NCBI GenBank assembly: GCA_964556185.1
Contig: CAZKVI010000003.1
Span: 2,089-66,088, forward strand
Length of the DNA stretch: 64,000 bases
From: an uncultured Methanosarcinales archaeon
GTDB taxonomy: Archaea; Nanobdellota; Nanobdellia; Woesearchaeales; DSVV01
Reading direction: 5' to 3'
The notes under the pieces were generated by a model that worked only from the letters and a program-made list of their open reading frames with translations, was not told where the DNA came from and searched no databases. Shown here piece by piece: positions 1 to 64,000 of this stretch. Both the position numbers and the translations under genes were made by a program. Position 1 is the stretch's first letter. The number at the start of each line of letters is the position of its first letter.

Positions 1-683
1 AACGAGGTTTTGCAGTTAAACAAAAATATCTTGTAAAAACTTTTGTAATCGGCGGATTAATATTTGGATTAGTTCCAATTGCATTGTGTTTATTAGGGTT
101 TGTTGCAGCAAATCCAGCTGTAAGTATAGAAGTAGCAGATCCACAAATGGTTGGTCCATTAGTTATTGGACACTTTTTACCAAAAGCAGCATTATTGTTA
201 TTTGTATTTATGGCTTTTGCAGGTTTGTCCTCGACACTAGACTCTGCTTATTGTGCAATTAGTTCTTTGGGAACAATTGATTTGTATAAAAAATACATAA
301 ATCCAAATGCAAGTAGTAGAATATTATTAAAAGTTTCAAGAACTTTAATGATAGCCATGGCTGTAATTGGTACAGTAATTGCATTATTACAACCAAAACT
401 ACTTTGGGTGTTCTTAATTTACGGTGCACTAGCATCTGCTGCCTTATTTCCAACAATATTTAGTTTGTATTGGGATAGATTAGAGAAAAATGCTGCATTC
501 TTAGCAGTAGCATTGTCCTTAGTAATTGGATTACCACTTTCAATCTATGCCAATGTTGTTGAGAATGTAAACTTGATTGTATTAGCAGCAGTATTAAGCG
601 CAACTATTGGATTAGTTGTTTGTTTAGTTGGTGGATTCATGAATACAAAACGATATAAGTTTGAAGTTTACGAGAAAGAGTAA
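1..683 (+). CDS. Integral membrane transporter, C-terminal part (frame is open to the window start; sodium/solute-symporter-like multi-TM protein)
   Basis: Frame of ORF 84..683 has no stop back to position 3. Translation is strongly hydrophobic with multiple predicted TM helices. No specific family motif is certain. Confidence 0.4.
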   Translation, partial: RGFAVKQKYLVKTFVIGGLIFGLVPIALCLLGFVAANPAVSIEVADPQMVGPLVIGHFLPKAALLLFVFMAFAGLSSTLDSAYCAISSLGTIDLYKKYINPNASSRILLKVSRTLMIAMAVIGTVIALLQPKLLWVFLIYGALASAALFPTIFSLYWDRLEKNAAFLAVALSLVIGLPLSIYANVVENVNLIVLAAVLSATIGLVVCLVGGFMNTKRYKFEVYEKE

Positions 684-1055
684 TCAAACCTCACAAACCA
701 ATCTAGAATTTGGCAATGGCTCAGAGATCTGTTGCATTATGATTGGATTCTTTTCTATAATTTTATTTCTAATCTCTACTTGGAACATCAATCTAATCTC
801 TAATTTTCCATCATTAACACTTACATTAAATTCCCATTTTGGAATTTTTAAAAGTTTATTCTTACTTAATTCTAAAAATTTAGATGCTTCGAATATTTGA
901 ATACCAACAATATAACCTTCTTTATCTATATCAAGAACTATGTTCTCCAATTCTATTGATTTAATATAATCTCTTTCTAATGTTTTAAAGAATAATATAT
1001 CTTGTTTAAAGTCATAATCAAATTCTCCTTTTGCTCTTAAAAATTTATCTTTCAT
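684..1055 (-). CDS. Hypothetical protein
   Basis: 123-aa ORF with AT-rich native codon usage, tightly packed against the neighbouring minus-strand gene. Confidence 0.3.
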   Translation of the reverse strand: MKDKFLRAKGEFDYDFKQDILFFKTLERDYIKSIELENIVLDIDKEGYIVGIQIFEASKFLELSKNKLLKIPKWEFNVSVNDGKLEIRLMFQVEIRNKIIEKNPIIMQQISEPLPNSRLVCEV

Positions 1056-1057
1056 TG

Positions 1058-1408
1058 TTATCTATGTTTAACAACAATCTTTTTCTTTATTTTGTTGTGT
1101 ACATGGTGTTTGGTTGTTTCCCAATAGAAATCTCTGAATTTTTTAATTACTGGGTTTGTTAATGCAAGTTTATACATCTTGGCTTTTCCAACAATTCTTG
1201 TATTAATTACAATTCCTTCATCTTCTAATCTTTGCCAAAATAATTTTAATGTAGAATAACCAACTCCAGATAAACTAGCTATGTCTGTCATACTGTAATC
1301 AAAGTCTTCATTAACTACAAGAAAATCTAAAACTCTCAAAATAGGAGTATCTCCAAATATTTCCAAAAATACTGTTTTTCCTTCCATTGTATACATAATA
1401 AGACACAT
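1058..1408 (-). CDS. Winged-helix transcriptional regulator
   Basis: Segment MTDIASLSGVGYSTLKLFWQRLEDEGIV is a typical wHTH recognition helix plus wing. A BRE/TATA-like gaaagatttatata lies immediately upstream on the minus strand at 1411-1431. Confidence 0.45.
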   Translation of the reverse strand: MCLIMYTMEGKTVFLEIFGDTPILRVLDFLVVNEDFDYSMTDIASLSGVGYSTLKLFWQRLEDEGIVINTRIVGKAKMYKLALTNPVIKKFRDFYWETTKHHVHNKIKKKIVVKHR

Positions 1409-1435
1409 TTCATATATAAATCTTTCTATTTATAG
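1409..1435 (-). promoter_or_regulatory. BRE/TATA promoter for the wHTH regulator gene (leaderless)
   Basis: Minus-strand reading gives gaaagatttatatatga about 25 nt upstream of the ATG. The same BRE-TATA consensus recurs upstream of many genes in the window. Confidence 0.4.
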
Positions 1436-1502
1436 CCAATATAAGCTATATATAAGAACTAAAATAAATAAGCTTTTAAATAATTACTTTATTGAATTTT
1501 TT

Positions 1503-1772
1503 ATGGGGAAAAAGTTAACTAATTCTGATTATGTAAAAATTAAGAAAAACATTCTTAAAAGATTATATTCTAAACAAGCATTTAGTCAAGGCCATTTGTT
1601 ATATGAAAGATTACGATCAAGTATCCCCCCTCATTTACATGGATTTGTAGAAGATGTTCTTAAAGATCTTATAAAAGATGGGTTAGTTATATCTTATGGA
1701 AAAACAAAACATGGAAATGCTTATCAATTAAATATTAAGAAATTAGATGAGATTGAGAATATAATAATTTAA
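1503..1772 (+). CDS. Small hypothetical protein (possible wHTH)
   Basis: 89-aa ORF with native composition. Confidence 0.3.
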   Translation: MGKKLTNSDYVKIKKNILKRLYSKQAFSQGHLLYERLRSSIPPHLHGFVEDVLKDLIKDGLVISYGKTKHGNAYQLNIKKLDEIENIII

Positions 1773-2914
1773 TTGAAATAACTCAAAACCCTATCTATTT
1801 TTTTATTTTTCTTATATTCTTTAGCTAAAGACATAACTTTCTTCTTGTCAATATCCAATCCACTTCTCTCGATAAACTTACCTGAAGAGAAGAATTGCAG
1901 AACTTGAGTTACATTCTTTGGTCTTTCAGAATAATTAGATCTTTCAAAGTCAATCAAATGAATTTTGTTCTTGTCGTCGATTATAATATGTTTCATTGGT
2001 TTATGCATCTCTTCTTTGTTTATGTTTAATTCATCCATTTTCTTCATCAATCGCAATAATTGTCTCATTACATCTTTTATTTCTTTTTTATTTCCTTTCT
2101 CAAATAAATCATGTATCAATTTCCCGTCAACAAATTCCATTACAAAGTAATCATCGCAACCAAAACACAATTTTGGACCTATTTTTTCTTTATTTAGTTT
2201 CTTTAGCCAGTTTTTCTCAATCTTTACTCTTGATATTGCTTCACTCATAGGATTTTTAGATTTGACAACAACTTTTTTACCTTTATAATTAGCTAAAAAC
2301 AATAATCCTCTATTACCTTTTGTAAAATATTGAACATTTGTTAATCCTTTTCCTTCTAAAGTTTTCAAAAACTTTTGTTTTTCAATAATATAAACATACA
2401 ATTCTTCAAAACCAACTTTCAACTTATCAATTTCCTTAAACTCAAATAAATTTCTATCTAAAATCTCACAAACTTTCTTTTTCTTAGATAATGAACTAAA
2501 TAATAACAATATTTTACCATTTTCAACTAAATAAGAATTAACATTATCCAAAAACCTCTCAATAAGTTCATAACCTTTTTTACCTCCATCTAATGCAATA
2601 TCTCGAGCATAATCTTTCTCAGGATCTGGTAAATAAGGCGGATTAAAAATAACTAAATCAAACTTCCCAGTAACTTTTGAGAACAAATCACTTTCAATAA
2701 CTTTTACATTCTTCAAATTTTGTTGTTTAACATTCTTTTGAACAAACTTAACAGCTTCTGGATTAATATCAACAGCTAATACATTAGCATATTTAGCAGC
2801 TTCTAAAGCAAGTATTCCAGAACCAGTACCTATTTCCAATACATTACCTTTGCAATAGTCTTTCAAATGCTTTTGCAATAGATAAGAGTCTTCTCTTGGT
2901 TGATATATTTCCAT
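1769..2914 (-). CDS. Fusion protein: N-terminal HemK/PrmC-type N5-glutamine methyltransferase (Mtq2-like) and C-terminal RIO/Bud32-like protein-kinase-fold domain
   Basis: N-terminus has LEIGTGSGILALEAAK (SAM-binding glycine-rich motif I) and FNPPYLP (the NPPY substrate motif of HemK/N6-adenine methyltransferases). C-terminal half has HLIDFERS (the IDFxxS motif of RIO/Kdo kinases) and IHDLFEKGN (catalytic-loop-like). Confidence 0.6.
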   Translation of the reverse strand: MEIYQPREDSYLLQKHLKDYCKGNVLEIGTGSGILALEAAKYANVLAVDINPEAVKFVQKNVKQQNLKNVKVIESDLFSKVTGKFDLVIFNPPYLPDPEKDYARDIALDGGKKGYELIERFLDNVNSYLVENGKILLLFSSLSKKKKVCEILDRNLFEFKEIDKLKVGFEELYVYIIEKQKFLKTLEGKGLTNVQYFTKGNRGLLFLANYKGKKVVVKSKNPMSEAISRVKIEKNWLKKLNKEKIGPKLCFGCDDYFVMEFVDGKLIHDLFEKGNKKEIKDVMRQLLRLMKKMDELNINKEEMHKPMKHIIIDDKNKIHLIDFERSNYSERPKNVTQVLQFFSSGKFIERSGLDIDKKKVMSLAKEYKKNKKIDRVLSYFN

Positions 2915-2950
2915 AAAGGTAATAATTCATAACTATTTATTAATTCTTTC

Positions 2951-3451
2951 CTAAAAATCCAAATCAATTTTCCTAAAATAGTCAGTTACTCTGCTCATTA
3001 TTGGTGGTAAAACATATTGTTCAATCTTCTCCCTATAAACATCTTGTAAATCACTGAATTCAACAATTCTATAATTATTCTTAATTTTCTCAACAAGAAA
3101 AATATCTCGAAGTCTTTTAATTTGTCTTCTTACATTTGAAGAAGCCACTCCAGTCAAAGGTAATTCATAATTATTCCTTGTTTCAATTACCATTGATCTT
3201 ATTTCATCAGAACTTAAGTTCTTTCTGTCTTTTTTTGCTTCTAAAATAACATAGAGTACATCAACAATTACATCTCTACTATCACCTGGCTGTAAAAGAC
3301 CCATGCTTAAGCAGAACTTTCTTACTAATTCTCTTTTATCCAAGGAATCTGGTTTTTCATATCTTCTTAATGTGAGTTCCATCAAAGGAGTATCGCGGGA
3401 GATTGTTGCCATAATTATCACCTCAATTATATGTAGCAGCATTGAGCTCAA
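2951..3451 (-). CDS. Hypothetical protein (possible DNA-binding regulator)
   Basis: 166-aa ORF. The true start is likely the internal Met (MATISRD). Confidence 0.3.
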   Translation of the reverse strand: MSSMLLHIIEVIIMATISRDTPLMELTLRRYEKPDSLDKRELVRKFCLSMGLLQPGDSRDVIVDVLYVILEAKKDRKNLSSDEIRSMVIETRNNYELPLTGVASSNVRRQIKRLRDIFLVEKIKNNYRIVEFSDLQDVYREKIEQYVLPPIMSRVTDYFRKIDLDF

Positions 3452-3540
3452 AATTCACTCAAAGAACACATCGCGACCGTTGCGAGGGGTTGCTCCCTCC
3501 GGGAACGCAGGTCCTTTGAAACATCATCCAGAATTTTGAA
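3432..3540. ncRNA. Candidate structured RNA: GC-rich stem-loop island in an AT-rich intergenic region
   Basis: tagcagc..ttgagctcaaaattc pairs with gaattttgaagctgcta to give a ~100-nt hairpin. It encloses a GC-rich inner stem (gaccgttgcgagggg ... ccctccgggaacgcaggtc). Local GC is far above the genome background. Confidence 0.25.
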
Positions 3541-3741
3541 GCTGCTATATTTATTATGATCAAACTTGTTTATATACTTCACACCAACCTGTCCAGTGTA
3601 AACAATAATACAAGCTATAACAACAAAATATAGCTAATACAAGCCATATCAACCACTCGCCAACACCTTGTCCAATACATTATTTACATATAAAAAAACT
3701 AAAATTCTGTCCACTGGATGCTAAGAAATAATAAGTAATTC

Positions 3742-6700
3742 CTAAACCTTCTCACAACTTATCAAAACTTCCATCTTTTTAATCTTCTCTTTAGAACAAT
3801 CTTGTAATGTGTCTGCTTCAACACCAACAAAGATCTCAACAGCCCCACATTTGTCTTTAATATCATCTTGCCATTTGATTAACATATCAACATATGATTG
3901 AGTACTCTGCAAATGCAATTTAATATTATCTTTTTTCTCCAATCCTAACTTTTTCCTAAATGCTTGAACTCTTCGCATGACTTCTCTGGAATAACCTTCT
4001 GCATCTAAGTCAGGAGTTCTTGTTTTATCTAAAAACAATTGTCCATGTCTATATTCTGCTTCAACTAAGTTCTCAGGCAGTTCTTTCTCAATAATAAAGT
4101 GCTCTTTTTTCAAACTTACTTTATGTCCATCTAAAACAACAGTATGTGCACCTTTTTCAACATCTGCCAAGATTTTCTCGTCAGCAACTTGTATTAATCT
4201 AGTAATTATTTTAGGAACTAATTCACCATATTCTTGACCAATTGTTCTATGGTTTGGTTTCATTTTTATCTTAACTTCAGTACACTTATCAACTAATTCA
4301 ATATGTTTGACATTTGTTTGTTTTTTAATAGTTTCATCTAACTTAGTAATAGATTCAATAGTATCATTATCAGTAACTACAATCCTAATTTTACCAACAG
4401 GCCATCTTACTCCTAGTTGTGCTCTTTCACGAGCAGCTAAAATACTTTGAATTGTATCTTTTGCAATAGAAAACTCTTTTTCTAAAGAGTTATCAATAAA
4501 CTTTGCATCAAATTTAGGCCAATCAAACAAATGAATACTCTCAACCTCAAGATCAAAGTACTCTTTCAAATCTTGATACATTCTCTCAGCTATAAATGGA
4601 GAAACAATTGCAAACATTTTCAAATTCTCTAAAAATGTTTCAAATATAACATTAAATACAACTTGTTTTTGTTCTTCCAACCCAAGAGCTGCTTTCTCAC
4701 GAACCAATTGAATATATGTTCTTGATAATTCCATAAATATTTCTTCAACTTTCAAAGGAACTTCATTTATCTTATAACTATCCATTAATTCTGTTATTTC
4801 TTTAATACCAGAATGTAATTTTGAAATCATATACTCTTCTTCTTGTTCTAAACAATTCTTATCAATTCCAGTGAATTTCAAACCATTATTCTTAGCTAAA
4901 TCAATTATAAACTTGTGCAGATTCCAATACACACCTAAATTCTTATATTTTAATTTACAGTCATCAAAATTATAATTAATATCAATTCCAGGATTAGCTC
5001 CACCAATCATATAATATCTTAATGTGTCTGCTCCGTATTTATCAACAACTTCTTGAGGTAAAATATAATTACCAAGAGATTTACTCATCTTACGTCCCTG
5101 TGAATCTTGTACAAAACCATGCATGTAAACATTTCTAAAAGAAGGTTTTTCCATGCTTACCATAGAAGCAACATGTAATAAATTAAACCAACCTCTAATT
5201 TGATCTTTTCCTTCTAAAATAAAATCAGGTGGAAACAAATTCTTAAAATTCTCTTCTTTATGTGGATAATCCAAACAAATCCATGAAGTACAACCAGCAT
5301 CTACCCAAACATCTAAAATATCTGGAATTCTTTTTTTAACACCACCACAATCACATTTGATTGTTACTTCATCAATCCAAGGTTTATGTAATTTCTCTAC
5401 TTTTTGTCCTGATAACTTTTCTAATTCAGCAACATCACCGACGACAATATAATTATCACACTCTTCACATCTCCATACTGGTACTGGTGTTCCCCAGAAT
5501 CTTTGTTTTGTAATAGAATTGTCTCTTAAGTTTTCTAACCATGAATTAAAAGCATTATAAGCAGCTTGAGGTACCCATTTAATTTTATTATTCTCTTCAA
5601 TTAACTTTTCTTTCATATCATCTACTTTAAAGAACCATTGTTTTGTAGTTTTATAGACAACAGCTTCATGACATCTCCAACAATGTGCATAACTATGATT
5701 AGTTTTACTTTGTGCAATTAAAGTGCCATTCTCATCCATTAGTTCAACAAATTTCTTATCATCTTTCTTAGCAACTAAACCAGAGAACTTTGAATCATCC
5801 TTTGGATATGTGCCATTTTCATCAATAAGATTAAATGGTTTAATACCTTTTCTTACACATAATTCATAATCAGAATCCCCGCAACCAGGTGCAAAATGCA
5901 CTAAACCAGTACCATCATCTAAATGTACATATTCATCTGATAATAAAACTGTATAAATCTTATCTTGTGTTTTTCTTGCTTCTTTAATTTGAGGAAATGA
6001 ATTTTCAAAAGAAGGAATATATTCTTTGCCTTCTAATTTCTTTCCTTTGAATTCTTCAACAATTTCATAATCTTTTCCTGCTTTTAATTTAATAACTTCT
6101 TCTGCAAGGTCTTTTGCAACAATCCAATGTTCATCACCAACTTTACATTTAACATATTCAAAATCAGGATGTACAACAACTGCTAGATTAAAAGGAATTG
6201 TCCATGGAGTTGTTGTCCAAATGATTAAATAATCATTTTCAGTTCCTCTTAATTTAAATCTTAAATAAATAGAATCATCAGTAATATCTTGGTATTCTAA
6301 TTCATGCTTTGCTAATGCTGTTGCACACGAAGCACACCAAGTCATTGCTCTTTCTCCTTCATACAATCTTTTATTTTCATGTGCTTTTTTAATTAACCAC
6401 CATTCTCCTTCAATAAATTCTTTTGAAATAGGTTGGTAAGCATTTTCAAAGCCCATCCATACACCTAATCTAGTAAAATCCTTATTCATTACATGCATAT
6501 TTTCTATAGATAGTTTTTTACATTCTTCAATAAACTTAGCAACACCAAACTTCTTGATTCCTTCTTTTCCATTAATTCCTAGTTTCTTTTCAACTGCATG
6601 CGCTGTAGGTAATCCATGCATATCATAGCCAGCTCTATCCCAAACATTGAAACCAGCCATTCTTTTATATCTAAGAACCATATCTTTTAGTGATTTGTTC

Positions 6701-6921
6701 CAAGCAGTACCTATATGAACCTTCCCAGAAGTATAAGGTGGTCCATCTAAGAAATAGTAGTCTTGGCCATCTTTACATTTATCTTTAGCTTTCTGGTATA
6801 TACTGTTCTTATCCCAGAACTCTAAAGTGCCTTCTTCAACTTCCTTGAAATCATAATTCCCTACTTGCATAAGAATTAGTGAATGAATGAGTGATTTATA
6901 AATATTATGGCATAATAACAC
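3742..6921 (-). CDS. ileS: Isoleucyl-tRNA synthetase
   Basis: 1059 aa with a HIGTAWNK (HIGH) motif, a KMSKS motif and a CP1 editing domain. Archaeal-type IleRS length. Confidence 0.95.
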   Translation of the reverse strand: MLLCHNIYKSLIHSLILMQVGNYDFKEVEEGTLEFWDKNSIYQKAKDKCKDGQDYYFLDGPPYTSGKVHIGTAWNKSLKDMVLRYKRMAGFNVWDRAGYDMHGLPTAHAVEKKLGINGKEGIKKFGVAKFIEECKKLSIENMHVMNKDFTRLGVWMGFENAYQPISKEFIEGEWWLIKKAHENKRLYEGERAMTWCASCATALAKHELEYQDITDDSIYLRFKLRGTENDYLIIWTTTPWTIPFNLAVVVHPDFEYVKCKVGDEHWIVAKDLAEEVIKLKAGKDYEIVEEFKGKKLEGKEYIPSFENSFPQIKEARKTQDKIYTVLLSDEYVHLDDGTGLVHFAPGCGDSDYELCVRKGIKPFNLIDENGTYPKDDSKFSGLVAKKDDKKFVELMDENGTLIAQSKTNHSYAHCWRCHEAVVYKTTKQWFFKVDDMKEKLIEENNKIKWVPQAAYNAFNSWLENLRDNSITKQRFWGTPVPVWRCEECDNYIVVGDVAELEKLSGQKVEKLHKPWIDEVTIKCDCGGVKKRIPDILDVWVDAGCTSWICLDYPHKEENFKNLFPPDFILEGKDQIRGWFNLLHVASMVSMEKPSFRNVYMHGFVQDSQGRKMSKSLGNYILPQEVVDKYGADTLRYYMIGGANPGIDINYNFDDCKLKYKNLGVYWNLHKFIIDLAKNNGLKFTGIDKNCLEQEEEYMISKLHSGIKEITELMDSYKINEVPLKVEEIFMELSRTYIQLVREKAALGLEEQKQVVFNVIFETFLENLKMFAIVSPFIAERMYQDLKEYFDLEVESIHLFDWPKFDAKFIDNSLEKEFSIAKDTIQSILAARERAQLGVRWPVGKIRIVVTDNDTIESITKLDETIKKQTNVKHIELVDKCTEVKIKMKPNHRTIGQEYGELVPKIITRLIQVADEKILADVEKGAHTVVLDGHKVSLKKEHFIIEKELPENLVEAEYRHGQLFLDKTRTPDLDAEGYSREVMRRVQAFRKKLGLEKKDNIKLHLQSTQSYVDMLIKWQDDIKDKCGAVEIFVGVEADTLQDCSKEKIKKMEVLISCEKV

Positions 6922-6991
6922 ATATTATATATGAAAAAGGCGTATTTTATTACACAAAAATTTAAATACTTCCTTACCAAGAAATTAAATC

Positions 6992-7219
6992 ATGGCTAAA
7001 TTATGGTTCAAAGCTAAGAAATATGGATGGGGATGGACTCCATGCACAAAAGAAGGATGGTTAATAACTTTGCTTTTTATTTTAGCTGTAATAACAATAG
7101 CAATGAGATACGCAGAAACAAATAGTATAATGTTCTTTACTTCTTTGATTGCATTAATAGCAATTTTCTTATTAATTGCTTACAAAAAAGGCGAAAAACC
7201 AAGATGGTCTTGGGGATAA
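6992..7219 (+). CDS. Small membrane protein
   Basis: 75 aa with two predicted TM helices. Confidence 0.35.
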   Translation: MAKLWFKAKKYGWGWTPCTKEGWLITLLFILAVITIAMRYAETNSIMFFTSLIALIAIFLLIAYKKGEKPRWSWG

Positions 7220-7239
7220 TAAAAATCGAGGTGAATTAA

Positions 7240-7452
7240 ATGGGATTAATAAATTGGATGGAAAGTATGATAAAAAAGATGAAATGGTATGATATTTCAC
7301 TTGTTAAAATGTCAACACTATGTTCAACATTGTTTTTAATGACAGTTTGGCCAGCATTTGCAAACTTTGTATACAGCATTGCTTGGTATTATTGGTTAAT
7401 CTTAGTGTTTGTATTCGCAGCAATACCATTGAAAAGAATGTTTCTAGATTGA
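7240..7452 (+). CDS. Small membrane protein
   Basis: 70 aa, hydrophobic, directly downstream of the previous small membrane ORF. Confidence 0.3.
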   Translation: MGLINWMESMIKKMKWYDISLVKMSTLCSTLFLMTVWPAFANFVYSIAWYYWLILVFVFAAIPLKRMFLD

Positions 7453-8769
7453 ACATAACATATGCTCTCTGAAGAAATTCATCTTCCGAGGGTATTTATT
7501 TATTTTTTCTATTGTTTTCTTATAATTATTTCTTAATTTAATAGCTTCTTTATTAGTCAATCCTGAAGAAACTTCATAAGTTAATCTAGGCTCCAATACA
7601 GTTCTTTGTTCTTCAATAATCTTAGTTATTTTGAATTTCTTTGGGTTTTTGTATACTTGAGAATCTTTTTGCAAACCAAATATTGAAACAGAGACTAAAT
7701 CAATATATTCATCATTATCTTTTAAGAATTGAATAGTTTCTAAGAATTCTTCTCTAGTTTCCCCTGGAAAACCAAACATTATGTAGACTACATTCTTTAT
7801 TCCTACTTCATGTGAATGTTTTAATACTTTTTCAACTTCTTCTTTGTTTGTTCCTTTGTTCATTAATTTCAAAACTCTATTATTTCCAGACTCAACACCC
7901 CAAATAACCATTGATAAACCAGATTCTTTTAATTTAACTAATGTTTCTTTGTTAATATCTTTTGGTTTTAATTGACAAGTGTAATTAACTTTTAATGGTT
8001 TTAAAACATTAGCTATTTCTAATAATCTTTTCTCATGTATCATGTCATCAATTAAAAAGAAATGTTTTTGTTTTGATTTCTTAATTGTTTGTTTTATTAA
8101 TTCTAAATTATATTCACAATAAGGTTGATTTGTAAAATGTGTACAAAAAGTACATCCTTTATAATAACAAGTTGATGATGTTTTAATTGGAATAACTGGT
8201 TCTGGACAAAAATACTCTTTTAGATTGTAAATAGAAAAATCAGGAACAATTTCACAGTTTAATTCATCATGTTTCACTTCTTCACCAATATATTTCAATA
8301 ATTCAACTTCATTATTCAAACACTTGGCCAGAGATTTTAATTTATCATTAACAGCAGGCCCACCAATTACAACATTCTTTAATTCTTTCAATAAAGCATA
8401 TGCATAAAATGCTTGACTTGAATAAACTAAACTAAATAAAACCAAATCAGGTTTCTTTTCTTGAATTTTCTTTAACATTTCTTCAAACAATTCTGGTTTT
8501 TCACCATTTACAACTGCTCTATTATTTTTCAGATATAATTTTGAAGTTATTTTGTTAAATTCTGTTGTTGTTTTTTCATAATCATCAAATTTACCTTCTT
8601 GGTAGTATTTATGATACTCTGGAAATTTCTTTTTATGAAATTCTAAATTCAAATCTAATACATCAATATTATGCTTTGAATTAGCCTTTAGAAATGAAGC
8701 TAAATAAGTCAATGAATAAGGAGGACTCGCAGGAGTACAAAACGGTAAATATACTAGTAATATGTTCAT
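7444..8769 (-). CDS. B12-binding-domain radical SAM protein
   Basis: N-terminus resembles a cobalamin-binding Rossmann-like domain (MNILLVYLPF). A cysteine triad CYYKGCTFC follows, then a TIM-barrel-like radical SAM core. Confidence 0.65.
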   Translation of the reverse strand: MNILLVYLPFCTPASPPYSLTYLASFLKANSKHNIDVLDLNLEFHKKKFPEYHKYYQEGKFDDYEKTTTEFNKITSKLYLKNNRAVVNGEKPELFEEMLKKIQEKKPDLVLFSLVYSSQAFYAYALLKELKNVVIGGPAVNDKLKSLAKCLNNEVELLKYIGEEVKHDELNCEIVPDFSIYNLKEYFCPEPVIPIKTSSTCYYKGCTFCTHFTNQPYCEYNLELIKQTIKKSKQKHFFLIDDMIHEKRLLEIANVLKPLKVNYTCQLKPKDINKETLVKLKESGLSMVIWGVESGNNRVLKLMNKGTNKEEVEKVLKHSHEVGIKNVVYIMFGFPGETREEFLETIQFLKDNDEYIDLVSVSIFGLQKDSQVYKNPKKFKITKIIEEQRTVLEPRLTYEVSSGLTNKEAIKLRNNYKKTIEKINKYPRKMNFFREHMLCSI

Positions 8770-8852
8770 TTCTTTAGTTAATTATCAATTGTTATTAAGG
8801 TTTTGGGTAAATAAGCATAGTCTTATATACTACCACTAATTTCACATGAATT

Positions 8853-9290
8853 ATGGGAAGATTTGAAGGTTCAAGAGGCAGAAGTTCTGGCCGTGGAAGA
8901 GACTCAAGAAGAGGCGGTAGAAGCGGCAATAGAAGAGATTCTAGTTATAGTAGAGACTCTAGCAGAAGTAATTATGGCAGAAGAGACTCTGGCAGAAGTT
9001 CTTATGGTGGAAGATCTAGCAGAGGCAGAGATTCTGGACGAAGTTATGGTGGCAGAGGCAGTAGAAGAGATAGTAATGACATTGAAATGACCAAAGTTAT
9101 TTGTGCTTCTTGTAAAGAAGAATGCGAAATCCCATTCAAACCTAAAACAGACAAGCCAGTCTATTGCAGAGATTGTTATTCAAAAGAAGGCAATGGCAGA
9201 TCATCTGGCAGATCTAATAATTCTAGCAGAGACCTTGACCAAATCAACGAAAAACTCAACAAAATCATGAAAGCATTAAATGTTGAATAA
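8853..9290 (+). CDS. Arg/Ser/Gly-rich low-complexity protein with a C-terminal CxxC..CxxC zinc ribbon
   Basis: About 75 aa of RGRSS/RRDS repeats, then ICASCKEECEIPFKPKTDKPVYCRDCY. The overlapping ORF 8863..9090 in another frame is a low-complexity artefact. Confidence 0.5.
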   Translation: MGRFEGSRGRSSGRGRDSRRGGRSGNRRDSSYSRDSSRSNYGRRDSGRSSYGGRSSRGRDSGRSYGGRGSRRDSNDIEMTKVICASCKEECEIPFKPKTDKPVYCRDCYSKEGNGRSSGRSNNSSRDLDQINEKLNKIMKALNVE

Positions 9291-9339
9291 ACTCTTAGTT
9301 AGGTTTATATACTGTATTTGATTTCTCTAGTATAAAGAG

Positions 9340-10713
9340 GTGGTTTTATGGGTGCAAAAATTGAGTTTAATAATAGATCCAAACGCAGCAGAAGAATTTG
9401 ATTATCAATTAGATAGATCTCTAAGAGTTGATATTACTTATGATCTTGATCTTGGTCTTTCAGAAAATTTAGAAAGAAAAATAGCAGCAGTCGCTAGTTC
9501 AAGAGAAAGACCAGATATTATTTGTGGGCAAAGATCTTCTTTAATACAATTACCTGAACCTTCTACTATTTTCAAAGGCTTTGATTTACAAGCCATACAA
9601 GTAAAAGGACATTTCTTTAGACCAACAGAAGAAAGCCGTGTTATTCATAATCCACAAATGACTATTTACACAGGAAGAGGTCATCCTGAAGTAATTTGGC
9701 ATTTCGATGATAAAGGAACACTAATTCTTATTCCAAATCCTGATATTCCTTGTGGTGCAATGCTCTTAGAAAATGCAAAACTTGAATTTAGAGCAGCAAA
9801 AGAAATGATGGAAGTAGGTTTACCTGTTGTTTGTCCAATGGGTTATGGAAATTTTCCTGATTTAGGATTTAATGTATATGATTCTATAATGGCTGCAACT
9901 CCAGGCACACTAAGTGGGTTTGCTATACAAGCTGGAGCATATGGTGATTTGGCAGCTATTAATAGAAGACAAGAAGTTGGATTTATGGTTTATGGAATTT
10001 ACACACCTGATAATTGTCGTTGTTTTGAAAGTGTTCTCAATGTAACTTCTGAATTAGATAAATCAAATAAAAGATTATTTTTAGCTGATTTCTTTAGAGC
10101 TTATGGAGCAGCACTAAGACAATTTCATGATAAAGGTTATATTCATGGGTCTCCTAATTTAGATAATCTTTCTCTTGTACCAGTTAGTGAAGCTAGACGA
10201 GGAATGAAATTACCAAATAAATTACAAACATTTTCTGTGTATGAAATTGTTTTCCATGATCTAACAGGAGACCTTGGAACTATTACGAGAAGAAAAGATG
10301 TTTCAAAAGAAAAATGGTTAAGTCATGTTATTTGGGATTTATCAGTTACAACAGGATTGTTATCTAATTTTTATTTTACACCAGAACGATGGGATATGGT
10401 TTATGGACATGATGGAGAAGCCCGTAGAAATATAATTAGAAGAAACCAAAGAATTGCTGAATTAACACAAGAAGTAGGTTATAATCCTGGTCCTGCTTTT
10501 TTTAAAGGATATTTAGGTGAAGATTTTCATAAACTTCCATCAGATTATTTTGAACATGATGGCAGTATGCTTATGCCATGCGATATAAGAACAAGAATAA
10601 CAATACCTTTACAATTAGCCATGAACAGAGGAGAAAAACCACAAGTAAACATCCCAGAATTCTGCAAAACAGAACCTTTAATGAATGTTGTTAGAAATGT
10701 TTATATGCAGTAA
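9340..10713 (+). CDS. Hypothetical protein (GTG start; GC-richer codon usage)
   Basis: 457-aa ORF. Its composition differs from the AT-rich core. No motif recognised. Confidence 0.45.
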   Translation: MVLWVQKLSLIIDPNAAEEFDYQLDRSLRVDITYDLDLGLSENLERKIAAVASSRERPDIICGQRSSLIQLPEPSTIFKGFDLQAIQVKGHFFRPTEESRVIHNPQMTIYTGRGHPEVIWHFDDKGTLILIPNPDIPCGAMLLENAKLEFRAAKEMMEVGLPVVCPMGYGNFPDLGFNVYDSIMAATPGTLSGFAIQAGAYGDLAAINRRQEVGFMVYGIYTPDNCRCFESVLNVTSELDKSNKRLFLADFFRAYGAALRQFHDKGYIHGSPNLDNLSLVPVSEARRGMKLPNKLQTFSVYEIVFHDLTGDLGTITRRKDVSKEKWLSHVIWDLSVTTGLLSNFYFTPERWDMVYGHDGEARRNIIRRNQRIAELTQEVGYNPGPAFFKGYLGEDFHKLPSDYFEHDGSMLMPCDIRTRITIPLQLAMNRGEKPQVNIPEFCKTEPLMNVVRNVYMQ

Positions 10714-10757
10714 ATATTATAAATACTACTTCATTTCTCTCTTTTTGGGGTTAGTTA

Positions 10758-11843
10758 ATGGGTGTTGAAGAACTTAGAGCAGCAGTAATTGGAGCAAATA
10801 AAACTAATTCAGGCTTAGGTCTATATATTGTTCAGAAATTCCATAAATTAAGTAGAGTAGATTTAGTTGCATTCTCGTGTAGAACAGAAGAATCTGCTAG
10901 ATATGCAAATACTGCTTTTAGAGAACACGGAATTGATGCAACACCTTATTATACTCATAATGGTTCTCCAGAAGATTCAATAGATGCAATGTTAACAGAA
11001 AAAAGACCAGATATTGTTGCAATATGTACACCTAATAGAACACATTTAGATTATCTTGAACTTGTTCTTGATCATAATGATACTTCTGATCGTAAAACCC
11101 ATGTTCTTCTTGAAAAACCTTTAGCAGAAAGTTCTCCAGAGCATATAGAAAGAGATCTTGACAGAGCAATTGAACTTGTAGAAAGAGCTGAAAAACAAGA
11201 CATAGTTCTTACATACAATGCTTCACTTGCTGCATTAGTTGACCCATATAAAGGAAAAGTTGGAGATTTAGATGATAATCAATTTACTGTAGCAATGCAT
11301 ATGAAACATAAAGGAGGGGAATTACCTTCTCCAAGAACACTCCAATACTCAATCTTATCCCATACAATAGGAATACTTCAAGCATATTTTGGTCCAAACA
11401 TGGGTATTGAAAATCTTGAAAGAAAAACTACTGAGCCAACAGGTGATGATAATGCAGTTGGTGCTTATCACAAATTTACATTAACATATGGTGGATGGAA
11501 AAGTGTTCCTTGCATTATTGATCTTTCTAAATCACCAGAACTTGCGAAGCATGAAAGATATTTTGGAGTTAAAGACAATTATGCTCACATTGAAAAGAAA
11601 GATGGTTTCTGGCATCTTGTTTTCAAAGATGAAGAACGAAAAGTTGAAGACTTCCAAGACACAGTTATTGCAAACATGGTAGATGTAGTCAGAACAGAAC
11701 CAAATCGTCGAGGTGTACTTGATCACCCAAAACCAATCCTCGACGGTAGAGCAATGATAATGAACCAAGTCATATTGCACACATTAATGGGAGATCTAAC
11801 ACCAGAAAAAGCTGAACAATATCAGAGAAAGTTGTATAATTAG
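10758..11843 (+). CDS. Gfo/Idh/MocA-family NAD(P)-dependent oxidoreductase
   Basis: N-terminal Rossmann domain (AAVIGANKTNSGLGLYIVQKF) followed by AICTPNRTHLDY and VLLEKPLA, the EKP motif of the family. GC-richer composition. Confidence 0.6.
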   Translation: MGVEELRAAVIGANKTNSGLGLYIVQKFHKLSRVDLVAFSCRTEESARYANTAFREHGIDATPYYTHNGSPEDSIDAMLTEKRPDIVAICTPNRTHLDYLELVLDHNDTSDRKTHVLLEKPLAESSPEHIERDLDRAIELVERAEKQDIVLTYNASLAALVDPYKGKVGDLDDNQFTVAMHMKHKGGELPSPRTLQYSILSHTIGILQAYFGPNMGIENLERKTTEPTGDDNAVGAYHKFTLTYGGWKSVPCIIDLSKSPELAKHERYFGVKDNYAHIEKKDGFWHLVFKDEERKVEDFQDTVIANMVDVVRTEPNRRGVLDHPKPILDGRAMIMNQVILHTLMGDLTPEKAEQYQRKLYN

Positions 11844-11937
11844 ATCTTATTCTACCGTAACCTTTATAAACCACCTCTCAATTCATCAGTCTATTCCCGT
11901 ACAACTATTACCAGAACGGCAATAGGAGGGCCTAAAC

Positions 11938-12585
11938 ATGAAAACAGAAGATATTCAAAAAGCATTAGAAACAATAAGAAAGGACTCTAAAAAGCGTAAT
12001 TTCCCACAAACTGTGGAATTAATTCTAGGATTACAAAACTTAGATTTGAAAAAACCTGATCATCAAGTAGAGTTCTTTACAACATTAGCAAAATCACCTA
12101 AAAAACGAAGAATTTGTGCTTTCGTAGGTCCAGAATTAAAAGATGAAGCAGAGAAAGTATGTGATTTAATAATCTCAGCAGATGACTTTAATAAATATAC
12201 AGACAAGAAAAAAGCTAAAGCATTAGCAGTAGGTTACGACTTCTTCATAGCCCAGGCAAACATCATGGCAAAAGTAGCAACTGCATTTGGTAGAACATTA
12301 GGTCCAAGAGGAAAGATGCCAAATCCAAAAGCAGGTTGTGTAGTTCCACCTAAAGCAAACTTACAACCATTATACGATAAATTACAAAGAACAATAAAAG
12401 TAAGTGCAAAAACTCAATTACAATTACAACTTTCAATTGCAAATGAAGACATGGAAGATAAAGATATTATTGAAAACATATCACATGTTTACAAACAATT
12501 AGTACATCACTTACCAACACATGAAAATAATATAAAAACTACTTATATTAAATTTACAATGTCAAAACCAGTTAGGGTGTTATAA
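11938..12585 (+). CDS. rpl1: 50S ribosomal protein L1 (uL1)
   Basis: Conserved L1 segments GPRGKMPNPKAG and VGYDFFIAQANIMAKV. It sits first in the L1-L10-L12 operon. Confidence 0.9.
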   Translation: MKTEDIQKALETIRKDSKKRNFPQTVELILGLQNLDLKKPDHQVEFFTTLAKSPKKRRICAFVGPELKDEAEKVCDLIISADDFNKYTDKKKAKALAVGYDFFIAQANIMAKVATAFGRTLGPRGKMPNPKAGCVVPPKANLQPLYDKLQRTIKVSAKTQLQLQLSIANEDMEDKDIIENISHVYKQLVHHLPTHENNIKTTYIKFTMSKPVRVL

Positions 12586-12587
12586 AG

Positions 12588-13892
12588 ATGGTAAAAAGAG
12601 CTGGAATGAAACAAAAGTTAGGAGTAATTAAGGAATTTGAAGACTTAATAGTTGAATATCCTATTATTGGTTCTGTTAATATGACTTCTTTACCAACTAA
12701 AACAGTTCAGCAAATGAGAGCTCAATTAAGAAAAAAAGGCGTTGTCCTTAAAATGAGCAAAAGAAGATTAATTAATATTGCAATAAATAATTGTAAAGAG
12801 AAAAAGAAAGGTATTGAAAATCTTCTACCTGAACTTAAAGGTATGCCAGCATTAATATTCACAAAAGAAAATCCTTTTGCATTATACAAGTTTTTATCTA
12901 AGAATAAATCATCTGCTCCTGCAAAAGCAGGCCAAATAGCTCCAAATGAAATTGTAGTTAAAGCAGGTCCAACAGGTTTTTCACCAGGACCAATTATTGG
13001 AGAACTAGGTGCTGTAGGAATTAAAGCAGGTGTTGATGGTGGAAAGATTGCAATCAAAGCAGATAGTGTTGTAGCTAAAGAAGGAGATGAAATTACAGAA
13101 CAATTAGCAGCAATATTAACAAGACTTGGTATTGAACCAATGGAAATTGGTTTAAACATGGTTGCAGTATTTGAAGAAGGTAATGTTTATGATAGTAAAA
13201 TCTTAGCAATTGATGAAGATGAATACATGAATAACATAACAACAGCAGCAACTTGGGCTTTCAACTTAGCAGTTGAAGCAGCAATACCAACACCAGATAC
13301 AACAGAATTACTATTACAAAAATGTTTCAAAGATTCCAAAGCAGTTGCAATGGAAGGAAATATTATGGCAGATGCTGTTGCAGAAGAATTACTTGCAAAA
13401 GCTGAAAGAGAAATGTTAGCTCTAAAAGCAGAAGCAAATATTAGTGATGCACCAGTAGTTGACAAAGTCAACGAAGAAGCGCAAGCTTCTGTAAAAGAAG
13501 AAGTTAAAGAAGAACCAAAAGCTGAAGAAAAACCAGCTGAAGAAGCAAAAGAAACAGAAACAAAAGAAGTTTCCGAACTTTCCGAGGGAAAGCAAGAAGC
13601 TGATAAAGCTTCTGTGGGAAACGAAGAAGTCGCAGAGACTTCTGAAGAAAAACCAGCAGAAACTACAGAAACTAAAGAAGGACCTGAAGCAGAAGGAGCT
13701 GATGAGGCACCTAAAGCAGAAGAAAAACCAGCTGAACCTGCACCAGCAGAGGAAGCAAAAGCTGAAGAGAAAGCTGATGAGGCTAAACCTGAAGCTAAAG
13801 AAGAAGCTGCACCAGAAGAACCAGCTAAAGAAGAACCTAAAGCTGAAGAAGCTCCTGCAAAAGCAGAAGATAAACCAGCTGATGAATCATAA
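12588..13892 (+). CDS. rplP0: 50S ribosomal protein P0 (uL10) with a long Lys/Glu/Ala/Pro-rich C-terminal extension
   Basis: N-terminal L10 domain plus the GTPase-associated region. About 150 aa of KEEPKAEE repeats follow and end in ...KPADES, without the GLGALFG stalk terminus. Antisense ORFs 12722..13159 and 13187..13471 are spurious. Confidence 0.9.
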
Positions 13893-13933
13893 TCAAGAGG
13901 TTGATTAATTATTATAACAAGGAGGAATTAAAA

Positions 13934-14245
13934 ATGGAATACGTTTATGCCGCAATGTTAATCCACAAAGCAGGTGGAAAAGTTGATGAAGCTAATGTTA
14001 AAAAAGTTTTAGAAGCAGCCGGAGTTAAAGCTGATGATGCAAGAATCAAAGCTTTAGTCGCAGCTCTCGATGGTGTCAATATTGACGAAGCAGTCGAGAA
14101 AGCAGCAGCAGCTCCTGTCGCAGCCGCACCAGCAGCTGCTCCAGCAGAAGGAGACGCAGCACCAGCTGAAGCTAAAAAAGACGAAGCTAAAGAAGAAGAG
14201 AAAAAAGAGGAAGCAGCAGCTGGCCTTGGAGCTCTTTTCGGATAA
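13934..14245 (+). CDS. rpl12: 50S ribosomal protein P1 (archaeal L12 stalk protein)
   Basis: [16 protein letters not shown]..., a hinge of Ala/Pro, and a terminal [13 protein letters not shown] ggaggaa RBS lies just upstream, so the true start is probably the internal Met of ORF 13901..14245. Confidence 0.85.
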
Positions 14246-14280
14246 AGGCTTTTTAGCCTTTTTTTATTTTATTTTTAATA
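14246..14280 (+). terminator. Hairpin plus oligo-T terminator after the L1-P0-P1 operon
   Basis: aaggctttttagcctt hairpin followed by tttttttattttatttt. Confidence 0.5.
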
Positions 14281-14307
14281 GAAGTTGACAACGCCAAGTG
14301 AGATCTA

Positions 14308-15198
14308 ATGGATAAAAAAGAAAAAGATAATTTATTGAAAGACATTTCTGATAAAAAGAAGGATGTTTCTGGGTTAAAACAACAACTCAATGACATTAAT
14401 TTAGAAAAGGAAAAATTCTATCAAGAAAAAGAAACTCATTCTAAGAAGATAAAAGAATTATTATCTAATCTAAAGTCTCTAAAAAAAGAAAGAGATAAGT
14501 TTACTAGAGCTGTAAGAGAACATAAAGGTAAAAGAGAAGTTATCAATAAACAAATTCAAAAGAAAATTAAAGTAGTAAGAGAATTTACTAAAGAAAAAGA
14601 CCAAGTAACTAAAAAACTCCAGATTAAAGACGATCCTGTAAAATTAAAGAAAACTATTGACCATTTAGAGCTTTCAATTGAAATAGAAGCAATGTCTTTT
14701 AAAAAAGAACAAGGAGTTATGAAAAAAATCAAGGAATTAAAGAAGAAATACGAAGATCTTTCTGAAATTACAGTTGTTCATAAAAAAATTAAAGAATTTT
14801 CAAAAGAAATAAAGAAATTAAAAAAAGAAGCAGACCAAATTCATAGAAGTGTTCAAGAGAATGCTAAAAACTCTCAAGAAAGACATGAAAAACTATTAGG
14901 ATTTTCTAAAGAAATTGACGAATTAAAAGAAAAAGAAAAAACAGCTTATGAAAAATTCTTAGAACAAAAGAAAGCTTTTACTAAAATAAATAATAAACTA
15001 AAAGAAATCTTGCCTGATATGAATAAATTACATGGAAAACTAAGTGACGAAAAGAAAAAACAAAGAAAAAAACACGAAGAAAAACAACAAAAAACTCTTC
15101 AAGAAAAAAAGAAACAAGTAAACGAGAAACTCAAAAAAGGCAAAGGCGTTACATTAACAATGGAAGATCTTCTAGCATTTCAATCTGGTAAAGAATAA
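14308..15198 (+). CDS. Lys/Glu-rich coiled-coil protein
   Basis: 296 aa, highly charged heptad-like sequence. Function unknown. Confidence 0.45.
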   Translation: MDKKEKDNLLKDISDKKKDVSGLKQQLNDINLEKEKFYQEKETHSKKIKELLSNLKSLKKERDKFTRAVREHKGKREVINKQIQKKIKVVREFTKEKDQVTKKLQIKDDPVKLKKTIDHLELSIEIEAMSFKKEQGVMKKIKELKKKYEDLSEITVVHKKIKEFSKEIKKLKKEADQIHRSVQENAKNSQERHEKLLGFSKEIDELKEKEKTAYEKFLEQKKAFTKINNKLKEILPDMNKLHGKLSDEKKKQRKKHEEKQQKTLQEKKKQVNEKLKKGKGVTLTMEDLLAFQSGKE

Positions 15199-15262
15199 TT
15201 CCGAGTAAATATCTAACTTTTCTACAGAAAGTAAAGAATAAGTATAAATAAAAAAAATAATT

Positions 15263-15439
15263 TTACAATTTCTCCATATAATGGCATTTACCGCAAGTCA
15301 TTCTGTTTTTGTGTTGTGCCATGAATACACCTTTACCACACTTTGGACAGAATTTATTTTTAGATTTGCCATTCTCATAGGATTTGTATAATTGTGATGG
15401 TTTTCTTTTAGTATCTTTTTTTCCTTTGTCTGCTGCCAT
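15263..15439 (-). CDS. rps27ae: 30S ribosomal protein S27ae (eS31)
   Basis: 58-aa ORF below the track's size cutoff: [58 protein letters not shown]. It has the C4 zinc ribbon and sits immediately downstream of S24e, as in the conserved operon. Confidence 0.75.
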
Positions 15440-15441
15440 TT

Positions 15442-15873
15442 TTATTCACTCTTTTCTGCAGGTGCTTCTGCTTTCTCTTCACCAGCGTCTTCTTTCTTTT
15501 CTTCGGCTGGAGCTTCTTTTTTATCATCAGCACTTTCTTCCTTCTTTTCTGGTGCTGGAGCTTCTTGTTCTTCCTTCTTCTCAATCACTTTCTTAAAATG
15601 CTTTGCAATTAAACCTTCGCTCTCTAATTTCTCAAGCAAGTCTTTTTTATCATAGACATGAGCAATTAATTTAGCTCTTCTTGCTCCAAATCTTTGATAA
15701 ATGTGTTTAATTATAACTAAATCAGGATTAACTTTTAATTGAGTACCTAATGCAAACTTTAATTCTAGTCTTGAAGGTGTTGTAGCTGCAAAATTAACAA
15801 ATGCAGTTACTCTTTTCCTTGATAATAAAGGTGCGTCATTTTGTTTTGTTACTTCGATTTCCATCATCTTCAC
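15442..15873 (-). CDS. rps24e: 30S ribosomal protein S24e (eS24) with an acidic Lys/Glu/Ala/Pro C-terminal tail
   Basis: [19 protein letters not shown]...LIAHVYD matches the S24e core. A tail [24 protein letters not shown] follows, compositionally similar to the P0 extension. Confidence 0.8.
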
Positions 15874-16058
15874 CTACACTTAATTGCATATTCGCCATCT
15901 TTTTCTATGCCAATCTTCTTTGCAATCTCAGATTTTTTAACATCAGTTATTGTGATTTTCCCTTGCCAGTTATTTGTAAAAGAACTTGCCTTACAAAGTG
16001 GACATTTAGCTCCTTCAACAAAACTTTTGCATAATTTACAAACTTTTTTCTTTGCCAT
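15870..16058 (-). CDS. spt4: Transcription elongation factor Spt4 (RNA polymerase subunit E'')
   Basis: 62 aa with a CKLC...CPLC zinc ribbon, then NNWQGKITITDVKKSEIAKKIGI. It is directly downstream of rpo7, as in the conserved operon. Confidence 0.75.
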   Translation of the reverse strand: MAKKKVCKLCKSFVEGAKCPLCKASSFTNNWQGKITITDVKKSEIAKKIGIEKDGEYAIKCR

Positions 16059-16059
16059 T

Positions 16060-16638
16060 TTACTTACCTGCTTTTGAGACTTTCTTTACTTTGCCTTCTC
16101 TTTTAGCTTTGTCCTCGTCAAACCATTCAGGCTTACCCAAACCTGATTGTCTCATTGTAAGTCCTAATTTTGGATTTGTTGGATCTTTGTAACTTACTGC
16201 AATAACCCTTGCTTTACAATCGTCACCAACTTTTAAACTTCTTTTACTTTCTTTTCCAAGTAAAACCTTATCCTTAGAAAAACTCACAAAATCATCCATT
16301 GTTTGTGATACATGAACCATTCCTTCTGTTGGTCCAATACTTAAGAAACCTCCAAAGTCTGCAATATCTTTCATTTTTCCTAAGAGAACTTCTTGCAACT
16401 CTGGTTTAAATGTGAATAAGTCAAAAACACATTCATAATAAGGGCTTCCATCGCCCGGAATTATAATTCCATCTTTTATCTCTTCAATACCACCTACATC
16501 AATAACGATTCCTAGGTCTTTTGAGATAAAACCCTCAAACTTAGCTTTGATTTGTTTAACAACTGCACTCTTTAATTCTAAATCGAATAATTCAGGAGTG
16601 ACTCTTATATGATCCCTAACTTTTGTTTTATAAAACAT
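16060..16638 (-). CDS. rpo7: DNA-directed RNA polymerase subunit E' (Rpo7) with S1 domain
   Basis: N-terminal Rpb7-like domain (MFYKTKVRDHIRVTPELF) plus a C-terminal S1 fold (GKVIAVSYKD...). Confidence 0.85.
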   Translation of the reverse strand: MFYKTKVRDHIRVTPELFDLELKSAVVKQIKAKFEGFISKDLGIVIDVGGIEEIKDGIIIPGDGSPYYECVFDLFTFKPELQEVLLGKMKDIADFGGFLSIGPTEGMVHVSQTMDDFVSFSKDKVLLGKESKRSLKVGDDCKARVIAVSYKDPTNPKLGLTMRQSGLGKPEWFDEDKAKREGKVKKVSKAGK

Positions 16639-16640
16639 TT

Positions 16641-17021
16641 TTATTCAAACACCAAATATTTTTTTTGTCTTAGGAAGACTTTCCTTCCTGTCAATCTTTT
16701 TTTCAACTCTGTATCTTGCGTTGCAATAATGTAATCATCATTTAACCTTACTAATACATCATCAACATAGTCATCAGAGTCTTCTATTAACACATTGATT
16801 TTCTTTGCGTCAATTAAACTCAAAGCAAGCTTAGCTTCCCTCGAATCCTTGCCACGGCCCCTTTCCTGGATTCTCTCCAGTTCTTGCTTGGACTTTTCCA
16901 AGACAAAAAGCTCATAGGGGAAATCACACATTTCCTCAAACTTCTCAAAGATATCTACACCAAGACTGGCTGGTATCATCAAAAAGTTTGTATCAAGTAT
17001 GATTTTCTTTGCCACAGGCAT
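16641..17021 (-). CDS. PIN-domain protein (conserved partner of the rpo7 operon)
   Basis: ILDTNFLM places an acidic residue near the N-terminus, and IIATQD is a further PIN acidic motif. 126 aa. Confidence 0.65.
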   Translation of the reverse strand: MPVAKKIILDTNFLMIPASLGVDIFEKFEEMCDFPYELFVLEKSKQELERIQERGRGKDSREAKLALSLIDAKKINVLIEDSDDYVDDVLVRLNDDYIIATQDTELKKRLTGRKVFLRQKKYLVFE

Positions 17022-17164
17022 TTATAGAGAAGATTTGAAGGGGATTTATAAATGTTTAGGTCCTTACTACTATTTTCCATTACATACAGAAGCTAACGCT
17101 TCTTACTTTACTGCGTAAAGTTTATATATGAACTAATCCCTAAAATACTAAAAGAGGGGACAAT

Positions 17165-19261
17165 ATGGCATTCTTTGGATCAGGATATAAAGGAGAAATG
17201 AAAGAGTACTTCTCAAGTCCAGCAGGTTATTTAGGTAGTTTTGGTGATAATCCTAGAGCTCCAAACATAGAAGCACCAATTATAGGTGTGAAAGATCTTG
17301 GCCAGAGCGTTACAGAAGGTCAAAGATTTGGTAGCTTATTACAAACTTCTACAGAAGCAATAAGAAGAGGAGCAGGTAATATGGAACTTGCAACTATTGC
17401 AGGTGGTCAAGAACCAGGCGGTGCAGAATCTTATGGTGTAGAAGCTAGACAAGCACTAAGAGAATTAGCAAGAGCAAATAATATTTACTTTACTTCAGTC
17501 CATTCGCCTGTTCAAGTTGGAAATGTTTCTGGATTTAATCCTCAAGAAAGAGGTTTTAATGATGAATTTAGACATAGAAGTGTTGAAGAAGTTAAAAGAG
17601 CAATTGAATTTGCAGCAGATGTAGGCGCAGGCGCAGTTGTTGTACATACAGGAGAAGCACAAAGAGATATGTCTCAAGCTCCTTGGAATAGAGAAATTGC
17701 TCCAGGACTGATGGAAATGATGAGTTTTGAAGAAGAACCAGGCAGACAAGTTCTTTATATGGTAGACAGAAGAAATGGTAAATTAATTACAGAAGTTAGA
17801 AAATCTCAAATTGTTTTCGAACCAGAATATGAAAGAGTAGAAATAGCAAACGGTGATTGGAGATATGTATCTGCAGATGGAGATATATTAGATGAGAATA
17901 ATGTCGACCATCTACTACTGAGAGTACCAAAATGGGATAATGAAAGAGCTAAGTTTAAAACATTTAGAAGAGATTGGGATTGGTTTAAATATAAAGCAGA
18001 ACGTTGGGATAAACTTTATCCAAGACCAGATAAAAGAAACTGGACAGCAGAAGAAATGTTTTTTAGAACACAAATGGAAACCAGAATTTTACAATCAAGA
18101 GGTCATTCTTTATTCTATGCAGGTAGATATGAAAAACAAGTAAAACAAAGAGATAGATTATTGAAAGCATTGGAATATTATGGGGAACTTGAGAAAAATA
18201 TACCTGAAGAAGAACTTTGGAAAATTATGAGAGAAGATACTGTATTTTATGGTGCTGCAGGCCAGATTGTCCACGGTGAAAAGAAAAAACCATCTGAAAT
18301 ATTAAAAGATGAACTTAGAGAAACAAATTTAAGTCTAAGACAGATTCATGAAGCTTCTTCTGCAGCAGACGCGCAAGCGGACGAGTATGAAGAAACCCTA
18401 TTACATGTCATGCCAGTTGTTGATTATGCAAAAGATAAAACATCTAGAAGTTATGCAGAAGCAGGAATCTTAGCAATGGATGTAACCCAAAATAATAAAA
18501 ATGTTCAACAAGATGTTTTTGTTGCTCCAGAAAACCTTTGGCCAGAGATGGGTTATGGAACACACCCTCAAGAATTAATTGAATTAGTGTCTGGTGCAAG
18601 AGAACGAATGGTTCAAATGCTTACAGAACAAATGATACCTGATCCTCACGAGCGAAGAGATGAAAAAGGACACCTTCTTATGGTTCCAAATCCTAATTAT
18701 CAGAAAATGGAGAAAGGCAAAGCACAAGAATATGCAAAAAGACATATTAGAGCAACATTTGATACACAACATTTAGGTATGTGGTGGAAACATTTTCAAC
18801 CTTTACCAGGAGAAACAAGAGATAAAAGAAGAGGACGTTTTAAAAAATGGTTTAAGTCTCAAGTTAAAGATATGTTAAAAAAAGATATTCTTGGTCATGT
18901 GCATGCAGTCGATGCTCTTGGTGGTGGTCATCATCACTTACCAATTGGTCAAGGTGACTTACCAGTTAAATGGGCCTTAGAATATCTAAAAAAGAAAGGT
19001 TTCAAAGGAACAATGGTTTCAGAAGGTCATGAAGAAGAATCAAGATTTGGTGCAGGAAGACAATTAACAGCTTCTTGGAGACACTTAGGCACAAATATTA
19101 CTGGTTCTCATGCTGGTGCAGGTGGTGCTGTACCAGGTGGTGGAAATTGGAATGATATTCAATATTCTTATTTCAGAAATATGCAATCTCCTTATTTTAT
19201 TTTCGGAGCTTATTCACCAAGCAATGATTGGCAATTATGGTCACAAGTACCAATGGAATGA
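17165..19261 (+). CDS. Xylose-isomerase-like TIM-barrel (sugar-phosphate isomerase/epimerase, AP-endonuclease-2 fold) protein split by a large insertion
   Basis: N-terminal part has YFTSVHSP and VVVHTGE. C-terminal part has FDTQHLGMWW, ILGHVHAVDALGGGHHHLPIG and MVSEGHEEE, which are TIM-barrel metal-ligand-like motifs. About 350 aa of non-barrel sequence lies between them. GC-richer codon usage. Confidence 0.4.
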   Translation: MAFFGSGYKGEMKEYFSSPAGYLGSFGDNPRAPNIEAPIIGVKDLGQSVTEGQRFGSLLQTSTEAIRRGAGNMELATIAGGQEPGGAESYGVEARQALRELARANNIYFTSVHSPVQVGNVSGFNPQERGFNDEFRHRSVEEVKRAIEFAADVGAGAVVVHTGEAQRDMSQAPWNREIAPGLMEMMSFEEEPGRQVLYMVDRRNGKLITEVRKSQIVFEPEYERVEIANGDWRYVSADGDILDENNVDHLLLRVPKWDNERAKFKTFRRDWDWFKYKAERWDKLYPRPDKRNWTAEEMFFRTQMETRILQSRGHSLFYAGRYEKQVKQRDRLLKALEYYGELEKNIPEEELWKIMREDTVFYGAAGQIVHGEKKKPSEILKDELRETNLSLRQIHEASSAADAQADEYEETLLHVMPVVDYAKDKTSRSYAEAGILAMDVTQNNKNVQQDVFVAPENLWPEMGYGTHPQELIELVSGARERMVQMLTEQMIPDPHERRDEKGHLLMVPNPNYQKMEKGKAQEYAKRHIRATFDTQHLGMWWKHFQPLPGETRDKRRGRFKKWFKSQVKDMLKKDILGHVHAVDALGGGHHHLPIGQGDLPVKWALEYLKKKGFKGTMVSEGHEEESRFGAGRQLTASWRHLGTNITGSHAGAGGAVPGGGNWNDIQYSYFRNMQSPYFIFGAYSPSNDWQLWSQVPME

Positions 19262-19498
19262 TTAAGGTAAGAAATCAAAGTCAGCTGGATGTCTATAAAT
19301 TTTAGGATTAACAGGTTTTTTGTTTTTCTTATAACAATCTTTACAAAAAAAGAATTTCTTATAAGTGTTAGGAATTTTTCTAGCATGCATATGTTCTTTA
19401 CAAATATACATACCACAATGATCACAGAACATATCTGTATGGGCTTTGCATTCTTTACACTTTCCGTCGACATGCATACGAATTCCCAATAAAATCAC
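19262..19498 (-). CDS. Small cysteine/histidine-rich zinc-finger protein
   Basis: CKECKAH...CDHCGMYICKEHMH...CKDCYKK. The likely start is the internal MHVDGK. Confidence 0.4.
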   Translation of the reverse strand: MILLGIRMHVDGKCKECKAHTDMFCDHCGMYICKEHMHARKIPNTYKKFFFCKDCYKKNKKPVNPKIYRHPADFDFLP

Positions 19499-19505
19499 CT
19501 ATTAA

Positions 19506-19784
19506 TTATTTAATTAGTTCATCTAATTTATCAGTTGCTTTTTCATCACCAGGTTGCTTTGCAGCCATTTCCTTAGCTTGTGCTTCTAAATCAACACCTA
19601 AATCCTTAAGTCCTTTAACATGCATTTGCATTAATTGCTCTACAATATTTAAGATCTTAATCATTTCTTCTCTTTCTTTTGCTAATGTAGCTAATGCTCC
19701 CTTGTGAAAACCTATTTGTTCTTCTTTACTTGCTGCAGGAACTTGAGCAGCAGGTTGTGGTTGTTCTTCAGCCATTATGTACAC
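19506..19784 (-). CDS. Hypothetical small helical protein
   Basis: 92-aa ORF predicted helical. A TATA-like element lies upstream. Confidence 0.35.
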   Translation of the reverse strand: MYIMAEEQPQPAAQVPAASKEEQIGFHKGALATLAKEREEMIKILNIVEQLMQMHVKGLKDLGVDLEAQAKEMAAKQPGDEKATDKLDELIK

Positions 19785-19896
19785 CTCATAATCTTGATAA
19801 AGTTGATTAAATTACAATCATATATAAATTAATCGCTTAAAATTATTTATTCTAATAGCGTAAACTTTATATATCTCTACATACTAAATCAACAAC

Positions 19897-20112
19897 ATGG
19901 GAACAAAAAGATCAACAATAATACCAAAAGCACCTTTAGCAAGAATTCTAATGAATGCAGGTGCAAAAAGAGTTTCAGCAGATGCAGTAAATGCACTAAC
20001 AGATGCAATGGAAGATTTCGCAGAAAGAATAGGAACACAATCTGTTAAAATCGCAAAACACTCAGGTAGAAAAACAGTACATGAAGGAGATGTTAAATTA
20101 GCTGCAAAATAA
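19897..20112 (+). CDS. Archaeal histone (HMf-type histone fold)
   Basis: PKAPLARILMNAGAKRVSADAV...AKHSGRKTVHEGDVKLA follows the HMfB pattern (the RKT motif and loop residues). 71 aa. Confidence 0.85.
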   Translation: MGTKRSTIIPKAPLARILMNAGAKRVSADAVNALTDAMEDFAERIGTQSVKIAKHSGRKTVHEGDVKLAAK

Positions 20113-20144
20113 GTTATTTCTTTTATTATTTAATTTAGAATTGA

Positions 20145-21065
20145 TTAAGCTGCAGGTCTAGGTTGTTGTTGACGTACTGGTCGAGGTCTTGCAGCAAGAT
20201 ATGTTCCAGTAGCATCTTCTAAAGAATATGCATGAACATCTATTCTTGTTTCTATTGTTGTAGTTGCATCAGCTTCAATAATTTTTGGTCTTGATCTAGC
20301 CTTAGCAGCACAAGCCATCATCGCATCAATTGTACTATTAGCTCTTGTTGATCCATCATATTTATTGAAAGCTCTCATTGTATATTGAAGTCTTTGATCT
20401 TCCATTCTTTGTTGTATCTGTAAATCTTCTTCACGAGCAGCATCTTCTGTTTCTCTATATCTATCAACTGCTGCAACTAAAGTAGATCTATTAACTTCTC
20501 TCTTAATAGGTTGCCTTAGTGGAACTACATTAGCAGGTCTTTCTAAATACTCATCAACTGCTGTAACTATTCCTGGTTTAGTACCAGAAGCTCTCCTACT
20601 ACCTACTAAATCTCCATAAGAATAACCTGTTGCAGCCCTTGTTCTTGCTCTTTGCTTAGCAGCTGTTTGAGAATATTGTCTAACTTGAGGTTTAGCATAA
20701 CTTTTTCCACCATATGCTGAAACCATATCTGCATGACTTGGACTATTTCCATAAGCTGATCTTCCAGAACGTACAGCAGGTTTTCTTTCTGAGTCTGCAT
20801 ATGTTATAGCAGGAAGATTTGCATACCATGTTCTATATGCTTGAGCTCCAGCTATTACTGCAGCACCTACCAAAGCAAATAATGATGAAGTTTTATCAAA
20901 TCCATAAGTTAATGCTTCATTAATACCAAAAAGAACTCCACCTAATCCAGCTGCTTGAGCTGTTCTAACCATCATTTCTGTAAGTAAATCTACTTCTCCT
21001 ACTGCTGACTCAACTACATCATCTATTGTTCTAGTTATTGAGGTCATCCCATATCTATTAAACAC
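20145..21065 (-). CDS. Hypothetical protein of atypical composition (Ala/Arg/Thr/Ser/Tyr-rich, one N-terminal hydrophobic helix)
   Basis: 306-aa ORF with no competing ORF on either strand. Composition and codon usage differ from neighbouring histone and L7Ae genes. Confidence 0.35.
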   Translation of the reverse strand: MFNRYGMTSITRTIDDVVESAVGEVDLLTEMMVRTAQAAGLGGVLFGINEALTYGFDKTSSLFALVGAAVIAGAQAYRTWYANLPAITYADSERKPAVRSGRSAYGNSPSHADMVSAYGGKSYAKPQVRQYSQTAAKQRARTRAATGYSYGDLVGSRRASGTKPGIVTAVDEYLERPANVVPLRQPIKREVNRSTLVAAVDRYRETEDAAREEDLQIQQRMEDQRLQYTMRAFNKYDGSTRANSTIDAMMACAAKARSRPKIIEADATTTIETRIDVHAYSLEDATGTYLAARPRPVRQQQPRPAA

Positions 21066-21227
21066 TTCAATTATTTAAAATTTTACTTATTATCACCTAA
21101 AAGTTTATAAATAACCCCGAAAAAACAGACTATAGCCTGTGACTAATGAGAATCGAAAGGTTTGAATGAGGCCATAAGTTCTATTAGTCATTTACTATTA
21201 ATTAAAGGCATATTGGAGGTAAATAAA

Positions 21228-21545
21228 ATGGCAGACAATGATAAAGTATACGAAGCTATTGAAGTAGCAAAAGCTACTGGAAAAATTAGAAAAGGTACAA
21301 ATGAAGTTACAAAAGCAATTGAAAAAGGCAATGCAAAATTAGTTGCAGTTGCATCTGATGTTAATCCACCAGAAATTACAATGCATCTTCCTTTATTATC
21401 AAAAGAAAAAGGTGTTCCATGTTTTACAGTTGGAAATAGAGAAGAACTTGGAGCTGCTGCTGGTTTAGGAGTTTCTACAACTGCTGTTGCAATTGTTCAA
21501 GAAGGAGAAGCAAAAAACCTTATTGGAAGATTATCTAAAGAATAA
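21228..21545 (+). CDS. rpl7ae: 50S ribosomal protein L7Ae (K-turn binding)
   Basis: [45 protein letters not shown] matches L7Ae. A ggaggt RBS sits 8 nt upstream of the ATG. Confidence 0.9.
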
Positions 21546-21556
21546 GGTGTAATAAG

Positions 21557-21847
21557 ATGGCAGCAATAAAGAAAATGGTTAAAAAACCTGGCAAAGAAGA
21601 AGCCTCTGCAAAAGGTCAAGTTAATTTTTCTTATGCAGTTCCTGCAAAAGTTGAAGAAGTAATTGGCAGAACTGGATCAAGAGGAGAAGCTACTCAAGTA
21701 AGATGCAGGGTTTTAGATGGTCGTGATAAAAACAAAGTATTGAGAAGAAATGTTAAAGGTCCTGTTCAAAAAGATGATGTGTTAATGTTAAGGGAAACAG
21801 AAATCGAAGCTAGACCATTAACAAAAGCAGGAAGAGGACAAGGGTGA
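21557..21847 (+). CDS. rps28e: 30S ribosomal protein S28e with an N-terminal extension
   Basis: [54 protein letters not shown] matches the S28e OB fold. It is preceded by about 25 extra residues. Confidence 0.85.
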
Positions 21848-21852
21848 TTATA

Positions 21853-22035
21853 ATGGTTAAATGTACTTTTTGTGCAAACGAATTCCCTAAAGGAACTGGA
21901 AAGATCTTTGTTAAAAAAGATGGAAAAATATTTTATTTTTGTTCAAGCAAATGCGAAAAAAGTCTCTTAAAATTAAAGAGAAATCCAAGAAAAACTTCAT
22001 GGACAGAAACATGGAGAAAAATAAAAAAGAAATAG
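21853..22035 (+). CDS. rpl24e: 50S ribosomal protein L24e
   Basis: MVKCTFCANEFPKGTGKIFVKKDGKIFYFCSSKCEKS is the L24e zinc-binding motif. Confidence 0.85.
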   Translation: MVKCTFCANEFPKGTGKIFVKKDGKIFYFCSSKCEKSLLKLKRNPRKTSWTETWRKIKKK

Positions 22036-22524
22036 GTGATGTTAATGATTCAACAAACATTAGTTTTACTAAAACCTGATGCAGTCGAAAGAGGACTTAC
22101 AGGTAGAATAATTGATAGGTTTGAAACAGCTGGATTAAAACTTATAGCTATGAAAATGGTTTGGATTGATAAGGAGTTTTCAAAAAAGCATTACAAAGCT
22201 CACGTCGACAAACCTTTTTATGCAGGTCTTGAAGAATTTATTGTTTCAGGTCCAGTAGTTGCAATAGCTATTGAAGGTATTGAAGCTGTTGAACTTGTAA
22301 GAAAAATGGTTGGTGCAACAGAACCAAAAGCTGCTCAACCTGGTACAATTAGAGGAGATTTTTCACATCACTCTTATGGTTATGCTGACGAAAAAGGCAT
22401 AGCAATCAAAAACCTAGTTCATGCTTCTGGTAGCTTAGATGATGCTAAAGAAGAAATGAAAATTTGGTTTACAGAAGAAGAACTACATAAATATGATTTA
22501 GTTCATGAAAAACATACAAGATAA
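22036..22524 (+). CDS. ndk: Nucleoside diphosphate kinase
   Basis: LVLLKPDAVERGLTGRIIDRFE, YxxHVDKPFY and NLVHASGS contain the catalytic His in the NxxHxS context. Confidence 0.9.
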   Translation: MMLMIQQTLVLLKPDAVERGLTGRIIDRFETAGLKLIAMKMVWIDKEFSKKHYKAHVDKPFYAGLEEFIVSGPVVAIAIEGIEAVELVRKMVGATEPKAAQPGTIRGDFSHHSYGYADEKGIAIKNLVHASGSLDDAKEEMKIWFTEEELHKYDLVHEKHTR

Positions 22525-22549
22525 ACAAAAGAATTAGTGAGGTAGTAAA

Positions 22550-24718
22550 ATGGGAGAAAAGATGGTAGATAGGGTTACAAGAAGTATGAAGAACAAAGAA
22601 CAAATTAGAAATATTGCTATTTGTGCTCATATTGATCATGGTAAAACAACATTCTCAGATAACTTATTAGCAGGAGCAGGAATGTTGAGTGAAGAAATCG
22701 CAGGAAAAGCTTGTGTTCTTGATTTTCACGATGACGAACAAGAAAGAGGAATCACAATTGATTCTGCAAGTGTATCTATGGTTCACACTTTCAAAGAAAA
22801 AGATTACTTAATTAACTTAATTGATACTCCTGGTCACGTTGATTTTGGTGGAGACGTTACAAGAGCAATGCGTGCAGTTGATGGTGCAATTGTTTTAGTA
22901 GACGCTGTTGAAGGTGTTATGCCACAAACAGAAACAGTTCTAAGACAAGCATTAAAAGAAAGAGTTAAACCAATACTTTTCATTAATAAATCTGATAGAT
23001 TAATCAAAGAATTACAATTAACACCAGAACAAATGCAAGAAAAGTTTGTCAAAGTGATTACACATGTTAATAAATTAATCAAAGATATTGCAGGCGAAGA
23101 ACTTGGAAACAAATGGCAAGTTAATGTTCAAGACGGTTCTGTTTGTTTTGGATCTGCTTTCCACAATTGGGCACTTTCTATTGACTACATGCAGTCAAAA
23201 GGAATTTCTTTTAAAGATATTATTGATGCTTATGAAGCAGGCGAAGAAGCTTACAAAGAACTTGGAAAAAAAGCACCTTTGCATGAAGTTATCTTAAATT
23301 CTGTTATTACACATCTACCAAATCCAGATGAAGCTCAAAGATATAGAATTCCAAAGCTTTGGAGAGGAGATATGGAAAGTGAAGACGGAAAAGGATTAAT
23401 ATCATGTGATCCAAATGGCCCTTTATTTTTTATAATTACAAAAATTGTTGTTGATCCTCAAGCAGGAGAAATCTCTGCCGGTAGATTATTCTCAGGAACA
23501 ATGAAAAAAGGGACACCTGTTTACTTAAACAGAGCAAAGTGTAATTTAAGAGTACAACAAGTGTTTATTTACAATGGATCTAAAAGAGAAATTGTCGACG
23601 AGGTTCCAGCAGGAAACATTATTGGTGTAGCTGGATTAAAAGCAGCTCCTGGAGAAACAATTACATTAGAACCTTCAGAACCTTTTGAAGAAATTAAACA
23701 CATTTTTGATCCTGTTGTTACAAAAGCAATTGAAGCAGCAAGACCAAGCGATCTTCCAAAATTAATTGAAGTCTTAAGAATGGTTCAAAAAGAAGATCCA
23801 ACAATTAAAATTGAAATTAATGAAGAAACAGGCGAACATTTAATGAGTGGAATGGGTGAACTACACCTGGAAGTAATTGAAAATAGAATTAAGACAGAGA
23901 AAAATGTAGAAGTAAAGACTTCACCACCTGTTGTTGTTTACAGAGAAACCATTACAAAAACATCTGAAATATTTATGGGTAAATCCCCTAATAAACACAA
24001 CCATTTATTCTTTAGTGTGGAACCAGTTCCACAAGCTGTAGCTGATGCAATTAAGTCTGGCGACATCCCATCTGGAAGAATAAAGAAAAAAGACATTGAA
24101 TTAAGAGACAAATTGGTTGATTTAGGAATGGACTCTAAAATGGCTTCACAAGTTAAAAATATTCATGAAGGAAATATGTTATTTGAAACCACACGTGGTC
24201 AAGTACATATTGGAGAAATCATGGAAATGGTTAACGATATGTTTGAAGATGTTATGCATGCAGGTCCAGTTGCTAGAGAACCATGTACAGGAGTTTTAGT
24301 GAAATTTGTTGATTGTAAATTACATGAAGATGCTATTCACAGAGGTCCTGCACAAATGTACCCAGCAATTAGAGAAGGTATTAGAGAAGCAATGGCACAT
24401 GCAAAACCAATGATCTTTGAACCAGTACAAACCCTTCAATTCGAGGCTCCTGAAGAATTTATGGGAGAAGTTTCCAAATTAATCTCTAACAAAAGAGGAC
24501 AACTATTAGACATGCAACAAGATGCAGGTACAGTAGTTGTAAAAGGTAAAATGCCAGTTGGAGAAATGTTTGGGTTAAGTAATGATCTTAGATCTGCAAC
24601 AGGGGGAAGAGGAAGCTCTTCTTTAGTTGATCAGACATTCGAAAGACTACCTGATGAATTACAGCAAAAGATCATAAAACAAATTAGAGATAGAAAAGGG
24701 CTAACAGATGCTCAATAA
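22550..24718 (+). CDS. fusA: Elongation factor 2 (aEF-2)
   Basis: G domain AHIDHGKTTFSD, DTPGHVDF and NKSD. Domain IV has AIHRGPAQ, the diphthamide histidine context. Confidence 0.95.
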   Translation: MGEKMVDRVTRSMKNKEQIRNIAICAHIDHGKTTFSDNLLAGAGMLSEEIAGKACVLDFHDDEQERGITIDSASVSMVHTFKEKDYLINLIDTPGHVDFGGDVTRAMRAVDGAIVLVDAVEGVMPQTETVLRQALKERVKPILFINKSDRLIKELQLTPEQMQEKFVKVITHVNKLIKDIAGEELGNKWQVNVQDGSVCFGSAFHNWALSIDYMQSKGISFKDIIDAYEAGEEAYKELGKKAPLHEVILNSVITHLPNPDEAQRYRIPKLWRGDMESEDGKGLISCDPNGPLFFIITKIVVDPQAGEISAGRLFSGTMKKGTPVYLNRAKCNLRVQQVFIYNGSKREIVDEVPAGNIIGVAGLKAAPGETITLEPSEPFEEIKHIFDPVVTKAIEAARPSDLPKLIEVLRMVQKEDPTIKIEINEETGEHLMSGMGELHLEVIENRIKTEKNVEVKTSPPVVVYRETITKTSEIFMGKSPNKHNHLFFSVEPVPQAVADAIKSGDIPSGRIKKKDIELRDKLVDLGMDSKMASQVKNIHEGNMLFETTRGQVHIGEIMEMVNDMFEDVMHAGPVAREPCTGVLVKFVDCKLHEDAIHRGPAQMYPAIREGIREAMAHAKPMIFEPVQTLQFEAPEEFMGEVSKLISNKRGQLLDMQQDAGTVVVKGKMPVGEMFGLSNDLRSATGGRGSSSLVDQTFERLPDELQQKIIKQIRDRKGLTDAQ

Positions 24719-24738
24719 TTCTTTCTTTATTTTTCTTA

Positions 24739-26331
24739 TTATTTTTTCAATTGCTCAGATTTAGCAAAATCTCTATTTGCTTCATCTTGTCTATCCATCC
24801 TTTCTAGTGCACAACCTCTATTGTTATAACATGTAGCCAAGAATTCATCTGAAACGTCTTCTGCTTTATCAATTACAATTGAATATTGTTCAAATGCATT
24901 TTCATTATCTCCTTTTTTAAGGTAAGCATATCCTAATCCTGATATTGCATCATAATCATCTGGTTCTAATTTTAATTGTTCAAATCTACACTCAATAGCT
25001 AAATCATATTCTTCTAAGCTTACAGCTGCAACTGCAGCATTATTATAAACAGCTTTTTGTGTTCCTTCCTCTAATTCATTTCTAACTTCTATTAATATTT
25101 TATAATGACGTAGTGCATCTTCTTTATTTCCAAGTTCTCCATTAGCATAAGCTACACCAAAACGTGCATCATGATTATTTGGATCAAAAGCAAGTAAATA
25201 ATAACCATCTACAATAGCACCTTTCCAATCACCGACTTCTCTTCTTGCACCAAAACTATTAGTTCGTATATACATACAATTAGGAAATAAAGAACTTGCT
25301 CTATTCAAACAATCAGAAGCTTTTTCCATACATTGCTCTTTTTCACCTTCTTCAGCAATATCAGATCTTACTATCCATTCATATCCTAAGTTCCCATACA
25401 TAATTCCAGCAATTTGTTTTTTATTAAGACCTTTCATATATCCTCCTCTTTCTAATTCATCTCTACCTAAACCAAATTCTTCAATATATTCTTCATCACT
25501 CCTTGCAATTCCTGCAGTAGTTTCCCAATTCACATGACTACCATCAAATTTCCCCCATCTTACAAACATATGTTCTGGGCCTAATACAGCTTCAATAGGG
25601 AAATTAAGTACTTGCCCAATTGCAAGATAAATCATTGACATATTGTCACAATCCATTTGGTAAAATCCTTGACTATATTTTTCTATTTTTCTTCTTCTTG
25701 AACCTCTTCTATATTCACTAAGGAAAGAGAAATAACCAGAAGGAGATTGAGTACGTAAAATATGATCATTTATGAAATCATTTACTTCTTCTGATGCTTC
25801 TGTAAATTCATCTCCTTCAAAATCAATAATTTTTTGAGCATTTCCTTCATCTTTTAGATATTCTACAATTTCTCCTTCTTGTTTTGTAAATGCTGAACCT
25901 AGTCTATTATTTTCTTTATAAACAACATTAAATATATCAGAAAGAGCTTCATCAATCCATCCCATAATCTTTCTTATGTCATCTAGATCATATGTTTCTA
26001 TCATTTCACTACTAAAAGCTGAGTCAACTCCTTCCTCACCAAGCCTTGAACCTAAAGATACTCTTTCTGGGCTTGCAATTTCTGCTTTATATTTTGTTCT
26101 AATTTCATGAATAACAGAATCTAAGAAATCATAATTTTCTTGAGTTACTTCAAAACCTTGTAGATGTTCAGCATCTAAAAATGAATGAGCATATGTATTA
26201 TATCTAGAATCAAATCCAGATCTTTCTCTCTCAATTGCCAAGGCTGTAACAGGTGCAAAACTAGTCACAATTGCTGCCAAACCAGCTGCAGCTCCACTAG
26301 CACCCAAAAACCACCTTCTACTCCTTTCCAT
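24739..26331 (-). CDS. Tat-signal secreted protein with a transglutaminase-like cysteine-protease core and C-terminal TPR repeats
   Basis: N-terminus MERSRRWFLGASGAAAGLAA is a twin-arginine signal. QMDCDNMSMIYLAIG ... PEHMFVRW is a Cys/His core. The C-terminal half has repeated TPR-like W/Y-x-N/A patterns. GC-richer composition. Confidence 0.45.
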   Translation of the reverse strand: MERSRRWFLGASGAAAGLAAIVTSFAPVTALAIERERSGFDSRYNTYAHSFLDAEHLQGFEVTQENYDFLDSVIHEIRTKYKAEIASPERVSLGSRLGEEGVDSAFSSEMIETYDLDDIRKIMGWIDEALSDIFNVVYKENNRLGSAFTKQEGEIVEYLKDEGNAQKIIDFEGDEFTEASEEVNDFINDHILRTQSPSGYFSFLSEYRRGSRRRKIEKYSQGFYQMDCDNMSMIYLAIGQVLNFPIEAVLGPEHMFVRWGKFDGSHVNWETTAGIARSDEEYIEEFGLGRDELERGGYMKGLNKKQIAGIMYGNLGYEWIVRSDIAEEGEKEQCMEKASDCLNRASSLFPNCMYIRTNSFGARREVGDWKGAIVDGYYLLAFDPNNHDARFGVAYANGELGNKEDALRHYKILIEVRNELEEGTQKAVYNNAAVAAVSLEEYDLAIECRFEQLKLEPDDYDAISGLGYAYLKKGDNENAFEQYSIVIDKAEDVSDEFLATCYNNRGCALERMDRQDEANRDFAKSEQLKK

Positions 26332-26569
26332 TAAATCAAGGAATAAATTGGCTATATATAATCCTTTCTATAGCGTATTATTTCTAAGTAAATACGCTTT
26401 ATTCAGCTAAAAAACCCAAAAAAAGCCCATTTTCAGCTTTAGAATACGTAACCTTTTTAAATCACTGAAATTTTATCCCTAATACATAAAAAGAGGCAAA
26501 GAAGCCTTTAAATCATGAATAGGGCTCAATTAAGGCTCAAAATCAAGAAAACAGTTGGAGGAATAGAGA

Positions 26570-27862
26570 ATGGCAGATAAAAAAATCCATATAAACCTTG
26601 TTTTTATCGGACACGTCGATCACGGTAAATCCACTACAGTAGGAAGACTACTTTTCGATTCAGGAAATATTGATGAAGCAGCAATGAGAAAGTTAAAAGA
26701 CAAAGCACAAGAGCTTGGAAAAGGTGGCTTTGAATTCGCTTTTGTCATGGACAACTTAAAAGAAGAAAGAGAAAGAGGAGTTACAATTGATCTAGCTCAC
26801 AAAAAGTTTGAGACAGACAAATACTACTTCACTATTATCGATGCACCAGGTCACAAGGACTTTATCAAGAACATGATTACAGGAGCATCACAAGCAGATG
26901 CAGGTGTTTTAGTTGTAGCTGCAAATGATGGTGTAAATGCACAAACAAAAGAACACGTCTTCTTATCCAAAACACTTGGAGTTAACCAATTAATTGTTGC
27001 AGTTAACAAAATGGATATCTCAGGTGTTGACTATGCTGAAGCAAAATTCAATTCAGTTCAAGAAGAAGTAGGAACACTTTTGAAATCAGTAGGTTATAAA
27101 GCAGATGAAATTCCATTTGTAGCAATCGCTTCTTTACCAGGAGATAATGTTGTTAAGAAAACAGACAAAATGCCATGGTATAAAGGAAAATCATTATTAG
27201 AAACAATCAATGATCTTAAGGAACCTGAAAAACCAACAGAACTTCCACTAAGACTTCCAATCCAAGATGTTTATAACATCACAGGTATTGGTGTTGTCCC
27301 AGTTGGAAGAGTTGAAACAGGTGTACTAAAAGTTGGACAAAAAGTTGTAGCAATTCCAGGAAGAGAAGGAAAAGGAGTTCCAGGCGAAGTTAAATCTATT
27401 GAGATGCATCACGAACAATTACAAGAAGCTGTTCCAGGTGACAACTGCGGATTTAATGTTCGAGGCTTTGGAAAAACAGACATTGCAAGAGGCGATGTTA
27501 TTGGTCCAGCAGATAATGCACCAACATTAGCAACAGAATTCACAGCACAAATTGTTGTGTTAAATCATCCATCTGTTGTAACTGTCGGTTACACACCAGT
27601 ATTCCACATACATACAGCTCAAGTTGCATGTCAAATTACAGCAATTGAGAAAAAGCTAAATCCAGCAACTGGAGAAGTTTTAGCAGAAAATCCTGACTTC
27701 ATCAAAAATGGTGACGCAGCAATTGTTAAAATTAAACCAGTACAACCTTTAGTAATTGAAACACAAAAGGAAATTCCACAACTTTCAAGATTCGCAATCA
27801 GGGATTCCGGTGCAACAGTTGCAGCAGGTATGTGTACAGCTTTAACTAAAAAGGAACTTTAA
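26570..27862 (+). CDS. tuf: Elongation factor 1-alpha (aEF-1alpha)
   Basis: [17 protein letters not shown] and NKMD GTPase motifs. 430 aa. Confidence 0.95.
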
Positions 27863-27926
27863 ACCTTTTTATTTTATTTTATTTTTTTCATGATCATTCA
27901 CACGGTTTTCATGAGGTAAACAGAGA

Positions 27927-28235
27927 ATGCAAAAAGCAAGAATAAAGATAGCAAGTACAGACATAGACAAGATTAATAATACTTGTAGGTATATTTCTGA
28001 TATAGCTGATAAAACTGGTGTTGATATGCGTGGTCCTATTCCTTTACCAACTAAAAAATTAAAATTAACTACTCGTAAAACTCCTTGCGGAGACGGAAAA
28101 GCTTCCTGGGAAAGATACGAAATGCGAATTCATAAAAGATTCATTGATCTCGGCTTAGATGAAAGAGCTTTAAGATTGGTTATGAGGGTACCAATACCTG
28201 AAGGCTTGAACATAGAAATTGAAATGATTGATTAA
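27927..28235 (+). CDS. rps10: 30S ribosomal protein S10 (uS10)
   Basis: MQKARIKIASTDIDKINNTCRYISDIADKTGVDMRGPIPLPTKK matches S10. It is directly downstream of EF-1alpha, as in the conserved archaeal arrangement. Confidence 0.9.
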   Translation: MQKARIKIASTDIDKINNTCRYISDIADKTGVDMRGPIPLPTKKLKLTTRKTPCGDGKASWERYEMRIHKRFIDLGLDERALRLVMRVPIPEGLNIEIEMID

Positions 28236-28336
28236 GTTTGTTCTTGATTAACTCTTAGAATTGAGGCCGAAAGGCTCGAAGTCGAAGACTTCGCCCGCCT
28301 GAAGGCTTGAACATTGAGATTGAAATGATAGACTGA
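28197..28336 (+). repeat. Direct repeat: the last 13 codons of rps10 (28197..28235) duplicated at 28298..28336, separated by a 62-bp GC-rich hairpin-containing spacer
   Basis: Copy 1 is cctgaaggcttgaacatagaaattgaaatgattgattaa. Copy 2 is cctgaaggcttgaacattgagattgaaatgatagactga. The five differences are all synonymous and include stop TAA versus TGA. Confidence 0.8.
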
Positions 28337-28390
28337 TTCTACCCAAAAGCTTTTATTTGATACTTGATTTCTCTCTATTTAGGGTGCAAA

Positions 28391-28828
28391 ATGGCTAAAG
28401 TTAAGAGTAATGCAATTGGAAAACTTGAAGATGGTACTGAAGATAATAGAGCATATAATGCATTGGTTCGTCAATATGGTGTTGCATTTAAAGAATTATA
28501 TGATAATTTTCCAAGAGAACCAAAACCAAGATTAGGTCTTTATATGATGAGTATTAAAAGACCTGAAGGAGTCTTACGTCTTACACCAGGGGTTGTTGGT
28601 AGTTCATCAGATGGGATCCAGAAAAGAGTTCAAGCACATCTAGGAAAATGCTTAGATCAAATTGGATTAGATGATTTATGTATGGACGTTTTTACAGTTT
28701 CTTGTAATAGTACGAGCAGTGTTTGTGAAATAACTCCTTACACACTTGAAGCTAGAGCTTATTTAAAACATTATGGACAACAAATACTTGTTCCAGAAAT
28801 GCGAAGATTAAGATCTCAATCAAAATAA
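28391..28828 (+). CDS. Hypothetical protein
   Basis: The likely start is MAKVKSN, internal to ORF 28364..28828. Composition is slightly GC-richer. Confidence 0.3.
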   Translation: MAKVKSNAIGKLEDGTEDNRAYNALVRQYGVAFKELYDNFPREPKPRLGLYMMSIKRPEGVLRLTPGVVGSSSDGIQKRVQAHLGKCLDQIGLDDLCMDVFTVSCNSTSSVCEITPYTLEARAYLKHYGQQILVPEMRRLRSQSK

Positions 28829-29232
28829 TCTTCATAAGCAAATTTTCTTTTTTCAAATGTACAAGATCCTTTGTCTTCAATAACATTTCCATCTAGAGAA
28901 TTCCTAAATCTAGCAATTAATGCATTACAATCACTACATCTTCGAAAACAAGTTCCAATTTCCACTTCAAAACCTTTTTCATTTAATTGTTTTAACTTAG
29001 TTGGCACTTCTGCTCTTTCTCTGAAGACATTATAAACATTATGAACAAAAGAAGAATCAATTATTGCATCAGAGAGTCTAATTTGAAGTTTACATTTCTT
29101 AGGTGCTTTAGTTTCAACAACATCTTTCCTTATAAGGATACATCTAGAATTCTTTAGTCTATTCTCTCTATCTTGCTTTTGCTTTGCAAACTTATCAGGA
29201 AGTTTAATACTTCCATCAGGATTGAATTCCAT
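28816..29232 (-). CDS. Hypothetical Cys-containing protein (CxxC...CxxxCxxC)
   Basis: ORF 28816..29328 is trimmed to the internal Met (MEFNPDG) because its N-terminal 32 codons overlap the tRNA-Lys gene. Confidence 0.3.
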   Translation of the reverse strand: MEFNPDGSIKLPDKFAKQKQDRENRLKNSRCILIRKDVVETKAPKKCKLQIRLSDAIIDSSFVHNVYNVFRERAEVPTKLKQLNEKGFEVEIGTCFRRCSDCNALIARFRNSLDGNVIEDKGSCTFEKRKFAYEDYFD

Positions 29233-29236
29233 TTTA

Positions 29237-29356
29237 CGGGCCCACGGGGATTCGAACCCCGGGCCTATGGCTGTCTGTGCGTAAGCAAAGACCCAGTGGA
29301 TCTTTGATCCTAACGCGTAAGAGGCCACCGCTCTAACCAGGCTGAGCTATGAGCCC
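29237..29356 (-). tRNA. tRNA-Lys (anticodon CUU) with a ~45-nt intron at the canonical 37/38 position
   Basis: Minus-strand read: GGGCUCA-UA-GCUC-AGCCUGGUUA-GAGC-G-GUGGC-CUCUUA[intron]A-GCCAU-AGGCC-CGGGG-UUCGAAU-CCCCG-UGGGCCC-G. All four stems pair. The T-loop is TTCGAAT. Confidence 0.7.
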
Positions 29357-29485
29357 ATAAAGGGCTTGACTGACCAAAGGGAAGGAAACCCTTCTTGCGT
29401 GTCGACCGAGCGTAACCAGTCGCCACGGGTGAGATTGAGCCCATATTATTCTCAGAATTAAATATTAATTTATAAAAGTTCTTGA

Positions 29486-30367
29486 TTATCCTTGATAAAA
29501 ACCAATTAACTGTCTTTGTCTCTTAACATGTCTTAATTTTCTTAAGGCTTTTACTTCGATTTGTCTTATTCTTTCTCTTGTTAAATCAAATACTTGACCA
29601 ATCTCTTCAAGAGAATAATGACGAGGATGATCAATTCCATATCTCATTTTCATAACTTTTTCTTCTCTGGGTGTTAATTCAGCAAGTACACTTCTAACAG
29701 CCTTTGCTAAATCAGAATCCCCTACATTTTCATCAGGTCTTCGAACACTAGCTCCTTCTATAAAATCACCTATGGTTGCATCTGATTCATCACCAACTTT
29801 TTGCTCTAATGATAATGGTTCTCTTGCAAGCCTATAAATATCTTCAATTTTTTCAACTGGTTCACCTAACCAATCTGCAATTTCTTCAGAAGTTGGTTCT
29901 CTACCAAGATCAGTAACAAGTTTTCGAGCCGTTCTTCTAACTTTAGTAACCATTTCTAATTTATAAATTGGAATTCTTATTGTTCTTACTGTAGCTTCTA
30001 TTCCTCTAATAACACTTTGTCTAATCCACCAAGAAGCATATGTAGAAAATTTATATCCTCTTCTATATTCAAATTTTTCAACAGCTCTTATTAAACCTAA
30101 ATTACCTTCTTGAATTAAATCACCAAGTGGCAAGCCTCTATATTGGTATTGTCTTGCAATACTAACAACTAGTCTTAAATTGCCTTTTATTAAATCTTCT
30201 TTAGCTGTAGCTGCTTCATAAGGAGTGCCTTCTTCCATTGTTGTAGCTAATCTAACTTCATCATCTCTAGATAATAATGCTACAGCCCCCATTTGATTCA
30301 TATACTTCCTTAGAACTCTAGGATCATCTCTATATCTTGGCCCACCTTGATAATGACTAACACCCAT
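29486..30367 (-). CDS. Bacterial-type RNA polymerase sigma-70 family factor (regions 2, 3 and 4, RpoD-like)
   Basis: [40 protein letters not shown] aligns nearly residue-for-residue with RpoD region 2.1-2.4. [14 protein letters not shown] matches region 3. [15 protein letters not shown]...[29 protein letters not shown] matches the region 4.2 HTH. GC-richer codon usage. Confidence 0.8.
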
Positions 30368-30406
30368 TTCATAAGGTAATCAATAGTTACTTTTAAACCT
30401 TCCTAG

Positions 30407-31510
30407 GTGGTCTGTGTTGATTATACCCATTCTCAAGTAGTTAAAAACAGAAAGGCTTATATATGGGATAAAGTACCTTCATATATAAAGTGGGGTTTAA
30501 ATATGAGTAAAGCAAGACAGCTTATACAAAGAGCATTGGCAGCAAAAGATGATGAATTTTTTGATGGTGTTTATAGATTTAAAAGAGGAAATGTGTTTTC
30601 ACCAATCCCTATAGACACAGCTGACCATCTTGATCTTTATAGTTCTATAGTTCAGCTTTTGAGACCAAGCAGAACACCAAGAAAATCTATTGGGGCAACT
30701 CTACTTTATCTTTTCTTAGTATCTTCACAGGAGTTTTATGGTCAAGGACCTAAAAATTATACAACTTTTGGAAGAAGAGGAAGAGATCAAATGAAAGAAC
30801 AATTGGAAGCATATTGTAGTTCTATATCTGCTTTAGAAATTGTTTATCATGATAATAATACACCAGATGGAGCTAATGCAACTGTAGGTAAATTTGATGA
30901 ACATAGCACAAGACATGAATTAGAAGATTTACTAGATCTTGTTCGAACTGATGAATGGAGAGAAGGAAGAAGTTATGAAATTGTTTATGTACAATCACCA
31001 GGAGATCTTGTTAGTGAAGATGGCAGAGAAGATATTGTAGCAGGTAGTTTATCTCAAAGATTTATAGAAGGACTTAGAGTACACGAAGATTATTTTGCAA
31101 CAAATGATACATTTAGAGAAGAAGTACCTGATGAAGATTATGCACACCTTTTTGAAGGTGATGTTAGTCATAGGGAAACATATGAACTATGTGATCAATA
31201 TCTTGTAGATCACCAAGAACTTTCAGATACAACAAGAGAACATCTTGAAGGATTTAGAGCTAGAATGTTATTCATGGCATGCTCACAAGAACAAGACCCA
31301 AAGGCGGAAGCTTTCTTTGATGGATTAGTTGCCCAAGTTTTACCAGCTCTCCCAACAGAAGAGTTTTACATAAATCAACTAGCTAGAAACGTTGCACAAA
31401 CTGGCGGTGTGTTAATTCTTGAAGGATTCCAACAACAAGAAGTAGAAGGTTTCGAACTTCTCCAAGAAGATAGGAATGTTCGTTTATACACTAGAGTTGT
31501 TGAGGAATAA
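30407..31510 (+). CDS. Hypothetical acidic protein (divergent from the sigma-factor gene)
   Basis: The likely start is the internal MSKARQ at about 30503. No motif recognised. GC-richer. Confidence 0.35.
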   Translation: MVCVDYTHSQVVKNRKAYIWDKVPSYIKWGLNMSKARQLIQRALAAKDDEFFDGVYRFKRGNVFSPIPIDTADHLDLYSSIVQLLRPSRTPRKSIGATLLYLFLVSSQEFYGQGPKNYTTFGRRGRDQMKEQLEAYCSSISALEIVYHDNNTPDGANATVGKFDEHSTRHELEDLLDLVRTDEWREGRSYEIVYVQSPGDLVSEDGREDIVAGSLSQRFIEGLRVHEDYFATNDTFREEVPDEDYAHLFEGDVSHRETYELCDQYLVDHQELSDTTREHLEGFRARMLFMACSQEQDPKAEAFFDGLVAQVLPALPTEEFYINQLARNVAQTGGVLILEGFQQQEVEGFELLQEDRNVRLYTRVVEE

Positions 31511-31561
31511 CTCTAACTATTTATCAATAAACTTTAAAAGGACTTAATTTATTCCTAATTT

Positions 31562-32260
31562 ATGGATAACTCATTTATTGCTGAAGTTTTGAAATATTCT
31601 AATATGATGAATGTTGAGCAAGGTATGAATATTTATCATTTATTAAGTCAAGTACTTGCACAAGATATTCCTGGAGAAATAGTTGAACTTGGGTGTTATG
31701 AAGGTATTACAGGTGTTCTTATCCAGAAAACATTAGATCAAGCAAATAGTAAAAAAGAATTACATTTATTTGATTCTTTTGAAGGCTTACCAAAAGTCTT
31801 ACCAGAAGATGGTCTTACTACAGCAAAAGAAGGTATGTTACGAACAGCAAAAGATAGTGTTATAGCAAACTTTAACAGATTTAATTTAAAACAACCTACT
31901 ATTTTTGAAGGTTGGTTTAAAGATACTTTACCAACTAATCTACCTGATAAAATATGTTTTGCACATTTAGATGGAGATATGTATTCTTCAATAATAGAAA
32001 GTCTTAATTATATTTATCCAAAACTTTCTAAAGGTGCAATTGTTATTATTGATGATTATTATTGTCGTGAAGGCCATATGAAAATAGAAAAAAGAATGAA
32101 TGAAAATTCATACCAACAATTTCGTAATATAATAACAGAAGTCAAAGATATTCTTCCAGGTGTAAAAAAAGCATGTGATGAGTTCTTTGAAGATAAACCA
32201 GAGAAAATAATTGTTTTAATGGCAGGTTGCGAAAGACATGCATATTTTAAGAAAATGTAG
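31562..32260 (+). CDS. Class I SAM-dependent O-methyltransferase, TylF/MycF (macrocin-O-methyltransferase) family
   Basis: GEIVELGCYEGITG (SAM motif), LHLFDSFEGLP, FAHLDGDMYSS and LSKGAIVIIDDY follow the TylF pattern. Confidence 0.65.
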   Translation: MDNSFIAEVLKYSNMMNVEQGMNIYHLLSQVLAQDIPGEIVELGCYEGITGVLIQKTLDQANSKKELHLFDSFEGLPKVLPEDGLTTAKEGMLRTAKDSVIANFNRFNLKQPTIFEGWFKDTLPTNLPDKICFAHLDGDMYSSIIESLNYIYPKLSKGAIVIIDDYYCREGHMKIEKRMNENSYQQFRNIITEVKDILPGVKKACDEFFEDKPEKIIVLMAGCERHAYFKKM

Positions 32261-32295
32261 TTAAATTTATAATACATTGCTTCTAATCTAAGAAA

Positions 32296-32973
32296 ATGGA
32301 AAAACTACACAGAGTTCAGAAATTATTAAGCAACTACGGCTATTGTTCTAGACGAAAAGCTGAAACATTAATCCAAGATGGAAGAGTTAGAGTAAATAAC
32401 AAAAGAATTACAATTGGTGATAAAGCTACTGAGAAAGATAATTTATATGTAGATAATAAACTAGTAAATAAAGAAAGTAAAATATACATAATCTTCAACA
32501 AACCTGTTGGTTGTGTAACTGCAGTAAGAGACAGAGATTACAAAACAGTTATGGATTTTGTAAAAGTTAAAGAAAGAGTTTTCCCAATTGGAAGATTAGA
32601 TTTCAACACTTCTGGATTATTATTGTTAACAAATGATGGAGACTTTGCTAACAAAGTAATGCATCCAAGATATGAAGTAGAGAAAACATACATCGTAGAA
32701 ATTGACAGACAAATTAGTAAAAAAGATATGCTAAATATCCAAAGAGGAGTTAAATTAAGAGATGGATTCACTTCCCCAGCTAAACTTAGAAGAATTAACT
32801 TAGATATAATAGAAATTAAAATCCACGAGGGCAAAAACAGAGTTGTAAGAAGAATCTTCAACAAATTAGGTTATAGAATTAACTCATTAGAAAGAGTTGC
32901 AATTGGTAAACTAAGATTAGGCAAATTACAATCTAAAAAATACAAAATTCTAAAAACAGAACCAAGAATTTAA
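32296..32973 (+). CDS. Pseudouridine synthase, RsuA/RluB family, with N-terminal S4 domain
   Basis: S4 segment VQKLLSNYGYCSRRKAETLIQDGRVRVN. Catalytic motif FPIGRLDFNTSGLLLLTNDGDF with the conserved Asp. Confidence 0.8.
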   Translation: MEKLHRVQKLLSNYGYCSRRKAETLIQDGRVRVNNKRITIGDKATEKDNLYVDNKLVNKESKIYIIFNKPVGCVTAVRDRDYKTVMDFVKVKERVFPIGRLDFNTSGLLLLTNDGDFANKVMHPRYEVEKTYIVEIDRQISKKDMLNIQRGVKLRDGFTSPAKLRRINLDIIEIKIHEGKNRVVRRIFNKLGYRINSLERVAIGKLRLGKLQSKKYKILKTEPRI

Positions 32974-35222
32974 CCCCAAGAATAATCAACAACTATATGC
33001 ACTGGAACTATTGTGCCACCATACTCAAAATTTCCCATACCTGCTCCTTGTAATCTTGTTGCATCGTTATTTAATTCTGCTAAAACATCTGGATTATTTG
33101 GATAATGAGGAACAACACTAGTCTTACTTGTAGATGAATCATGGAAATATCCAAATGGATCTGGTGTTGCAATTCCCCAGAAATCACATGTTCTTGAGAA
33201 CTCAGAAGACTCCCACCAAGATAATAACCAGTCAGTACTTCCATCATAAACATTCAAATTAACTTCATAAGCAGAAGGATCATCTTCAGAAGCTTCTAAT
33301 CTTGTTGGTGCTTTACTTGAAGAAGGATATTTCTCATCAACTTCCCATGTATTATATTCAGAACCACTTACAGTACTTGAATCACTTTCCCATTGCAGAC
33401 TACATGATCTTGCGTATTCTATAAATTGGTGTTCATTATAACTATAATAAAGCATTTGATCTTTAACAACAAACTCATCATTGTCCTCGTCATAAACCAA
33501 TGTATCTCTTGACATCATATATCCTCTTTCAAACCAAGATCCTGTTCCAGGATCTCCTGATAAAGTTAATTCAGACATATCTACAGATGTACTATAACTC
33601 CATGAATAAGTTGTATAACCACTCCATTCAGGAGCACATTTACCTTCTGCATCAATATCAAATTGAGTAAATGCAATATTATCTAAATGTGAATTTGCAA
33701 CAATAACAACTGCTACATCTATTTCTTCTGTTGGTCTTGTTCTACAAAATTTTAACTTTTTCAACTCAGAAACATCTTGGTAAAACCAATGCTCTCCAAT
33801 TTTATAAACTATTTGTGTTGCAAAGTCTGGTTGAGAATCTGTAGTAATTAAACTAAAATCAAACTCAACTCTATCAATATCATCTTCAAAGAAATAATAA
33901 TAATACATTATTCCTCCTGGGTTTAAATTAACTTCTTGAGTGTATTTTTCTTTATTCTCAAATGTTTTCTTTTTCCTACTTTGTCCATATGGTTTTTTTG
34001 TTGGTTTATTATTATGATCATAATAAAACTTAAATGGTTCTGTATTGTAATTGTATAAAGCATATTGTTTAAACTCTTCATAAAAGTCTGGTCTATTTTT
34101 TATTGCATCTTTCATACCTAATAAACCTGCTTCATCTAACATTTTCTTGACGACCATTCCATCTTTTCCATATCTATGTGATAAAAACCAAGGCCATAAA
34201 TAAGAACCATATTGATGATAAGTTACATTATCAGAGTCAAAAAAATCTTTATTAAAATAAGGAAAAATATTACTATCAAAACCATGCTCTGTATTAACTT
34301 CAGGATATGTAAAATCTTCTGACCATGTTGCAGTTGATTCCCAAATCCATTCTTCTGTAGAATATGACTTCAAAGGAATATATTGTTGAAAACAATGAAA
34401 TAATTCATGTGCTGTTGATGTTTTTAATGCATCATCACTTTGTGAAGTACTAATTAAAATATGACATCTATTAGCTCCTTCATGATCATCCATATATTGT
34501 TGTCCATCATCTTCTAAGCTTTGTACTTTTACATAAATCCAATCTGTTGGTTCTTTCATTCCAAGATTTTTATATTTATTATAAGAATGTTCTAAAGCAG
34601 CTTTTACAATATCTGCTTTATCAGTTATCCAAGGATCATCATAATGCACTTGCCATTTTCCATCAATTGGATGTTCATTATCCATTGCATTTACTGAAGG
34701 TATAATAGCTACTGCATCTAAAAATTCCCTTGCTAAAGATTCATCTTCTTGATTAATTTTATACCAATAACTTTCAGGATCATCAGGATTTGTAACAAAA
34801 GGTCTTAGAATATCTTGTGTTTCCTCAGAGAAATCATCAATTCTATCATTAATCATCAATAATAAGAAAGAACTATCTCTTCTTTCTGCTCTAATTGATT
34901 TGTATTCATTTGGTAAGTTTTTATGATCAAATGCTTCCAAAACTCTTAGAATATAATACTCTTCTTCTGTAATTATTCCTTTATTATGATAAGCATCATT
35001 GATTAATGTTAGAGATAATGGTTCTTCAGGTTCCTCTGGTTCTCTTTCTTCATAAATATCTAATAACCAGTCTTCAAAATCACTTGTATCTACATTACCA
35101 CCACCAATTGAAAATCCACTATCATCACTTCCACAACCTTTGAATAACAAGAATAGAATTACTAATATTACAATACCTACAATTGCAAGAAGAATAGTTT
35201 TCCGCCCCATAGGCATTTCCAA
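32970..35222 (-). CDS. Membrane-anchored secreted protein with an HExxH zinc-metallopeptidase motif
   Basis: N-terminal signal-anchor (ILLAIVGIVILVILFLLF), a TSTAHELFHCFQQY motif, and a large Trp/Tyr-rich extracytoplasmic domain. Confidence 0.45.
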   Translation of the reverse strand: MEMPMGRKTILLAIVGIVILVILFLLFKGCGSDDSGFSIGGGNVDTSDFEDWLLDIYEEREPEEPEEPLSLTLINDAYHNKGIITEEEYYILRVLEAFDHKNLPNEYKSIRAERRDSSFLLLMINDRIDDFSEETQDILRPFVTNPDDPESYWYKINQEDESLAREFLDAVAIIPSVNAMDNEHPIDGKWQVHYDDPWITDKADIVKAALEHSYNKYKNLGMKEPTDWIYVKVQSLEDDGQQYMDDHEGANRCHILISTSQSDDALKTSTAHELFHCFQQYIPLKSYSTEEWIWESTATWSEDFTYPEVNTEHGFDSNIFPYFNKDFFDSDNVTYHQYGSYLWPWFLSHRYGKDGMVVKKMLDEAGLLGMKDAIKNRPDFYEEFKQYALYNYNTEPFKFYYDHNNKPTKKPYGQSRKKKTFENKEKYTQEVNLNPGGIMYYYYFFEDDIDRVEFDFSLITTDSQPDFATQIVYKIGEHWFYQDVSELKKLKFCRTRPTEEIDVAVVIVANSHLDNIAFTQFDIDAEGKCAPEWSGYTTYSWSYSTSVDMSELTLSGDPGTGSWFERGYMMSRDTLVYDEDNDEFVVKDQMLYYSYNEHQFIEYARSCSLQWESDSSTVSGSEYNTWEVDEKYPSSSKAPTRLEASEDDPSAYEVNLNVYDGSTDWLLSWWESSEFSRTCDFWGIATPDPFGYFHDSSTSKTSVVPHYPNNPDVLAELNNDATRLQGAGMGNFEYGGTIVPVHIVVDYSWG

Positions 35223-35294
35223 TGTCTTCTACTATTTAAATTTTAAGAAAATCTTTATAAATAACTATATTAATTAATTCCATGGGGTGATATA

Positions 35295-35828
35295 ATGAAA
35301 TACTTAGCAATAATCTTAGCAATTTCACTTTTATTTTTAGCAGCCTGTGGTGGAGATAATGATGACCAATCTGCTCTACAACAAAGAGCAGCTGAAAAAC
35401 AAGTTGAATATGCAGCAGACGCAGCTGAAGATGCTGCAGAAGAAGCAGCTCACGAAGCTTCACAAGAATTAGTAAACTTCAAATGTGTAATTGCAGACAT
35501 GCAAACAATATATTTCTACAAAGAAAAAGCCAAAATAAAATCTGATTGGAGTGAATCATGGTTAAATGATGATGGTTCTTTTGTAGTAATGGAATTAATG
35601 GGTGAAGAATATCTTGTTCAATACCCAGCAGATCAATCTGAAATGGATAGAGAAGGAATGATGACAACTTATCACACTTCTAAAACATTAGATAATATTG
35701 ATTGTGAATTAGATGTTGTCACAGAAGCAGACGTAACTCTTCCAGACTTAGAAATAGTTAGTGACGAAGAATTCCAGAACTTATTAATGGAAGATATGAT
35801 GGCTGGTTACGAAGATATGTATGAATAA
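35295..35828 (+). CDS. Acidic lipoprotein
   Basis: Signal peptide with a lipobox (LLFLAACGG), followed by a highly acidic mature part. Confidence 0.5.
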   Translation: MKYLAIILAISLLFLAACGGDNDDQSALQQRAAEKQVEYAADAAEDAAEEAAHEASQELVNFKCVIADMQTIYFYKEKAKIKSDWSESWLNDDGSFVVMELMGEEYLVQYPADQSEMDREGMMTTYHTSKTLDNIDCELDVVTEADVTLPDLEIVSDEEFQNLLMEDMMAGYEDMYE

Positions 35829-35846
35829 TTATTTCTTTTTTTCTTT

Positions 35847-36605
35847 TTATTCTTTTGCTTGTTTCCATAAAGTCTCAAAAAACTTTCTAAAACCATCAAC
35901 TGTTTCTTGATTTTTCATTAAAATTCCAATTGGTTTTTTCTGAGAAATAAACAAAAGCACATATTCATTATAAACATAAGTTTCAACTAATGTTTTTTGA
36001 TGTAAATATCTTATTTCATGTAATTTACAATTATCATAATATATATGTCTTTGTTTTCTTTTTCTCATGTCCTCATTAAAGATTATTCTAACTTTGAAAC
36101 CTCGTTTCTCAACTCTAGCTTGGTGTTTTCTCCAAAAAATATCACCAACTTCAGGTTCTTTTCCAGCACTTGCTCCAAAAACTAAACTTTCATCTCCTTT
36201 TGACATAGAATTCTCAAGAGTTAAAAAAGCAGTTTTCAATCCATCCCAACCATAAAAGACTTCAACATCAACACTTTCTTCTGTTTTTTGATACTTCAAC
36301 AATAATGTTGGTAATAATTCTTCAACTAAAGTTTCTTCTTCAATAATCTCTTTTTTCTTTTCTTGAATAAAGTCCTTTAGTCTTTTAGGATTCGCAGCAC
36401 TAAAATGAATTACTCCATTTTTCTTTACAGATGAGATAATACCTTTTTCTAATAATCTATTTGCTATTTCATAAACCTTTGAAGAAGAAATACCAGATTT
36501 CTTAACTAGTTTTGTTCTAGTACTTTCACCTAATTCTAATAAAGCATTGTATACCTTGATTTCACCTTCTGTAAGCCCTATTTTCTTTAAATCTTTGAGA
36601 TCCAT
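35847..36605 (-). CDS. TrmB-family transcriptional regulator
   Basis: The N-terminal wHTH LTEGEIKVYNALLELGESTRTKLVKKSGISSSKVYEIANRLLEKGII is TrmB-like. A leaderless BRE/TATA promoter gaaagatttatata lies about 25 nt upstream. Confidence 0.7.
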   Translation of the reverse strand: MDLKDLKKIGLTEGEIKVYNALLELGESTRTKLVKKSGISSSKVYEIANRLLEKGIISSVKKNGVIHFSAANPKRLKDFIQEKKKEIIEEETLVEELLPTLLLKYQKTEESVDVEVFYGWDGLKTAFLTLENSMSKGDESLVFGASAGKEPEVGDIFWRKHQARVEKRGFKVRIIFNEDMRKRKQRHIYYDNCKLHEIRYLHQKTLVETYVYNEYVLLFISQKKPIGILMKNQETVDGFRKFFETLWKQAKE

Positions 36606-36702
36606 ATATTTAGATTATATTAAGAATATATAAATCTTTCTATAGTTGCCCCTGAAGGGGGTGCATGAGTTTAAATACCTAATACTATTCAGTAGTAATA
36701 AA

Positions 36703-38541
36703 ATGTGCGGAATAAATGGAATAGTGGATTATAAAGCCTCAATTGATGATTCAATAGTTCATGCTATGAATGATTCATTAGCACATAGGGGTCCAGATGG
36801 TGAAGGAATTTTCACATCAAGAACCAGGAATGTCGCATTAGGGAATAGGAGATTAAGTATTGTTGATATTGACAATGGTTCACAACCTGTTGTTGTAACT
36901 CACAATGGTTATGAATTTGCAATAACTTATAATGGTGAAGTTTACAATCACAAAGAGTTAAGACACGAATTAGAAAGCAGAGGATATAAATTTAAAACAA
37001 ACTCTGATACAGAAGTTGTATTAAATGCATATGTTGAATTTGGAGAAAGATGTGTAGATAGATTTAATGGTCAATTTGCTTTTGCAATCTATGATGGAAA
37101 AAAAGATTCAGTTTATTTAGCAAGAGATAAATTTGGAATTAAACCTTTATATTATGCTAATGTTAATGGTGCACTTGTTTTTAGTTCAGAACCAAAAGGA
37201 ATTTTAACTCATCCTAATTTTAATGCTAAACCAAATTTAGAAACAATTGCAGACTTTTTTTTAACAATGGATATATTTACAGATGGCCATATTTCATTAA
37301 ATAGAACTTTTTTTGATGGAATTCATGCACTTGAACCAGGAATGTATTGTGTTGTTGATAGAAATGGTTCTGAAATACAAAGATATTGGGATGTTAATAT
37401 TCATACAGATAATCCGGATGAAATTACAGAAGAATTAATTAGAAATGCAGTCTCAATTAGAATTCCTGATGAAGTTAGAGTAGGAACTGCTTTAAGTGGT
37501 GGTTTAGATTCAAGTATTGTAACTTATTTAACATTACAACAAGGACACCAACTTCCTGCTGCAACTGTTAAATACAATGGTGTTAAGTACAATCCAGATT
37601 GGGATCATGCACAATTATTTGCAGACGAGTTTGGAGTAGAAAATCTTTGTGTAGGATTAGATGCAAACACACTACTTGATGATATTGATCCAATGATTAG
37701 AGCAATGGATGAACCACATACTTCAATAAGACAACTTGGGTTGTATGCAACTTATAGGGCTTTAAGTAATGCAGGTTGTAAAGTTGTATTGGTTGGAGAG
37801 GGTGCAGATGAATTTAACATGGGTTATTTCTGGGATTATCCTGGGTTTTTTAAAGATCATGATAAAGTCGCTAGTGCAAATTCACTAAGAACATTCATGC
37901 AAAGAAAAGTAGGATTTGTTTCAAGATATTTTACAAGAGATTTTTTAGATGGGATTAATTTTAACACAGTAATTGATTCTACAATTGAAAATTATTACAG
38001 TAGATGTAAACATCCAGATAAATTTGAAAGAATGAGATATTATTATGCTAAAAAATTCTTAAAATATAGATTGGATGCTAATGATAAGTGTGGAATGGCA
38101 CATTCAGTTGAAGCTCGTGTCCCATTTTTAGATCCGGGTGTTGTGGCTGCAGCATTAAGCATACCTTACAAAGATCATTTAAGATTTGGAAGTGAAAAAT
38201 ATCCTTTAAGACATGCATTTGAAACCCAACTTCCACAAGCAATCATTGATAGAAGAAAATATTCTTTTCCTGAGAGCCAAGATGTTAGATTTCATAAAAT
38301 GGTTGCAGATGAATTAGATAGAAATATGTATGGAATTAATAGTGAAGTTTGGGATATTTTTGATAGAAATTATGTAACAGAATTAAATACAAGATTCAGA
38401 AGAAAATTAAGTTTATTACATGGAAAAGACGCTACTGATTTAACCACTGAAACAGCAATGAATGAAGATGATGATGTCAGAATAAAACATGTATTTAGTG
38501 TATTAACATTCATGCGTTGGTTTGAGATGAATTTTGGTTAA
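36703..38541 (+). CDS. asnB: Asparagine synthetase (glutamine-hydrolysing)
   Basis: MCGINGIV gives the N-terminal nucleophile Cys2. SGGLDSS is the PP-loop. The start is chosen at the internal ATG so that Cys follows Met. Confidence 0.9.
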   Translation: MCGINGIVDYKASIDDSIVHAMNDSLAHRGPDGEGIFTSRTRNVALGNRRLSIVDIDNGSQPVVVTHNGYEFAITYNGEVYNHKELRHELESRGYKFKTNSDTEVVLNAYVEFGERCVDRFNGQFAFAIYDGKKDSVYLARDKFGIKPLYYANVNGALVFSSEPKGILTHPNFNAKPNLETIADFFLTMDIFTDGHISLNRTFFDGIHALEPGMYCVVDRNGSEIQRYWDVNIHTDNPDEITEELIRNAVSIRIPDEVRVGTALSGGLDSSIVTYLTLQQGHQLPAATVKYNGVKYNPDWDHAQLFADEFGVENLCVGLDANTLLDDIDPMIRAMDEPHTSIRQLGLYATYRALSNAGCKVVLVGEGADEFNMGYFWDYPGFFKDHDKVASANSLRTFMQRKVGFVSRYFTRDFLDGINFNTVIDSTIENYYSRCKHPDKFERMRYYYAKKFLKYRLDANDKCGMAHSVEARVPFLDPGVVAAALSIPYKDHLRFGSEKYPLRHAFETQLPQAIIDRRKYSFPESQDVRFHKMVADELDRNMYGINSEVWDIFDRNYVTELNTRFRRKLSLLHGKDATDLTTETAMNEDDDVRIKHVFSVLTFMRWFEMNFG

Positions 38542-38647
38542 TTTCCTCAGTAAACCTTAAATACTTGTTCTGTATTCTAACTAATGATAAGGGCTCTTTG
38601 AACAATAGTTTTCTATTGGCTTGATGATAAGTATTTAGAGGAATATT

Positions 38648-39094
38648 ATGCTAGACGGAAAACAAATTGCAGATGTTGTTAGAGCTTTTGAAGAAGAAGT
38701 ATTAAGCCAAATAGCTCCTGATCAAGCAGCAGATGCAGCTGCAGATCTTGATATGAGGTTACGTAGAGATTTATTAGGTGATGCAGTGTTCGGTGATATT
38801 GTTTTTAAAGATGGTTATTATTATAGCACAAGTTCCCAGTATGGCAAACAAAAAGCAGACTCAACACCAGGTCTTATCTTAAGGTATTTATTGGACCATG
38901 AAGGAGAAACTTTCTCAAAAGATGAACTCTTTCCAAACATTCCACGTGAAGACAGTACTTGTTCTGGTGCATTAACACTTGATGTTATTCCTTGGGTAAA
39001 TGAATATTCAAAAGTCTATGAAGCATTTAAAGAAGGATATGCACCTACAAAATATGGAATAAGAAGAATACAAGAAGCTCCTCAAGATACTTAA
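38648..39094 (+). CDS. Hypothetical protein
   Basis: 148 aa, GC-richer composition. Confidence 0.35.
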   Translation: MLDGKQIADVVRAFEEEVLSQIAPDQAADAAADLDMRLRRDLLGDAVFGDIVFKDGYYYSTSSQYGKQKADSTPGLILRYLLDHEGETFSKDELFPNIPREDSTCSGALTLDVIPWVNEYSKVYEAFKEGYAPTKYGIRRIQEAPQDT

Positions 39095-40077
39095 TCTTCC
39101 ATATCTTTTATTTTCTTCCAATCTTCTTCCATCTCTCGCAACAATTCAATATCAAATTTCTCAGATAACTTTTTCCTTAATTTTGCAGCACCAGGAACAC
39201 CTTTTGTGAAAAAGAATGCGTGCTGTTTTAAGTCATTGAAATCAAGATTAAACTCTTTCCATAACTTAAGATACTCTTCAAACATTTCAACTTTCGATTT
39301 CTGCTCCAAAACTTTCCCAGTCCTAAGATACTCATCAATCTGTTTAAACAAAAATGGATTTCCACATGCAGCTCTTCCAATCATTATTCCATCACAATTA
39401 GTCTGTTTCAATAATAACTCTGCACTTTTGCAATCAACAACATCTCCATTTCCAATAACTGGAATATTTAATTCATCCTTAACTTCCTTAATCACAAACC
39501 ATTTTGCTTTGCCAGAATAAGATTGCGCAACTGTTCTACCATGAATAGTTATTGCAGATGCTCCTGCCTTCTCTATCACCCTCGCAATCTTCAAACAATT
39601 ATGCTTTTTAATACCAGATCGAATTTTCGCAGTAACTGGTTTATCAGTAGAAGAAACCATTGCTTCAATAATTTCTTTAATCTTTGCAGGCCTTTTCAAT
39701 AAAGCAGAACCAGCACCTTGTTGTATAATTTTTCTAGCAGGACAACCAAAATTAAAATCAATTATATCTGCTTTTTTCTCAATAATTGAAACAGCTTTTT
39801 TAATAACATCTATTCTAGTTCCAAATAATTGCATTGCTACTGGCTTATCTCTAGCACAAGTAGCTGTCATTCTTATTGTAGCTTTATTATTCCTAGATAA
39901 GGCATTTGCATTGATCATCTCACTAACACATAATCCAGCATTATACTTATTACACATAACCCTAAAAGCCACATTTGAAACACCTGCCATAGGTGCCAAT
40001 ATAAGGTTATTCCTTAACTTTAGCTTGCCAATCTTCATATATGTGAAGAAATTCATAATATTTATAAAACCTTCCAA
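39091..40077 (-). CDS. dus: tRNA-dihydrouridine synthase (Dus family, FMN TIM barrel)
   Basis: LILAPMAGVSNVAFRVMC, DFNFGCP and a catalytic Cys context. The likely start is the internal MKIGKL. Confidence 0.85.
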   Translation of the reverse strand: MEGFINIMNFFTYMKIGKLKLRNNLILAPMAGVSNVAFRVMCNKYNAGLCVSEMINANALSRNNKATIRMTATCARDKPVAMQLFGTRIDVIKKAVSIIEKKADIIDFNFGCPARKIIQQGAGSALLKRPAKIKEIIEAMVSSTDKPVTAKIRSGIKKHNCLKIARVIEKAGASAITIHGRTVAQSYSGKAKWFVIKEVKDELNIPVIGNGDVVDCKSAELLLKQTNCDGIMIGRAACGNPFLFKQIDEYLRTGKVLEQKSKVEMFEEYLKLWKEFNLDFNDLKQHAFFFTKGVPGAAKLRKKLSEKFDIELLREMEEDWKKIKDMED

Positions 40078-40091
40078 CTTCGCAATTTTCT

Positions 40092-42887
40092 ATGTCAATA
40101 CAACCTACAAAGAAAAACCCAATATTCTCATTTATTATACCGATCTTAATTGTAATTTTCTTTTCATCAACTAAATTAATCAATTTAGTAACAGATTATT
40201 GGTGGTTCGATGCATTAGGTTTCAAAGAAATCTTTATGATCAGCTTAAAAGCTAAATTAACATTATTCATAGCAGCAGCATTATTCTTCTTCATATTCGC
40301 ATTAATTAATCTAACTATCTCAACCTATCTAAACAAGAAAATAACAATGCCAAAAGGTGTTAAACCAATACCATTTAGATTCAAACTTTTATTAACATCT
40401 TTAGTGGCTTTATTTGTTGGTTTTGTATCTTACAATTCTTGGTTTAATGTTTTGCAATACTTAAATCAAACACCTTTTAATTTACAAGATCCAATATTTT
40501 TTAGAGATGTTGCATTCTATGTGTTTTCATTGCCATTTTTCTTATTTGCCTGGAAATTTTTAATGGCAACTTTAGTAATTACAACAATTATTGTAGCTAT
40601 AGATTATTTACAAGCAATATTCTTTTCATTACTTAAGAAAAAACATGACAAACCACAAGTTGTTGATGCAAACGGAATCCCAAGAAGTACTGGTCAAATA
40701 AACATAGCTGAAATATTCAAAAACATAAAACAATATGCATTAGTACATCTAGCTTTCTTAGGTTCATTATTTTTCATTTTATTAGCTGTAAAACATTATT
40801 TAACAAAATTCTCAATTATGTATTCAGAAGCAGGAATTGTCGTCGGAGCCGGTTATACAGATGTAGTAGTTTTTGTCCCAATTGTAAAATTACTTACAAT
40901 CTTAGCAGTCATTGTGTCTGTATTATTCTTTGTCTGGATTTTTGTAATATCAAAATCACAAAGATTAAAGAAAAGACATATTTTAGCTTACTTCGTAATC
41001 CTATATTTGATATTTTTCTTTATAGCACCAACAGTAATCCCAGGTGTAATTCAAGCATTAAAAGTTGATCCAAATGAAATCAATCTAGAAAAACCTTATA
41101 TTGAAAACAATATTGAATTTACAAAAATTGCTTACGGTTTAGAAGATGTTGAAGAAACAGATTTCTCAGTAGAAATGTCATTAACACCAGAAATCTTAGA
41201 AGAAAATCCAGAAACAATTGATAATGTAAGAATATTAGATTGGAGACCATTAACACAAACATATAAACAAACACAAGAAATAAGGTTGTATTATGATTTA
41301 GCAAATATTGATATTGATAGATATACAATTGAAGGAAAATATACAGAAGTCATGCTCTCACCAAGAGAAATTAATCAATATCAAATCATAGATAATGCAC
41401 AAACATGGGTTAATTTACACATGGTTTATACTCATGGTTATGGTGTTGTAGTAAGTCCTGTTAATAAAGTCACAGAACAAGGAATGCCTGAGTATCTTGT
41501 ACAAGATATTCCATCTGTGTATAATGTTGATGAACCTTCTTTAATTGTAGAAACACCACAAATATATTATGGAGAAATAGACAATGATTTTATCTTAACA
41601 AACACATTAACTCCAGAATTTGATTATCCAAAGGGAAACACAAATGAATACCTGCATTATGATGGAAATGGCGGAATTGTTCTCGACACTTTCTGGAAAA
41701 AAGCATTAATGGCATTAAGATTCATGGATATTAAGATATTATTATCAGATGATTTAACTATAGAAAGTAAGATAATGTTTACAAGAGCAATCCAAGACAG
41801 AATTGCAAAATTAACACCATTCTTAATGCTTGATTATGATCCTTATTTAGTTATCAATGATGGAAAATTATATTGGATACAAGATGCTTACACTTATACA
41901 GGGAACTTCCCATACTCTGAAAAATACAACATGATTAATTACATGAGGAACTCTGTGAAAATTGTAGTCGATGCATACAATGGAGATGTAACTTATTATA
42001 TTGTTGACACAGAAGATCCATTAATTGCAACATATGCAAAAATCTTCCCAGATCAATTTAAGTCATTCGAAGAATTCCCAGAAGGATTAATTGAACATAT
42101 TAGATATCCTGAAAACTTATTTGATATACAAGCTTACATTTATAGTACATATCATATGAATGATCCAACTGTCTTTTATAATAAAGAAGATGCATGGGAT
42201 ATTCCTACAGAAGTCTATGGTACTGGTCAACAAATATATGTTGAACCATATTATATTATTATGAAATTACCAGGAGAAGAATCTGAAGAATTTGTTTTAA
42301 TGACTTCATTTACTCCAATAAGTAAAGATAATATGATTGCATGGCTAGCAGCAAGATCTGACGGAGATAATTATGGTAAACTATTGTTATACAAATTCCC
42401 AAAAGATAAATTAATCTATGGTCCATTACAAATAGAAGCTAAATTTGACCAAGACTCAGAAATATCTCAGCAATTAACACTTTGGTCTCAACAAGGTTCT
42501 AGTGTTACAAGAGGTAACTTATTAGTAATTCCAATTGATGATAGTATTTTATACATTGAACCACTTTATATCCAAGCAGAAACAGGTCAATTGCCAGAAT
42601 TAAAAAGAGTTTTAGTTTCAGATGGAGAAAGAGTAGTAATGGAACAATATTTATCAGATGCATTAGAAATTCTATTCGGAAAATCATCAACAGTTGAAGA
42701 TACAGAAGACGACAGGGAATATACTGGAGATGTAGAATACTCAGGCGATGAAACAGATGAAGAATTAATGCAATCTGCTCAAGATTACTATGATTCAATA
42801 TTAGAATCTATGGAATCTGGTGATTGGGTAGAATTTGGAGAAAACTTTGACAATCTTGGCCAAGTTTTGAATGAATTGAATAATTAA
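40092..42887 (+). CDS. UPF0182-family large membrane protein (N-terminal multi-TM region plus large extracytoplasmic domain)
   Basis: 931 aa. About seven TM helices in the first 300 aa are followed by a long soluble region carrying motifs I associate with COG1615 (GNLLVIPIDDSILYIEPLYIQA). Confidence 0.6.
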   Translation: MSIQPTKKNPIFSFIIPILIVIFFSSTKLINLVTDYWWFDALGFKEIFMISLKAKLTLFIAAALFFFIFALINLTISTYLNKKITMPKGVKPIPFRFKLLLTSLVALFVGFVSYNSWFNVLQYLNQTPFNLQDPIFFRDVAFYVFSLPFFLFAWKFLMATLVITTIIVAIDYLQAIFFSLLKKKHDKPQVVDANGIPRSTGQINIAEIFKNIKQYALVHLAFLGSLFFILLAVKHYLTKFSIMYSEAGIVVGAGYTDVVVFVPIVKLLTILAVIVSVLFFVWIFVISKSQRLKKRHILAYFVILYLIFFFIAPTVIPGVIQALKVDPNEINLEKPYIENNIEFTKIAYGLEDVEETDFSVEMSLTPEILEENPETIDNVRILDWRPLTQTYKQTQEIRLYYDLANIDIDRYTIEGKYTEVMLSPREINQYQIIDNAQTWVNLHMVYTHGYGVVVSPVNKVTEQGMPEYLVQDIPSVYNVDEPSLIVETPQIYYGEIDNDFILTNTLTPEFDYPKGNTNEYLHYDGNGGIVLDTFWKKALMALRFMDIKILLSDDLTIESKIMFTRAIQDRIAKLTPFLMLDYDPYLVINDGKLYWIQDAYTYTGNFPYSEKYNMINYMRNSVKIVVDAYNGDVTYYIVDTEDPLIATYAKIFPDQFKSFEEFPEGLIEHIRYPENLFDIQAYIYSTYHMNDPTVFYNKEDAWDIPTEVYGTGQQIYVEPYYIIMKLPGEESEEFVLMTSFTPISKDNMIAWLAARSDGDNYGKLLLYKFPKDKLIYGPLQIEAKFDQDSEISQQLTLWSQQGSSVTRGNLLVIPIDDSILYIEPLYIQAETGQLPELKRVLVSDGERVVMEQYLSDALEILFGKSSTVEDTEDDREYTGDVEYSGDETDEELMQSAQDYYDSILESMESGDWVEFGENFDNLGQVLNELNN

Positions 42888-43204
42888 TCAACTTTCATAT
42901 CTTTTAATTTCTTATTTATTGTAATTTCAATTAAATCTAAATTAATATTTTCATAACCTTTAGATATTCTTAATTGTAACTCTGCATTTACTTTTCTGTT
43001 TAATTTATTCTTAATATTTTCAATATCTTTATCTGGCAATACTGTATAAGTTGGATTTATCTTCTCTCTGTATTTCATAGAAATATCAAAACTATTCTTA
43101 AGTTCTTTATCATAATGTTTTCTAATGTTGTCGTCATCAATGGCTTTAGATAATATTTCATGGATTATTGAATTTGATAAGTTACCAATAAATAAGTCTA
43201 TCAA
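42884..43204 (-). CDS. Hypothetical protein
   Basis: 106 aa. It is immediately downstream (on the minus strand) of the palindrome-containing promoter module. Confidence 0.3.
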   Translation of the reverse strand: MIDLFIGNLSNSIIHEILSKAIDDDNIRKHYDKELKNSFDISMKYREKINPTYTVLPDKDIENIKNKLNRKVNAELQLRISKGYENINLDLIEITINKKLKDMKVD

Positions 43205-43206
43205 TT

Positions 43207-43300
43207 TATACTAAAAGTGATTAATTTTCGTACAAATTAATCACTTTTGTATATACCAGAGTGTAAAATAATTTGACTTTATTTTACACTTTAAGTATAT
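43207..43300. promoter_or_regulatory. Repeated intergenic module (copy A): TATA box plus AAAAGTGATTAAT..ATTAATCACTTTT palindrome plus GTGTAAAATAA..TTATTTTACAC palindrome
   Basis: About 85% identical to 50041..50120. The palindrome lies between the TATA box and the start codon of the minus-strand gene 42884..43204. Confidence 0.5.
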
Positions 43301-43302
43301 TT

Positions 43303-44100
43303 CTATTTTGAACCACTTTTAATCCCTCTCAAAATCTTTGTTTCTAATTTCTTATACAATTTCTTGTATTTTCTAAGAAATCTCTTTTTATCACTTATTA
43401 TGTTCTCTTTTATTTCTTTGTATGCATTCTTTCCGAACAATTTATCAATTTCCTTGTCAACTTTATCTTTACTTATCTTATTTTTATTTAAAAACAATGA
43501 AATAGAAACAACATTCCTTAACATTTCATATTTTTCATTACCATTTAACATATTAAAGTTTTCAATTAATAATTTGCTTTTTAATAAGTGCAAATCTAAT
43601 ATTTTATAATTAATTTTATGTTTTGTTTTATAGATAAATCTTTTTCTAGTAATACATTTACTTAACATTGTTTGATACAATGGATCTGTATTCAAACCAT
43701 TAATTAAGGCTTTATTATTTATTAGAATTATGTGCGGTTTAATACCTAATTTATTTTCTAATTCTTCTTCAAGATATTTCTCATCAATTTGATCATCCAT
43801 AATAACTAATACATCAATATCATTAAAATGAAACCCTTTTTCTAAAAATGAACCTGTTATGATTAGGTTATCATAAGTTTTGAATATTTTATCTATATTC
43901 TCAAATATTTGGCTGATTATATTAACTTTTACAGGCTCTAAGAAGTCAATATTATAGAAAAATGGTTTCTCAATAGGTCTTTCTAACTCTTGTAATGGTT
44001 TTATGGTTACATGACTACCTACTTCAAACCCAAGCCTTCTTTTTGGGATGTATATTTGATCCATCCTACTTCCTTTACTAATCTTACTTATTAGTTTCAT
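43303..44100 (-). CDS. Pol-beta-superfamily nucleotidyltransferase-domain protein
   Basis: ITGSFLEKGFHFNDIDVLV fits the GS-x(9-13)-DxD minimal nucleotidyltransferase motif. Confidence 0.45.
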   Translation of the reverse strand: MKLISKISKGSRMDQIYIPKRRLGFEVGSHVTIKPLQELERPIEKPFFYNIDFLEPVKVNIISQIFENIDKIFKTYDNLIITGSFLEKGFHFNDIDVLVIMDDQIDEKYLEEELENKLGIKPHIILINNKALINGLNTDPLYQTMLSKCITRKRFIYKTKHKINYKILDLHLLKSKLLIENFNMLNGNEKYEMLRNVVSISLFLNKNKISKDKVDKEIDKLFGKNAYKEIKENIISDKKRFLRKYKKLYKKLETKILRGIKSGSK

Positions 44101-44135
44101 ATTACGTAATATTACGTAATAATATATAAATCTTT
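44085..44135 (-). promoter_or_regulatory. Promoter with tandem ATTACGTAAT palindromes between the TATA box and the start codon
   Basis: Minus strand reads ccgaaagatttatata then ttattacgtaatattacgtaat then ATG. Confidence 0.4.
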
Positions 44136-44140
44136 CGGTT

Positions 44141-44443
44141 TTATTTCAGGCTTTTATTATTTAATCTAGCTTTTCTAATTTTAATAAGCTTCTTAATCTT
44201 CTTATTCCATCTTTTAATATCTAAAAATTTAGCAAAACAAGATTTATCACTTCTTAATTTTGTTCTGTCATCATAACCTCTAAATCCATCTCTATAATTT
44301 GTCCAATCATCATACATTTCTTTTGGTTCTAGACATTCTTCAATTAGTTTACTCTTTTTTAACTTAATGGTTGAGTTAGGAGTAACTCTACCACTATGTC
44401 TTCTTTTCTTTCTGTTCATTTTATTAGAATACCCTAATGACAA
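44141..44443 (-). CDS. Small basic (Lys/Arg-rich) protein
   Basis: 100 aa with K/R-rich termini. Confidence 0.3.
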   Translation of the reverse strand: MSLGYSNKMNRKKRRHSGRVTPNSTIKLKKSKLIEECLEPKEMYDDWTNYRDGFRGYDDRTKLRSDKSCFAKFLDIKRWNKKIKKLIKIRKARLNNKSLK

Positions 44444-44556
44444 GGCTTTTACCTTGCCATTTTAAGATTATATCTATTAAGGGTAGCAGCACATGGCTTT
44501 GCATCTTTTCTCACCATCTGTCCAAAAGTACATGACTTATTTTTATTGTTCTTGGA

Positions 44557-44904
44557 CTATGAGTTAATTGTTGGAGAAGTTTTACTAATCTCTTCAATAG
44601 ATTTTAAAGCTTCTTCAATTGCTTTAATCTTTTCTTCAGAGATCTCTTCTTTTTCCACAATCCTTTGTTTCATATTATCATATTCTTGTATGGCTTTCTC
44701 AATCTCTCTTTCTTTATTCCTTTTTTCTCTTTTTATGTCTTCTTCAATATCTTTGTTCCAGTTTTCTAAATCAATCTTTAATTCTTCTATTTGTTGTTCT
44801 TTGTGTTTTAATTTTTCCTTAAATGTTGACTTGGTAGTCATGATGTCAAGTTTTCTTCCTGTAAGTCTTTCCACAATACTATATCTTGATTGACTTTCTG
44901 TCAT
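44557..44904 (-). CDS. Coiled-coil protein
   Basis: 115 aa, Glu/Lys heptads. Confidence 0.35.
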   Translation of the reverse strand: MTESQSRYSIVERLTGRKLDIMTTKSTFKEKLKHKEQQIEELKIDLENWNKDIEEDIKREKRNKEREIEKAIQEYDNMKQRIVEKEEISEEKIKAIEEALKSIEEISKTSPTINS

Positions 44905-44934
44905 GTTCTCACCTCATTTTTTTACTGTTAATAG

Positions 44935-45070
44935 CGCCAGGGACGGGAGTTTCAGTAACTTCAAAGAGTTACACCCCATCAGTTGACATTTGAACCCACG
45001 TGACATTCAGGGGACGAATGTCAACTGGATCATCAGTCCAGCGTCTTGAGCCAGACTCGACCACCCTGGC
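44935..45070 (-). ncRNA. tRNA-like structured RNA (possible multi-intron tRNA, anticodon-like arm with GAU), with a partial duplicate at 45120..45175
   Basis: Minus strand has a 7-bp terminal helix GCCAGGG/CCCUGGC, UG, a D-like arm GUCG-AGUCUGGCUCA-AGAC, a stem-loop CUGGA-CUGAUGA-UCCAG and GUGGGUUCAAAU. About 60 extra nt include an 8-bp hairpin UGACAUUC/GAAUGUCA. A BRE/TATA ccgaaaactttatata in minus orientation lies at 45247-45262. Confidence 0.3.
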
Positions 45071-45224
45071 CTCGCCAACAGTAAAGTTTATATACTTGTT
45101 TGAATATACAATTAATTAAGGGGACGAATGTCAATTTGGATTATCAATCCAGTTTCTTTGGCCAACTTGGCCTTTTTTCTTTTTCAATATTCATTTTATA
45201 TATTGGCTCTATAAAGAACCATTA

Positions 45225-45725
45225 TTGGTAACCAATATAGATTACAATAAATATATAAAGTTTTCGGTTACTAATATATATTGTAATATGTATCCAGCTA
45301 AAAAAGAAAAGATAATTCATACAAAAATTATTGAATTTTTGAGAAATAATCCAAAAGGCCTTACTATGACTCAATTAGTAAGAGCCACAAAATTCTCTAG
45401 AAAGGCCATTGAAAAGCACCTAGAAGTATTAATATTGGAAAATGAGATTTATATGAAAAAATTTGGAGTTACAAAGGTTTATTACCCAAACCATAGAATT
45501 CATCACTTTGATTTTGAAAAATTGAGCTTTAACAACAGAACTATTTGGTTTGATATTTTAGAGAATGAATACGGGAAATATTTATTGATACAAAAAAAGA
45601 AAAAAGTAGAAGATAAATGGGAACATGAGCATTCAATCACAATACCATTAGAAAAAAGCAAAGAATTCTTAAAAACATTAGATAATCTTTTGAAATCAAG
45701 TAGAATGAAGAAATTGATTAAATAA
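45225..45725 (+). CDS. Winged-helix DNA-binding protein
   Basis: LTMTQLVRATKFSRKAIEKHLEVLILENEIY is wHTH-like. The true start is probably MYPAKKEK at about 45288. Confidence 0.4.
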   Translation: MVTNIDYNKYIKFSVTNIYCNMYPAKKEKIIHTKIIEFLRNNPKGLTMTQLVRATKFSRKAIEKHLEVLILENEIYMKKFGVTKVYYPNHRIHHFDFEKLSFNNRTIWFDILENEYGKYLLIQKKKKVEDKWEHEHSITIPLEKSKEFLKTLDNLLKSSRMKKLIK

Positions 45726-45766
45726 CCATCAATAAATTTATTAATACATCAATCAATAATCTTTCT

Positions 45767-46648
45767 ATGAACAAATCAATTATAATCTCATTAATACTTA
45801 TACTTGTCTTAATCACATCAGTTTATGCATTAGAAGGTTCTAGAACTGAATTAGAAAAAGCATCTGCTCAAGAATATGGCTATGCAAGAGGATATGACCA
45901 AGCTTCTGATGGAATGTCAAAAGATCCAAATTGGGTTAGCAAATATACAAATAGATTAAGTAGTATTGCAAGACACTATGTAATTGATGTAACTGAAGAA
46001 GAAATTGAAGCATATCAATCAGCAAAAGGTACATATTTGTTAGCATATAAACAAGGCTATGATGATTATAAACAAGGAGAACCTGAACCACAAACTAAAA
46101 AAGTTGAAAAAGTTGAAAGATATGGAACAGTTACAGAAGAAATAACAGAATCACCTTTAACAAATATAGATTGGGATAAATCTACAGAAGAACTTGGTTA
46201 TGAATTCGGTGTTTATGATGCACAACAAGGCAATGCAAAATCTCCTTATACAATTTTGAATAAACTTAGTTGGGATACTTCTTTGAAAATAAAAGCACGA
46301 AGAATAGTTAATGAAAAAGTAGACTTTATCAAAGCATACAAAAAAGGATATGAAGCATCTGATTCTGTTGAAATAGTAAGACAACAAGACAAAGGCATGG
46401 CTGAAAAAGGAGAATCTGAAATAATTGGCTGGGCACTAGGTTATTCTCATGCAATTAATGGCCAAGAACAAGACTCAGGAGTTATTTATGATTACACATA
46501 CCTTAGCAGGCTTCCTAAGGATCTATTTGACAAAAGTGTACATCATATGTTACCACGTAGATTAAAAATCAGTCCTAATGAAAGACATTGGTTTGAACAA
46601 GGCTATAACAATGGCTATGCAGATGGTTTGCTGAAGTTAGAAGAATGA
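45767..46648 (+). CDS. Secreted repeat protein (signal peptide; repeated Y-x-x-G-Y-D/E motifs)
   Basis: N-terminal signal SIIISLILILVLITSVYALEG. At least five GY-rich repeats (YARGYDQASDG, AYKQGYDDYKQG, KAYKKGYEASD, GYNNGYADG and others). Confidence 0.45.
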   Translation: MNKSIIISLILILVLITSVYALEGSRTELEKASAQEYGYARGYDQASDGMSKDPNWVSKYTNRLSSIARHYVIDVTEEEIEAYQSAKGTYLLAYKQGYDDYKQGEPEPQTKKVEKVERYGTVTEEITESPLTNIDWDKSTEELGYEFGVYDAQQGNAKSPYTILNKLSWDTSLKIKARRIVNEKVDFIKAYKKGYEASDSVEIVRQQDKGMAEKGESEIIGWALGYSHAINGQEQDSGVIYDYTYLSRLPKDLFDKSVHHMLPRRLKISPNERHWFEQGYNNGYADGLLKLEE

Positions 46649-46755
46649 TGGTAATTATATAACATTAAATATTGTTTATCACAACATCTGATGTTAAACT
46701 AAAGTTCTCTAAAATTAACAGATTGTTAATAACAAAGAACAAGTGAAAAACTTCT

Positions 46756-47571
46756 CTACTTAAAGTCATGTTCTTTGTATTTCTTAAGAAGTCCTAAAAT
46801 TTCCTTATCTTTAATATCTTTCAATTTTAAAATAATATTATTTATATCATCGCCTTCTTCACTATTGTCTTCTTTTCTAAAACTTATTGAAATTTTATCA
46901 TCTTGCCAAATAAAATATCTCAATATCTCAATATCTTTATCATTAGAGTTGTCCTCTAGCCATTTTCCAAGCTTTTTCTTTAATTTAAATAAATCTTCAT
47001 CATATTTTGGTGTTTTAGTATAAAGTGCTCTAGCGAAACCCTCTAATCCAATAATACTATTAAGTTTTTTCTTTGTTTTTCTTGAATAATATTCATAGTC
47101 TGTTCTACTAATTGGTTTTTCCTCAATAATCCTTTTAATTATTTGTTTTTCTTTTTTTGTGAAAATTTGAGATAGCCACATCTGTAGATTTCTCTCTGCA
47201 TAGATTTTTTGCTTGTCAATTATTAATTCAGATTTTTTTAATCTAGCTAATTGCAATTCAAACTCTTGTTTAAATTCATCATAATCAAGATTTCCTTTAT
47301 TACTAAACTCAGGCAATTGTTTATCAATATTATTCTCTTCAAATATTATTCTTGTAAAAGCTAATATTTGGCTAAAAATCTTTTTTTTAGGTGTTTTTTG
47401 ATATAATTCTTCAATATCTAAGTCATACTTATAAATTAGAAATGGAATAGCTTTCAAATATCTTATATTCTCAGTCTTCAAAATAGATAAAATTAGTTTT
47501 TCTTTGCTTTTATCTGCACCAAGCATCCTGTAGCCTGCATCAGTAAGCTTTTTCTCTATTGCTGTTGCCAT
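46756..47571 (-). CDS. Hypothetical protein (second gene of the inserted two-gene cassette)
   Basis: 271 aa. It overlaps the upstream nucleotidyltransferase-like gene by 16 nt. Confidence 0.35.
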   Translation of the reverse strand: MATAIEKKLTDAGYRMLGADKSKEKLILSILKTENIRYLKAIPFLIYKYDLDIEELYQKTPKKKIFSQILAFTRIIFEENNIDKQLPEFSNKGNLDYDEFKQEFELQLARLKKSELIIDKQKIYAERNLQMWLSQIFTKKEKQIIKRIIEEKPISRTDYEYYSRKTKKKLNSIIGLEGFARALYTKTPKYDEDLFKLKKKLGKWLEDNSNDKDIEILRYFIWQDDKISISFRKEDNSEEGDDINNIILKLKDIKDKEILGLLKKYKEHDFK

Positions 47572-48176
47572 TTTTTAACCTCATTTATTATTTCTTTATT
47601 TTCCATATTCCATTCTTTAAATTTTATTTCAATTAGATCTAATAATTTTTGTTTATAATTTGCAACAATAGATGTTTGCATAGTTTCTTTATATCTACTA
47701 ACAAGTTCTTTAAGATCTATTTTCTCTTTTTCAAAAATTCTTTTTACATCATCAAAGTCTCTAGAATCACCTCTTGCTAATTTACTTATTATAACATCAT
47801 ACAAAGATAATGTATAAAGTTCAATCTTACCAAATGATTGAATATGTTTGGATTTTTCTAAACAATCTGGAAGTAAATCAGTTCCTAAAATATATGAACT
47901 ATGAAAGACATCAAAAGCCAAACCTTCTTGTGTAATCCAGCGAATATGTCCTGTTTTCTCAAATCCAATCTGTTCAAATATCTTACAGATATATTTGTAT
48001 TCTTTATCTGAGTGGATATTAATATCTATGTCTAATGTTGATTGTTTGATATTAAGTATTGTTAATGCTGTTCCACCTAATGCATACATCTTAGTTTTCT
48101 TTTCAATAAATTTTGATAGGGATTCAAGTAATTCAAAGAGTTCATTAGCATTAATTTCTTTTTTATTGTGAGGCAT
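47556..48176 (-). CDS. Nucleotidyltransferase-fold protein (AbiEii/MNT-like) inside the inserted cassette
   Basis: YALGGTALTILNIKQSTLDIDINI fits the G-G-x(n)-DxD nucleotidyltransferase signature. Confidence 0.4.
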   Translation of the reverse strand: MPHNKKEINANELFELLESLSKFIEKKTKMYALGGTALTILNIKQSTLDIDINIHSDKEYKYICKIFEQIGFEKTGHIRWITQEGLAFDVFHSSYILGTDLLPDCLEKSKHIQSFGKIELYTLSLYDVIISKLARGDSRDFDDVKRIFEKEKIDLKELVSRYKETMQTSIVANYKQKLLDLIEIKFKEWNMENKEIINEVKKWQQQ

Positions 48177-48553
48177 ATTACTAATAAAACAGCTTTAGTA
48201 TATAAATCTTCCTATTTTTGTACGTATATATACAATTATTGTATAAAAAACTCACAAAGAAGGCTATAACAATGACTATGCAGATGGATTGTTGAAGTTG
48301 GAAGAATGAATATAAACAAAGAAAACTAGCAAATAATGTAGTGGTTAACTTTTTAATAAATTACTATTTAATATGTAAAATGTAGTGGTTATATATTTCT
48401 CTAAATTAGGTGTCTACATTTATGGTGTTTTGTAGTCACCCATATATTGATTATTTATTTCTAACTAGTTCAATTAATTTCATTCTTACTTTGGTTCAAA
48501 TTAAGACCAAAAAAGTTCTTCTTAAGATTTGAGTATGGATTGTAAGAAAAAAA

Positions 48554-48640
48554 CGCCACGACCCGGACTTTCAAACCACAGGTTTGAACCTTTTGGTTTT
48601 TGAACCGGGATACAATATGAGCTTTGCTCATATGTACAAA
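48554..48640 (-). pseudogene. tRNA 3'-end-like fragment (duplicate of the tRNA-Ser T-arm and acceptor 3' strand with a ~31-nt insertion in the T-loop), ending in oligo-T
   Basis: Minus strand reads GUAUCCCGG-UUCAAA[31 nt]U-CCGGG-UCGUGGCG-UUUUUUU. The intact tRNA-Ser just upstream has AUAUCCCGG-UUCAAAU-CCGGG-CCACAGCG. Confidence 0.3.
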
Positions 48641-48649
48641 AAATTAAAA

Positions 48650-48763
48650 CGCTGTGGCCCGGATTTGAACCGGGATATCCCGGAGGAAACAAGCTAAACA
48701 GTGCATGCCTTGAAAATACATACATTTCCAGGCTTGCGCAGTACCAGGTTGTGCCACCACAGC
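48650..48763 (-). tRNA. tRNA-Ser (anticodon GGA) with a ~30-nt intron at 37/38 and a long variable arm
   Basis: Acceptor GCUGUGG/CCACAGC plus G. Anticodon stem CAAGC/GCUUG. Loop CUGGAA[intron]A. Variable arm ~15 nt. T-arm CCCGG-UUCAAAU-CCGGG. Confidence 0.65.
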
Positions 48764-48770
48764 AAAAAAA

Positions 48771-48897
48771 GGTGGCAGTGGCGGGATCTGAACCCGCGGC
48801 TTCTAGATCGCCCAGATATAAAGTTTAATCATCGGCATGAGCCTCATCACTCAAATCTTATGAGTCTAGCACTCTAACCAGGCTGAGTTACACTGCC
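48771..48897 (-). tRNA. tRNA-Met (CAU anticodon; possibly Ile2 if C34 is modified) with a ~50-nt intron at 37/38, encoded CC, and an oligo-T terminator
   Basis: Acceptor GGCAGUG/CACUGCC plus A plus CC. D-arm ACUC-AGCCUGGUUA-GAGU. Anticodon stem CUAGA/UCUAG. Loop CUCAUA[intron]A. T-arm GCGGG-UUCAGAU-CCCGC. The intron contains GUGAUGA (C-box-like). Confidence 0.65.
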
Positions 48898-48914
48898 TTA
48901 ATTATTGTTTAGAA

Positions 48915-49334
48915 CTAGTGGTCTTTTAAAAAGCTTACTATCTTTTCCTGTACAGATTCAGCTTCTCCTTCTGCATACTGGCCACCTGGCCAATGTTGAT
49001 AACCATCATTTGGTATCCTTGGAATAACATGAATATGAGCATGGAATACTATTTGTCCAGCTACTGCTTTGTTATTCATTATCAAATTAACACCAGATGC
49101 TTCAGTAGATTCAAGTATTGCAGTAGATATCTTCTTAGCAACAGCAATCATATTCTTAGAATCTTCCTCTGGCAAATCAACAATATCAGCATAATGCTTT
49201 TTTGGAATAACTAATGTATGCCCAGGATTATTTGGAGCAATATCTAAGAATGCAAACACATTGTCGTCTTCATAGACTTTTTTACAAGGAATATCTCCTT
49301 TGATAATTTTGCAGAATATACACTCATCTGTCAT
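48915..49334 (-). CDS. HIT-family (histidine triad) hydrolase
   Basis: HAHIHVIPR gives the HxHxHxx triad. N-terminal CIFCKII. Confidence 0.85.
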   Translation of the reverse strand: MTDECIFCKIIKGDIPCKKVYEDDNVFAFLDIAPNNPGHTLVIPKKHYADIVDLPEEDSKNMIAVAKKISTAILESTEASGVNLIMNNKAVAGQIVFHAHIHVIPRIPNDGYQHWPGGQYAEGEAESVQEKIVSFLKDH

Positions 49335-49375
49335 TGTAATCTCTAGGAGAATATAGTTGTTAAAAAATGTTTTGG

Positions 49376-49879
49376 TTAATAACTACCTTGCATTTCTTTG
49401 ATTTTTTCTTTAAGAACTTCGATTGTTCGTGCATTATCTTGTTGTTGTAATAATGTACCACATTCAGGACACTTAAACTCTAACTCTGTACTTTGCTCAA
49501 AATCTAATCTAGCGCAAGCATTTGTGCATAAAAAGAAACATCCTTTGTTTGATTCTTCTCTTTCAAGTCTTTCTTGTAGTTTTTCTAAGCGAGTACTATG
49601 AATAACAGAAGCAACATCTTTAAGTCTTTTAGGAAAATAAGTCCAATAACTGATATAATAACCTTTTTTAGAGTCTTTTTTTCTTTTATATGTAGCAAGA
49701 TTCATACTATGCATTCTATATAAGATATTTCTTACTTGATGGATCTCAATCTCAGTTTTCTCAGAAATTATAAACTCAGAAATATTTTTCCTATTTTTAA
49801 GGAAATCTACAATAGGTAAACAGTCTTCACCGATTGCATTTGTTATTGTATCTTGAGCCATCTTATTTGTCATACGCAT
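49376..49879 (-). CDS. tfe: Transcription factor E (TFE, TFIIE-alpha homologue)
   Basis: N-terminal winged helix (IVDFLKNRKNISEFIISEKTEIEIHQVRNILYRMHSMNLATYKRKKD) plus a C-terminal zinc ribbon (C-x-x-C ... CPECG). Confidence 0.75.
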   Translation of the reverse strand: MRMTNKMAQDTITNAIGEDCLPIVDFLKNRKNISEFIISEKTEIEIHQVRNILYRMHSMNLATYKRKKDSKKGYYISYWTYFPKRLKDVASVIHSTRLEKLQERLEREESNKGCFFLCTNACARLDFEQSTELEFKCPECGTLLQQQDNARTIEVLKEKIKEMQGSY

Positions 49880-50040
49880 AAGTCTCTTCCCCCATTCTCG
49901 GAGCGACAGAGTCCTATGTTTTGGAGTCTTGTTTTACTTCCCCAACAACACATTACTCTCAATTCCCCGTATAGTTCCTCTGGTAACTTATATAAAAACT
50001 TTTTCATTGTGTCATATATACGTTTTCTGAGGTTTCTGTT

Positions 50041-50120
50041 TATACTAAAAGTGATTAATCACTTTTGTATATACAAAAGTGTGAAATAATGAAATTATTT
50101 TGCACTTTAAGTATATATAT
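50041..50120. promoter_or_regulatory. Repeated intergenic module (copy B) with the perfect palindrome AAAAGTGATTAATCACTTTT and a second palindrome GTGTGAAATAAT..ATTATTTTGCAC
   Basis: Paralogous to 43207..43300. A minus-oriented BRE/TATA (ccgaaaggtttatatata, 50207-50230) lies upstream, so it may be transcribed. Confidence 0.45.
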
Positions 50121-50269
50121 AGCGAAGTTAGAAGTTCAACAAGAACTTCTCATTATTACCCATATACTGGATAATAACCTTCATATCAATATTAATGCCA
50201 TAGGTTATATATAAACCTTTCGGTTATGTAGTTACTTTAGAGGAGTTAATATATAAAAGAAAGTATATA

Positions 50270-50341
50270 TGGACTCACCGAGATTTGAACTCGGAGTCTC
50301 CCCGAAGCCAACGGGGTGCGATACCATTTCGCCATAAGCCC
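50270..50341 (-). tRNA. tRNA-Ala (anticodon GGC), intron-less
   Basis: Acceptor GGGCUUA/UGAGUCC includes the G3:U70 alanine identity pair. D-arm GCGA-AAUGGUA-UCGC. Anticodon arm CCCCG-UUGGCUU-CGGGG. T-arm CCGAG-UUCAAAU-CUCGG. Confidence 0.8.
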
Positions 50342-50508
50342 ATACAATGCTAGCTACATATATGCTTATATATAATTTACGCTAATTTCTCACTATATGT
50401 AGTACTTGTACACATTACATAACTTTCTAATAAAGCAATCCTAATATACAAATCATAACCTTTTTATATCACCTTAGTCATACTTTGACTTAACACGGGG
50501 GTGTTTAA

Positions 50509-50895
50509 ATGGTAATTTTATTTGATAGATTCAATATGCCGGATGATGTTTTCGAAGTCATCTTCGCTACACCACAACAGAAAATAGTTGGTAAACTTCT
50601 AATTAAAATGATAAAAGAAAAAGGTGGAGAAATTACTAAAACAGAAATGAGCACTTTTGCAATGGCTCTCCATGAAGGAAGACTAGTAACAAATGAAGTT
50701 GATGATCCACAATACAAAAATAAAGAAGTCAAACTAAGTTATAACAAAAGACAATTCTACGACAGAATATTGACTCCAATGAAAGGTATGGGTTTAATCG
50801 ACTACGATCTTTACAAAAAGACATACAGAATCTCAGACAAATTCAACAAAGCAATGATAAAAGTAGGATTAATGTGGATGAGAGAGATAAGGTAA
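50509..50895 (+). CDS. Hypothetical protein (possible wHTH)
   Basis: 128-aa ORF. Confidence 0.3.
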   Translation: MVILFDRFNMPDDVFEVIFATPQQKIVGKLLIKMIKEKGGEITKTEMSTFAMALHEGRLVTNEVDDPQYKNKEVKLSYNKRQFYDRILTPMKGMGLIDYDLYKKTYRISDKFNKAMIKVGLMWMREIR

Positions 50896-51297
50896 TCATC
50901 CACCAATCTTTTTATCTATATCTTCAGCTATTTCTTTAAGACTATCAAAAGTCCTATGCATATCCTTCTCTAACTCATCAATTAATCTACTCAAGTTGTG
51001 AACTCTTAGAATATAACCTTTCTTTTCCTGCACTACAATCCCTGAATCCATTAACTTATGCAAGTGATGCACTACAGTGCCCCTAGATAATTGCAATCTA
51101 ACAGCTAATCCATCACTAGAAATAGGCTCATCTTTCTTTGCTTGCTTTAATAATTCAATAAATATTCTAAAACATGATCGATCTTTATCACGTAAACTAA
51201 ATAATCCAAGAGAAGTACCAAACCACTGCAATTTCTCATTAATATTACTTCTCACAGGCCTTCTAATCTTGATTATAGTGATTCTTCGTTGCTCCAT
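50896..51297 (-). CDS. ArsR/SmtB-family transcriptional regulator
   Basis: CFRIFIELLK...ISSDGLAVRLQLSRGTVVHHLHKLMDSGIVV is an ArsR-type HTH. Confidence 0.6.
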   Translation of the reverse strand: MEQRRITIIKIRRPVRSNINEKLQWFGTSLGLFSLRDKDRSCFRIFIELLKQAKKDEPISSDGLAVRLQLSRGTVVHHLHKLMDSGIVVQEKKGYILRVHNLSRLIDELEKDMHRTFDSLKEIAEDIDKKIGG

Positions 51298-51340
51298 ATT
51301 AGAAATTGATGTAGAAGATGTTTATAAATATTCTTTAATT

Positions 51341-51583
51341 TTACTGTAAATCTTTATGATATAAAGCAATAATATAAATGACTCTTTTTTCAATCCTATA
51401 TGATAATCTAAATGGAGGAATATACAACTCTCTTGTCCCTTTTCTATTATACATCATAGGTTTGCCAATCTCAGGATTATCTTTTATTTTAGAAATTTGT
51501 TTGATGATTTTCTGTTTAAGGGCATTATTCTTAATCTTACTAAATTCCTTCTTAAATAAAGAATCAAAAATAACTTCTACCAC
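51341..51583 (-). CDS. RelE/ParE-family type II toxin
   Basis: 80 aa. C-terminus ...RELYIPPFRLSYRIEKRVIYIIALYHKDLQ follows the RelE/ParE pattern. It overlaps the upstream antitoxin gene by 7 nt. Confidence 0.55.
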   Translation of the reverse strand: MVEVIFDSLFKKEFSKIKNNALKQKIIKQISKIKDNPEIGKPMMYNRKGTRELYIPPFRLSYRIEKRVIYIIALYHKDLQ

Positions 51584-51843
51584 TTTTTCATTTCCTCAAG
51601 AAAATCATCAAATTCCATTTTAATGCCTTTACCTTCTTCAATTCTCTTCCAAGCTTGTTCTGTTCTTTTTGCAAATTCTAGATCTTCTTTTAGATTTTTC
51701 TCTAATTCTGTAGCTTTCTTCATAATTAATTGATGGTCATTCTTAATAATGATTAATTTATCTCCTTCATGAAGATCTCCTCTCATTTCATTAGGAATTA
51801 CAACTTGGCCTTTTGAACTCATTCGTGTTATAGCAACATCCAT
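51577..51843 (-). CDS. AbrB/MazE/SpoVT-type antitoxin
   Basis: MDVAITRMSSKGQVVIPNEMRGDLHEGDKLII is a swapped-hairpin beta-barrel DNA-binding motif. Confidence 0.6.
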   Translation of the reverse strand: MDVAITRMSSKGQVVIPNEMRGDLHEGDKLIIIKNDHQLIMKKATELEKNLKEDLEFAKRTEQAWKRIEEGKGIKMEFDDFLEEMKKW

Positions 51844-51960
51844 ATTATCACCAAGTAAGATTAATCTTACTTAGTATATAAAGTTTACGGTTTTACACGT
51901 AAACTAAGAAGTCGAAGACTTCTGTATCTTTCTATTTTAGTATATAAATTAGTATAATAT

Positions 51961-52386
51961 TTACTGTAACCAAATAGGCAACATTGGACTAACTATTGGA
52001 GCTACTAATTCCCATGCATATGGTGCTAATATGATAATAACTCCTAAAATCAATGTATGATACCAACGTTCACCAACTTTTCCTGCAATAGCTGCTGCAC
52101 CAGCAATTTTAAACATTGCAATAATACCTATCACAACCCTAATACCAAATTCTACAAACCAATCAGCTGTAAAAGCTAAATTCATCCATCCAAGAACAAA
52201 ACTAATATTCATACTTACAAAAACAAAGAATAATGTAAATGGCAGAGCATGCAAAGCATGAGTAAACCAACCCATTCCTGCTTCATCACTATGTACAAAC
52301 ACAACTTCAATAAGCCCAATCAAAATACCCATAACAATAGCAGGCCCTATAACATATGTTTGTACAACTATCTCTTCTGTCACCAT
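51961..52386 (-). CDS. Integral membrane protein (4 TM)
   Basis: 141 aa, hydrophobic. Confidence 0.4.
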   Translation of the reverse strand: MVTEEIVVQTYVIGPAIVMGILIGLIEVVFVHSDEAGMGWFTHALHALPFTLFFVFVSMNISFVLGWMNLAFTADWFVEFGIRVVIGIIAMFKIAGAAAIAGKVGERWYHTLILGVIIILAPYAWELVAPIVSPMLPIWLQ

Positions 52387-52469
52387 CTTGTCAATAATTC
52401 TGAAGATTTTCCTATAAAAACTTTTCTATTGTGACAATATTTAAATATGAGTAATCTGCAAATATACCT

Positions 52470-53072
52470 ATGCAGTGGAAAAAACTATCTCCATACATAT
52501 TATCTTTCTTTGTGTTACTTACAGCAGTTTATGCAAGAACTAGGTTTCCAACAGGAGAATTAAGAGATGTTATGAATGTATTTGGAGATATTTACAACCA
52601 AGCACCATATTTAGTTGATGCATTAGTATTATTAATTATATTTGTACCTTTAGCAAGGAAGATCCTAGGAGAAAGACTAGGTAAAGTCCCAGCAACAGGC
52701 TTAGGATTTTTATTAGTGCTTTCAGTTATTGTTTCAGAAGCAAAATTCGATTATAGTATTATTAGGGATTTTAGTATTCCAGCAGTTATAATCTTATTAT
52801 CAATGTTTGGAATTAGTTTATTTGTTATGTTAAAACAATTTGATGCAAATACTTGGTTAGCAGTCAGTGCTGGTTGGGTAGCTGTTGTCGTAGTATCTTA
52901 TTTTGCAGTCCCAGATGTTGTTGAAATGATACAAAGAGATTATGAAGTCATTTGGTGGTTTTTAATTGTATTAACTGGATTTTTTATACTTGCATTTGTT
53001 TTTAGTATGTTCTTTGGCGGTGGCGGAGGGGGCCATCATGAACCAGCAGCTCCAGCAGCACCTCATCCTTAA
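52470..53072 (+). CDS. Integral membrane protein with a Gly/His/Pro-rich C-terminal tail
   Basis: N-terminal signal/TM, about 5 TM helices, and a tail GGGGGGHHEPAAPAAPHP. Confidence 0.4.
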   Translation: MQWKKLSPYILSFFVLLTAVYARTRFPTGELRDVMNVFGDIYNQAPYLVDALVLLIIFVPLARKILGERLGKVPATGLGFLLVLSVIVSEAKFDYSIIRDFSIPAVIILLSMFGISLFVMLKQFDANTWLAVSAGWVAVVVVSYFAVPDVVEMIQRDYEVIWWFLIVLTGFFILAFVFSMFFGGGGGGHHEPAAPAAPHP

Positions 53073-53177
53073 TTACTTTTAGTATAAAATCAAACTAAAC
53101 ATTTATATATACTATTTCTTAGAAATTATACTATTGTGGGTAATCAATTAAACTTTCCGAAGGAAAGCAAGAAGTCG

Positions 53178-54143
53178 ATGAGACTTCTGTGGAAGAGGAT
53201 AATATTAGTTTTATCTATATTTCTTGCTACATTGCAGACTACTCTAGCTTATTCTTGGAGTGAGTTTGTAAGCACAACAATGAAAATATACAATGCTCAA
53301 GCAGATTTCTTTTCTAATATATTTAATGCAGCACCTCCTTTATTCCATGCACTCTTTTATTGGCTTTTTATCTATATTGCAATCTTCAGAAAATATGTAA
53401 AACCAAAATTAGGAGCAGGTTTTGCATTGGGAATGCCTGTTTTATTAGCTCTTGGGGTTGTTACAGCTGAACGCTTAACAGGAGTAAGCTTTTTTTGGAT
53501 GTTTTTAATCTTTTTTGGAATATATAAAACATTGTTTGTAATTCTTGCATTCAGAAAAGCTAATTTTCCAGTAATTTTAATTGGATCATTAGCTTTTATT
53601 ATTGCATTTGTTCTTTTATTATTTTACCAACCAGCATGGTTTATTGATTTTAGACAAGATCATCCACTTATTATGTTATTAGGATATATTTTGTTTGCAA
53701 TCTTTTCAATAATTACTTTATTTGGTGCTTTTAGATACATAATTGGTGGAGGTTATAGTAATATTCAATGGCCACCTCCATTTAGACAAACATATAAAGA
53801 TTTATATGGTGATCCAGGATCCTCCTCCTCTTCAGGTCAATCAACACCAAATATGTCAAGATTACATAGAAAAGCTGAAAAGTTTCTTGCAAATTCTGCA
53901 GAATACGCTGCTGCAGAACAAAAGTATGCACAAATGAATGCATCACAAAGAGCAAAAGTAGAAAAAGATATGCAAGATAGTCGAATTTCTTTGATAGCAA
54001 GGGGAACTGCAATAAGAAATCATAAAAAATATGAAAGAGATGTTCCACAAGATGTTAAACATAGATTTGAAACAGCATTTAATGCTATTATGACTCAAGG
54101 TGGCTCACATGGTGGAGCAGGTGGCGGAGGCCCTGGCCATTAA
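53178..54143 (+). CDS. Integral membrane protein with a Gly/His-rich C-terminal tail
   Basis: Start placed at the internal ATG (MRLLWKRIILVLSIFLATL, signal-like). It has multiple TM helices and a tail GGSHGGAGGGGPGH. The track ORF begins at 53136. Confidence 0.4.
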   Translation: MRLLWKRIILVLSIFLATLQTTLAYSWSEFVSTTMKIYNAQADFFSNIFNAAPPLFHALFYWLFIYIAIFRKYVKPKLGAGFALGMPVLLALGVVTAERLTGVSFFWMFLIFFGIYKTLFVILAFRKANFPVILIGSLAFIIAFVLLLFYQPAWFIDFRQDHPLIMLLGYILFAIFSIITLFGAFRYIIGGGYSNIQWPPPFRQTYKDLYGDPGSSSSSGQSTPNMSRLHRKAEKFLANSAEYAAAEQKYAQMNASQRAKVEKDMQDSRISLIARGTAIRNHKKYERDVPQDVKHRFETAFNAIMTQGGSHGGAGGGGPGH

Positions 54144-54176
54144 CCAGGACATTAAAATAAAGAAAAGAGGGAATAA

Positions 54177-55388
54177 ATGGGAATAAGAGATCTTTTTGAA
54201 TCACATCTACAAAGAGTCTTTGAAGATGCAATGGCTAAAGTAGAAGAAGATCTAGAATACTTAGAACAAGAAATAGCTAAAATAAAAGCTAGAGCAGAGA
54301 AAAAAAGACAATTAATTTTACAAGCACAACAATCTGGTCAATATACAGAAGCTCAAGCAGCAGAGCAATTAAGATTTGTAAATGGCAAAGAAGAAAGAGA
54401 ACTAAATAGATTAAGGCAAGGTTTGGATTTAGTTGATGGAACTACCCCAGAAAAAGAAACAGCAGCAAAAGCAGAAATCCCTCGAAGAAAAGAATTTGAT
54501 TCTTTAAGTCATCAAGTTGAAGGTTGTGCAGATGATGCAGAACATACTTTAGCTAAAACTAGAAAATATCTAAATTACTTAAAATCACTTTTGGTTCTAA
54601 GAGTTAGAGAAACACATGAAATTGAAGCAGATATGCAAAAAATAAGAACTCTACTTTCAAATTTTCAACATGCAACGGAATCTGAACAATTAAAACAAGA
54701 TTCAACAAGAATGCAAAAAATAAAACACAATGCTCTTAAAGAATTAGAGGTACTTATAATGCAAGCATCTCATTTTCTTAAATTAGAAGAAAGAGCAGAG
54801 AGAAAAGTAGTAAGAATTGAGAGAAGAATCTTTAGCACAGAAGCAGATTTTGAAAAAGCAGACCAACAATTACAACAATTTATTCTTAAAACAGAATATT
54901 TTATTAAACAAGCATGGCATAATCAACAAGCTTATCAAAAAGCAGAACAACAATTTGGTCAATTAAACTCAGCTTTACATTCCCTGAATGATGATTTTAT
55001 TAATGTTTATAGGCCATTATTAGCAATGACAAAAAAAGTTTATCTAAGAGAACAAAGAATGGAATCTGCATTAAAACAAGTAAGGAACATGGTAGAAACA
55101 TTAGATACTTCATCTAATCAATTACAAAATGCACAAACTTTTAGAAGATTATTTGAACAACTTAGTTTAATTGAACAAGTTTTACAACAAGAAATGGGTA
55201 CTGGTTCTATCCAAGAGTTCTTTCCAGGAATACAAGGAGAAGTGCGAGCATTAAGAAGAGCTGAACAAGATATAGATAGAATGATCCAAGTTCTTGAACA
55301 AATAAATTCTATATTTGATGAATTAAGAAAAATGGAACTTGAAGCAATACAACAACAATCTCCTGAATTAATAGAGCTAGCAGCATAA
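54177..55388 (+). CDS. Long coiled-coil protein (Gln/Glu-rich)
   Basis: 403 aa with heptad periodicity. Stop and next start are adjacent (55388/55390). Confidence 0.4.
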   Translation: MGIRDLFESHLQRVFEDAMAKVEEDLEYLEQEIAKIKARAEKKRQLILQAQQSGQYTEAQAAEQLRFVNGKEERELNRLRQGLDLVDGTTPEKETAAKAEIPRRKEFDSLSHQVEGCADDAEHTLAKTRKYLNYLKSLLVLRVRETHEIEADMQKIRTLLSNFQHATESEQLKQDSTRMQKIKHNALKELEVLIMQASHFLKLEERAERKVVRIERRIFSTEADFEKADQQLQQFILKTEYFIKQAWHNQQAYQKAEQQFGQLNSALHSLNDDFINVYRPLLAMTKKVYLREQRMESALKQVRNMVETLDTSSNQLQNAQTFRRLFEQLSLIEQVLQQEMGTGSIQEFFPGIQGEVRALRRAEQDIDRMIQVLEQINSIFDELRKMELEAIQQQSPELIELAA

Positions 55389-55389
55389 A

Positions 55390-57348
55390 ATGAAAAACAA
55401 ACTTATTCTTATAATTTGTATCTCAATCTTTTTAATAATTCCATTATTTTCCACAATATCTTTTGCACAAGCTGGCCATTTAAAATTATTAGCAGTAACT
55501 TCTGAGACTAAAGGTGTAGAAGCAAACCTTGATTTAAGACTAATGCCAGGTACTGGAAGTGTTTTTATTGCAACATCTCCTTTAACAAAAATAGATACAC
55601 AATTATCTACAAGATTTGCTAAAGATATTGCATGCAAATTCCTCGAGAAGGATTGTTCAAATTTAGATTTCTTTTATACAATAACAAGTAATGCATCTAT
55701 TGTTGGTGGCCCAAGTGCAGGTGCAGCAATAAGTGCTTTAACAATAGCCTTACTTGAGGGCTATGAATTAGATGAAAGCTTTACAATAACAGGAACAATT
55801 AATTCAGGTGGTCTAGTCGGAAGTGTAGGTGGCTTAAAACCTAAAATAGAAATTGCTTCAAAAATTGGAGTAAAGAAAGTTTTAATACCTGCAGGAGAAA
55901 GATTTATCATAAATGAAACAATTATTTCTTTAAACACCACTGGATCAAATGCAACATTAAATTCATCAATCAATAATATTAACAATACAAACACTAATAA
56001 TAACACAACAAACACCAATTCAACACTTACTGCAACTATAAACAATACAATTGATTTATACGAATTTGGTAAAGAATTTGGAATAGAAGTAAAAGAAGTT
56101 GCAAATTTATATGATGTTATGTATGAATTTACAAATATAACTTATGAACAACTCTCAGGAGAAATCACACCAGATGATTGGTATATTGAAACAATGAGAA
56201 ATATTTCTAATGATCTTTGCGAAAGAAGCAATAACTTACAAAATGAACTTACTACACCTGAAAACACATCTAGTGATTACTTGTTTTACTCAACAGGATT
56301 AAATTTAACACAAAATGCAGAATCTGCATTATCTGAACAAGATTATTACTCAGCAGCATCATTTTGTTTTGGAGCAGCAGGTAAATTTGGTTATTTATTT
56401 CTAAAAAAACAAAATATGACAAACAATGAAACCTTAATAATACTTAATGAAACAAATGGTTCTATTGATTCAATAAGACAAAAAATAAACAATATTAATT
56501 TACAAACAATCACAGATATTCAAACTTATGTTATTGTAAATGAAAGATTAAAAGAAGCAGAGAACACATTAACTCTTGTTAATGATGCTCTTCAAGAATA
56601 TATTAATATGACTTTAACTTTAACAAATGCTAATATAACAGAAACAAATAACACAAAACAACAACTTGAACAAGTTCATGATATACTTTTACAAAAATTA
56701 GCTTATTCAATAGAAAGATTAAATAGTGCAGTTGCCTGGAGTAGCTTTTTCAATAAACCAGGTTCTACTTTTAACTTTAGCCCAGAATCTATTCATCAAT
56801 CATGTATAATAAAACAAAAAGAAGTAGAAGAAAGAATAAACTATATTCAAATTATTACTCTATTAGGTTTAGAAGGTGTAAAACAAGGTTTAGATGATGC
56901 AAAACAAGAAGAAAAAAGAGGTAATTTTATTCTTTGTCTTTTCAAAGCATCTAAAGCAAAAGCAGAAGCAGATACTGTAATGAGTATGATTGGAGCTAAA
57001 GAAGACTCAATTCAAGGTATTATTGATACAAGATTAACATTAGCTACAGATGTTATACTAAAACAACAACGCCAAGCTAGTTTCCCAATATTTGGTTATA
57101 GTTATTATGAATATGCAAAGACATTACAAATTGATGATCCTAGTTCTGCTTTGATATATTCTCATTATGCTCTTGAATTAAGTAACCTTGATATGTACTT
57201 TGAAAAAGAGCTTGATTTAGCTACTTTAGATACAGAGCTAACTAAAGATCCTGGCAATACATTCTATTTTATAATTGGATTTATTCTAGGAATATTAGTA
57301 ACAATACTCTATGTAATGAATTTTAAACCAAAGAAATCAAAAAAGTAA
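55390..57348 (+). CDS. Membrane-anchored extracytoplasmic Lon-type (S16) protease-domain protein without an AAA+ module
   Basis: N-terminal signal. NASIVGGPSAGAAISALTIALLEG has the Lon catalytic Ser motif. SVGGLKPKIEIASKIG has the catalytic Lys. An Asn/Thr-rich linker carries many N-x-S/T sequons. C-terminal TM FYFIIGFILGILVTILYV. Confidence 0.55.
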   Translation: MKNKLILIICISIFLIIPLFSTISFAQAGHLKLLAVTSETKGVEANLDLRLMPGTGSVFIATSPLTKIDTQLSTRFAKDIACKFLEKDCSNLDFFYTITSNASIVGGPSAGAAISALTIALLEGYELDESFTITGTINSGGLVGSVGGLKPKIEIASKIGVKKVLIPAGERFIINETIISLNTTGSNATLNSSINNINNTNTNNNTTNTNSTLTATINNTIDLYEFGKEFGIEVKEVANLYDVMYEFTNITYEQLSGEITPDDWYIETMRNISNDLCERSNNLQNELTTPENTSSDYLFYSTGLNLTQNAESALSEQDYYSAASFCFGAAGKFGYLFLKKQNMTNNETLIILNETNGSIDSIRQKINNINLQTITDIQTYVIVNERLKEAENTLTLVNDALQEYINMTLTLTNANITETNNTKQQLEQVHDILLQKLAYSIERLNSAVAWSSFFNKPGSTFNFSPESIHQSCIIKQKEVEERINYIQIITLLGLEGVKQGLDDAKQEEKRGNFILCLFKASKAKAEADTVMSMIGAKEDSIQGIIDTRLTLATDVILKQQRQASFPIFGYSYYEYAKTLQIDDPSSALIYSHYALELSNLDMYFEKELDLATLDTELTKDPGNTFYFIIGFILGILVTILYVMNFKPKKSKK

Positions 57349-57412
57349 TATCTATATTAGTTATTCTAAAAAGCTCTAAATAATCTTCTTTTAACTAGAA
57401 ACGGTTAAAAAA

Positions 57413-57454
57413 CCCCGCAAACACTCCCGAAGGAATGTTTGCGCGGGAAAAAGA
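57413..57454 (-). terminator. GC-rich hairpin followed by T6 on the minus strand
   Basis: Minus strand reads cccgcgcaaacattccttcgggagtgtttgcgggg then tttttt. Confidence 0.35.
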
Positions 57455-57658
57455 GGTGATCGTGATTGTTATCTGGCCAATGGCCAATAAATCCCCAAAT
57501 TAGCTTAAGATACCTACTTCATTTATTAAGACCATAATCATATTTAAACCTTTCCATTCTAGAGTGGTGACATTTGTTTAGGAGTTTAGAGTGAACTTGG
57601 GATACATACTTCATGTTACCGGAAAATTTATATACCTTATTTCAGAGAAATAAGACTT

Positions 57659-58192
57659 ATGGCCACTGGTAAGAATGTCGACAGAAGTTTATTACAAGTT
57701 GTACGTTATAGGGGTATTTTTGATATAGAAGCAGTCTATAAAGCTGTATATGATTGGTTGAGATCAAGAGGTATGGAAGTCCAAGAAACAAAATTCAAGA
57801 CATATGATAGGGCATATGGAAGAGAACATCAAATTAAATGGAGTGCTTGGAATAATGAAACTGACTTTGTAAAAAATTGGATATTTATCACATGGAGATT
57901 TATTGATGTTGTAGAATTAGAAGTAGTTAAAGATGGAAAAAAGAAAAAGTTAAGTAAATGTCAAGCAGATATTAGAATTCAACACGCAATGGAGTTTGAT
58001 TATAGTGAACGTTTTACAAAAACAGTGTACCAAATCCGCGCATTGGAATTTATTACAGGTTGGTTATTTAGAAAAAAGATAGATACTTTATGGGAAGATA
58101 AGTTAAGGTTTAAATGTTATGAATTGCAAAATGTTGTAAAAGAAACATTAGAAGCTCAAACAAAAGGTAATGAGCATTATGATGTATGGTAA
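57659..58192 (+). CDS. Hypothetical protein (paralogue 1 of a tandem pair)
   Basis: 177 aa. Blocks shared with the next ORF: VYDWLRSRG / VDRWLREKG, VVKDGKKKKL / VEKDGMKKKL, and W-rich segments. Confidence 0.4.
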   Translation: MATGKNVDRSLLQVVRYRGIFDIEAVYKAVYDWLRSRGMEVQETKFKTYDRAYGREHQIKWSAWNNETDFVKNWIFITWRFIDVVELEVVKDGKKKKLSKCQADIRIQHAMEFDYSERFTKTVYQIRALEFITGWLFRKKIDTLWEDKLRFKCYELQNVVKETLEAQTKGNEHYDVW

Positions 58193-58214
58193 TTAGATAA
58201 ACAAAGGTATTAAT

Positions 58215-58715
58215 ATGGTCGAGAGAAGAATTGTTGTAGATACAATGAGGATGCATTACCAAGGTCTTCTTAATGTAGTTGAATTTATGGAATTTGTAGA
58301 TCGTTGGCTTCGTGAAAAAGGTTATTATAAAAAAATTGGCAGAACAGATGAAAAAGTTTTCAAAGAAAACAGACAAGTAGAAATTGAATGGGAACCTTGG
58401 AAAAAAGTTGATGAAAATGCAAAAATAGTTATTCAAATGAAATTCTTATTCACAAATGTAAAAGATGTTGTTGTAGAAAAAGACGGAATGAAGAAAAAAC
58501 TTCAACAAGCCAAGATCTCAGTTACAATGATGGGACTTATGGAATCAGACTGGGAACACAAATGGGAAAAAAGACCTTTTTACTTCTTATTCTTCTCAGT
58601 TATTGATCAGTTTGTCTGGAAAATTCATTCTGATAAGTACTTTGGTTTAGTAGCAGAAGACTGCACAGAACTAAGAAACGAAATGAAAGCTTTCTTGAAT
58701 TTGTATAGGTTCTGA
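58215..58715 (+). CDS. Hypothetical protein (paralogue 2 of a tandem pair)
   Basis: 166 aa, colinear similarity with 57659..58192. Confidence 0.4.
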   Translation: MVERRIVVDTMRMHYQGLLNVVEFMEFVDRWLREKGYYKKIGRTDEKVFKENRQVEIEWEPWKKVDENAKIVIQMKFLFTNVKDVVVEKDGMKKKLQQAKISVTMMGLMESDWEHKWEKRPFYFLFFSVIDQFVWKIHSDKYFGLVAEDCTELRNEMKAFLNLYRF

Positions 58716-58773
58716 GTCACAATACAAACATTTTTAAATATTCTAAATTTCATTTGAAAAAGACCAGATATTT

Positions 58774-58938
58774 GTGGGGGTAGCCCGTAAGAAGATTCTT
58801 TGGGTTCCCTAGAGCAAAGTCTGGTCAAATGCGCAGGACTTAAGATACACTGAAGACAGCCTTCACGGCAAAGTCTTTGTTTTGAATTAGACATCCTGTC
58901 ACTTAGTGTGTTCGGGGGTTCGAATCCCCTCCCCCACA
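58774..58938 (+). tRNA. tRNA-Leu (anticodon UAA) with two introns: ~29 nt between positions 9 and 10, and ~48 nt at 37/38
   Basis: Acceptor GUGGGGG/CCCCCAC plus A. After UA comes an insert [GCCCG...CUAGA]. D-arm GCA-AAGUCUGGUCAAA-UGC. G-CAGGA-CUUAAG[intron]A-UCCUG. Variable arm ~15 nt. T-arm GGGGG-UUCGAAU-CCCCU. Mature length ~88 nt fits a class II tRNA. Confidence 0.55.
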
Positions 58939-59068
58939 TTTTATTCTTTATTTTCTATTTTATGTGCGTACTGCTTTGCAAAGCAAATGCAGTACTCGCT
59001 GACTTTTTCCCAAGTTTTTACGAACGTAAAAAGCTGGTGGGGATCATCCTCCCCCACATTTTCTTTTT
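58926..59068 (+). repeat. Direct repeat of the tRNA-Leu 3' end (CCTCCCCCACATTTT at 58926..58940 and 59054..59068) bracketing a 110-bp spacer with a long palindromic hairpin
   Basis: Spacer contains gcgtactgc-tttgcaaagcaaa-tgcagtactcgc. The second copy forms an acceptor-like minihelix ggtgggg-atcatcct-cccccac. Confidence 0.5.
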
Positions 59069-59083
59069 GATTTTGATTAAGAA

Positions 59084-60844
59084 TTAAGGTTCAGTTGGTT
59101 CATCTAGTGATGCACTTGTTTCTAAGCCACTTCTTCTTAAACCTTTAAGAGTATAAGTTGGATCTTCAAGATAACTCTCACACTGTGCTTTAATTCCAAG
59201 AGCAGCCATAAGCATTTTATCTTTATCATCGTAAATTTCTCTAATAGAATCTCTATCTTTCATTGTTCTTGGATTAAATACTTCTGATAAAATTCCATCA
59301 AAAGAAAATTCATCTGCTGATTCAGATTGTTCTGTTACTTCACCAAATCCTCCTTTTGCTTTATAAGTTTCATAAAGCCTATGGATTTTATAAACTTTAT
59401 AATGGCTTAAGGAAGAAGAATCACTTGTATGGTAAGAACACAAATGATCAATTATTTGGTTTGTTTCTTCTAAAGTTTTTCTTACTAATACAAAGTTTTG
59501 AACATCTGGAATTTCACGACCTTCTTCGGCTTTCCATCTTCTGTAAGCATTTACAAGAATAACATTTTTGTATAATCTGTATAATCTTTCAAATCCTGCA
59601 TAATATTTTGTTCCTTTTCTAACATTTATTATTGGGTGTTTTTCAGCTAATGCATTTGCTCTTTCCTTTAATTGAGTTCTTATATCTCTTGTCCCATGTA
59701 AATCTTGTCCACTATATGCTGCAATAATTTCATCATAAGTTATTTCTTCAATTGACTCACCATCATCAGTTAATCTTTTTCTTTTCTTACTTCCATGTTC
59801 TCGTCTGCGAATTTCATCAGTATTTGCATGACAATCTGCAAACTTAACCATTATAGCTCTTTCTATATCTTCTTCTTTTATTGCTCTCTCTTTTCCTCCC
59901 CAACAAATTATTCCATCCCAGTCACTAGGTCTAAATATTTTGTTTACAGAATCATAATAATTTTGTTTAGTCCCCTTTGTCAAAAGATAACTAGTAACAG
60001 CAACTCCTCCAATCATTTCAACCATTGTACTATCAATAGCACCACCAAGGTCTTTCATGTAATTTTCTAAACAATTATAAATCCCATGATCGACAAAAAT
60101 ATCAGCTACTCTTTCCCCTTTTGTCATTAATTTACCTCTAACTTCAGATTTCTCTGAGAAACCATGTTTTCTTATTTCATCCCTCTTTTCTTGGATAAAT
60201 TTCTTCTTCTCAATAATTTCTTCTTCAACTCCCTCTAGTTCTTCCATTCTTTCTGCAACCTTTGCTTTATAACCATCTCTTCTTTTCCCTTCTAATTGTT
60301 TAATACTTCTTGTTAAGAAACCATGTCTTTCTATCAATCCACCAAGTTCTTCATGTTCAGCCATATTATAAATTCTAACAGTGTCTCTGATATAATGATC
60401 AATAAATTCTTCAGCAGTATCATGATATAATGCTGCAATAATTGTTGTAAGATCAGTAACACCAGCTTTGATGAGTGTTCTTGTAACTCTTAGTGGATGT
60501 TGTACAAAAGGTGCTCCTGTTAATTTTCTATCTGGTGCAATTCTATATTTCTCAAAACTATCATACAATGCAACTTTTAAGAATGTTTGTTCATCATCTT
60601 CTAAAGCAGAATAAGCTTCTTCTTGACCTCTATAAAGCATTCCAACAACGCTTTCGAGTTTTTCTTCTTTGTCTTTAAAATCAACTTTAAAGCTATCATC
60701 AGAATCTTTGTTTGTAAAGAAAGCAACCATTCCATGATCTATTCGACTTAAATAAAGCTCATTTCTTCCAATAAGCCTTTCAAGATTTACATGGCCACTA
60801 TGTGGACTTGGACTAACACCCATCTTCTCTTCAAATAATCTCAA
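59084..60844 (-). CDS. HD-domain protein of the RelA/SpoT (Mesh1-like (p)ppGpp hydrolase) type with long non-catalytic extensions
   Basis: HPLRVTRTLIKAGVTDLTTIIAALYHDTAEE matches the RSH hydrolase H-x(n)-HD motif. KFADCHANTDEI matches K-L-A-D-R-L-H-N. No synthetase domain recognised. GC-richer. Confidence 0.55.
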   Translation of the reverse strand: MRLFEEKMGVSPSPHSGHVNLERLIGRNELYLSRIDHGMVAFFTNKDSDDSFKVDFKDKEEKLESVVGMLYRGQEEAYSALEDDEQTFLKVALYDSFEKYRIAPDRKLTGAPFVQHPLRVTRTLIKAGVTDLTTIIAALYHDTAEEFIDHYIRDTVRIYNMAEHEELGGLIERHGFLTRSIKQLEGKRRDGYKAKVAERMEELEGVEEEIIEKKKFIQEKRDEIRKHGFSEKSEVRGKLMTKGERVADIFVDHGIYNCLENYMKDLGGAIDSTMVEMIGGVAVTSYLLTKGTKQNYYDSVNKIFRPSDWDGIICWGGKERAIKEEDIERAIMVKFADCHANTDEIRRREHGSKKRKRLTDDGESIEEITYDEIIAAYSGQDLHGTRDIRTQLKERANALAEKHPIINVRKGTKYYAGFERLYRLYKNVILVNAYRRWKAEEGREIPDVQNFVLVRKTLEETNQIIDHLCSYHTSDSSSLSHYKVYKIHRLYETYKAKGGFGEVTEQSESADEFSFDGILSEVFNPRTMKDRDSIREIYDDKDKMLMAALGIKAQCESYLEDPTYTLKGLRRSGLETSASLDEPTEP

Positions 60845-60893
60845 TTAATATTTAAATCTTCCCAACATTAACCACTATAAAGTGGAATAGAAA

Positions 60894-61373
60894 TTAAGCA
60901 ATATTCCACATGTCATCGCCTACATGGTGGATATTCTCAATGACTTTCCCAGAATTCATTCCTAACATTTCCTCAGAATTAAACAAAACCTTACCAATTG
61001 CCAGAGCTTTTCCATGTGTTTCATCAACAATAACTACAAACTCACCAACTTTAATTCCTTCATCAATCTTTGTAATACCTGGTCTCATAATGTCTGCACC
61101 AGATGTTACAAACTTTATTGCACCCATATCAACTGTAATATTTTTCAATAACTCTAAATTGTCCATAACCAATTTCAAACAAGGAATTAAAACATCATCT
61201 TGAAAAAAGAAATACAACTTTTGATTTACAAAAACTAAATTATTTTCTTTCTCAACTTTATCTTTTTTACTTAGAAAGTTCTCTTTTCCATACAATTCAA
61301 AAATCTTAGAATTCAATTCTTTAATTTCTGACTTATTAAGCTGTTTCCTCATAAGGTACAACCTCAATCTCAA
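60894..61373 (-). CDS. PUA-domain RNA-binding protein (Tma20/MCT-1-like)
   Basis: C-terminal VVIVDETHGKALAIGKVLFNSEEM is PUA-like. About 155 aa. Confidence 0.5.
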   Translation of the reverse strand: MRLRLYLMRKQLNKSEIKELNSKIFELYGKENFLSKKDKVEKENNLVFVNQKLYFFFQDDVLIPCLKLVMDNLELLKNITVDMGAIKFVTSGADIMRPGITKIDEGIKVGEFVVIVDETHGKALAIGKVLFNSEEMLGMNSGKVIENIHHVGDDMWNIA

Positions 61374-61746
61374 TTTTCATCTTATGATCTTTTGCTTTTT
61401 CTCTAAATTCATCAGAAAAATCTATAGAAGCTTTGTTTGTATTAAATGCAAGTGTTCTATTATCTAAGAAATCAGATTTTCTAACAACAAATTCATGATC
61501 ATCGTCGTAAAACTCATTATATTCTGCAATTACTTCTTCAACAACATCATCTGCAGTAATTTTAATTAATAATTTTCCACCATTACCAACTTTCTCACCA
61601 ACTTTTTGCAATTCTTTCTTATCAAAAGTTGATTTAATTCCACAAATACAATTACCTTTCCATGTTACAAAATCATCTTTTGTAAATTCAAAAGTAGTTT
61701 CGTGGTTAGCTCTAATTTCTCTATGTCCATATGCAAAGAATTTCAT
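61336..61746 (-). CDS. Hypothetical conserved small protein
   Basis: 136 aa. It overlaps the downstream PUA gene, consistent with an operon. Confidence 0.35.
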   Translation of the reverse strand: MKFFAYGHREIRANHETTFEFTKDDFVTWKGNCICGIKSTFDKKELQKVGEKVGNGGKLLIKITADDVVEEVIAEYNEFYDDDHEFVVRKSDFLDNRTLAFNTNKASIDFSDEFREKAKDHKMKIEIEVVPYEETA

Positions 61747-61799
61747 AAAATAAATTAATTATGTGTTAGTTATAAACTTTCCGGTGTTTTTGTCGTTAT

Positions 61800-61995
61800 T
61801 TTAGTTACCATCAATTTACGAGGCTCTTTAAGTTTTATATGAACAAGCAGAGGGGGTTGCCCCATCCGGGGAGATGCTGCTCTTTGAATTAAGCATAGAA
61901 AGCTGAGTCGATGGTAACTCAATAGAATTATGAAAAAAGTCATGGCCCGTTTCAACAATTCTGTGGGGTGGGGGTTTAGAATTAAGATCAGTATC
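61800..61995. ncRNA. Candidate structured ncRNA (GC-rich island between divergent genes)
   Basis: GC-rich hairpins (agagggggttgccccatccggggagatg; ggcccg..cgggcc) in an AT-rich intergenic region. ORF 61770..61958 here has poor coding character. Confidence 0.2.
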
Positions 61996-62167
61996 TACGG
62001 GCCTGACCTCTAATCTATATTATAGTTAAACTAGTATATAAATGTTACGTTTTTGTATACTGGTGTGGTTATTCTATATTTAAAGAGTATATCTTCACTA
62101 TAAAGTGATTAATATAACGAAAGGTTTATATACACCCTACAGATTACGTTTTCAAGGAGTTTAGAAA

Positions 62168-63631
62168 ATGAAACATGGAGTTTTGGGTAGTCTAGCTGGA
62201 TTAGTATCAATCTTATTCACAGCTCTAGCTCCAGGCAATGCAGGAGCGATTTCTCCTGACTTAAGAAAACAATTAGCAAGTGAAGAAGATAGACAAGAGC
62301 AAGTTGAATACACTCCAGATGTTTCTCAATTACAAATTGGTTTGTCAAGAGATGTTTCAACTTTAGAAGGTTGTTTAGATATTGAAGGAGAAGTTCTTCC
62401 TTGGAATGTTTATCATAAATTCAAACATAGAGATAATTTAGGCCAAGAATTAATTGCATATGCTCAAAACATTGATTCATTAACAACACAAGGAAATGAA
62501 CCAGAACAATTTGAGTTATTATTAAATGGATTACAAATTTATGCTCAGAATTTAGCTATTATTGGAAATGCACCAGAGGATCCACAAAAAGAACGACAAC
62601 TATTAGAAGATATAACACAAGCTAGAACTACTTTACAAGATTATAACACACAACAATCACATCTGGCCAATAATGATTCAATACTTCAACAATATGTAAA
62701 TAATCTAGATCAAAGTTCACTAAATCAAAGACAACAAACTCAATTATTCCAAAGACTTTTTACTTTGGATGATAAGCCACAATTACAAACACAAATTGCA
62801 ACAATTCTTAAACAAAGTTTTGAAAACATGCCAGGAGATAAGATTGGAATTATTGGTACAAATGATATTCCTTATGCAATTGCTGACAACAGAGTTGCTC
62901 AACTTTCTATTTTAGGAGTAGATATTCAAGATACAAATAGAAAACTCTTAAGATCAGGACCAGTTAGAGCTATTGACAGAGAATTAAATCCTGTTGATGG
63001 TTTTTATTTATTAAATGCTGAAAGATTAGCTCATTATGGAATTAATCCAGATGATACAATAACAATAGAAGGTGAAACAGGACTTGTTTATGCAACTGGT
63101 GATACAACTACAACTGACTTTTTATTTAGTTTATATGAACAACTCCCAATAAATCCAACACAACAACAAAGACTTTTAGTTAATTACATGTTCTCAGATA
63201 TTGATCCAGATAATATTTCTGGTCAAGTAACTCAACCTAGAAACAGAGGAAAATCTGTTGTTTTTTCATTTGTTCCAATGTTAGACACAACTGTTGAAGT
63301 TTTACATCCATCTTCTCAAAAATATTCAACAACAACACTTTATATATCTCCAGAAATGGAACAAGGTGTAGAAGATTATAAATTACCTGCATGGGGAGTT
63401 TCTCCTATTGATTTACAACAAATACAATCTTCTTTAGATCAATATGATCAAGCTTTTGCAGACTATGTAAGAGCAAATCTTCCTGAACTTGAACAGAGTG
63501 CAAGAGAACAAGCAGAAGCTTTTTCTAGAATGATTACACCATATCTACAAATAGCTAGTAATCCAGCTCTAGAATATACTATTGATGCAAATAGCTCTCA
63601 AGAACCAAATGAACACCTACCAATAGAATAA
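62168..63631 (+). CDS. Secreted Gln/Asn-rich protein (signal peptide)
   Basis: MKHGVLGSLAGLVSILFTALAPGNAGA signal. A cgaaaggtttatata BRE/TATA and a ggag RBS lie upstream. An AAAGTGATTAAT half-site sits at 62103. Confidence 0.45.
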   Translation: MKHGVLGSLAGLVSILFTALAPGNAGAISPDLRKQLASEEDRQEQVEYTPDVSQLQIGLSRDVSTLEGCLDIEGEVLPWNVYHKFKHRDNLGQELIAYAQNIDSLTTQGNEPEQFELLLNGLQIYAQNLAIIGNAPEDPQKERQLLEDITQARTTLQDYNTQQSHLANNDSILQQYVNNLDQSSLNQRQQTQLFQRLFTLDDKPQLQTQIATILKQSFENMPGDKIGIIGTNDIPYAIADNRVAQLSILGVDIQDTNRKLLRSGPVRAIDRELNPVDGFYLLNAERLAHYGINPDDTITIEGETGLVYATGDTTTTDFLFSLYEQLPINPTQQQRLLVNYMFSDIDPDNISGQVTQPRNRGKSVVFSFVPMLDTTVEVLHPSSQKYSTTTLYISPEMEQGVEDYKLPAWGVSPIDLQQIQSSLDQYDQAFADYVRANLPELEQSAREQAEAFSRMITPYLQIASNPALEYTIDANSSQEPNEHLPIE

Positions 63632-64000
63632 TCACTTACTTATTTTAATAGCTCTTAATTTATCACAAACACTTCTTGAATATGCTAATCTGTCTTTTGT
63701 ATCAGAATAAATTGTAAATAATTTATCTCCTGGTTTAACATGATCTCCTGTATGCACATGCAAATAAACTCCTGCTTCTTTATCATGTGGTGCACCAGCA
63801 AACCTTGCAAATTTATTTATTAAATTATTGCCAATATGTAAAACTTTTCCAGGCCTATTTGTTTTTACAGTATAAAAGTGTTTAGCCAATCTAATTTTCT
63901 CAGCTTTAACTTTTTTGCCATTCTGTGCTTTAATAATTTCCCAGAATTTCTTCTCAGCTTTTCCACTCTCAAGAATTTCTCTTGCTAATTTCTTACCTTT
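63632..64000 (-). CDS. Thymidine/AMP phosphorylase family protein, C-terminal part (frame open to the window end)
   Basis: The C-terminal domain GAPHDKEAGVYLHVHTGDHVKPGDKLFTIYSD resembles the pyrimidine-nucleoside phosphorylase C-terminus. The reading frame continues without a stop to position 64000. Confidence 0.55.
   Translation of the reverse strand, partial: KGKKLAREILESGKAEKKFWEIIKAQNGKKVKAEKIRLAKHFYTVKTNRPGKVLHIGNNLINKFARFAGAPHDKEAGVYLHVHTGDHVKPGDKLFTIYSDTKDRLAYSRSVCDKLRAIKISK

Follow-up and report, generated by a model that had tools for sequence, protein, structure and literature searches.

Within the 64-kb stretch of DNA analysed here (the window), which comes from a small archaeon of Woesearchaeota type (DPANN), a single gene on the minus strand appears to join a methyltransferase to a kinase-fold domain. 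This arrangement raises the questions of whether the fusion is genuine, to which families its halves belong, and on what substrates they might act. A sequence-only reading had proposed a HemK/Mtq2-type methyltransferase translationally fused to a RIO/Bud32/Kdo-like kinase. The gene and its upstream neighbours are as follows.

1769–2914, minus strand: gene for a 381-residue putative bifunctional protein; a single ATG-initiated open reading frame with its stop codon at 1769–1771
2951–3412, minus strand: conserved 153-residue protein of no known function, a syntenic partner lying directly upstream across a 36-nt gap
3742–6921, minus strand: isoleucyl-tRNA synthetase (IleRS) gene, further upstream (Pfam tRNA-synt_1 and Anticodon_1)

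The fused gene and its relatives

The reading frame is unbroken, with no stop or frame shift near position 2330 in either the open reading frame listing or the sequence as read, and four contigs, each from a separate sample and an independent metagenome assembly, encode an identical 381-residue protein. At least 120 homologues, 369 to 468 residues long, cover 90–100% of its length. Species-representative genomes contain 567 related stretches, the best 80 of which match residues ∼1 to 370/380 in a single frame, and at least 80 Woesearchaeota/Nanoarchaeia genomes at species level carry a full-length homologue of the fusion. A frameshift or misassembly at ∼2330, which had been flagged as a concern, is ruled out by the continuous frame, the four identical assemblies and the at least 80 species loci; the proposed uninterrupted translational fusion to a kinase-fold domain thus holds. 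In the AF2 model of the protein (mean pLDDT 91, pTM 0.83) the last methyltransferase strand leads directly into the first kinase helix with no linker. Source names examined among the homologues are only 'methyltransferase' or 'hypothetical protein', with no reference to a kinase, and no methyltransferase-ArkI fusion is mentioned in the literature searched, which included supplementary files of Ohira et al. A genuine fusion, conserved across many relatives and so far without annotation, the 381-residue protein thus brings together two known translation-related enzymes in a combination that is new.

Fused and split forms both occur, with at least 80 species loci fused and unfused adjacent pairs in some relatives. 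In four of six unfused relatives examined, a methyltransferase (MTS) gene precedes the kinase gene on the same strand. The two adjoin in L091 (with an 8-nt overlap), L092 and L094 (with a 60-nt gap), and in L093 a 61-residue open reading frame separates them. The unfused kinases are ∼175–220 residues long and the unfused MTS products ∼165–230 residues. Because the same genes adjoin one another unfused in related genomes, the two constitute a conserved pair that is often fused. Fused and unfused forms of the kinase are closely related, and are intermixed in a weakly resolved neighbour-joining tree of the kinase domains.

The 153-residue upstream protein is 62–77% identical across loci and lies upstream on the same strand in 24 of the best 80 species loci, although it has no Pfam or PDB match. 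The isoleucyl-tRNA synthetase gene is similarly placed in 18 of these 80. In ∼40% of loci a PF01035 gene comes after the methyltransferase-kinase pair. Synteny across species is of a housekeeping character, including IleRS, TFIIB, ribosomal proteins and Trm112. A search for paralogues of either domain gave none, in the 64-kb window and in the 80 loci to a distance of 10 kb.

Methyltransferase and kinase domains

The two domains and their principal motifs are arranged as follows, with residue numbers referring to the 381-residue protein and TkArkI denoting the Thermococcus kodakarensis enzyme.

2381–2914, minus strand: predicted HemK2/Mtq2-type SAM-dependent N-methyltransferase domain, residues 1–178 (family profiles, Foldseek)
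2816–2839, minus strand: SAM-binding motif I, LEIGTGSG, residues 26–33 (alignment of 52 homologues)
2633–2644, minus strand: catalytic motif IV, NPPY, residues 91–94 (codons AAT CCG CCT TAT)
1772–2377, minus strand: predicted ArkI-family (AQ578/COG2112) RNA kinase domain, residues 180–381 (PDB sequence and profile searches, Foldseek)
2306–2320, minus strand: kinase P-loop K199-G-N-R-G203, equivalent to TkArkI K32/G33 (aligned to TkArkI 'AKGTTS')
2261–2263, minus strand: ATP-binding lysine K218, invariant and aligned to TkArkI K51
1988–2017, minus strand: catalytic loop K300-E-E-M-H-K-P-M-K-H309, in which K308 is equivalent to TkArkI K137
1940–1951, minus strand: metal-binding loop D322-F-E-R325 (DFE), with the aspartate equivalent to TkArkI D149 (codons GAC TTT GAA AGA)
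1808–1816, minus strand: Y367-K-K369 on a long C-terminal helix, matching the YKR motif with which ArkI binds RNA (aligned to TkArkI Y200-K201-R202)

Assignment of the N-terminal half to an NPPY-containing HemK/Mtq2-type methyltransferase, as originally suggested, is borne out by two curated models, TIGR00537 (161.8 bits against a cut-off of 87, over positions 1–175 of 179) and NF011529 (197.7 bits, cut-off 162). The more general PF05175 gives 69 bits, and a PDB profile search with residues 3–178 gives an E-value of 1e-14. By Foldseek the domain resembles human N6AMT1 (6kmr_B; TM(target) 0.78) and Encephalitozoon cuniculi Mtq2 (3q87_B; 0.85). Among the 52 aligned homologues all four NPPY residues (N91, P92, P93 and Y94) are invariant, as are T30 and G31 of motif I, with G29, S32 and G33 conserved in at least 90%. 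An N-terminal Y-x-P-x-E-D-S motif, of which Y4, E8 and D9 are invariant, aligns together with NPPY to VYEPAEDT...NPPY of N6AMT1. The half is near neutral, with a median charge of +0.8 (−2.4 in the query). From these profiles and motifs, residues 1–178 are predicted to be a methyltransferase of the HemK2/Mtq2 type. Archaeal Mtq2 methylates the GGQ motif of aRF1, and an Mtq2 orthologue has been reported in all archaeal phyla (PMC6144793). A Trm112 gene lies 1.5–6 kb from the fusion in nine of 80 related loci (the best 80 of 567), although tblastn detected neither a Trm112 gene nor a PF01035 gene in the 64-kb window.

The kinase half was recognised through searches against the PDB. By phmmer it matches Ark1 of G. 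acetivorans (8yv4, E 1.5e-11) and TkArkI (7vnx, E 3.3e-9), in the latter case aligning 3–201 of a 203-residue C-terminal query with 21–219 of the chain. A profile search strengthens both matches (E 6.4e-20 and 8.4e-17, respectively), with residues 178–380 aligned end to end with 19–219 of TkArkI, and the next-best kinases after these two structures are at ∼3e-5. Foldseek gives TM(target) values of 0.72–0.74 to the ArkI structures, and the domain carries a strong positive charge (median net +21, pI 9.9). The C-terminal half is on these grounds a predicted RNA kinase of the ArkI family; ArkI is the enzyme that phosphorylates tRNA to give 2'-phosphouridine at position 47.

The RIO/Bud32/Kdo identity given in the sequence-only reading is not sustained. 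Bud32 models score 24–30 bits against cut-offs of 188–372 (the nearest NCBIfam profile being Bud32, at 29.6 bits), and Kdo scores 12.9 bits against 21.3. Profile scans reported no RIO1 match for the fusion protein, and no RIO or Bud32 chain is among the PDB sequence matches listed. Membership is ruled out by these scores together with the catalytic-loop sequence KEEMHKPMKH. Small-molecule kinases (choline, APH and thiamine) give sub-threshold matches only, of 20–24 bits. A check against kinase-fold profiles had also been proposed, with failure taken to count against a kinase. Pfam Pkinase does score 16.9–18.6 bits, under its cut-off of 31.7, but the ArkI structures match, and the low score arises because Pfam and NCBIfam have no ArkI model: even TkArkI has no above-cut-off family match in either, and scores just 25.5 bits against Bud32. 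This also accounts for the naming of the fusion proteins as only 'methyltransferase' or 'hypothetical protein'. The ArkI family was itself long labelled a putative Ser/Thr kinase (PMC9095486).

Of the two kinase motifs reported earlier, IDFxxS is present as IDFERS (residues 321–326), whereas HxDL does not occur anywhere; the nearest string, I-H-D-L at 267–270, is in a non-conserved hinge and not in the catalytic loop. DFE in place of DFG is a hallmark of ArkI (PMC9095486), and D322-F-E-R325 is invariant in the 52 homologues. So too are G200, R202 and G203 of the P-loop, K300, E302, M303, P306, K308 and H309 of the catalytic loop, and Y367 on the C-terminal helix (residues 357–370 in the AF2 prediction). 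TkArkI residues K32, G33, K51, E65 and K137 correspond to K199, G200, K218, E233 and K308 of the fusion, and D149, N160, T162, Y200 and K201 to D322, N334, T336, Y367 and K368. Among these equivalents G200, K218, E233, K308, D322, N334 and Y367 are invariant and T336 is conserved in at least 90%, K199 and K368 are not on the lists of positions conserved at 90% or more, and TkArkI R202 is replaced by K369. Substitutions K32A and G33A in TkArkI cause a strong loss of activity (PMC9095486).

Judged from the alignment, nearly all residues critical in TkArkI appear to be kept, and both domains were identified with their catalytic residues intact, the one exception being the HGQ triplet of the kinase. 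K300-E-E302 aligns with TkArkI H130-G-Q132, of which H and Q are needed in that enzyme, and K-x-E is invariant in the fusion family. G. acetivorans Ark1, called an RNA kinase by its PDB title alone, has the same loop variant (KEEM..RH, with KEEM...KH in the fusion). Since K-x-E is both invariant in the fusions and common to this Ark1, HGQ may mark a subtype of ArkI rather than the whole family.

Comparison with known systems

ArkI/Ark1 (T. kodakarensis TK2051, PDB 7VNX; G. acetivorans, PDB 8YV4/8YV5) is a full-length sequence and fold match to residues 180–381, and shares with the fusion the DFE loop, the P-loop K-G, the ATP-binding lysine, the alpha-C glutamate, the catalytic-loop lysine, the subdomain IX N-x-T, the Y-K-(R/K) on a long C-terminal helix and a strongly basic surface. 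The two ArkI enzymes and the unfused relatives examined are stand-alone proteins of ∼175–220 residues, whereas the kinase of the fusion sits behind a methyltransferase. ArkI homologues have been described mainly from thermophiles, while the fusions are found in AT-rich (∼30% GC) genomes of DPANN archaea sampled in groundwater and marine settings. The fusion also differs from TkArkI in its HGQ to K-x-E replacement and in the tRNAs of the window, in which all three class I tRNAs have C47 and not U47. In related fusion-bearing loci, 10 of 23 five-nucleotide variable loops have U47 and 10 of 23 have C47. As ARAGORN in its default mode misses intron-containing tRNAs, it was re-run with introns allowed for these position-47 counts.

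The N-terminal half is like Mtq2/HemK2 (N6AMT1/KMT9)-Trm112 and archaeal HvoMtq2 in size, fold, NPPY and motif I, in its N-terminal Y-x-P-x-E-D-S/T motif, and in having a Trm112 gene nearby in some related genomes. However, human N6AMT1 and E. cuniculi Mtq2 are single-domain proteins of ∼165–230 residues, and the fusion carries an additional C-terminal RNA-kinase domain of 200 residues. Two other systems join comparable domains. WbdD of Escherichia coli O9a has a class I methyltransferase at its N-terminus, ahead of a kinase-fold domain in the same chain, although the arrangement is unrelated (TM 0.37), the methyltransferase is of another subtype, the substrate is a glycan, and there is no sequence-family relationship; WbdD phosphorylates the glycan end and then methylates the phosphate. 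Kae1-Bud32 fusions of some archaea (NF007174, bifunctional t6A synthase/kinase) provide a precedent for linking an atypical kinase fold to a tRNA-modification enzyme, but there the partner is Kae1, the kinase is an ATPase regulator and not an RNA kinase, and Bud32 scores on the fusion are far under the cut-off.

Proposed function and significance

The reading that we favour, at a little better than even confidence, is that the protein is a bifunctional modifier of the translation apparatus, combining Mtq2-type methylation of the aRF1 GGQ motif with ArkI-type phosphorylation of a tRNA 2'-OH. By homology, residues 1–178 would N5-methylate the glutamine of GGQ, probably helped by Trm112, and residues 180–381 would use ATP to phosphorylate the 2'-OH of variable-loop nucleotide 47 in class I tRNAs, yielding 2'-phosphouridine (Up47). 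U47 in 10 of the 23 five-nucleotide loops of related loci counts for this reading, whereas C47 in all three class I tRNAs of the window, the lack of a detectable Trm112 gene there and the K-E-E loop in place of HGQ count against it. As the kinase half is specifically of the ArkI family, its target is likely to be the 2'-OH of a tRNA nucleotide and not a protein, and a coupling of release-factor methylation with phosphorylation of a protein is not the interpretation that fits best. The fusion would have originated from the conserved neighbouring pair, methyltransferase first and kinase second, that is unfused in some relatives. Joining the two enzymes may ensure that the modifiers of two L-shaped translation ligands, tRNA and the tRNA mimic aRF1 bound to aEF1A, are co-expressed or co-localised. 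We know of no mechanistic reason why enzymes modifying aRF1 and tRNA should be paired so tightly, and the fused methyltransferase may be an Mtq2 paralogue with a new substrate.

An unlikely reading, but one to be taken seriously, is that both halves act on tRNA, with the ArkI domain phosphorylating position 47 and the Mtq2-like domain N-methylating a nearby base (m2G or m6A type), so that the protein would be a dedicated two-step tRNA modifier and not a release-factor methyltransferase. Tight conserved pairing and rigid fusion are typical of enzymes with a common substrate, RNA-methylating NPPY enzymes of the MTS superfamily (RsmC, aTrm11, METTL5) are among the matches, the near-neutral methyltransferase half could borrow the basic kinase half for RNA binding, and the synteny with IleRS is tRNA-related. 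However, the N-terminal half lies above the curated HemK2/MTQ2 cut-offs, one of the models being of equivalog type, and keeps the HemK-family P-x-E-D-S motif aligned to N6AMT1, and RNA methyltransferases score far lower; the Trm112 gene near some loci fits both readings. In archaeal tRNA we know of no N-methylation around position 47 that still lacks an assigned enzyme. That the C-terminal half is instead a Bud32/RIO-like protein kinase or ATPase, acting on aRF1, a ribosomal component or its own methyltransferase, is improbable: Bud32 scores are ∼10-fold under the cut-offs, the profile scans reported no match to RIO, the residues that TkArkI has on its RNA side (N160, T162 and the Y-K-(R/K) helix) are kept and the net charge is +21. 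In its favour are the old Ser/Thr kinase annotation of the family, the standing of Bud32 as nearest NCBIfam profile, and a K-x-E loop unlike the HGQ of the sole biochemically characterised structure. Subdomain VIII, with which protein kinases bind peptides, is absent from TkArkI (PMC9095486), and the 200-residue domain aligns with that enzyme end to end, with no space for such an element.

We consider it very improbable that the two sites cooperate on one RNA nucleotide, placing a 2'-phosphate and then methylating that phosphate or an adjacent base. In the WbdD-like form of this sequential chemistry, given equally little credence, the kinase adds the RNA 2'-phosphate and the methyltransferase methylates it to give a 2'-O-methylphosphate cap-like mark. 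If true, the outcome would be a composite tRNA modification not seen before, made by a kinase and then a methyltransferase in an order of steps for which the glycan terminator WbdD is the one known precedent. Over the whole chain the best structural match is to WbdD, in which the two domains come in the same order (Foldseek E 6.6e-15), and the modelled linker-free, rigid fusion would suit hand-over between active sites. Yet with a TM-score of just 0.37 and an rmsd of 11 Å, only the domain types match WbdD and not their arrangement. The NPPY pocket of HemK and N6-adenine methyltransferases suits amide or amino nitrogens and not anionic phosphate oxygens, which counts against this chemistry, as does the HemK2/Mtq2 sequence affiliation of the N-terminal half. 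Scarcely any weight attaches to an anti-phage or mobile defence module (MADS-like) or to a frameshift or misassembly artefact, the latter excluded by the four identical independent assemblies and the at least 80 species loci. PADLOC mad2 gives 88 bits on the N-terminal half over 155 of 492 profile positions, PD-T4-6 kinase models give 33 bits on the C-terminal half, and NCBIfam MAD6 matches weakly (15 bits, cut-off 460), but these are domain-level matches well under the HemK2/MTQ2 scores. No other defence genes are among the Pfam-annotated neighbours, and the synteny is of housekeeping genes and conserved across species; a MADS-type system is effectively refuted.

The 2022 description of ArkI and of its product, 2'-phosphouridine at position 47 of tRNA, presented them as mainly an adaptation of thermophiles. 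A large unannotated ArkI-like clade, of 1031 clusters at 50% identity (588 with E ≤ 1e-10), lies in AT-rich Woesearchaeota/Nanoarchaeia from groundwater and marine settings that appear to be mesophilic. The kinase of these genomes is usually fused to, or encoded directly after, an Mtq2-type methyltransferase. The family represents an annotation gap in Pfam and NCBIfam, and the gene pairing offers a genetic connection, concrete enough to test, between methylation of release factors and modification of the tRNA core. The fused or paired kinase would predict that internal RNA phosphorylation extends well beyond hot environments.

Integrity, distribution and split forms of the fusion

The methyltransferase-kinase gene is one ATG-initiated open reading frame of 381 aa in the ORF listing of the window (1769..2914, reverse strand), and the raw sequence contains neither a stop nor a frame shift near 2330, the point at which the sequence-only reading had raised a possible break. 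The same protein, identical, was called on four contigs, each from a different sample, and at least 120 homologues of 369–468 aa cover 90–100% of the 381-aa query at 45–92% identity. Scanning one representative genome for each species gave at least 567 related stretches, and each of the best 80 matches residues ∼1–370/380 in one frame. On these grounds the proposed fusion of two domains is real and conserved.

An exhaustive HMMER search of representative clusters with the kinase half (residues 180–381) returned 1031 clusters at E ≤ 1e-3 (588 at E ≤ 1e-10). Fused and split forms both exist: among the best 150 of the 1031 clusters, 82 are fused and 50 are stand-alone kinases of about 190–210 aa whose N-terminus lies shortly ahead of the P-loop. 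Six loci from other genomes with stand-alone kinase genes (L089–L094) were inspected. A gene for the methyltransferase domain (MTS) directly precedes the kinase gene in the same orientation in L091 (8-nt overlap), L092 and L094 (60 nt apart), and lies upstream with a 61-aa ORF in between in L093; no methyltransferase neighbour was found beside the kinase gene in L089 or L090. With this order kept in four of the six loci, the methyltransferase-then-kinase pair is a conserved module, often fused.

In an AlphaFold2 model of the 381-aa protein (pLDDT 91, pTM 0.83), the last methyltransferase strand (residues 170–179) passes directly into helix 181–188 without a linker, and this helix aligns to the first helix of Thermococcus kodakarensis ArkI (TkArkI, 7VNX) at about residue 21. 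The pTM implies that the two halves would have a defined mutual orientation.

Identity of the two halves

The HemK/Mtq2-type NPPY methyltransferase recognized from sequence is well founded. Residues 1–178 score above cut-off over the whole domain with NCBIfam TIGR00537 (HemK2/MTQ2 family; 161.8 bits, cut-off 87) and NF011529 (197.7 bits, cut-off 162), and reach 69 bits with Pfam MTS. At the sequence level, human N6AMT1/HemK2 and E. cuniculi Mtq2 match end to end in the PDB, and the predicted model aligns to their structures with TM(target) 0.78–0.85 (Foldseek). Motif I, the acidic D49, NPPY and an N-terminal Y-x-P-x-E-D-S, which aligns to VYEPAEDT of N6AMT1, are invariant in 52 homologues.

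2633–2644, reverse strand: NPPY motif (residues 91–94 of the 381-aa protein)

According to PMC6144793, every archaeal phylum has an Mtq2 orthologue; acting with Trm112, the archaeal enzyme modifies aRF1 at the glutamine of GGQ, a methylation that depends on GTP and aRF3.

Residues 180–381 stay below every Pfam and NCBIfam threshold, with sub-threshold scores for Pkinase (16.9–18.6 bits versus 31.7 needed), Choline_kinase (20 bits), Kdo (12.9 bits) and Bud32 models (24–30 bits versus cut-offs of 188–372), and without a reported RIO1 match. The RIO/Bud32/Kdo-like assignment is replaced by an ArkI-type one. Among PDB chains the strongest matches come from Ark1 (8YV4/8YV5, with the title 'G. acetivorans RNA kinase Ark1'; E 1.5e-11, profile E 6.4e-20), followed by 7VNX (E 3.3e-9; profile E 8.4e-17, residues 178–380 versus 19–219). 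The kinases after these reach E values of only about 3e-5, and the matches listed include neither RIO nor Bud32 chains. The modelled kinase half aligns to the Ark1 and TkArkI structures with TM(target) 0.72–0.74 (Foldseek). Its median net charge of +21 and pI of 9.9 make it strongly basic; in the methyltransferase half the charge is close to neutral. Of the two kinase motifs originally cited, IDFERS is present (residues 321–326); H-x-D-L occurs nowhere in the protein, the nearest string being IHDL (residues 267–270) inside a variable hinge. TkArkI itself scores only 25.5 bits on one of the NCBIfam Bud32 models, and therefore the libraries give no ArkI-family match; hence the kinase half is unrecognized in source annotations and public names mention only the methyltransferase.

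ArkI uses ATP to phosphorylate RNA, producing 2'-phosphouridine at tRNA position 47 in class I tRNAs, and its family (AQ578/COG2112) for a long time carried the annotation of a putative Ser/Thr kinase (PMC9095486). Most of the residues that TkArkI needs have counterparts in the fusion protein, and the active sites of both halves are intact.

TkArkI residues whose alanine substitution impairs the enzyme (PMC9095486), their counterparts in the fusion protein, and conservation in an alignment of 52 homologues
K32: K199, outside the ≥90%-conserved lists
G33: G200, invariant
K51: K218, invariant
E65: E233, invariant
K137: K308, invariant
D149: D322, invariant
N160: N334, invariant
T162: T336, at least 90% conserved
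Y200: Y367, invariant
K201: K368, outside the ≥90%-conserved lists

TkArkI R202 is a lysine in the fusion protein, and the HGQ triplet of TkArkI is replaced by K300-E-E302, in which K300 and E302 are invariant. The KEEM loop is shared with G. acetivorans Ark1, and K-x-E-(M/L) is present in all of the fused and stand-alone forms counted among the best 150 of the 1031 kinase clusters.

Gene neighbourhood and host

Neighbours were counted in the best 80 species loci of the genome scan. In 18 of them the gene for isoleucyl-tRNA synthetase (IleRS) is upstream and co-oriented, and in 24 a highly conserved 153-aa protein is encoded upstream. A small PF01035 (MGMT-like) gene follows directly, in the same orientation, in 34, and Trm112 is found within 1.5–6 kb in nine. 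Of these four neighbours the window has the 153-aa protein and IleRS; no PF01035 or Trm112 gene is detectable in it.

Features of the window and of related loci (L-numbers)
2951–3412, window, reverse strand; also L005 4538–5002, L007 5384–5869, L008 5178–5675: conserved protein, 153–165 aa
1503–1772, window, forward strand: 89-aa ORF without a family match, convergent with the fusion gene, with a 4-nt overlap of its stop codon
L007 7404–7697, L008 7107–7397, L091 5636–5953, L093 5623–5937, strand of the kinase gene: PF01035 gene, about 97–105 aa
L092 4580–5425: ArkI-like kinase-PF01035 fusion (P0324), 281 aa
L007 8894–9049: Trm112 zinc-ribbon gene, 51 aa, beside TFIIB and near the module
L001 15904–16059, L005 9591–9737: DUF5679 zinc-ribbon gene, 48–51 aa

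The PF01035 gene also occurs in split-gene loci and could be the module's third component; its PCHRV/PCHRI cysteine is kept in all three copies read (L007, L008, P0324). In the window the 89-aa ORF occupies the place that the PF01035 gene has in many related genomes. The 153–165-aa protein is a very conserved, uncharacterized archaeal protein for which no Pfam or PDB match was found. In the 24 loci it separates IleRS from the methyltransferase-kinase gene, and it is 62–77% identical between genomes whose fusion proteins share only about 50%. Beside TFIIB, some genomes carry Trm112 (51 aa); in a similar position on the contig of this organism is an unrelated zinc ribbon, DUF5679, also of 51 aa.

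Record titles of related loci name Candidatus Woesearchaeota, Nanoarchaeota or Nanoarchaeia, and the related contigs L001–L005 have a GC content of about 29–31%. Genes for TFIIB, for ribosomal proteins L1 and L10 and for aminoacyl-tRNA synthetases lie nearby. Many loci (L009, L012, L017, L020 and others) are titled 'uncultured Methanosarcinales archaeon', and L077 'Candidatus Binatia bacterium'. Since gene copies under these titles are 41–55% identical to that of the window, the same range as Woesearchaeota-titled copies, the titles look like placeholders or mis-binned names.

Putative substrates and function

ARAGORN with introns allowed finds four tRNA genes in the window, three of them with introns; default settings report only one of the four.

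29237–29356, reverse strand: tRNA-Lys (CUU)
48650–48763, reverse strand: tRNA-Ser (GGA)
48773–48897, reverse strand: tRNA-Met (CAU)
50269–50342, reverse strand: tRNA-Ala (GGC)

The class I variable loops (Lys AGGCC, Met AAGCC, Ala AGACU) place C47 in all three, whereas the nucleotide that ArkI is known to modify is U47. Among 23 five-nucleotide variable loops from all fetched fusion-bearing loci, ten have U47, ten C47, two A47 and one G47, so in this small sample U47 substrates do exist in the lineage.

The best-supported reading is that the fusion would modify the translation apparatus through two activities, those of a putative Mtq2-type aRF1 glutamine methyltransferase and of a putative ArkI-type tRNA 2'-kinase, with both substrates assigned by homology. 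Such a protein would have originated when two adjacent, probably co-translated genes fused. When bound to aEF1A-GTP, aRF1 is a structural mimic of aminoacyl-tRNA on the same factor, and we infer that this mimicry is a possible link coupling the two activities.

Recruitment of the methyltransferase half to tRNA is rather unlikely, and action of the kinase half on protein, as the sequence-only reading had supposed, is improbable. An order of reactions like that of WbdD, in which a kinase step is followed by methylation of the phosphate, is suggested by WbdD being the top whole-chain Foldseek match, but that match reaches only TM 0.37 and we regard the scheme as very improbable. PADLOC matches bring to mind a MADS-like defence module; they are domain-level only, and such a role is hardly to be expected.

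No description of a methyltransferase-ArkI architecture was found in the searchable literature; the architecture and its host range appear to be new, while the families of both domains are already known. From the fusion one would predict that tRNAs are 2'-phosphorylated internally in DPANN archaea that are apparently mesophilic; it also connects Mtq2 and ArkI genetically in a way that can be tested.

Follow-up and report, generated by a model that had tools for sequence, protein, structure and literature searches.

The final 13 codons of the gene for ribosomal protein S10, stop included, occur twice in the genome of an uncultured Woesearchaeota-like archaeon: once as the working end of the gene and once, 62 bp downstream, as untranslated DNA in which every departure from the first copy is silent. 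The explanation that accounts best for this arrangement, to which we give about an even chance, is that the tandem is a recombination scar where the conserved EF-1alpha–S10 operon meets a hypervariable slot behind it: one old anchored event, followed by later exchange with functional alleles and conversion. The evidence comes from a 64-kb stretch of DNA (hereafter the window; GC content ~31%) and from related contigs.

A duplicated S10 end

The aEF-1alpha gene (26570..27862, forward strand), recognized from its open reading frame and translation, is the conserved operon partner upstream of S10. It identifies the host as an archaeon; the identical gene in contig L001 carries the Pfam domains GTP_EFTU/D2/D3/eEF1A_C. 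A gene for aEF-2 lies further upstream (22550-24718). The S10 gene itself (27927..28235, forward strand; 102 aa, PF00338) is intact, with its first stop codon, TAA, at 28233-28235; among 6045 homologues of the protein the closest named ones belong to Woesearchaeota/Nanoarchaeota MAGs.

Copy 1 of the repeat (28197..28235, forward strand) is the in-frame end of the gene and comprises the working last 12 codons plus TAA. It is followed by a non-coding spacer of 62 nt (28236..28297, forward strand), AT-rich in its left half and GC-rich and hairpin-forming in its right half, and then by copy 2 (28298..28336, forward strand), which is untranslated, ends in the tail ATA GAC TGA and abuts the promoter region of the next gene, ORF145. 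Copy 1 ends in ATT GAT TAA, the 'standard' tail of most relatives. The copies are identical at 34 of 39 bases and give the same translation, PEGLNIEIEMID followed by the stop. All five differences are silent: four fall at third codon positions (repeat positions 18, 21, 33 and 36) and the last, TAA versus TGA, at the second position of the stop codon (repeat position 38). The S10 protein is unaffected by the duplication, since translation ends at copy 1.

An earlier note on this DNA had reported both the duplication and five synonymous third-position mismatches. The duplication is real, with coordinates that agree, and the silence of all five mismatches stands; their assignment to third positions holds for only four. 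The same tandem is present, letter for letter, in four further contigs from JGI and ENA assemblies (L001, L002, L004 and L007), and as these are independent of the window the duplication is no assembly artefact. Within the 64-kb window a degenerate pattern for the 39-mer has two sites, copies 1 and 2, where none is expected (100 shuffles). Among 64 ORF 3′ ends in the window that of S10 alone has its last 30 nt repeated downstream (25 of 30 matches, against a background of 16–21).

A variable slot behind S10

The relatives compared were contigs with S10 proteins 95–99% identical to that of the window, together with one relative at 89% (P0008). What follows S10 differs among them. In the 'empty' state (L009, L010, L012, L015 and L016) a 138-aa gene on the opposite strand lies 12–38 nt past the S10 stop. 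In a second state (L014, from ERZ27237639, and L034) a single S10 end is followed by a promoter-like segment and a gene of the ORF145/148 family. A third state (L008, L011, L013, L056 and L060, and one JGI contig judged from gene spacing) has all of this plus a unit of 95 nt, and so reproduces the architecture of the window. Elsewhere (L035, L036, L017 and L037) different genes stand behind S10, the promoter segment being kept in L036. Counted by content, the slot has at least six fillings among close relatives: it is empty, or it holds an ORF145/148 gene with or without the unit, a lipoprotein-like gene, two other genes, or an island of a 397-aa and a ParE-like gene. With so many gene arrangements the region downstream of S10 is a hypervariable slot, or recombination hotspot, with the S10 3′ end as its left border. 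For tracing recombination between strains in Woesearchaeota metagenomes the site is a useful marker. Assemblies also tend to break at it: three contigs stop at 28278 and one starts at 28282.

The unit found in the third state contains a duplicated S10 end, a homologous spacer of 56–57 nt and the hairpin CGAAGTC-AAA-GACTTCG, and its copy 2 begins at CCN GAA GG, as in the window. In this sister lineage the unit is identical in at least five contigs verified at the DNA level and derived from different samples (L008/L053, L011, L013/L057, L056 and L060); gene spacing indicates it in JGI 3300072015 as well.

In the window the slot between S10 and the conserved 138-aa gene (28816..29232, reverse strand), which forms its right border, is filled by ORF145, an orphan gene (28391..28828, forward strand). 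The 138-aa gene has 88% amino acid identity to its counterpart in L009, which stands 38 nt away from the S10 stop. ORF145 has no match in Pfam or PHROG and no viral relative, and its relatives among 1.84 billion proteins amount to two representatives; it is 56% identical to ORF148 of L008 and missing from L009, L010, L012, L015 and L016. Its AF2 model is unreliable (pLDDT 43). Between copy 2 and ORF145 lies a putative promoter or 5′-UTR segment (28337..28390, forward strand) with a TATA-like TTTTATTTGATA at 28351-28362, a role assigned from sequence features. The segment is 94% identical to that of L008, occurs also in L014, L034 and L036, and is retained in relatives despite a different gene behind it, as in L036 with its other downstream sequence.

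A single S10 end, without the unit, is found in L014, L034, L036, L009 and L016. Such sites are what an empty att site would look like, but deletion between direct repeats would produce them just as well, and for L014 collapse of the repeat by the assembler may be the cause. L008 and L014 are 100% identical for 3.3 kb, from upstream of S10 to the contig end, except for the 95-nt unit; upstream of this block, which is 100% identical across strains, there are SNP clusters and mosaics. The identical block and the SNP clusters together point to frequent homologous recombination, and given such recombination the unit-less state fits deletion between repeats, excision, or assembler collapse of the 29-nt exact repeat. 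The S10 3′ end was also considered as a boundary of recombination for the L008 group and rejected, since the 100%-identical block begins upstream of the S10 start.

Silent differences and their statistics

Were changes random, the probability that all five differences in the window are silent would be 6e-5 to 6e-4; under a stricter null, with copy 1 selected and copy 2 drifting freely, it is 0.003. The sister lineage (L008) has four differences between its copies and again all are silent (P = 0.013 under the copy-1-selected null; 7e-4 to 2e-3 under random change), so that for both lineages pooled nine of nine between-copy differences are silent. The argument of the earlier note that a decaying duplicate should not keep synonymy agrees with both drift-null values, and the tandem of the sister lineage shows no non-synonymous drift. 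If the tandem is a recombination scar, it also demonstrates that silent-only differences in a non-coding duplicate can come from recombination with functional alleles and do not have to signify an integrated element.

Tails, cores and exchange between the copies

The two lineages carry the same pair of tails in opposite order. In the window copy 1 ends in ATT GAT TAA and copy 2 in ATA GAC TGA; in L008 it is copy 1 that has ATA GAC TGA, followed by TTCT and serving as the working stop, and copy 2 that has ATT GAT TAA. The functional S10 end of L008, L011, L013, L056 and L060 is thus the copy-2 tail of the window, ATGATAGACTGA, followed by TTCT. This bears out the earlier suggestion that the second copy evolved as a functional S10 end in another genome.

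Comparison with the S10 ends of relatives, proposed as a way of finding the native copy, gives this result: in both lineages copy 2 joins the promoter segment directly, as the single S10 end does in unit-less relatives, and the extra material, which has no counterpart in those relatives, is the copy-1 tail together with the spacer.

Within a genome the copies resemble one another more than they resemble their orthologues. The 31-nt cores have one or two differences within one genome, against 6 of 31 between orthologous copies of the two lineages. Both window copies have the unusual codons GGC TTG AAC, which none of the nine relatives examined has in its S10 gene. Differences between copies lie mostly at the repeat edges (three of five in the window, four of four in L008). 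The window S10 gene is a mosaic: its nucleotides 1-250 are 98.8% identical to L034, divergence jumps within the repeat, where six window-specific changes fall inside 15 nt, and the standard tail follows. Four of the six changes are common to copy 2, which, together with the standard tail, indicates sequence exchange between copies 1 and 2. Copy 2, the promoter segment and ORF145 of the window form a haplotype distinct from the 'standard' one of L008, L014 and L034.

The spacer and its hairpin

The window spacer is homologous to the 56–57-nt spacer of the sister lineage (local alignment score 64; none of 2000 shuffles as good). No further copy of it was found in 341 kb of fetched related DNA. 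Three possible sources of the spacer by decay were rejected, each scoring no better than shuffles: the promoter region that follows copy 2, the S10 end in reverse complement, and the S10 sequence that precedes the repeat. Between the window and L008 the EF-1alpha gene is 96.9% identical at the nucleotide level, the neighbours (138-aa gene, sigma-70) 81–89% and ORF145/148 71%; the spacer, at 79–85%, has a divergence (15–21%) similar to that of neighbouring genes (13–19%), which fits long residence better than recent spread.

At the tip of the spacer structure is the hairpin CGAAGTC-GAA-GACTTCG (28277..28293), with a stem that is invariant in the sister lineage and a loop that is AAA there. Around it a longer, interrupted hairpin of 20 bp is predicted (28254..28318, forward strand); in both lineages it is made up of the right spacer half and the opening codons of copy 2. 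The RNAalifold consensus for the two sequences has 20 pairs, with one compensatory change from G-C to A-U and one change from G-U to G-C; folding z-scores of the unit are -4.3 (window) and -3.3 (L008). With two sequences, conservation of the hairpin is no more than suggestive of selection. Rfam returned no match at the gathering threshold, and for 28100-28450 only chance-level matches (E = 2.4 and 9.9).

The spacer hairpin, scanned for as GGCTCGAAGTCNAAGACTTCG, had no real match in genome, metagenome and viral collections; what came up were chance matches in high-GC bacteria. The known unit-bearing contigs were not returned either, and this negative is weak, since the scanned collections evidently lack contigs of this clade.

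Origin of the tandem

The anatomy, the states of the relatives, the silent-only differences and the mosaic are observed directly; from them we infer a single origin, an anchored-recombination mechanism and a conversion process. In one ancestral event another copy of the 13-codon S10 3′ end would have been put behind a hairpin-bearing stretch of 57–62 nt. DNA of a related strain would have paired through S10 homology on one side and been joined illegitimately on the other, with the result that one S10 end was displaced, not replaced, much as in the 'C-terminal displacement' of bacterial Rhs/T6SS loci. The join, ...GCC followed by CCNGAAGG, is identical in both unit-bearing lineages and has a possible CC microhomology. 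The copies could since have been maintained along two routes, homologous recombination with the functional S10 ends of unit-less relatives and gene conversion between copies 1 and 2. Repeated overwriting would leave near-identical interiors, differences biased towards the edges and silence of every difference, and the direct repeats would permit precise loss of the unit.

We favor a recombination scar because the silent-only and edge-biased differences, the mosaic S10 gene, the common junction and the host-like divergence of the spacer all fit it. The conserved anchor (EF-1alpha and S10), the variable cassettes behind it and a displaced copy with a coding signature are all found, and the failure to detect an integrase, a third copy or another copy of the spacer also counts in its favor. 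Against it stands the swap of tails between the lineages, which needs an extra event. For L008 this may be the standard allele overwriting copy 2, as backed by the 100% identity to L014; for the window it would require either three silent substitutions and a 5-nt indel or an exchange over very short homology. The distribution of the unit is patchy (two lineages have it, at least four closer or intermediate lineages do not), and a single origin therefore needs several losses. None of the relatives offers a donor, that is, a genome with the spacer as native sequence after a single S10 end. The conserved hairpin may be selected, and the copy-2 tail of the window is unchanged relative to copy 1 of L008. 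The uncertain unit-less state of L014 and a second case of a gene end repeated past a hairpin-rich spacer (58928/59048) also count against it.

Among the alternatives, a plain tandem duplication slowly decaying in place, or an assembly artefact, is very improbable: slippage does make short tandem duplications and repeats are prone to mis-assembly, but four independent assemblies, and at least five for the sister lineage, agree on the tandem to the letter, its spacer is no copy of neighboring sequence, one tail allele is common to both lineages at different positions, and the silent-only pattern has the low probabilities given above in both (0.003 and 0.013). This also removes the assembly error that the earlier note had listed among possible refutations. 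Its own reading, by which the copies are attL/attR cores of a gene-carrying element (virus or plasmid) with the rps10 3′ end as target, had sound reasons, since elements that integrate into 3′ ends carry a replacement gene end, variable genes do stand behind S10 in relatives, and archaeal att sites, though mostly in tRNA genes, are found in some protein-coding genes (PMC8371274). The idea is thus reasonable, though the anatomy at S10 does not fit it. Between the copies are just 62 non-coding bases with no ORF; a third copy was found neither in the 64-kb window (28–36 kb either side) nor at any related locus; ORF145 occurs without the duplication in L014 and L034; Pfam searches of 25 window ORFs, including all within 5 kb, detected no integrase or transposase domain, although many of the ORFs have no Pfam match and a novel recombinase may be among them; and viral contigs and PHROGs gave no matches, the search for an element in viromes having returned none for the hairpin and none in viral contigs for the S10 C-terminal coding pattern. 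We regard such an element as exceedingly improbable. The same holds for a bulge-helix-bulge-like motif, that is, a mini-intron or a place within the 3′ UTR of S10 where the archaeal splicing endonuclease would cut. The predicted fold does contain a 4-bp helix (AGGC/GCCU) with 3-nt unpaired flanks between an outer 5-bp and an inner 7-bp helix, and several tRNAs of this genome have introns; but the internal loops of that fold are 3x3 and 1x3 rather than staggered single-strand bulges, the central helix has just 3 bp in L008, and cleavage would take out ~27 nt of untranslated RNA and leave the duplication unexplained.

The recombination scar has also to be weighed against a non-autonomous integrative mini-unit of ~95–101 bp, the main rival though unlikely in our estimation, which would consist of spacer, S10-like core and a ATAGACTGA tail and be moved by a recombinase encoded elsewhere; recombining with the S10 3′ end and bringing its own S10 end, it would leave the gene intact. 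Its junctions would be recognizable, the single-copy form as the S10 head followed by ...GAAATGATAGACTGATTCTACCC and the circle as ...ATAGACTGA followed by TTCTTGATTAAC. In both lineages the material absent from unit-less relatives makes up a single uninterrupted block, circularly permuted (TTCT, spacer, core, ATAGACTGA). In L008 this block seems to interrupt the S10 core, in the window to follow the stop at TTCT, and these two registers would explain the tail swap without extra events. The block has GC-richer codons (GAG, GAC, TGA) and a GC-rich hairpin in a genome of ~31% GC, states with and without it occur in the otherwise 100% identical 3.3-kb background of L008 and L014, and there is a second 3′-end duplication past a hairpin-rich spacer near a tRNA-like gene. 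On the other hand there is one copy per genome region and none elsewhere in the 341 kb or in three public collections, the divergence of the spacer follows that of the genome, the cores resemble the host and not a common element sequence, no recombinase was found in the window, and L014 is possibly an assembly collapse; moreover, a double-stranded circle of ~100 bp is a poor recombination substrate. The unit occupies a single locus, and the two registers and the L008/L014 polymorphism are at most suggestive of mobility. Selection on structure, in turn, would make the spacer and the head of copy 2 either an S10 3′ UTR hairpin or a DNA element ahead of the ORF145 promoter, with the duplication kept because the hairpin is of use: the spacer could pair with either copy to give two alternative folds, which might respond to translation through the S10 end or define the 3′ terminus of the mRNA. 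The 20-pair consensus in both lineages with its two supporting changes, the z-scores of -4.3 and -3.3, survival of the unit through 15–20% divergence despite easy deletion via direct repeats, and the recurrence of the 15-nt hairpin upstream of a MazE/ParE-like pair at 51908 all speak for it. Yet most close relatives lack the unit, among them L014 and L034 with the same promoter and ORF145 family, and it is therefore dispensable; two sequences with one compensatory pair are weak evidence, no Rfam family matches, no T-run directly follows the hairpin, and unpaired repeat positions have been homogenized too, for which structure alone is insufficient. As the explanation of the tandem we consider it rather unlikely, although a selected hairpin would be compatible with either origin, scar or mini-unit.

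A duplicated gene end of recombination origin is a known kind of event; the host and the gene are unusual. If the tandem is such a scar, it provides a clean, small record of DNA exchange among close DPANN archaea at the edge of a ribosomal operon, in which a 100-bp stretch combines a gene end that was displaced, two 39-nt repeats evolving in concert and an S10 gene of mosaic make-up. It is distinctly unlikely, in our view, that DPANN archaea carry undescribed non-autonomous hairpin units of ~100 nt, each with its own end of a conserved gene and moved by a recombinase encoded elsewhere. Such units could enter at more than one register and either replace the gene end or shadow it, with no damage to the gene, at S10 here and possibly at a tRNA-Leu-like gene at 58.9 kb; if true, this would add a novel type of very small mobile DNA to reduced-genome archaea.

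Comparison with known systems

The closest parallel to a recombination scar at S10 is in bacterial Rhs, CDI and T6SS effector-immunity loci, for which displacement through an anchor and an illegitimate join has been proposed (PMC5361080). As in that 3′-end displacement, conserved upstream sequence serves as the recombination anchor, the incoming DNA has its own conserved 3′ end, the other copy is shifted downstream as an 'orphan', and variable cassettes occupy the slot behind. Unlike in those loci, the S10 piece consists of 13 codons of an essential ribosomal protein gene and encodes the same peptide, so that toxin and immunity play no part; further differences are the DPANN host, the concerted evolution of the copies and a mechanism that we deduce from comparison.

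The tandem shares with the attL/attR sites of tyrosine recombinases direct repeats made of a gene 3′ end, one of which completes the gene with sequence of foreign origin, and differences between the repeats that reflect two functional alleles. In contrast to elements bounded by such sites, S10 has no element, integrase or excisionase, its repeats are 62 nt apart, and no virus or plasmid with an attP was found. Remnants of bacterial ICEs and IMEs that are flanked by att sites, known as CIMEs (cis-mobilizable elements), in some cases occupy the 3′ end of a gene for a ribosomal protein; a mini-unit at S10 would come nearest to such an element stripped down to its att sites. The window and L008 are alike in anatomy: att-like repeats flank DNA without recombination genes, and the targeted 3′ end is again that of a ribosomal protein gene. 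Known CIMEs, however, are kilobases long and bacterial, with known cognate integrases, whereas the S10 insert has 57–62 nt and its mobility is putative.

Like MITE, REP and BOX sequences, the spacer is short, non-coding, hairpin-forming intergenic DNA, and its hairpin core is present at a second intergenic site. The S10 unit differs from them in that it lacks terminal inverted repeats and a short fixed target-site duplication, is not multi-copy, and is flanked by a repeat of 31–39 nt of coding sequence with allelic silent differences. The footprint of a MITE or transposon was rejected on account of this 31–39-nt repeat with its allelic differences, the single-copy spacer and the failure to find a transposase. 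An integron attC site was likewise rejected, as by inspection neither core consensus (RYYYAAC ... GTTRRRY) occurs in the unit and no integrase was found. A C/D-box sRNA and off-target integration of a CRISPR spacer were dropped on sequence grounds.

Other hairpins and repeats in the window

The hairpin core GAAGTCGAAGACTTC (15 nt; 28278-28292) has exactly one further exact copy, at 51908-51922, so that the hairpin described in the earlier note as recurring does recur, once. That copy lies upstream of the MazE/ParE-like pair. A second gene end is repeated past a hairpin-rich spacer (58928/59048), beside the tRNA-like gene, and hints at a more general, possibly enzymatic process. A hairpin family common to the S10, toxin-antitoxin and tRNA loci was considered and kept as a side note only. 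No polymorphism was seen at the toxin-antitoxin and tRNA-like loci, where every retrieved contig is identical, and by our estimate chance is enough to account for the 12-nt repeat at the toxin-antitoxin locus. Two stems recur, the total of recurring stems being 10 against 2–7 in shuffles, a small excess; GAAGTC/GACTTC hairpins are also found inside coding repeats.

Contig ends and junctions at the S10 locus

Several contigs end or begin at the tip hairpin (28277-28293) of the spacer between the two copies of the S10 3′ end. Three contigs from different samples share the same terminal base (...GGCTCG, window 28278), immediately before this hairpin, and one further contig begins within it, at 28282 (the contigs concerned are L003, L005, L006 and L046). 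The hairpin contains the tandem TCGAAG TCGAAG. In a further contig, L007, the terminal base is the final base of S10 copy 2. These contig ends point to differences between strains, or to a problem with coverage, at the hairpin.

A different junction is seen in the variable slot downstream of S10. In the short JGI contig L043 (1-160) it is an unrelated coding sequence, not the S10 promoter segment, that is fused to the first codons of the ORF148-family gene; either recombination has given the slot yet another state, or the contig is a chimera of the assembly.

Hairpins and a repeated gene end elsewhere in the window

The 15-nt core of the tip hairpin recurs as the hairpin GAAGTCGAAGACTTC (51908-51922), upstream of a minus-strand MazE-like/ParE-like pair (51577-51843 and 51341-51583). 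Beside it lies a second hairpin, TTTACG...CGTAAA (51884-51903), and both are flanked by two copies of the TATA-like TTAGTATATAAA, at 51871 and 51937. Taken alone, the 12-nt repeat at this locus is, by estimate, no more than expected by chance. The TTTACG/CGTAAA stem is also found at 59017-59030, in the spacer of a tRNA-Leu-like locus.

That locus (58774-59074) is a second instance of a gene end that recurs ∼100 nt further downstream. The gene is tRNA-Leu-like and probably has two introns: its acceptor stem pairs over 7 bp (GTGGGGG/CCCCCAC), the Rfam match covers only its T-arm (58914-58930), and there was no ARAGORN call. Its final 11 nt together with a 16-nt trailer (58928-58954) occur again at 59048-59074, with 24 of the 27 positions identical, and two strong hairpins (z = -4.2) can form in the 93-nt spacer separating the repeats. 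Three further contigs have the same sequence at this locus.

Intron-bearing tRNAs and neighbouring genes

Two neighbouring intron-bearing tRNA genes of 114 and 125 nt (48650-48897, minus strand) were matched by Rfam and gave no ARAGORN call. The tRNA adjoining the conserved 138-aa gene (29237-29356, minus strand) carries an intron of ∼47 nt in the window; in the sister lineage L008 (4445-5218) its counterpart is 75 nt long and intronless, and is separated from the 138-aa gene by a LAGLIDADG endonuclease ORF.

In the window lineage aEF-2 and aEF-1alpha are separated by a minus-strand TPR-repeat gene of 530 aa (24739-26331). The L008/L009 lineage lacks this gene, and there aEF-2 immediately precedes aEF-1alpha. 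This archaeal genome also has a gene (29486-30367, minus strand) for a full bacterial-type sigma-70 factor with regions 1.2, 2, 3 and 4; the gene is kept in every relative with sufficient downstream sequence, and is found in two copies in the relatives L009, L010 and L012.

Follow-up and report, generated by a model that had tools for sequence, protein, structure and literature searches.

Double-hairpin repeats of about 40 nt in a Woesearchaeota-like archaeal lineage are probably insertion elements

The closest described analogues of the repeats analysed here are the double-hairpin elements of mitochondria, the Rickettsia palindromic elements (RPEs), and hairpin elements of the REP and IS200 type. 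The double-hairpin and other repetitive hairpin-forming elements in the mitochondria of Allomyces, other fungi and sponges are scattered in spacers and genes, are GC-richer than their AT-rich host genomes, and vary in their sets of copies among close relatives. According to the summary in PMC2800124, flanking duplications were not reported for Allomyces, and this led to the proposal of an RNA intermediate. RPEs are palindromes whose in-frame insertion into protein genes of unrelated function or origin gives the products a conserved extra peptide (PMC10969869). REPINs are short hairpin repeats built as inverted pairs of the same palindrome (PMC3116915). A Y1 (HUH) transposase acting in trans is believed to mobilize both the REP/REPIN sequences, which are extragenic, and the elements derived from IS200/IS605 (PATEs). 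The IS200/IS605 elements have no terminal inverted repeats, carry hairpins at both ends, insert beside a fixed short target and generate no target duplication. Very small dispersed repeats of cyanobacteria are the subject of a 2008 paper by Elhai and colleagues (Genome Res 18:1484, reference 29 of PMC2884548). Repeats of this type are a few tens of bases long, mobile-looking, hairpin-forming and nested, and occur in RNA genes as well as ORFs. We know of no archaeal precedent for a double-hairpin element.

The repeats were recognized in a 64-kb stretch of archaeal DNA, referred to here as the window, through a 15-nt perfect hairpin, GAAGTCGAAGACTTC. The original prediction held that its recurrence was not due to chance, and this is borne out: the exact 15-mer is found twice, at 28278-28292 and 51908-51922 (one base lower than first given), against 0.00 matches expected from dinucleotide shuffles. 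The variant GAAGTC-GATGA-GACTTC lies at 53171-53187, as claimed, and the small hairpins described upstream are present as well (GGCC-GAAA-GGCT at 28265-28276 and CTTTCC-GAA-GGAAAG at 53153-53167). Overlooked earlier were a comparable hairpin upstream of the 51908 copy (GTTTACG-N8-CGTAAAC), a fourth GAAGTC..GACTTC hairpin at 13626-13642 within the P0 gene, and family members at 13458, at 13578 and, on the minus strand, at 17085-17120. The window thus holds four GAAGTC..GACTTC hairpins where 0.03 are expected, and 13 hairpins of the form GAAG-n-loop-n-CTTC where about 0.8 are expected. The idea of a dispersed structured motif therefore survives as far as dispersal, structure and non-random occurrence are concerned, but the unit is a double hairpin of about 40 nt rather than the 15-mer, and it occupies more than three loci.

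What recurs as a 15-nt hairpin is part of a larger double-hairpin element of 36-44 nt, in which it forms the conserved second stem-loop (H2; Table 1). The element usually reads RWA, a first hairpin (H1), 1-2 nt, H2 and then GTR, with ends that are certain only to within about 3 nt. H1 has a stem of 5-7 bp, variable in sequence, and a loop that is mostly GAA or of the GNRA type; H2 consists of AGAAGnn, a loop of 3-5 nt and nnCTTCT. Among 18 copies, 17 have A at position -1 and 17 have GT directly after H2. All RNA and DNA folds of the elements give the two hairpins. In alignment A6, 96% of the cells are paired and six pairs have changed on both sides; the covariation score of 0.225 compares with 0.075 in shuffles (0 of 500 reach the observed value) and at most 0.082 in slid controls. 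The H1 stems form a stepwise compensatory series (CTTTCC/GGAAAG, CTTTAC/GTAAAG, GTTTAC/GTAAAC, GTTGAC/GTCAAC), the inner pairs of H2 (GTC/GAC, GCT/AGC and GCC/GGC) change together at codon positions where the change is synonymous, and AGAATTC/GAATTCT is found in the relative L227.

Table 1. Double-hairpin elements and their probable remnant in the window, with fold energies and scores of search model R1
Position	Strand	Feature	Sequence	Fold energy	R1 score
13458..13493	+	Subfamily A, P0 tail, in frame (12-residue peptide)	GTTGAC-AAA-GTCAAC GA AGAAGC-GCAA-GCTTCT GTA; perfect hairpins	-14 kcal/mol (RNA), z -3.8	54.1 bits (seed)
13569..13646	+	Nested pair, P0 tail	outer GTTTCC-GAA ... GGAAAC GA AGAAGTC-GCAGA-GACTTCT GAA	-15 kcal/mol, z -3.4 (inner 39 nt removed)	26.2 bits, E 4.5e-5 (outer 3' part)
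13578..13616	+	Inner element of the pair, subfamily B, in frame (13-residue peptide)	CTTTCC-GAG-GGAAAG CA AGAAGCT-GATAA-AGCTTCT GTG		61.8 bits (seed)
15215..15239	+	Probable decayed copy, H2 destroyed (comparison with L227 by eye)	AACTTTTCTACAGAAAGTAAAGAAT
17085..17120	-	Intergenic element, PIN_9 spacer	CTTTAC-GCA-GTAAAG TA AGAAGC-GTTA-GCTTCT GTA		52.5 bits (seed)
28265..28293	+	Divergent, GC-richer copy; holds one GAAGTCGAAGACTTC	GGCC-GAAA-GGCT then CGAAGTC-GAA-GACTTCG	-13.2 kcal/mol	8.5 bits (H2 part only)
51883..51926	+	Intergenic element; holds second GAAGTCGAAGACTTC	GTTTACG-GTTTTACA-CGTAAAC TA AGAAGTC-GAA-GACTTCT GTA	-16.5 kcal/mol, z -4.0	42.4 bits, E 1.7e-9 (non-seed, independent)
53153..53191	+	Subfamily B, 5' end of membrane-protein gene	CTTTCC-GAA-GGAAAG CA AGAAGTC-GATGA-GACTTCT GTG	-14.6 kcal/mol, z -3.2	69.7 bits (seed)

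The window contains five strong full copies, a sixth that is split by a nested insertion, a divergent copy in the S10 spacer, and a probable remnant. As read from the sequence, the sixth copy is interrupted at 13578-13616 by the inner 39-nt element, and its H2 (13625-13643) contains the fourth GAAGTC..GACTTC hairpin. The minimum-energy fold of 13560-13652 has the outer H1 enclosing the inner element, and removal of the inner 39 nt makes the outer element a perfect two-hairpin structure again. Positions 13576-13599 match 53151-53174 at 23 of 24 sites (E 9e-6). The minus-strand copy occupies the spacer of a divergent gene pair, PIN_9 (16641-17021, minus) and an AP-endonuclease-like gene (17165, plus). 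The S10-spacer copy lies between two copies of the S10 3' end; R1 catches only its H2, so that it is placed in the family by its two-hairpin layout and by sharing the exact 15-mer. This copy is kept with changes in L223 and L224, and is missing from L221, L222, L225 and L226 together with the S10 duplication and a 145-aa gene. The element at 51883 borders a strain-specific ParE/MazE-AbrB toxin-antitoxin pair; the block 51333-51954 gives way to unrelated sequence in L212, and the pair is also missing from the P0005 contig. The remnant at 15215 is probably orthologous to an intact element in L227 (8923-8966; 38.7 bits with R1).

Close relatives, which are about 90% identical to the window, carry additional copies in the uL22 tail, a PPDK_N-domain protein, a coiled-coil protein, a tRNA intron and intergenic spacers. 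The element at 13458 has near-identical counterparts in the PPDK_N protein of L214 and in the uL22 tail of L215. Copies that R1 recovered independently lie at 51880-51929 (42 bits), in L216 at 8210 (40 bits), in L214 at 7129 (28 bits) and, in L227, at four sites (27-54 bits). Several of the relatives' copies were found by a sequence pattern or hairpin filter, which inflates their apparent conservation; the L227 copies and the non-seed matches of R1 are free of this bias. An unbiased 12.5-kb sample of one relative holds four copies, and the 64-kb window about seven. The family was absent from 1.02 Mb of more distant Woesearchaeota DNA, where the best R1 score was 21.6 bits. Only tRNAs passed in an Rfam search of the window, no Rfam family matched the element, and lax searches around two copies returned nothing above 21 bits, against thresholds of at least 35 bits. 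In these searches the family is confined to one lineage of Woesearchaeota-like (DPANN) archaea.

Comparison with the relatives reveals differences that coincide with the elements. A 39-nt indel falls exactly in the intron of tRNA(CAU), with an element in L212 and none in the window, and an indel of about 42 nt in the P1 spacer corresponds to an element present in L227 and lacking in the window. The P0-tail copies are found in the window and not in relatives; the segment 13458-13493, for example, is missing from the P0 genes of P0007-P0010 and from L227-L229. In the PIN_9 spacer, the element of L227 is not that of the window: it points the other way and lies across the shared block TTTCCATTACAT. 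Copies in noncoding DNA are found in either orientation, and close relatives lack many copies with no change in gene order. Formally, each of these insertions could also be read as an exact deletion from the lineage that lacks the copy. The presence/absence differences, the two independent insertions in one spacer, the nesting and the compensatory stem changes (some of them synonymous) argue that the double-hairpin family is a non-autonomous, probably selfish, insertion element, a reading to which we assign a probability of roughly 70%. Among the possibilities first raised, a miniature mobile motif is therefore favoured, also by the range of coding, intronic and intergenic sites.

The copies are gained or lost as exact units among close relatives, insert into one another and enter the same spacer independently, and they persist where harm is small: in either orientation in spacers, and also in the intron of a tRNA, in a 5' leader and in the disordered tails of proteins. 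They would be moved in trans by an enzyme that recognizes hairpins in single-stranded nucleic acid, and protein binding, another of the early suggestions, would then be required. The lack of terminal inverted repeats and of clear target-site duplications, and the conserved base context at the 5' junction, make a Y1 transposase of the IS200/IS605 or REP/RAYT type, acting on single-stranded DNA, the most economical guess; the main alternative would be an RNA-mediated route. No target-site duplication was found at the nested, tRNA-intron or P1-spacer copies, and the 12-nt repeat TTAGTATATAAA surrounding 51883-51926 is also a promoter-like word that recurs in the window, in three exact copies. The ORFs of the 64-kb window include no transposase, integrase, reverse transcriptase or RAYT gene, no TnpA gene and no Y1 transposase domain.

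Like IS200/IS605, the element has end hairpins without inverted terminal repeats or target duplication; its RWA context at the 5' side could be either a target preference or part of the element. REP/REPIN sequences and PATEs share the short hairpin format, but here two unlike hairpins stand in tandem rather than as an inverted pair, and more than half of the known copies (ten coding copies) lie inside ORFs. A prokaryotic MITE is a poor description, since the 5' end (CTTTCC...) cannot pair with the 3' end (...CTTCTGTR), pairing is confined to H1 and to H2, and target-site duplication is lacking. Two adjacent hairpins, dispersal in many copies over spacers and genes, a GC content above that of an AT-rich host genome, variability among close relatives and lack of flanking duplication are all shared with the mitochondrial double-hairpin elements; the match is one of kind only, with no relationship in sequence. 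The present elements live in an archaeal chromosome and not in an organelle, and the in-frame spread into ribosomal-protein tails and the tRNA intron is seen here. RPEs offer the parallel of in-frame palindromic insertions that add a conserved peptide, but they are bacterial and about 150 bp long, whereas the present element has 36-44 nt, two separate hairpins and a preference for disordered tails. The likeness to the cyanobacterial repeats, which belong to another domain of life and have unrelated sequences, serves as a lead. The folds, in which two closed hairpins adjoin and the flanks are unpaired, also differ from an archaeal bulge-helix-bulge intron, where a 4-bp helix between two 3-nt bulges would span the ends of the element.

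One might suppose instead that the hairpins serve the host as cis-acting RNA signals, for termination, processing or the control of translation initiation, and are selected at each locus. G-U wobbles, seen in three elements, are on the sense strand only, and the S10 copy lies between two same-strand genes. The strongest case is the copy at 53153-53191, which stands at the 5' end of the mRNA and has an ATG (53178-53180) in the H2 loop, in frame with the ORF 53136-54143; gene callers place the start at this ATG or at the in-frame GTG 53136, depending on the relative. Three relatives share the copy with 100% identity, although their gene bodies have only about 80-93%, and perfect conservation extends to about 75 nt of flanking sequence. 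A 130-nt block that includes the copy folds well (z -3.5) and is 100% conserved in relatives, whereas identity over the remainder of the gene falls to about 80% in the most distant one. From these alignments the conservation looks more like function than selfish DNA, and old individual copies may have acquired host functions, with this one the best candidate. As an account of the family, however, host signalling is unlikely. No T-run comes after H2, where 17 of 18 copies have GTR; copies lie within ORFs and the tRNA intron, intergenic copies have both orientations, and those at L227 7163-7207 and 51883-51926 are antisense to both neighbouring genes; in addition, many copies are missing from close relatives with the same gene order, and Rfam offers no match. 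The terminator or processing signal proposed in the original prediction is thus not supported as the identity of the family. True terminator-like hairpins with T-runs do occur in the window, separate from the element, for example after the P1 gene (14244-14261).

The coding copies raise another question. All ten, in P0 (three in-frame copies in the window, overlooked earlier), uL22, the PPDK_N-domain protein and the coiled-coil protein, use one strand and one frame and read as similar hydrophilic peptides such as LSEGKQEVDETSV. This would not be expected of a purely random inserter without strong filtering, and it could be taken to mean that the repeat is a short peptide motif common to disordered tails, the hairpins being a by-product of codon usage. 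We regard this as very improbable: full noncoding copies exist in the tRNA intron (with an in-frame TAA) and in spacers in both orientations, the 53153 copy is a 5' leader or lies in a different frame, no conservation is seen in the stretch that separates module A from module B, and stem covariation links synonymous sites, the V/A codon and the codon preceding T/A changing together at their third bases. It is likewise improbable that the hairpins are recombination sites at the junctions of inserted cassettes, similar to integron attC sites, or palindromic operators of a DNA-binding protein. Copies do adjoin variable genes (the strain-specific 145-aa gene with the S10-tail duplication, the ParE/MazE pair, and a 237-aa gene in L227), and three metagenome contigs end exactly at 28278. 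However, the window has no cassette array to accompany the missing integrase, many copies are away from variable genes (those in the tails of P0 and uL22, in the tRNA intron and in the spacer at P1), and the decayed copy at 15215-15239 is kept in the window without the 237-aa gene. Known attC sites are also longer than the double-hairpin element.

If the insertional reading is correct, the family may possibly represent an undescribed archaeal class of mobile elements, a broader proposal that we make tentatively. Such elements, of about 40 nt, would move as folded single strands without target duplications, would occur every 3-9 kb or so in a reduced DPANN genome, and would repeatedly have been built in frame into the tails of P0 and uL22 and into other disordered regions, which they lengthen, with at least one copy co-opted as a conserved 5' leader that carries a candidate start codon in its loop. 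Model R1 provides a searchable handle for the enzyme that moves hairpin elements this small, and the family marks recombination-prone junctions where metagenome assemblies break. The density of the repeats is unexpected in DPANN archaea, because their genomes are small and streamlined. The family would be a concrete case of selfish DNA adding new peptide segments to core translation proteins; the P0 tails of this group vary widely in length (280-597 aa), and element insertion may help to explain this variation.

The recurrent GAAGTC hairpin proves to be part of a larger unit of 36-44 nt. Copies placed side by side share a layout of RWA (usually present), a first hairpin (H1, 5-7 bp stem), a linker of 1-2 nt, a second hairpin (H2) and GTR. 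H2 reads AGAAGnn, a loop of 3-5 nt and nnCTTCT, and the 15-mer of the original prediction is its core. That 15-mer, GAAGTCGAAGACTTC, does occur exactly twice (0 expected in shuffled sequence), at 28278-28292 and 51908-51922, in each case one base lower than had been predicted. The looser pattern GAAGTC-N(1-9)-GACTTC has four matches in the window versus 0.03 expected. Two are the exact sites just given. One is the predicted variant at 53171-53187, the loop of which indeed holds ATG 53178-53180, in frame with ORF 53136-54143; another, at 13626-13642, had been missed and is the H2 of an outer element in the part of the P0 gene that encodes the acidic tail. The small hairpins said to precede two of the copies are likewise real. 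A perfect-hairpin scan found five perfect hairpins clustered in the P0 tail (13458-13642), CTTTCC-GAR-GGAAAG lies upstream of the GAAGTC hairpin at this locus as well as at 53153, and in a short-word BLAST search 13576-13599 and 53151-53174 agree at 23 of 24 bases (E 9e-6). In 17 of 18 copies an A immediately precedes the element, and in 17 of 18 H2 is followed directly by GT.

The copies include two types, modules A and B. In three proteins A lies 120-180 nt ahead of B, as would be expected if the two were the ends of one larger element, but the DNA between them is not conserved.

With RNA and with DNA energy parameters alike, every copy folds as two neighbouring hairpins; the RNA energies run from -11 to -16.5 kcal/mol. 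The H1 stems form a stepwise compensatory series (CTTTCC/GGAAAG, CTTTAC/GTAAAG, GTTTAC/GTAAAC, GTTGAC/GTCAAC, GGTTC/GAACC), and the inner pairs of H2 vary across copies as GTC/GAC, GCT/AGC, GCC/GGC and GTT/GAC, with AGAATTC/GAATTCT in one relative. An alignment of 15 sequences has 96% of its cells paired and both-side changes at six pairs; its covariation score is 0.225, versus 0.075 for shuffles (0 of 500 reach 0.225) and at most 0.082 for slid controls. Part of the pairing is present by construction, some copies having been found by filtering for hairpins or with a sequence pattern of 20 nt; the inner H2 pairs of pattern-found copies, and all copies found later with a covariance model, are free of this search bias. 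The covarying bases of coding copies are third codon positions, and therefore peptide selection cannot account for the covariation.

Copies of the double-hairpin element and matches to its covariance model R1 (L-numbers are contigs of relatives)
Sequence	Coordinates	Context	R1 bits	E
Window	13458-13493	P0 tail, module A		
Window	13569-13646	P0 tail, outer copy		
Window	13578-13616	P0 tail, inner copy, module B		
Window	13620-13649	3' part of split P0 copy, non-seed	26.2	4.5e-5
Window	15215-15239	Apparently decayed copy		
Window	51880-51929	Toxin-antitoxin edge, non-seed	42.4	1.7e-9
Window	53153-53191	Membrane-protein gene 5' end, module B		
L216	8210-8254	Non-seed	39.6	1.2e-8
L214	7129-7171 (-)	Intergenic, non-seed	28.0	1.8e-5
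L215		Coding, C-terminal extension of ribosomal protein uL22		
L214		Coding, acidic region of PPDK_N-domain protein		
L216		Coding, three sites in 817-aa coiled-coil protein		
Noncoding copies		tRNA intron; spacers, both orientations; membrane-protein gene 5' end		

Scanning metagenomes with TTCCGARGGAAAGCAAGAAG yielded five matches of low GC, four of them from sample Ga0233437. One contig from this sample, L212, is syntenic with the window at ~90% identity and carries a 39-nt insert, CTTTCCGAAGGAAAGTAAGAAGTCGAAAAGACTTCTGTA, exactly within the ~50-nt intron of tRNA(CAU). The exons of the window tRNA (48773-48897, minus strand) are conserved in L212 (about 1790-2090); with its enlarged intron the L212 tRNA had no Rfam match, and its exons were aligned to the window tRNA instead. 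The intron has GUGAUGA and (C)UGAUGA motifs that resemble a C box and a C' box, respectively, like those of intron-encoded C/D box sRNAs, and the L212 element is located between the two halves. Inspection of the hairpins led to rejection of a C/D-box or K-turn interpretation.

Contig L227 has an element directly after the P1 terminator hairpin, and the corresponding window spacer (14246-14307) is empty. The spacer between the PIN_9 and AP-endonuclease genes holds one element in the window and one in L227; the two differ in sequence, have opposite orientations and flank the shared block TTTCCATTACAT on opposite sides, and therefore represent two independent events. (The PIN_9 gene is uncalled in a further contig, L228, at 6423-6936.) In the P0 tail, the outer element has its H1 split between loop and 3' arm by a complete 39-nt inner element. 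Removing the inner copy restores a perfect outer element, and in the minimum-energy fold the outer H1 encloses the inner hairpins. P0 of close relatives shares 92% identity over its globular part and is without the window's tail segments; the covariance model found no match in these P0 genes. Where the window has an apparently decayed copy, L227 has an intact one at the same place. No target-site duplication was seen at the tRNA-intron, P1-spacer or nested P0-tail copies.

All ten coding copies, three of them in the window's P0, lie on one strand and in one frame, and encode LSEGKQE[VA]xx[TA][15 protein letters not shown] or similar. Filtering would be the simplest account of this uniformity, with disordered tails tolerating only the hydrophilic, acidic reading. 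The 69-aa P0 tail had no match among 1.84 billion representative proteins (phmmer). Owing to variable low-complexity tails, P0 (L10) of Woesearchaeota (window 12588-13892; homologues P0006-P0125) varies in length between 280 and 597 aa. As far as seen, the conserved peptide usual at the C-terminus is missing from all of the close P0 tails.

The covariance model was built from 11 copies. At the P0 locus of relatives, chosen via the P0 protein and not the motif, it gave four further copies in 12.5 kb (27-54 bits). Genome contigs selected by L7Ae, with no close relatives among them, served as the negative-control set. Across 1.02 Mb of DNA from 80 more distant Woesearchaeota genomes, the top score was 21.6 bits and the plain GAAGTC..GACTTC pattern occurred once. 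The element matched no Rfam family, and viral contigs scanned with the bare 15-mer gave at least 120 single unrelated matches, a random and uninformative background. Rejected as members were 58353-58382 (22.5 bits), which lies within a globular ORF and has no more than an H1-like hairpin; L226 539-576, a model match that is a terminator-like hairpin; and hairpins at 7471, 23909, 24606, 29199, 29381 and 50131, which have GAAG..CTTC without the remaining element. The last of these (50131-50149) is a perfect 7-bp hairpin, GAAGTTC-AACAA-GAACTTC, beside tRNA-Ala, and is kept in L212 (4735-4753).

The host DNA has a G+C content of 31.5% and carries archaeal translation genes (aEF1A, aEF2, S10, L7Ae, L1, P0 with the archaeal insert, P1) and three intron-bearing tRNAs, all missed by ARAGORN. 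Its L7Ae is at most 77% identical to that of any GTDB species representative, with the best matches all in Woesearchaeota/Nanoarchaeia (DPANN). Literature searches on DPANN or Woesearchaeota repeats yielded none of the double-hairpin type.

The copy in the S10 spacer matches the model only in H2 (8.5 bits) and is thus a divergent relative; the identical 15-mer and the two-hairpin layout tie it to the family. It lies between two copies (28197-28235, 28298-28336) of the last 39 nt of S10, which differ at synonymous or stop positions only. Contigs L223 and L224 share this arrangement, with a changed loop, a weakened H1 and the two tail alleles exchanged in order. The duplication, the hairpin and the downstream 145-aa gene are missing together from four further relatives (L221, L222, L225, L226), which makes the copy one component of a strain-variable junction. 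The pattern suggests that a gene was inserted and that the repeats have undergone gene conversion with each other; a DGR-type TR/VR relation was rejected, the differences not being adenine-specific. Among loci L004-L007, three independent metagenome contigs terminate exactly at 28278, the first base of the hairpin, and a fourth exactly at the stop codon of the second tail copy (28336); the reason may be either strain heterogeneity or breaks of the graph at the palindrome.

Nearby, at 29486-30367 (minus strand), this archaeal genome encodes a sigma-70 protein of bacterial type, complete with Pfam regions 1.2, 2, 3 and 4; some relatives have two tandem copies (L221 8122-9012 and 9102-9983). Relatives L223 (6494-7231) and L224 (3055-3792) have a stand-alone LAGLIDADG_3 endonuclease ORF between the 138-aa and sigma-70 genes; its place is taken in the window by an intron-bearing tRNA (29237-29356). 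Elsewhere, blocks 44144-45730 and 46650-48245, with a DUF6036 nucleotidyltransferase gene among their content, are strain-specific and missing from L212; small, variable insertions of genes make the region a mosaic.

The 51908 copy sits at the edge of a ParE/MazE-AbrB pair missing from relatives. This toxin-antitoxin pair (51341-51843) is strain-specific, and L212 has instead 223 nt (6758-6980) holding a long imperfect inverted repeat (CCTAGGTTAAC ... GTTAACCTAGG). The 53171 copy and its flanks (from 53128 or about 53135 to 53268, 130-140 nt) are 100% identical in three relatives, versus about 80-93% for gene bodies. This block lies at the membrane-protein gene's 5' end; its fold has four hairpins (z -3.5), and the synonymous sites of its signal-peptide codons are conserved too. 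The copy is old and may have been co-opted. It is either leader or read in another frame than the coding copies: gene callers differ between relatives over the start, ATG 53178 or the in-frame GTG 53136, which lies about 25-30 nt downstream of a TATA-like box.

Pfam scanning of all window ORFs of at least 100 aa revealed no transposase, integrase, reverse transcriptase or RAYT, and the mover, if there is one, is encoded elsewhere in the genome. Hairpins at both ends, a fixed 5' context and the lack of terminal inverted repeats and target duplication all fit handling of a folded single strand. For the mechanism, which we infer, a Y1 transposase acting on single-stranded DNA would be the preferred guess, from likeness to the IS200/IS605 and REP/RAYT systems. 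The closest analogues by kind reportedly include the very small dispersed repeats of cyanobacteria (cited in PMC2884548). Others are the Rickettsia palindromic elements, which insert in frame (PMC10969869), and REP/REPIN elements (PMC3116915). Equally among them are the mitochondrial double-hairpin and repetitive hairpin-forming elements; flanking duplications are missing there too, and for that reason an RNA route was proposed for the double-hairpin elements (PMC2800124). Movement by an RNA route is the main alternative here; the free orientation of the intergenic copies favours a DNA-level process. The element failed the defining tests for a MITE, REPIN, terminator, attC site or BHB intron. 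It is securely a lineage-specific family of double-hairpin repeats, and its mobility is well supported by the comparison of related sequences.

Follow-up and report, generated by a model that had tools for sequence, protein, structure and literature searches.

A bacterial-type sigma-70-family gene long resident in an archaeal genome

Sigma factors and the archaeal factors TBP and TFB are treated as mutually exclusive, domain-defining answers to promoter recognition. The present analysis finds, in a 64,000-nucleotide stretch of archaeal DNA (the window), that the product of positions 29486..30367 is a real, full-length sigma-70-family protein encoded in an archaeal genome. Comparison with related loci and with bacterial homologues indicates that an ancestor of this archaeal lineage took the gene from bacteria long ago, that the gene has since been vertically inherited at one chromosomal position, and that it is under purifying selection, with the constraint strongest in region 2 and region 4.2. 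The gene and its parts are laid out as follows.

29486..30367, minus strand: sigma-70-family gene, 293 aa, regions 1.2-4.2 without region 1.1, group-2-like architecture
30227..30313, minus strand: region 1.2, residues 19-47 (Pfam PF00140, 34.6 bits, gathering cut-off 22)
29996..30193, minus strand: region 2, residues 59-124 (PF04542, 71.1 bits, cut-off 24), holding the clamp-helix and the -10 recognition and melting residues
29726..29947, minus strand: region 3, residues 141-214 (PF04539, 75.7 bits, cut-off 25.3)
Residues 191-225, minus strand: region 3.2 finger and linker, the most diverged part of the protein
29528..29689, minus strand: region 4, residues 227-280 (PF04545, 68.9 bits, cut-off 24.1), the helix-turn-helix for the -35 element

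An earlier note on this DNA had described a near-canonical sigma-70 factor, and that description holds: the 293-aa open reading frame is real, four Pfam sigma domains exceed their gathering cut-offs, with regions 2 and 4, the profiles by which the note had proposed to check the protein, passing their thresholds (71.1 versus 24 and 68.9 versus 24.1 bits), and the motifs that it quoted are found in the translation and the alignment. When the protein is compared with those of solved structure, its residues 51-290 align with positions 371-610 of E. coli sigma-70 (E 1.4e-82), the two spans being equal in length. Only 18 residues precede region 1.2 in the archaeal protein, and region 1.1 is therefore absent. 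The presence of regions 1.2 and 3 above the Pfam cut-offs gives it the domain content of a primary-like sigma. NCBIfam ranks RpoD models on top for the window protein, all equivalog cut-offs being missed, both for RpoD (NF004208, 377 versus 555; NF006666, 327 versus 572; TIGR02393, 313 versus 354 bits) and for RpoS (TIGR02394, 266.3 versus 378.7 bits). The protein is basic, with a pI of 9.3.

The surroundings are archaeal, as the earlier note had claimed on the strength of aEF-1alpha, S10, histone, L7Ae, Spt4, Rpo7 and TFE, all of which are now verified by Pfam. Specifically, the window yields direct Pfam matches to P0/L10 with the RL10P (archaeal/eukaryotic) insert, L1, L7Ae, Rpo7, S24e and P1, as well as to histone, Spt4, S27ae and TFE; aEF-1alpha, S10 and EF-2 are open reading frames in the window whose Pfam domains were read from orthologues 96-99% identical to them. 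Archaeal markers thus verified lie on both sides of the sigma gene, and an RsuA-like pseudouridine synthase (Pfam) is also near it. No bacterial RNA polymerase gene was found within the 64-kb window, which agrees with the note's point that a sigma has no polymerase partner here; the sole RNAP subunit seen is the archaeal Rpo7. The transcription factors mentioned for DPANN archaea are likewise archaeal only, namely TBP, TFB and TFE (PMC8204110). The host is a small archaeon of an AT-rich, DPANN-like lineage, with Woesearchaeota as the likely group.

The position of the gene is fixed. Contigs of 55,990 bp (JGI), 69,410 bp (NCBI/ENA) and, separately, 6.5 kb (ENA) all encode the identical sigma protein, and orthologues of 75-83% identity occupy the same slot in other assemblies. 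Across the synteny set (L007, L008, L009, L010, L013, L014 and two JGI contigs), the genes run L7Ae-S28e-L24e-NDK-EF2-EF1a-S10, followed by one or two small ORFs, tRNA-Lys, sigma, an orphan gene divergent from it, the RsuA-like pseudouridine synthase and a gene for a DUF6055 protein. The syntenic slot of sigma is found in at least four related archaeal lineages, in independent assemblies, and the contigs that carry it have a GC of 0.32-0.34. The tRNA gene directly downstream of sigma, which has a separate TATA box, belongs to the context and not to the sigma unit; its intron, which the earlier note had pointed out, is confirmed by Rfam.

29237..29445, minus strand: tRNA-Lys(CUU), Rfam match at 29237-29356 with a 47-nt intron, and 89 further GC-rich nucleotides upstream

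The nearest bacterial relatives of the gene are a group of short sigmas. After the archaeal copies, its best matches are bacterial proteins of 286-289 aa that are 64-69% identical to it (P0006-P0019). All four of these that were looked up sit in one bacterial neighbourhood (GAF-GGDEF, DivIC, ExbD, ExbB, aminopeptidase-like, sigma, PKD protein, thymidine phosphorylase, PNP, RNase D), and the contigs of these bacterial sigmas have a GC of 0.63-0.71. In neighbour-joining trees, the archaeal sigmas are monophyletic in 100/100 bootstraps, which argues for a single acquisition, and the 14 bacterial sequences are monophyletic in 95/100. The archaeal clade is sister to this 14-sequence clade, with support of only 52/100, and both are nested within a larger set of roughly 100 bacterial sigmas that are also about 290 aa long, the few named ones being labelled Myxococcota, Deltaproteobacteria, Proteobacteria or Alphaproteobacteria. 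The phylogeny that the earlier note had called for places bacterial high-GC sigmas of about 287 aa next to the archaeal clade, at 52/100. A scan of 2.9 million viral contigs returned no relative. Scans of genome, metagenome and viral contigs with sigma returned distant bacterial matches or none and added neither an archaeal orthologue nor a link to viruses.

The age of the transfer is written in the synonymous sites. GC3 is 0.90-0.96 in the bacterial sister genes (two copies measured, L006 and L011) and 0.10-0.12 in the archaeal sigmas; synonymous sites have fully turned over since the transfer, from about 0.9 to about 0.1, and the transfer is therefore old rather than recent. Within the window, the sigma gene has a GC of 0.333 against a gene mean of 0.319 +/- 0.039 (59 genes), its GC3 of 0.105 is the fourth lowest of the 59 (window mean 0.184), and its codon usage fits the window better than that of most genes (rank 49/59). 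Codon adaptation, which the earlier note had proposed to check, is thus native when measured against the genes of the window.

The gene is under purifying selection, if less stringently so than core genes. Between the archaeal relatives, EF-1alpha is 97-99%, EF-2 96-99% and S10 95-100% identical, whereas sigma is 71-84% identical. The substitution rates below are to be read as comparisons among genes of the same loci, the only meaningful ones, since with so low a GC3 dS is compressed and every dN/dS value inflated.

Sigma: dN 0.10-0.19, dN/dS 0.30-0.52
Elongation factors, S10, pseudouridine synthase: dN 0-0.05, dN/dS about 0-0.19
DUF6055 protein: dN 0.11, dN/dS 0.29
Orphan neighbour: dN 0.28-0.46, dN/dS 0.48-0.88

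By dN (0.10-0.19 against 0.01-0.05), the rate of sigma is several times that of the housekeeping genes beside it, and in a three-point estimate the archaeal sigma branch is 2.3x the bacterial sister branch; the open reading frame is intact in every lineage seen. Pooled over the archaeal copies, dN/dS (inflated as above) is 0.43 overall, 0.24 in region 2, 0.27 in region 4.2 and 0.66 in region 3.2, where differences amount to 0.41 among the archaeal copies and 0.69 against bacteria. This regional variability parallels that of the bacterial clade, the exceptions being region 3.2 and regions 2.3-2.4, whose relative variability is higher in archaea.

The residues that make a sigma factor work in bacteria are largely retained. 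E. coli numbering equals the residue number of the archaeal protein plus 320, in agreement with the equal-length span 371-610. All four archaeal orthologues keep D403, Q406, E407 and N409, the clamp-helix contacts, which in bacteria serve nothing but the binding of core RNAP; K426, F427, T429, Y430, W433 and W434, the residues of -10 melting and capture; Q437, R441 and E458, of which the first two are -12 readers and the third serves the extended -10 motif; and R584, E585, R586, R588 and Q589, which read the -35 element. The positions used to recognise a primary-type sigma (Y430, W433, W434, Q437, R441, R584, E585, R588, Q589) are the same in the window protein and in its three orthologues. 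In the basic patch K593-H600, K593, K597, R599 and H600 are invariant and position 596 varies between R, K and E. Positions 420-425 read EYRRGY in three of the four archaeal copies and in E. coli, and DHTKGF in the fourth (L010) and in the bacterial sisters. Additionally, three relatives (L009, L013, L014) carry in tandem a further sigma, 296 aa long, that shares 44-45% identity with the first and is itself changed at specificity positions (R441Q, R584G, E585S, R588H). Changes in exactly the specificity residues are what one would expect to see if selection acts on the recognition of DNA sequence.

Upstream, sigma shares a divergent intergenic region with the orphan gene.

30368..30502, no strand assigned: divergent intergenic region of 135 bp, a putative promoter region from the reading of its sequence
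30503..31510, plus strand: orphan gene for an acidic protein of 335 aa, counted from ATG 30503 (start in the mechanical ORF list: GTG 30407)

The region contains a putative archaeal-type TATA box for sigma, TTTAAAAG, on the minus strand at 30390-30397, 22 nt before the ATG, a placement that would suit a leaderless transcript, and a putative TATA box for the orphan, TTATATAT, at 30457-30464, 38 nt upstream of ATG 30503, which is probably the orphan's start. Long runs of the intergenic region are invariant across four loci whose flanking proteins are only 71-84% (sigma) and 45-63% (orphan) identical, and in all four TTTAAAAG is conserved at 22 nt before the sigma ATG. An invariant TATAAT hexamer in the same region was considered as a -10 element and rejected, for a credible -35 partner is absent and chance alone would place about 0.5 of these hexamers there.

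The orphan, which the earlier note had rightly called acidic (computed pI 4.65), may be a partner or an antagonist of sigma. In a word-indexed search of 5.8 billion proteins, its close family consists of four clusters, all divergently adjacent to sigma; L009, L013 and L014 carry the orphan as two pieces of 259 and 81 aa. A profile search widens the family to 21 representatives, one of which, 23% identical to the orphan, is annotated Candidatus Woesearchaeota archaeon. In the two distant relatives with usable context (L022, L023; L026 is too short) sigma is not adjacent, so the idea that the family is always linked to sigma fails for these distant members. The orphan has no match in Pfam, NCBIfam, PADLOC or PHROGs. 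A first AF2 model from four sequences (pLDDT 53) gave meaningless Foldseek matches; a better model predicts a methyltransferase-like (class I) Rossmann core with a large helical insert, with which Foldseek found nothing significant. This predicted fold resembles a methyltransferase rather than a known anti-sigma, and family searches recognised no anti-sigma domain in the orphan. The possibility that sigma and orphan were transferred together as a pair was also considered: the orphan shows no homology (E = 1.2) to the aminopeptidase-like gene of 368 aa found ahead of sigma in the bacterial sister clade, which removes the co-transfer idea.

Cognate promoters of the bacterial -35/-10 type are not enriched in the window. 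TTGACA-N16-18-TATAAT-like sites with at least 10/12 matches number 54 against 75 +/- 9.5 expected in 64 kb, a slight depletion, and those with at least 11/12 matches number 5 against 5.4 expected; in the 8 kb around the gene, 35 sigma-70-type sites were counted against 37.5 expected. The window gives no hint of a sigma-dependent regulon; a small one elsewhere in the genome is possible.

These data are compatible with several models, of which we tentatively prefer one, with confidence that stops somewhat short of an even chance: sigma is a domesticated, sequence-specific DNA-binding regulator in the archaeal cell, possibly touching the RNAP clamp. Lacking the autoinhibitory region 1.1, the protein would act as a sequence-specific DNA-binding transcription regulator, its region 4 helix-turn-helix engaging a TTGACA-like sequence and its regions 2 and 3 a TATAAT-like sequence. 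Dombroski et al. reportedly observed in 1992-93 that N-terminally truncated sigma-70 without region 1.1 binds promoter DNA alone. Bound in this way, the archaeal sigma could tune the activity of TBP, TFB and RNAP at a few promoters, in the manner of other regulators of bacterial type in archaea; bacterial-type helix-turn-helix regulators commonly act on the archaeal basal machinery (PMC2995911). Region 2.2 might in addition dock on the clamp coiled-coil of the archaeal RNAP, the homologue of the bacterial docking site, and the acidic orphan could be a partner or antagonist in the process. Such re-purposing within the archaeal cell, one of the options that the earlier note had raised, remains live, whereas nothing was found in support of another, an anti-sigma-like decoy.

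Several observations speak against the regulator model. The core-only residues D403, Q406, E407 and N409 are conserved, and a stand-alone DNA-binder does not obviously need them. The fast evolution of sigma and its long archaeal branch are what a partial relaxation of selection would look like. Furthermore, the orphan's distant relatives without an adjacent sigma and the lack of enrichment of sigma-type sites both count against it. Among these points, the kept core-binding residues are the one that the regulator model explains least, which keeps the polymerase-binding readings alive.

According to these readings, to which we assign a minor but real share of our confidence, sigma is still an RNAP-binding specificity factor, either in a hybrid archaeal initiation via the clamp coiled-coil or through delivery to a partner cell that is bacterial. 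With either, the survival of every core-binding and promoter-recognition residue through a full synonymous turnover would be accounted for.

In the first route, taken by itself improbable, region 2 would sit on the archaeal clamp coiled-coil and send the RNAP to a few -35/-10 promoters, bypassing or competing with TBP, TFB and TFE. All multisubunit RNAPs share the clamp coiled-coil, on which sigma, TFE and Spt5/NusG dock, and such a hybrid factor would fit both the retention of the clamp-helix, the -10 melting aromatics and the -35 residues and the peaks of constraint in regions 2 and 4.2. The unenriched -35/-10 pairs in the 64 kb argue against it, as does the fact that region 3.2, which threads the active-site cleft and the RNA exit channel of bacterial RNAP, has diverged most. 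To our knowledge, moreover, archaeal RNAP has no equivalent of the beta-flap tip helix for placing region 4, and we know of no precedent for initiation by a hybrid of sigma and archaeal RNAP.

In the second route, which we hold to be just as improbable as the first, the symbiotic archaeon would deliver sigma as an effector to a bacterial host or neighbour and redirect its transcription in the manner of phage sigmas. Such an effector would need all the bacterial core-binding and promoter-recognition determinants that are retained, and would not need the cognate promoters that the archaeon's own DNA lacks in the 64-kb window; the fast evolution of sigma and orphan resembles an arms race, and a paralogue with altered -35 specificity exists as well. 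However, neither a signal peptide nor a gene linked to secretion is evident near sigma, which sits among housekeeping genes, and DPANN archaea are known to have other archaea as their hosts (PMC8204110).

A slowly decaying relic without present function is a poorer candidate still. The dN/dS of sigma, at 0.30-0.52 well above the 0.06-0.19 of the neighbouring core genes in this same-loci comparison, its long archaeal branch and the lack of a partner polymerase and target promoters in the 64-kb window would all be expected of such a relic. Yet the open reading frame is intact in all lineages seen, and a protein identity of 64-69% to bacteria has been kept while GC3 moved from about 0.9 to 0.1. 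In addition, the constraint is region-specific and falls on functional modules, the promoter region is conserved across four loci, and some relatives have kept a duplicate of sigma.

A recent import, which the earlier note had entertained in a bacterial and a viral form, has very little left in its favour, taken here as the integration of a mobile element or virus at tRNA-Lys. A tRNA gene does adjoin sigma, and bacterial-type genes lie nearby, namely the RsuA-like pseudouridine synthase and the TylF-type methyltransferase that the note had named, confirmed here at 124 bits and found to be a strain-specific insert, absent in the relatives' loci; furthermore, rpoS-like genes are annotated in DPANN viruses (PMC12647753). 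Against a recent bacterial import stand the GC3 of 0.105 versus 0.90-0.96, the native composition and codon usage, and the same slot in four lineages; against a viral one stands the absence of a relative among the 2.9 million viral contigs, the PHROG matches of sigma being generic sigma matches only. Neither a flanking integrase nor repeats were found. The GC-richer block at 29357..32260 that had been proposed also dissolves, as the sigma gene is close to the window mean and only the tRNA and its introns are GC-rich (29201-29400, GC 0.515), so that composition and synteny together rule out a GC-rich island integrated at tRNA-Lys. Finally, an assembly chimera or binning artefact, against which the earlier note had urged a check, is almost certainly not the explanation, for single contigs with archaeal genes on both sides of sigma recur in independent JGI, ENA, NCBI and Logan assemblies from at least eight samples, the GC3 of sigma equals that of the host, and mis-binning was excluded for the DPANN sigma-70 family by Castelle et al. 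(PMC8204110).

Sigma-70 genes in DPANN archaea are an already published kind. Castelle et al. 2021 reported them (fam00359) in DPANN genomes, with particular prevalence in Woesearchaeota; they found no anti-sigma factors, ruled out mis-binning and called the control mechanism unclear (PMC8204110). Beyond that paper, our literature search found no others treating sigma-70 genes in archaea. The present gene resembles the fam00359 sigmas in being a bacterial sigma-70 on an otherwise archaeal contig, with no anti-sigma domain recognised by family searches in its conserved neighbour, its placement in DPANN being indirect and its placement with fam00359 being by description; origin, composition, selection, residues, synteny, paralogue and orphan are not in the text of PMC8204110. 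Since such genes are already published, the value of the present locus lies in mechanism, not in discovery. A long-selected archaeal sigma implies that it interacts with the archaeal polymerase, that it regulates by binding DNA independently of any polymerase, or that it is used against bacteria, and each of these would be informative on the evolution of the transcription machinery and on DPANN symbiosis. Should sigma bind archaeal RNAP or act on bacterial RNAP, its importance would be much greater. The locus also offers a test system: the gene is short, its canonical surface for DNA recognition is intact, its promoter region is conserved, a partner protein can be proposed, and close relatives supply a paralogue that is a natural variant in specificity.

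A defence-system reading was considered and rejected. The C-terminal sigma domain of MzaA, from the MZA anti-phage system, is matched by the archaeal protein (NCBIfam 312.9 bits, PADLOC 201 bits), but only at model positions 430-714, the N-terminal part of about 430 residues being absent; the score of 312.9 compares with a cut-off of 800 bits, and no other defence genes are nearby. Nuclear-encoded plastid sigmas and phage sigmas are further members of the sigma-70 family encoded outside a bacterial chromosome, and they act on a bacterial-type RNAP at hand, either the plastid PEP or the host RNAP, whereas no such polymerase is known for the archaeal sigma. E. coli RpoD and the primary sigmas with holoenzyme structures (4jk1, 7ye1, 7ckq) share its -10, -35 and clamp-helix contact residues; RpoD differs in having region 1.1 and the non-conserved region, both missing from the archaeal protein, which in turn lies below the RpoD equivalog cut-offs, has a pI of 9.3 and has no known cognate core polymerase. 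RpoS and the group 2 sigmas are alike in length (about 290-330 aa), in region 1.2 and in primary-like promoter-recognition residues, but the archaeal sigma does not reach the RpoS equivalog cut-off and is not in a bacterium. The bacterial sigmas P0006-P0019 and their relatives of about 290 aa differ in their bacterial neighbourhood (GGDEF, DivIC, ExbBD and others) and their GC of 0.63-0.71. They have the same length and the same regions 1.2-4.2 without region 1.1, and P0006-P0019 share with the archaeal sigmas the family-specific residues G at E. coli position 402, I or V at 440 and Y at 455, the last of these being H in one archaeal orthologue.

Downstream of the bacterial-type sigma-70 gene lies a tRNA-Lys(CUU) gene whose intron content and position differ between very close relatives, as follows from the dissimilar copies in the window and in L007 and L010, two related archaeal loci with sigma orthologues in the same syntenic slot.

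Window 29237-29445 (-): tRNA-Lys(CUU)
L007:7059-7135: tRNA-Lys(CUU)
L010 about 2990-3140: tRNA-Lys(CUU)
L007:7096-7833: LAGLIDADG_3 homing-endonuclease-like gene
L008:1074-1811: LAGLIDADG_3 homing-endonuclease-like gene

Specifically, the window copy carries a 47-nt intron 3' of the anticodon. It also has an extra 89 GC-rich nt, bracketed by two GGGCTCA copies, that immediately follow the conserved TATA box of the tRNA gene and resemble either a leader or a second intron. No intron interrupts the L007 gene, and the D- and T-arms of the L010 gene hold related inserts. The homing-endonuclease-like gene adjoins tRNA-Lys in two relatives, overlapping it as called, and is absent from the window. 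A mechanically derived 170-aa ORF (window 28816-29328, -) runs into the tRNA-Lys gene; its true start is probably ATG 29232, which would give 138 aa, in agreement with the 138-aa ORF of the relatives. The shortened ORF had no family match.

In close relatives, the sigma-70 gene has a tandem partner that encodes a diverged sigma-70 of 296 aa with altered -35 and -12 recognition residues; this second gene could have arisen by either duplication or separate acquisition.

L009:2264-3154: second sigma-70
L013:8003-8893: second sigma-70
L014:5270-6160: second sigma-70

A radical SAM gene adjoins this second sigma-70 in the relatives; neither gene is present in the window. At L013:9874-9921, the sigma TATA box is bracketed by an inverted repeat (TAATCAATAGATACT / AGTATATACTGATTA), of which the window's divergent intergenic region (30368-30502) retains only the outer TAATCA/TGATTA; the repeat is a possible operator. 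A perfect TTGACA-N16-TATAAT at window 2262-2289 (+), antisense within the methyltransferase ORF 1769-2914, is probably fortuitous, because chance alone would produce about 0.2 of them across the window.

The gene for the acidic orphan protein, the divergent neighbour of sigma, is broken into 259 + 81 aa at an identical point in several independent assemblies (L013:10001-10780 and 10780-11025; likewise L009, L014 and one JGI contig); either a genuine frameshift or a split gene could account for the break. The TylF-type methyltransferase gene (window 31562-32260, +) is an insertion specific to this strain; the pseudouridine synthase directly follows the orphan gene in L007, L010 and L013. A distant orphan-family gene on a Woesearchaeota contig (L022) is flanked by three copies of a ~100-nt repeat (20-126, 272-378 and 1604-1725), which may be a miniature mobile element.

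Several further window genes belong to mainly bacterial families, in line with the description of DPANN gene content as 'hybrid'.

Window 32296-32973: RsuA-like S4 + pseudouridine synthase
Window 32970-35222: DUF6055 protein (match on an orthologue; none for the window copy)
Window 39091-40077: Dus
Window 40092-42887: UPF0182

The pseudouridine synthase is strongly conserved across relatives (90-96%). At 434 aa, the product of the ribosomal P0/L10 ORF (window 12588-13892, +) exceeds the roughly 340 aa typical of archaeal P0, and the strong A-over-T skew of its region (0.37) suggests a long low-complexity tail. Two adjoining tRNA genes were found by Rfam and missed by ARAGORN.

Window 48650-48763 (-): tRNA gene, 114 nt
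Window 48773-48897 (-): tRNA gene, 125 nt

Both are too long for plain tRNAs and therefore presumably contain introns.
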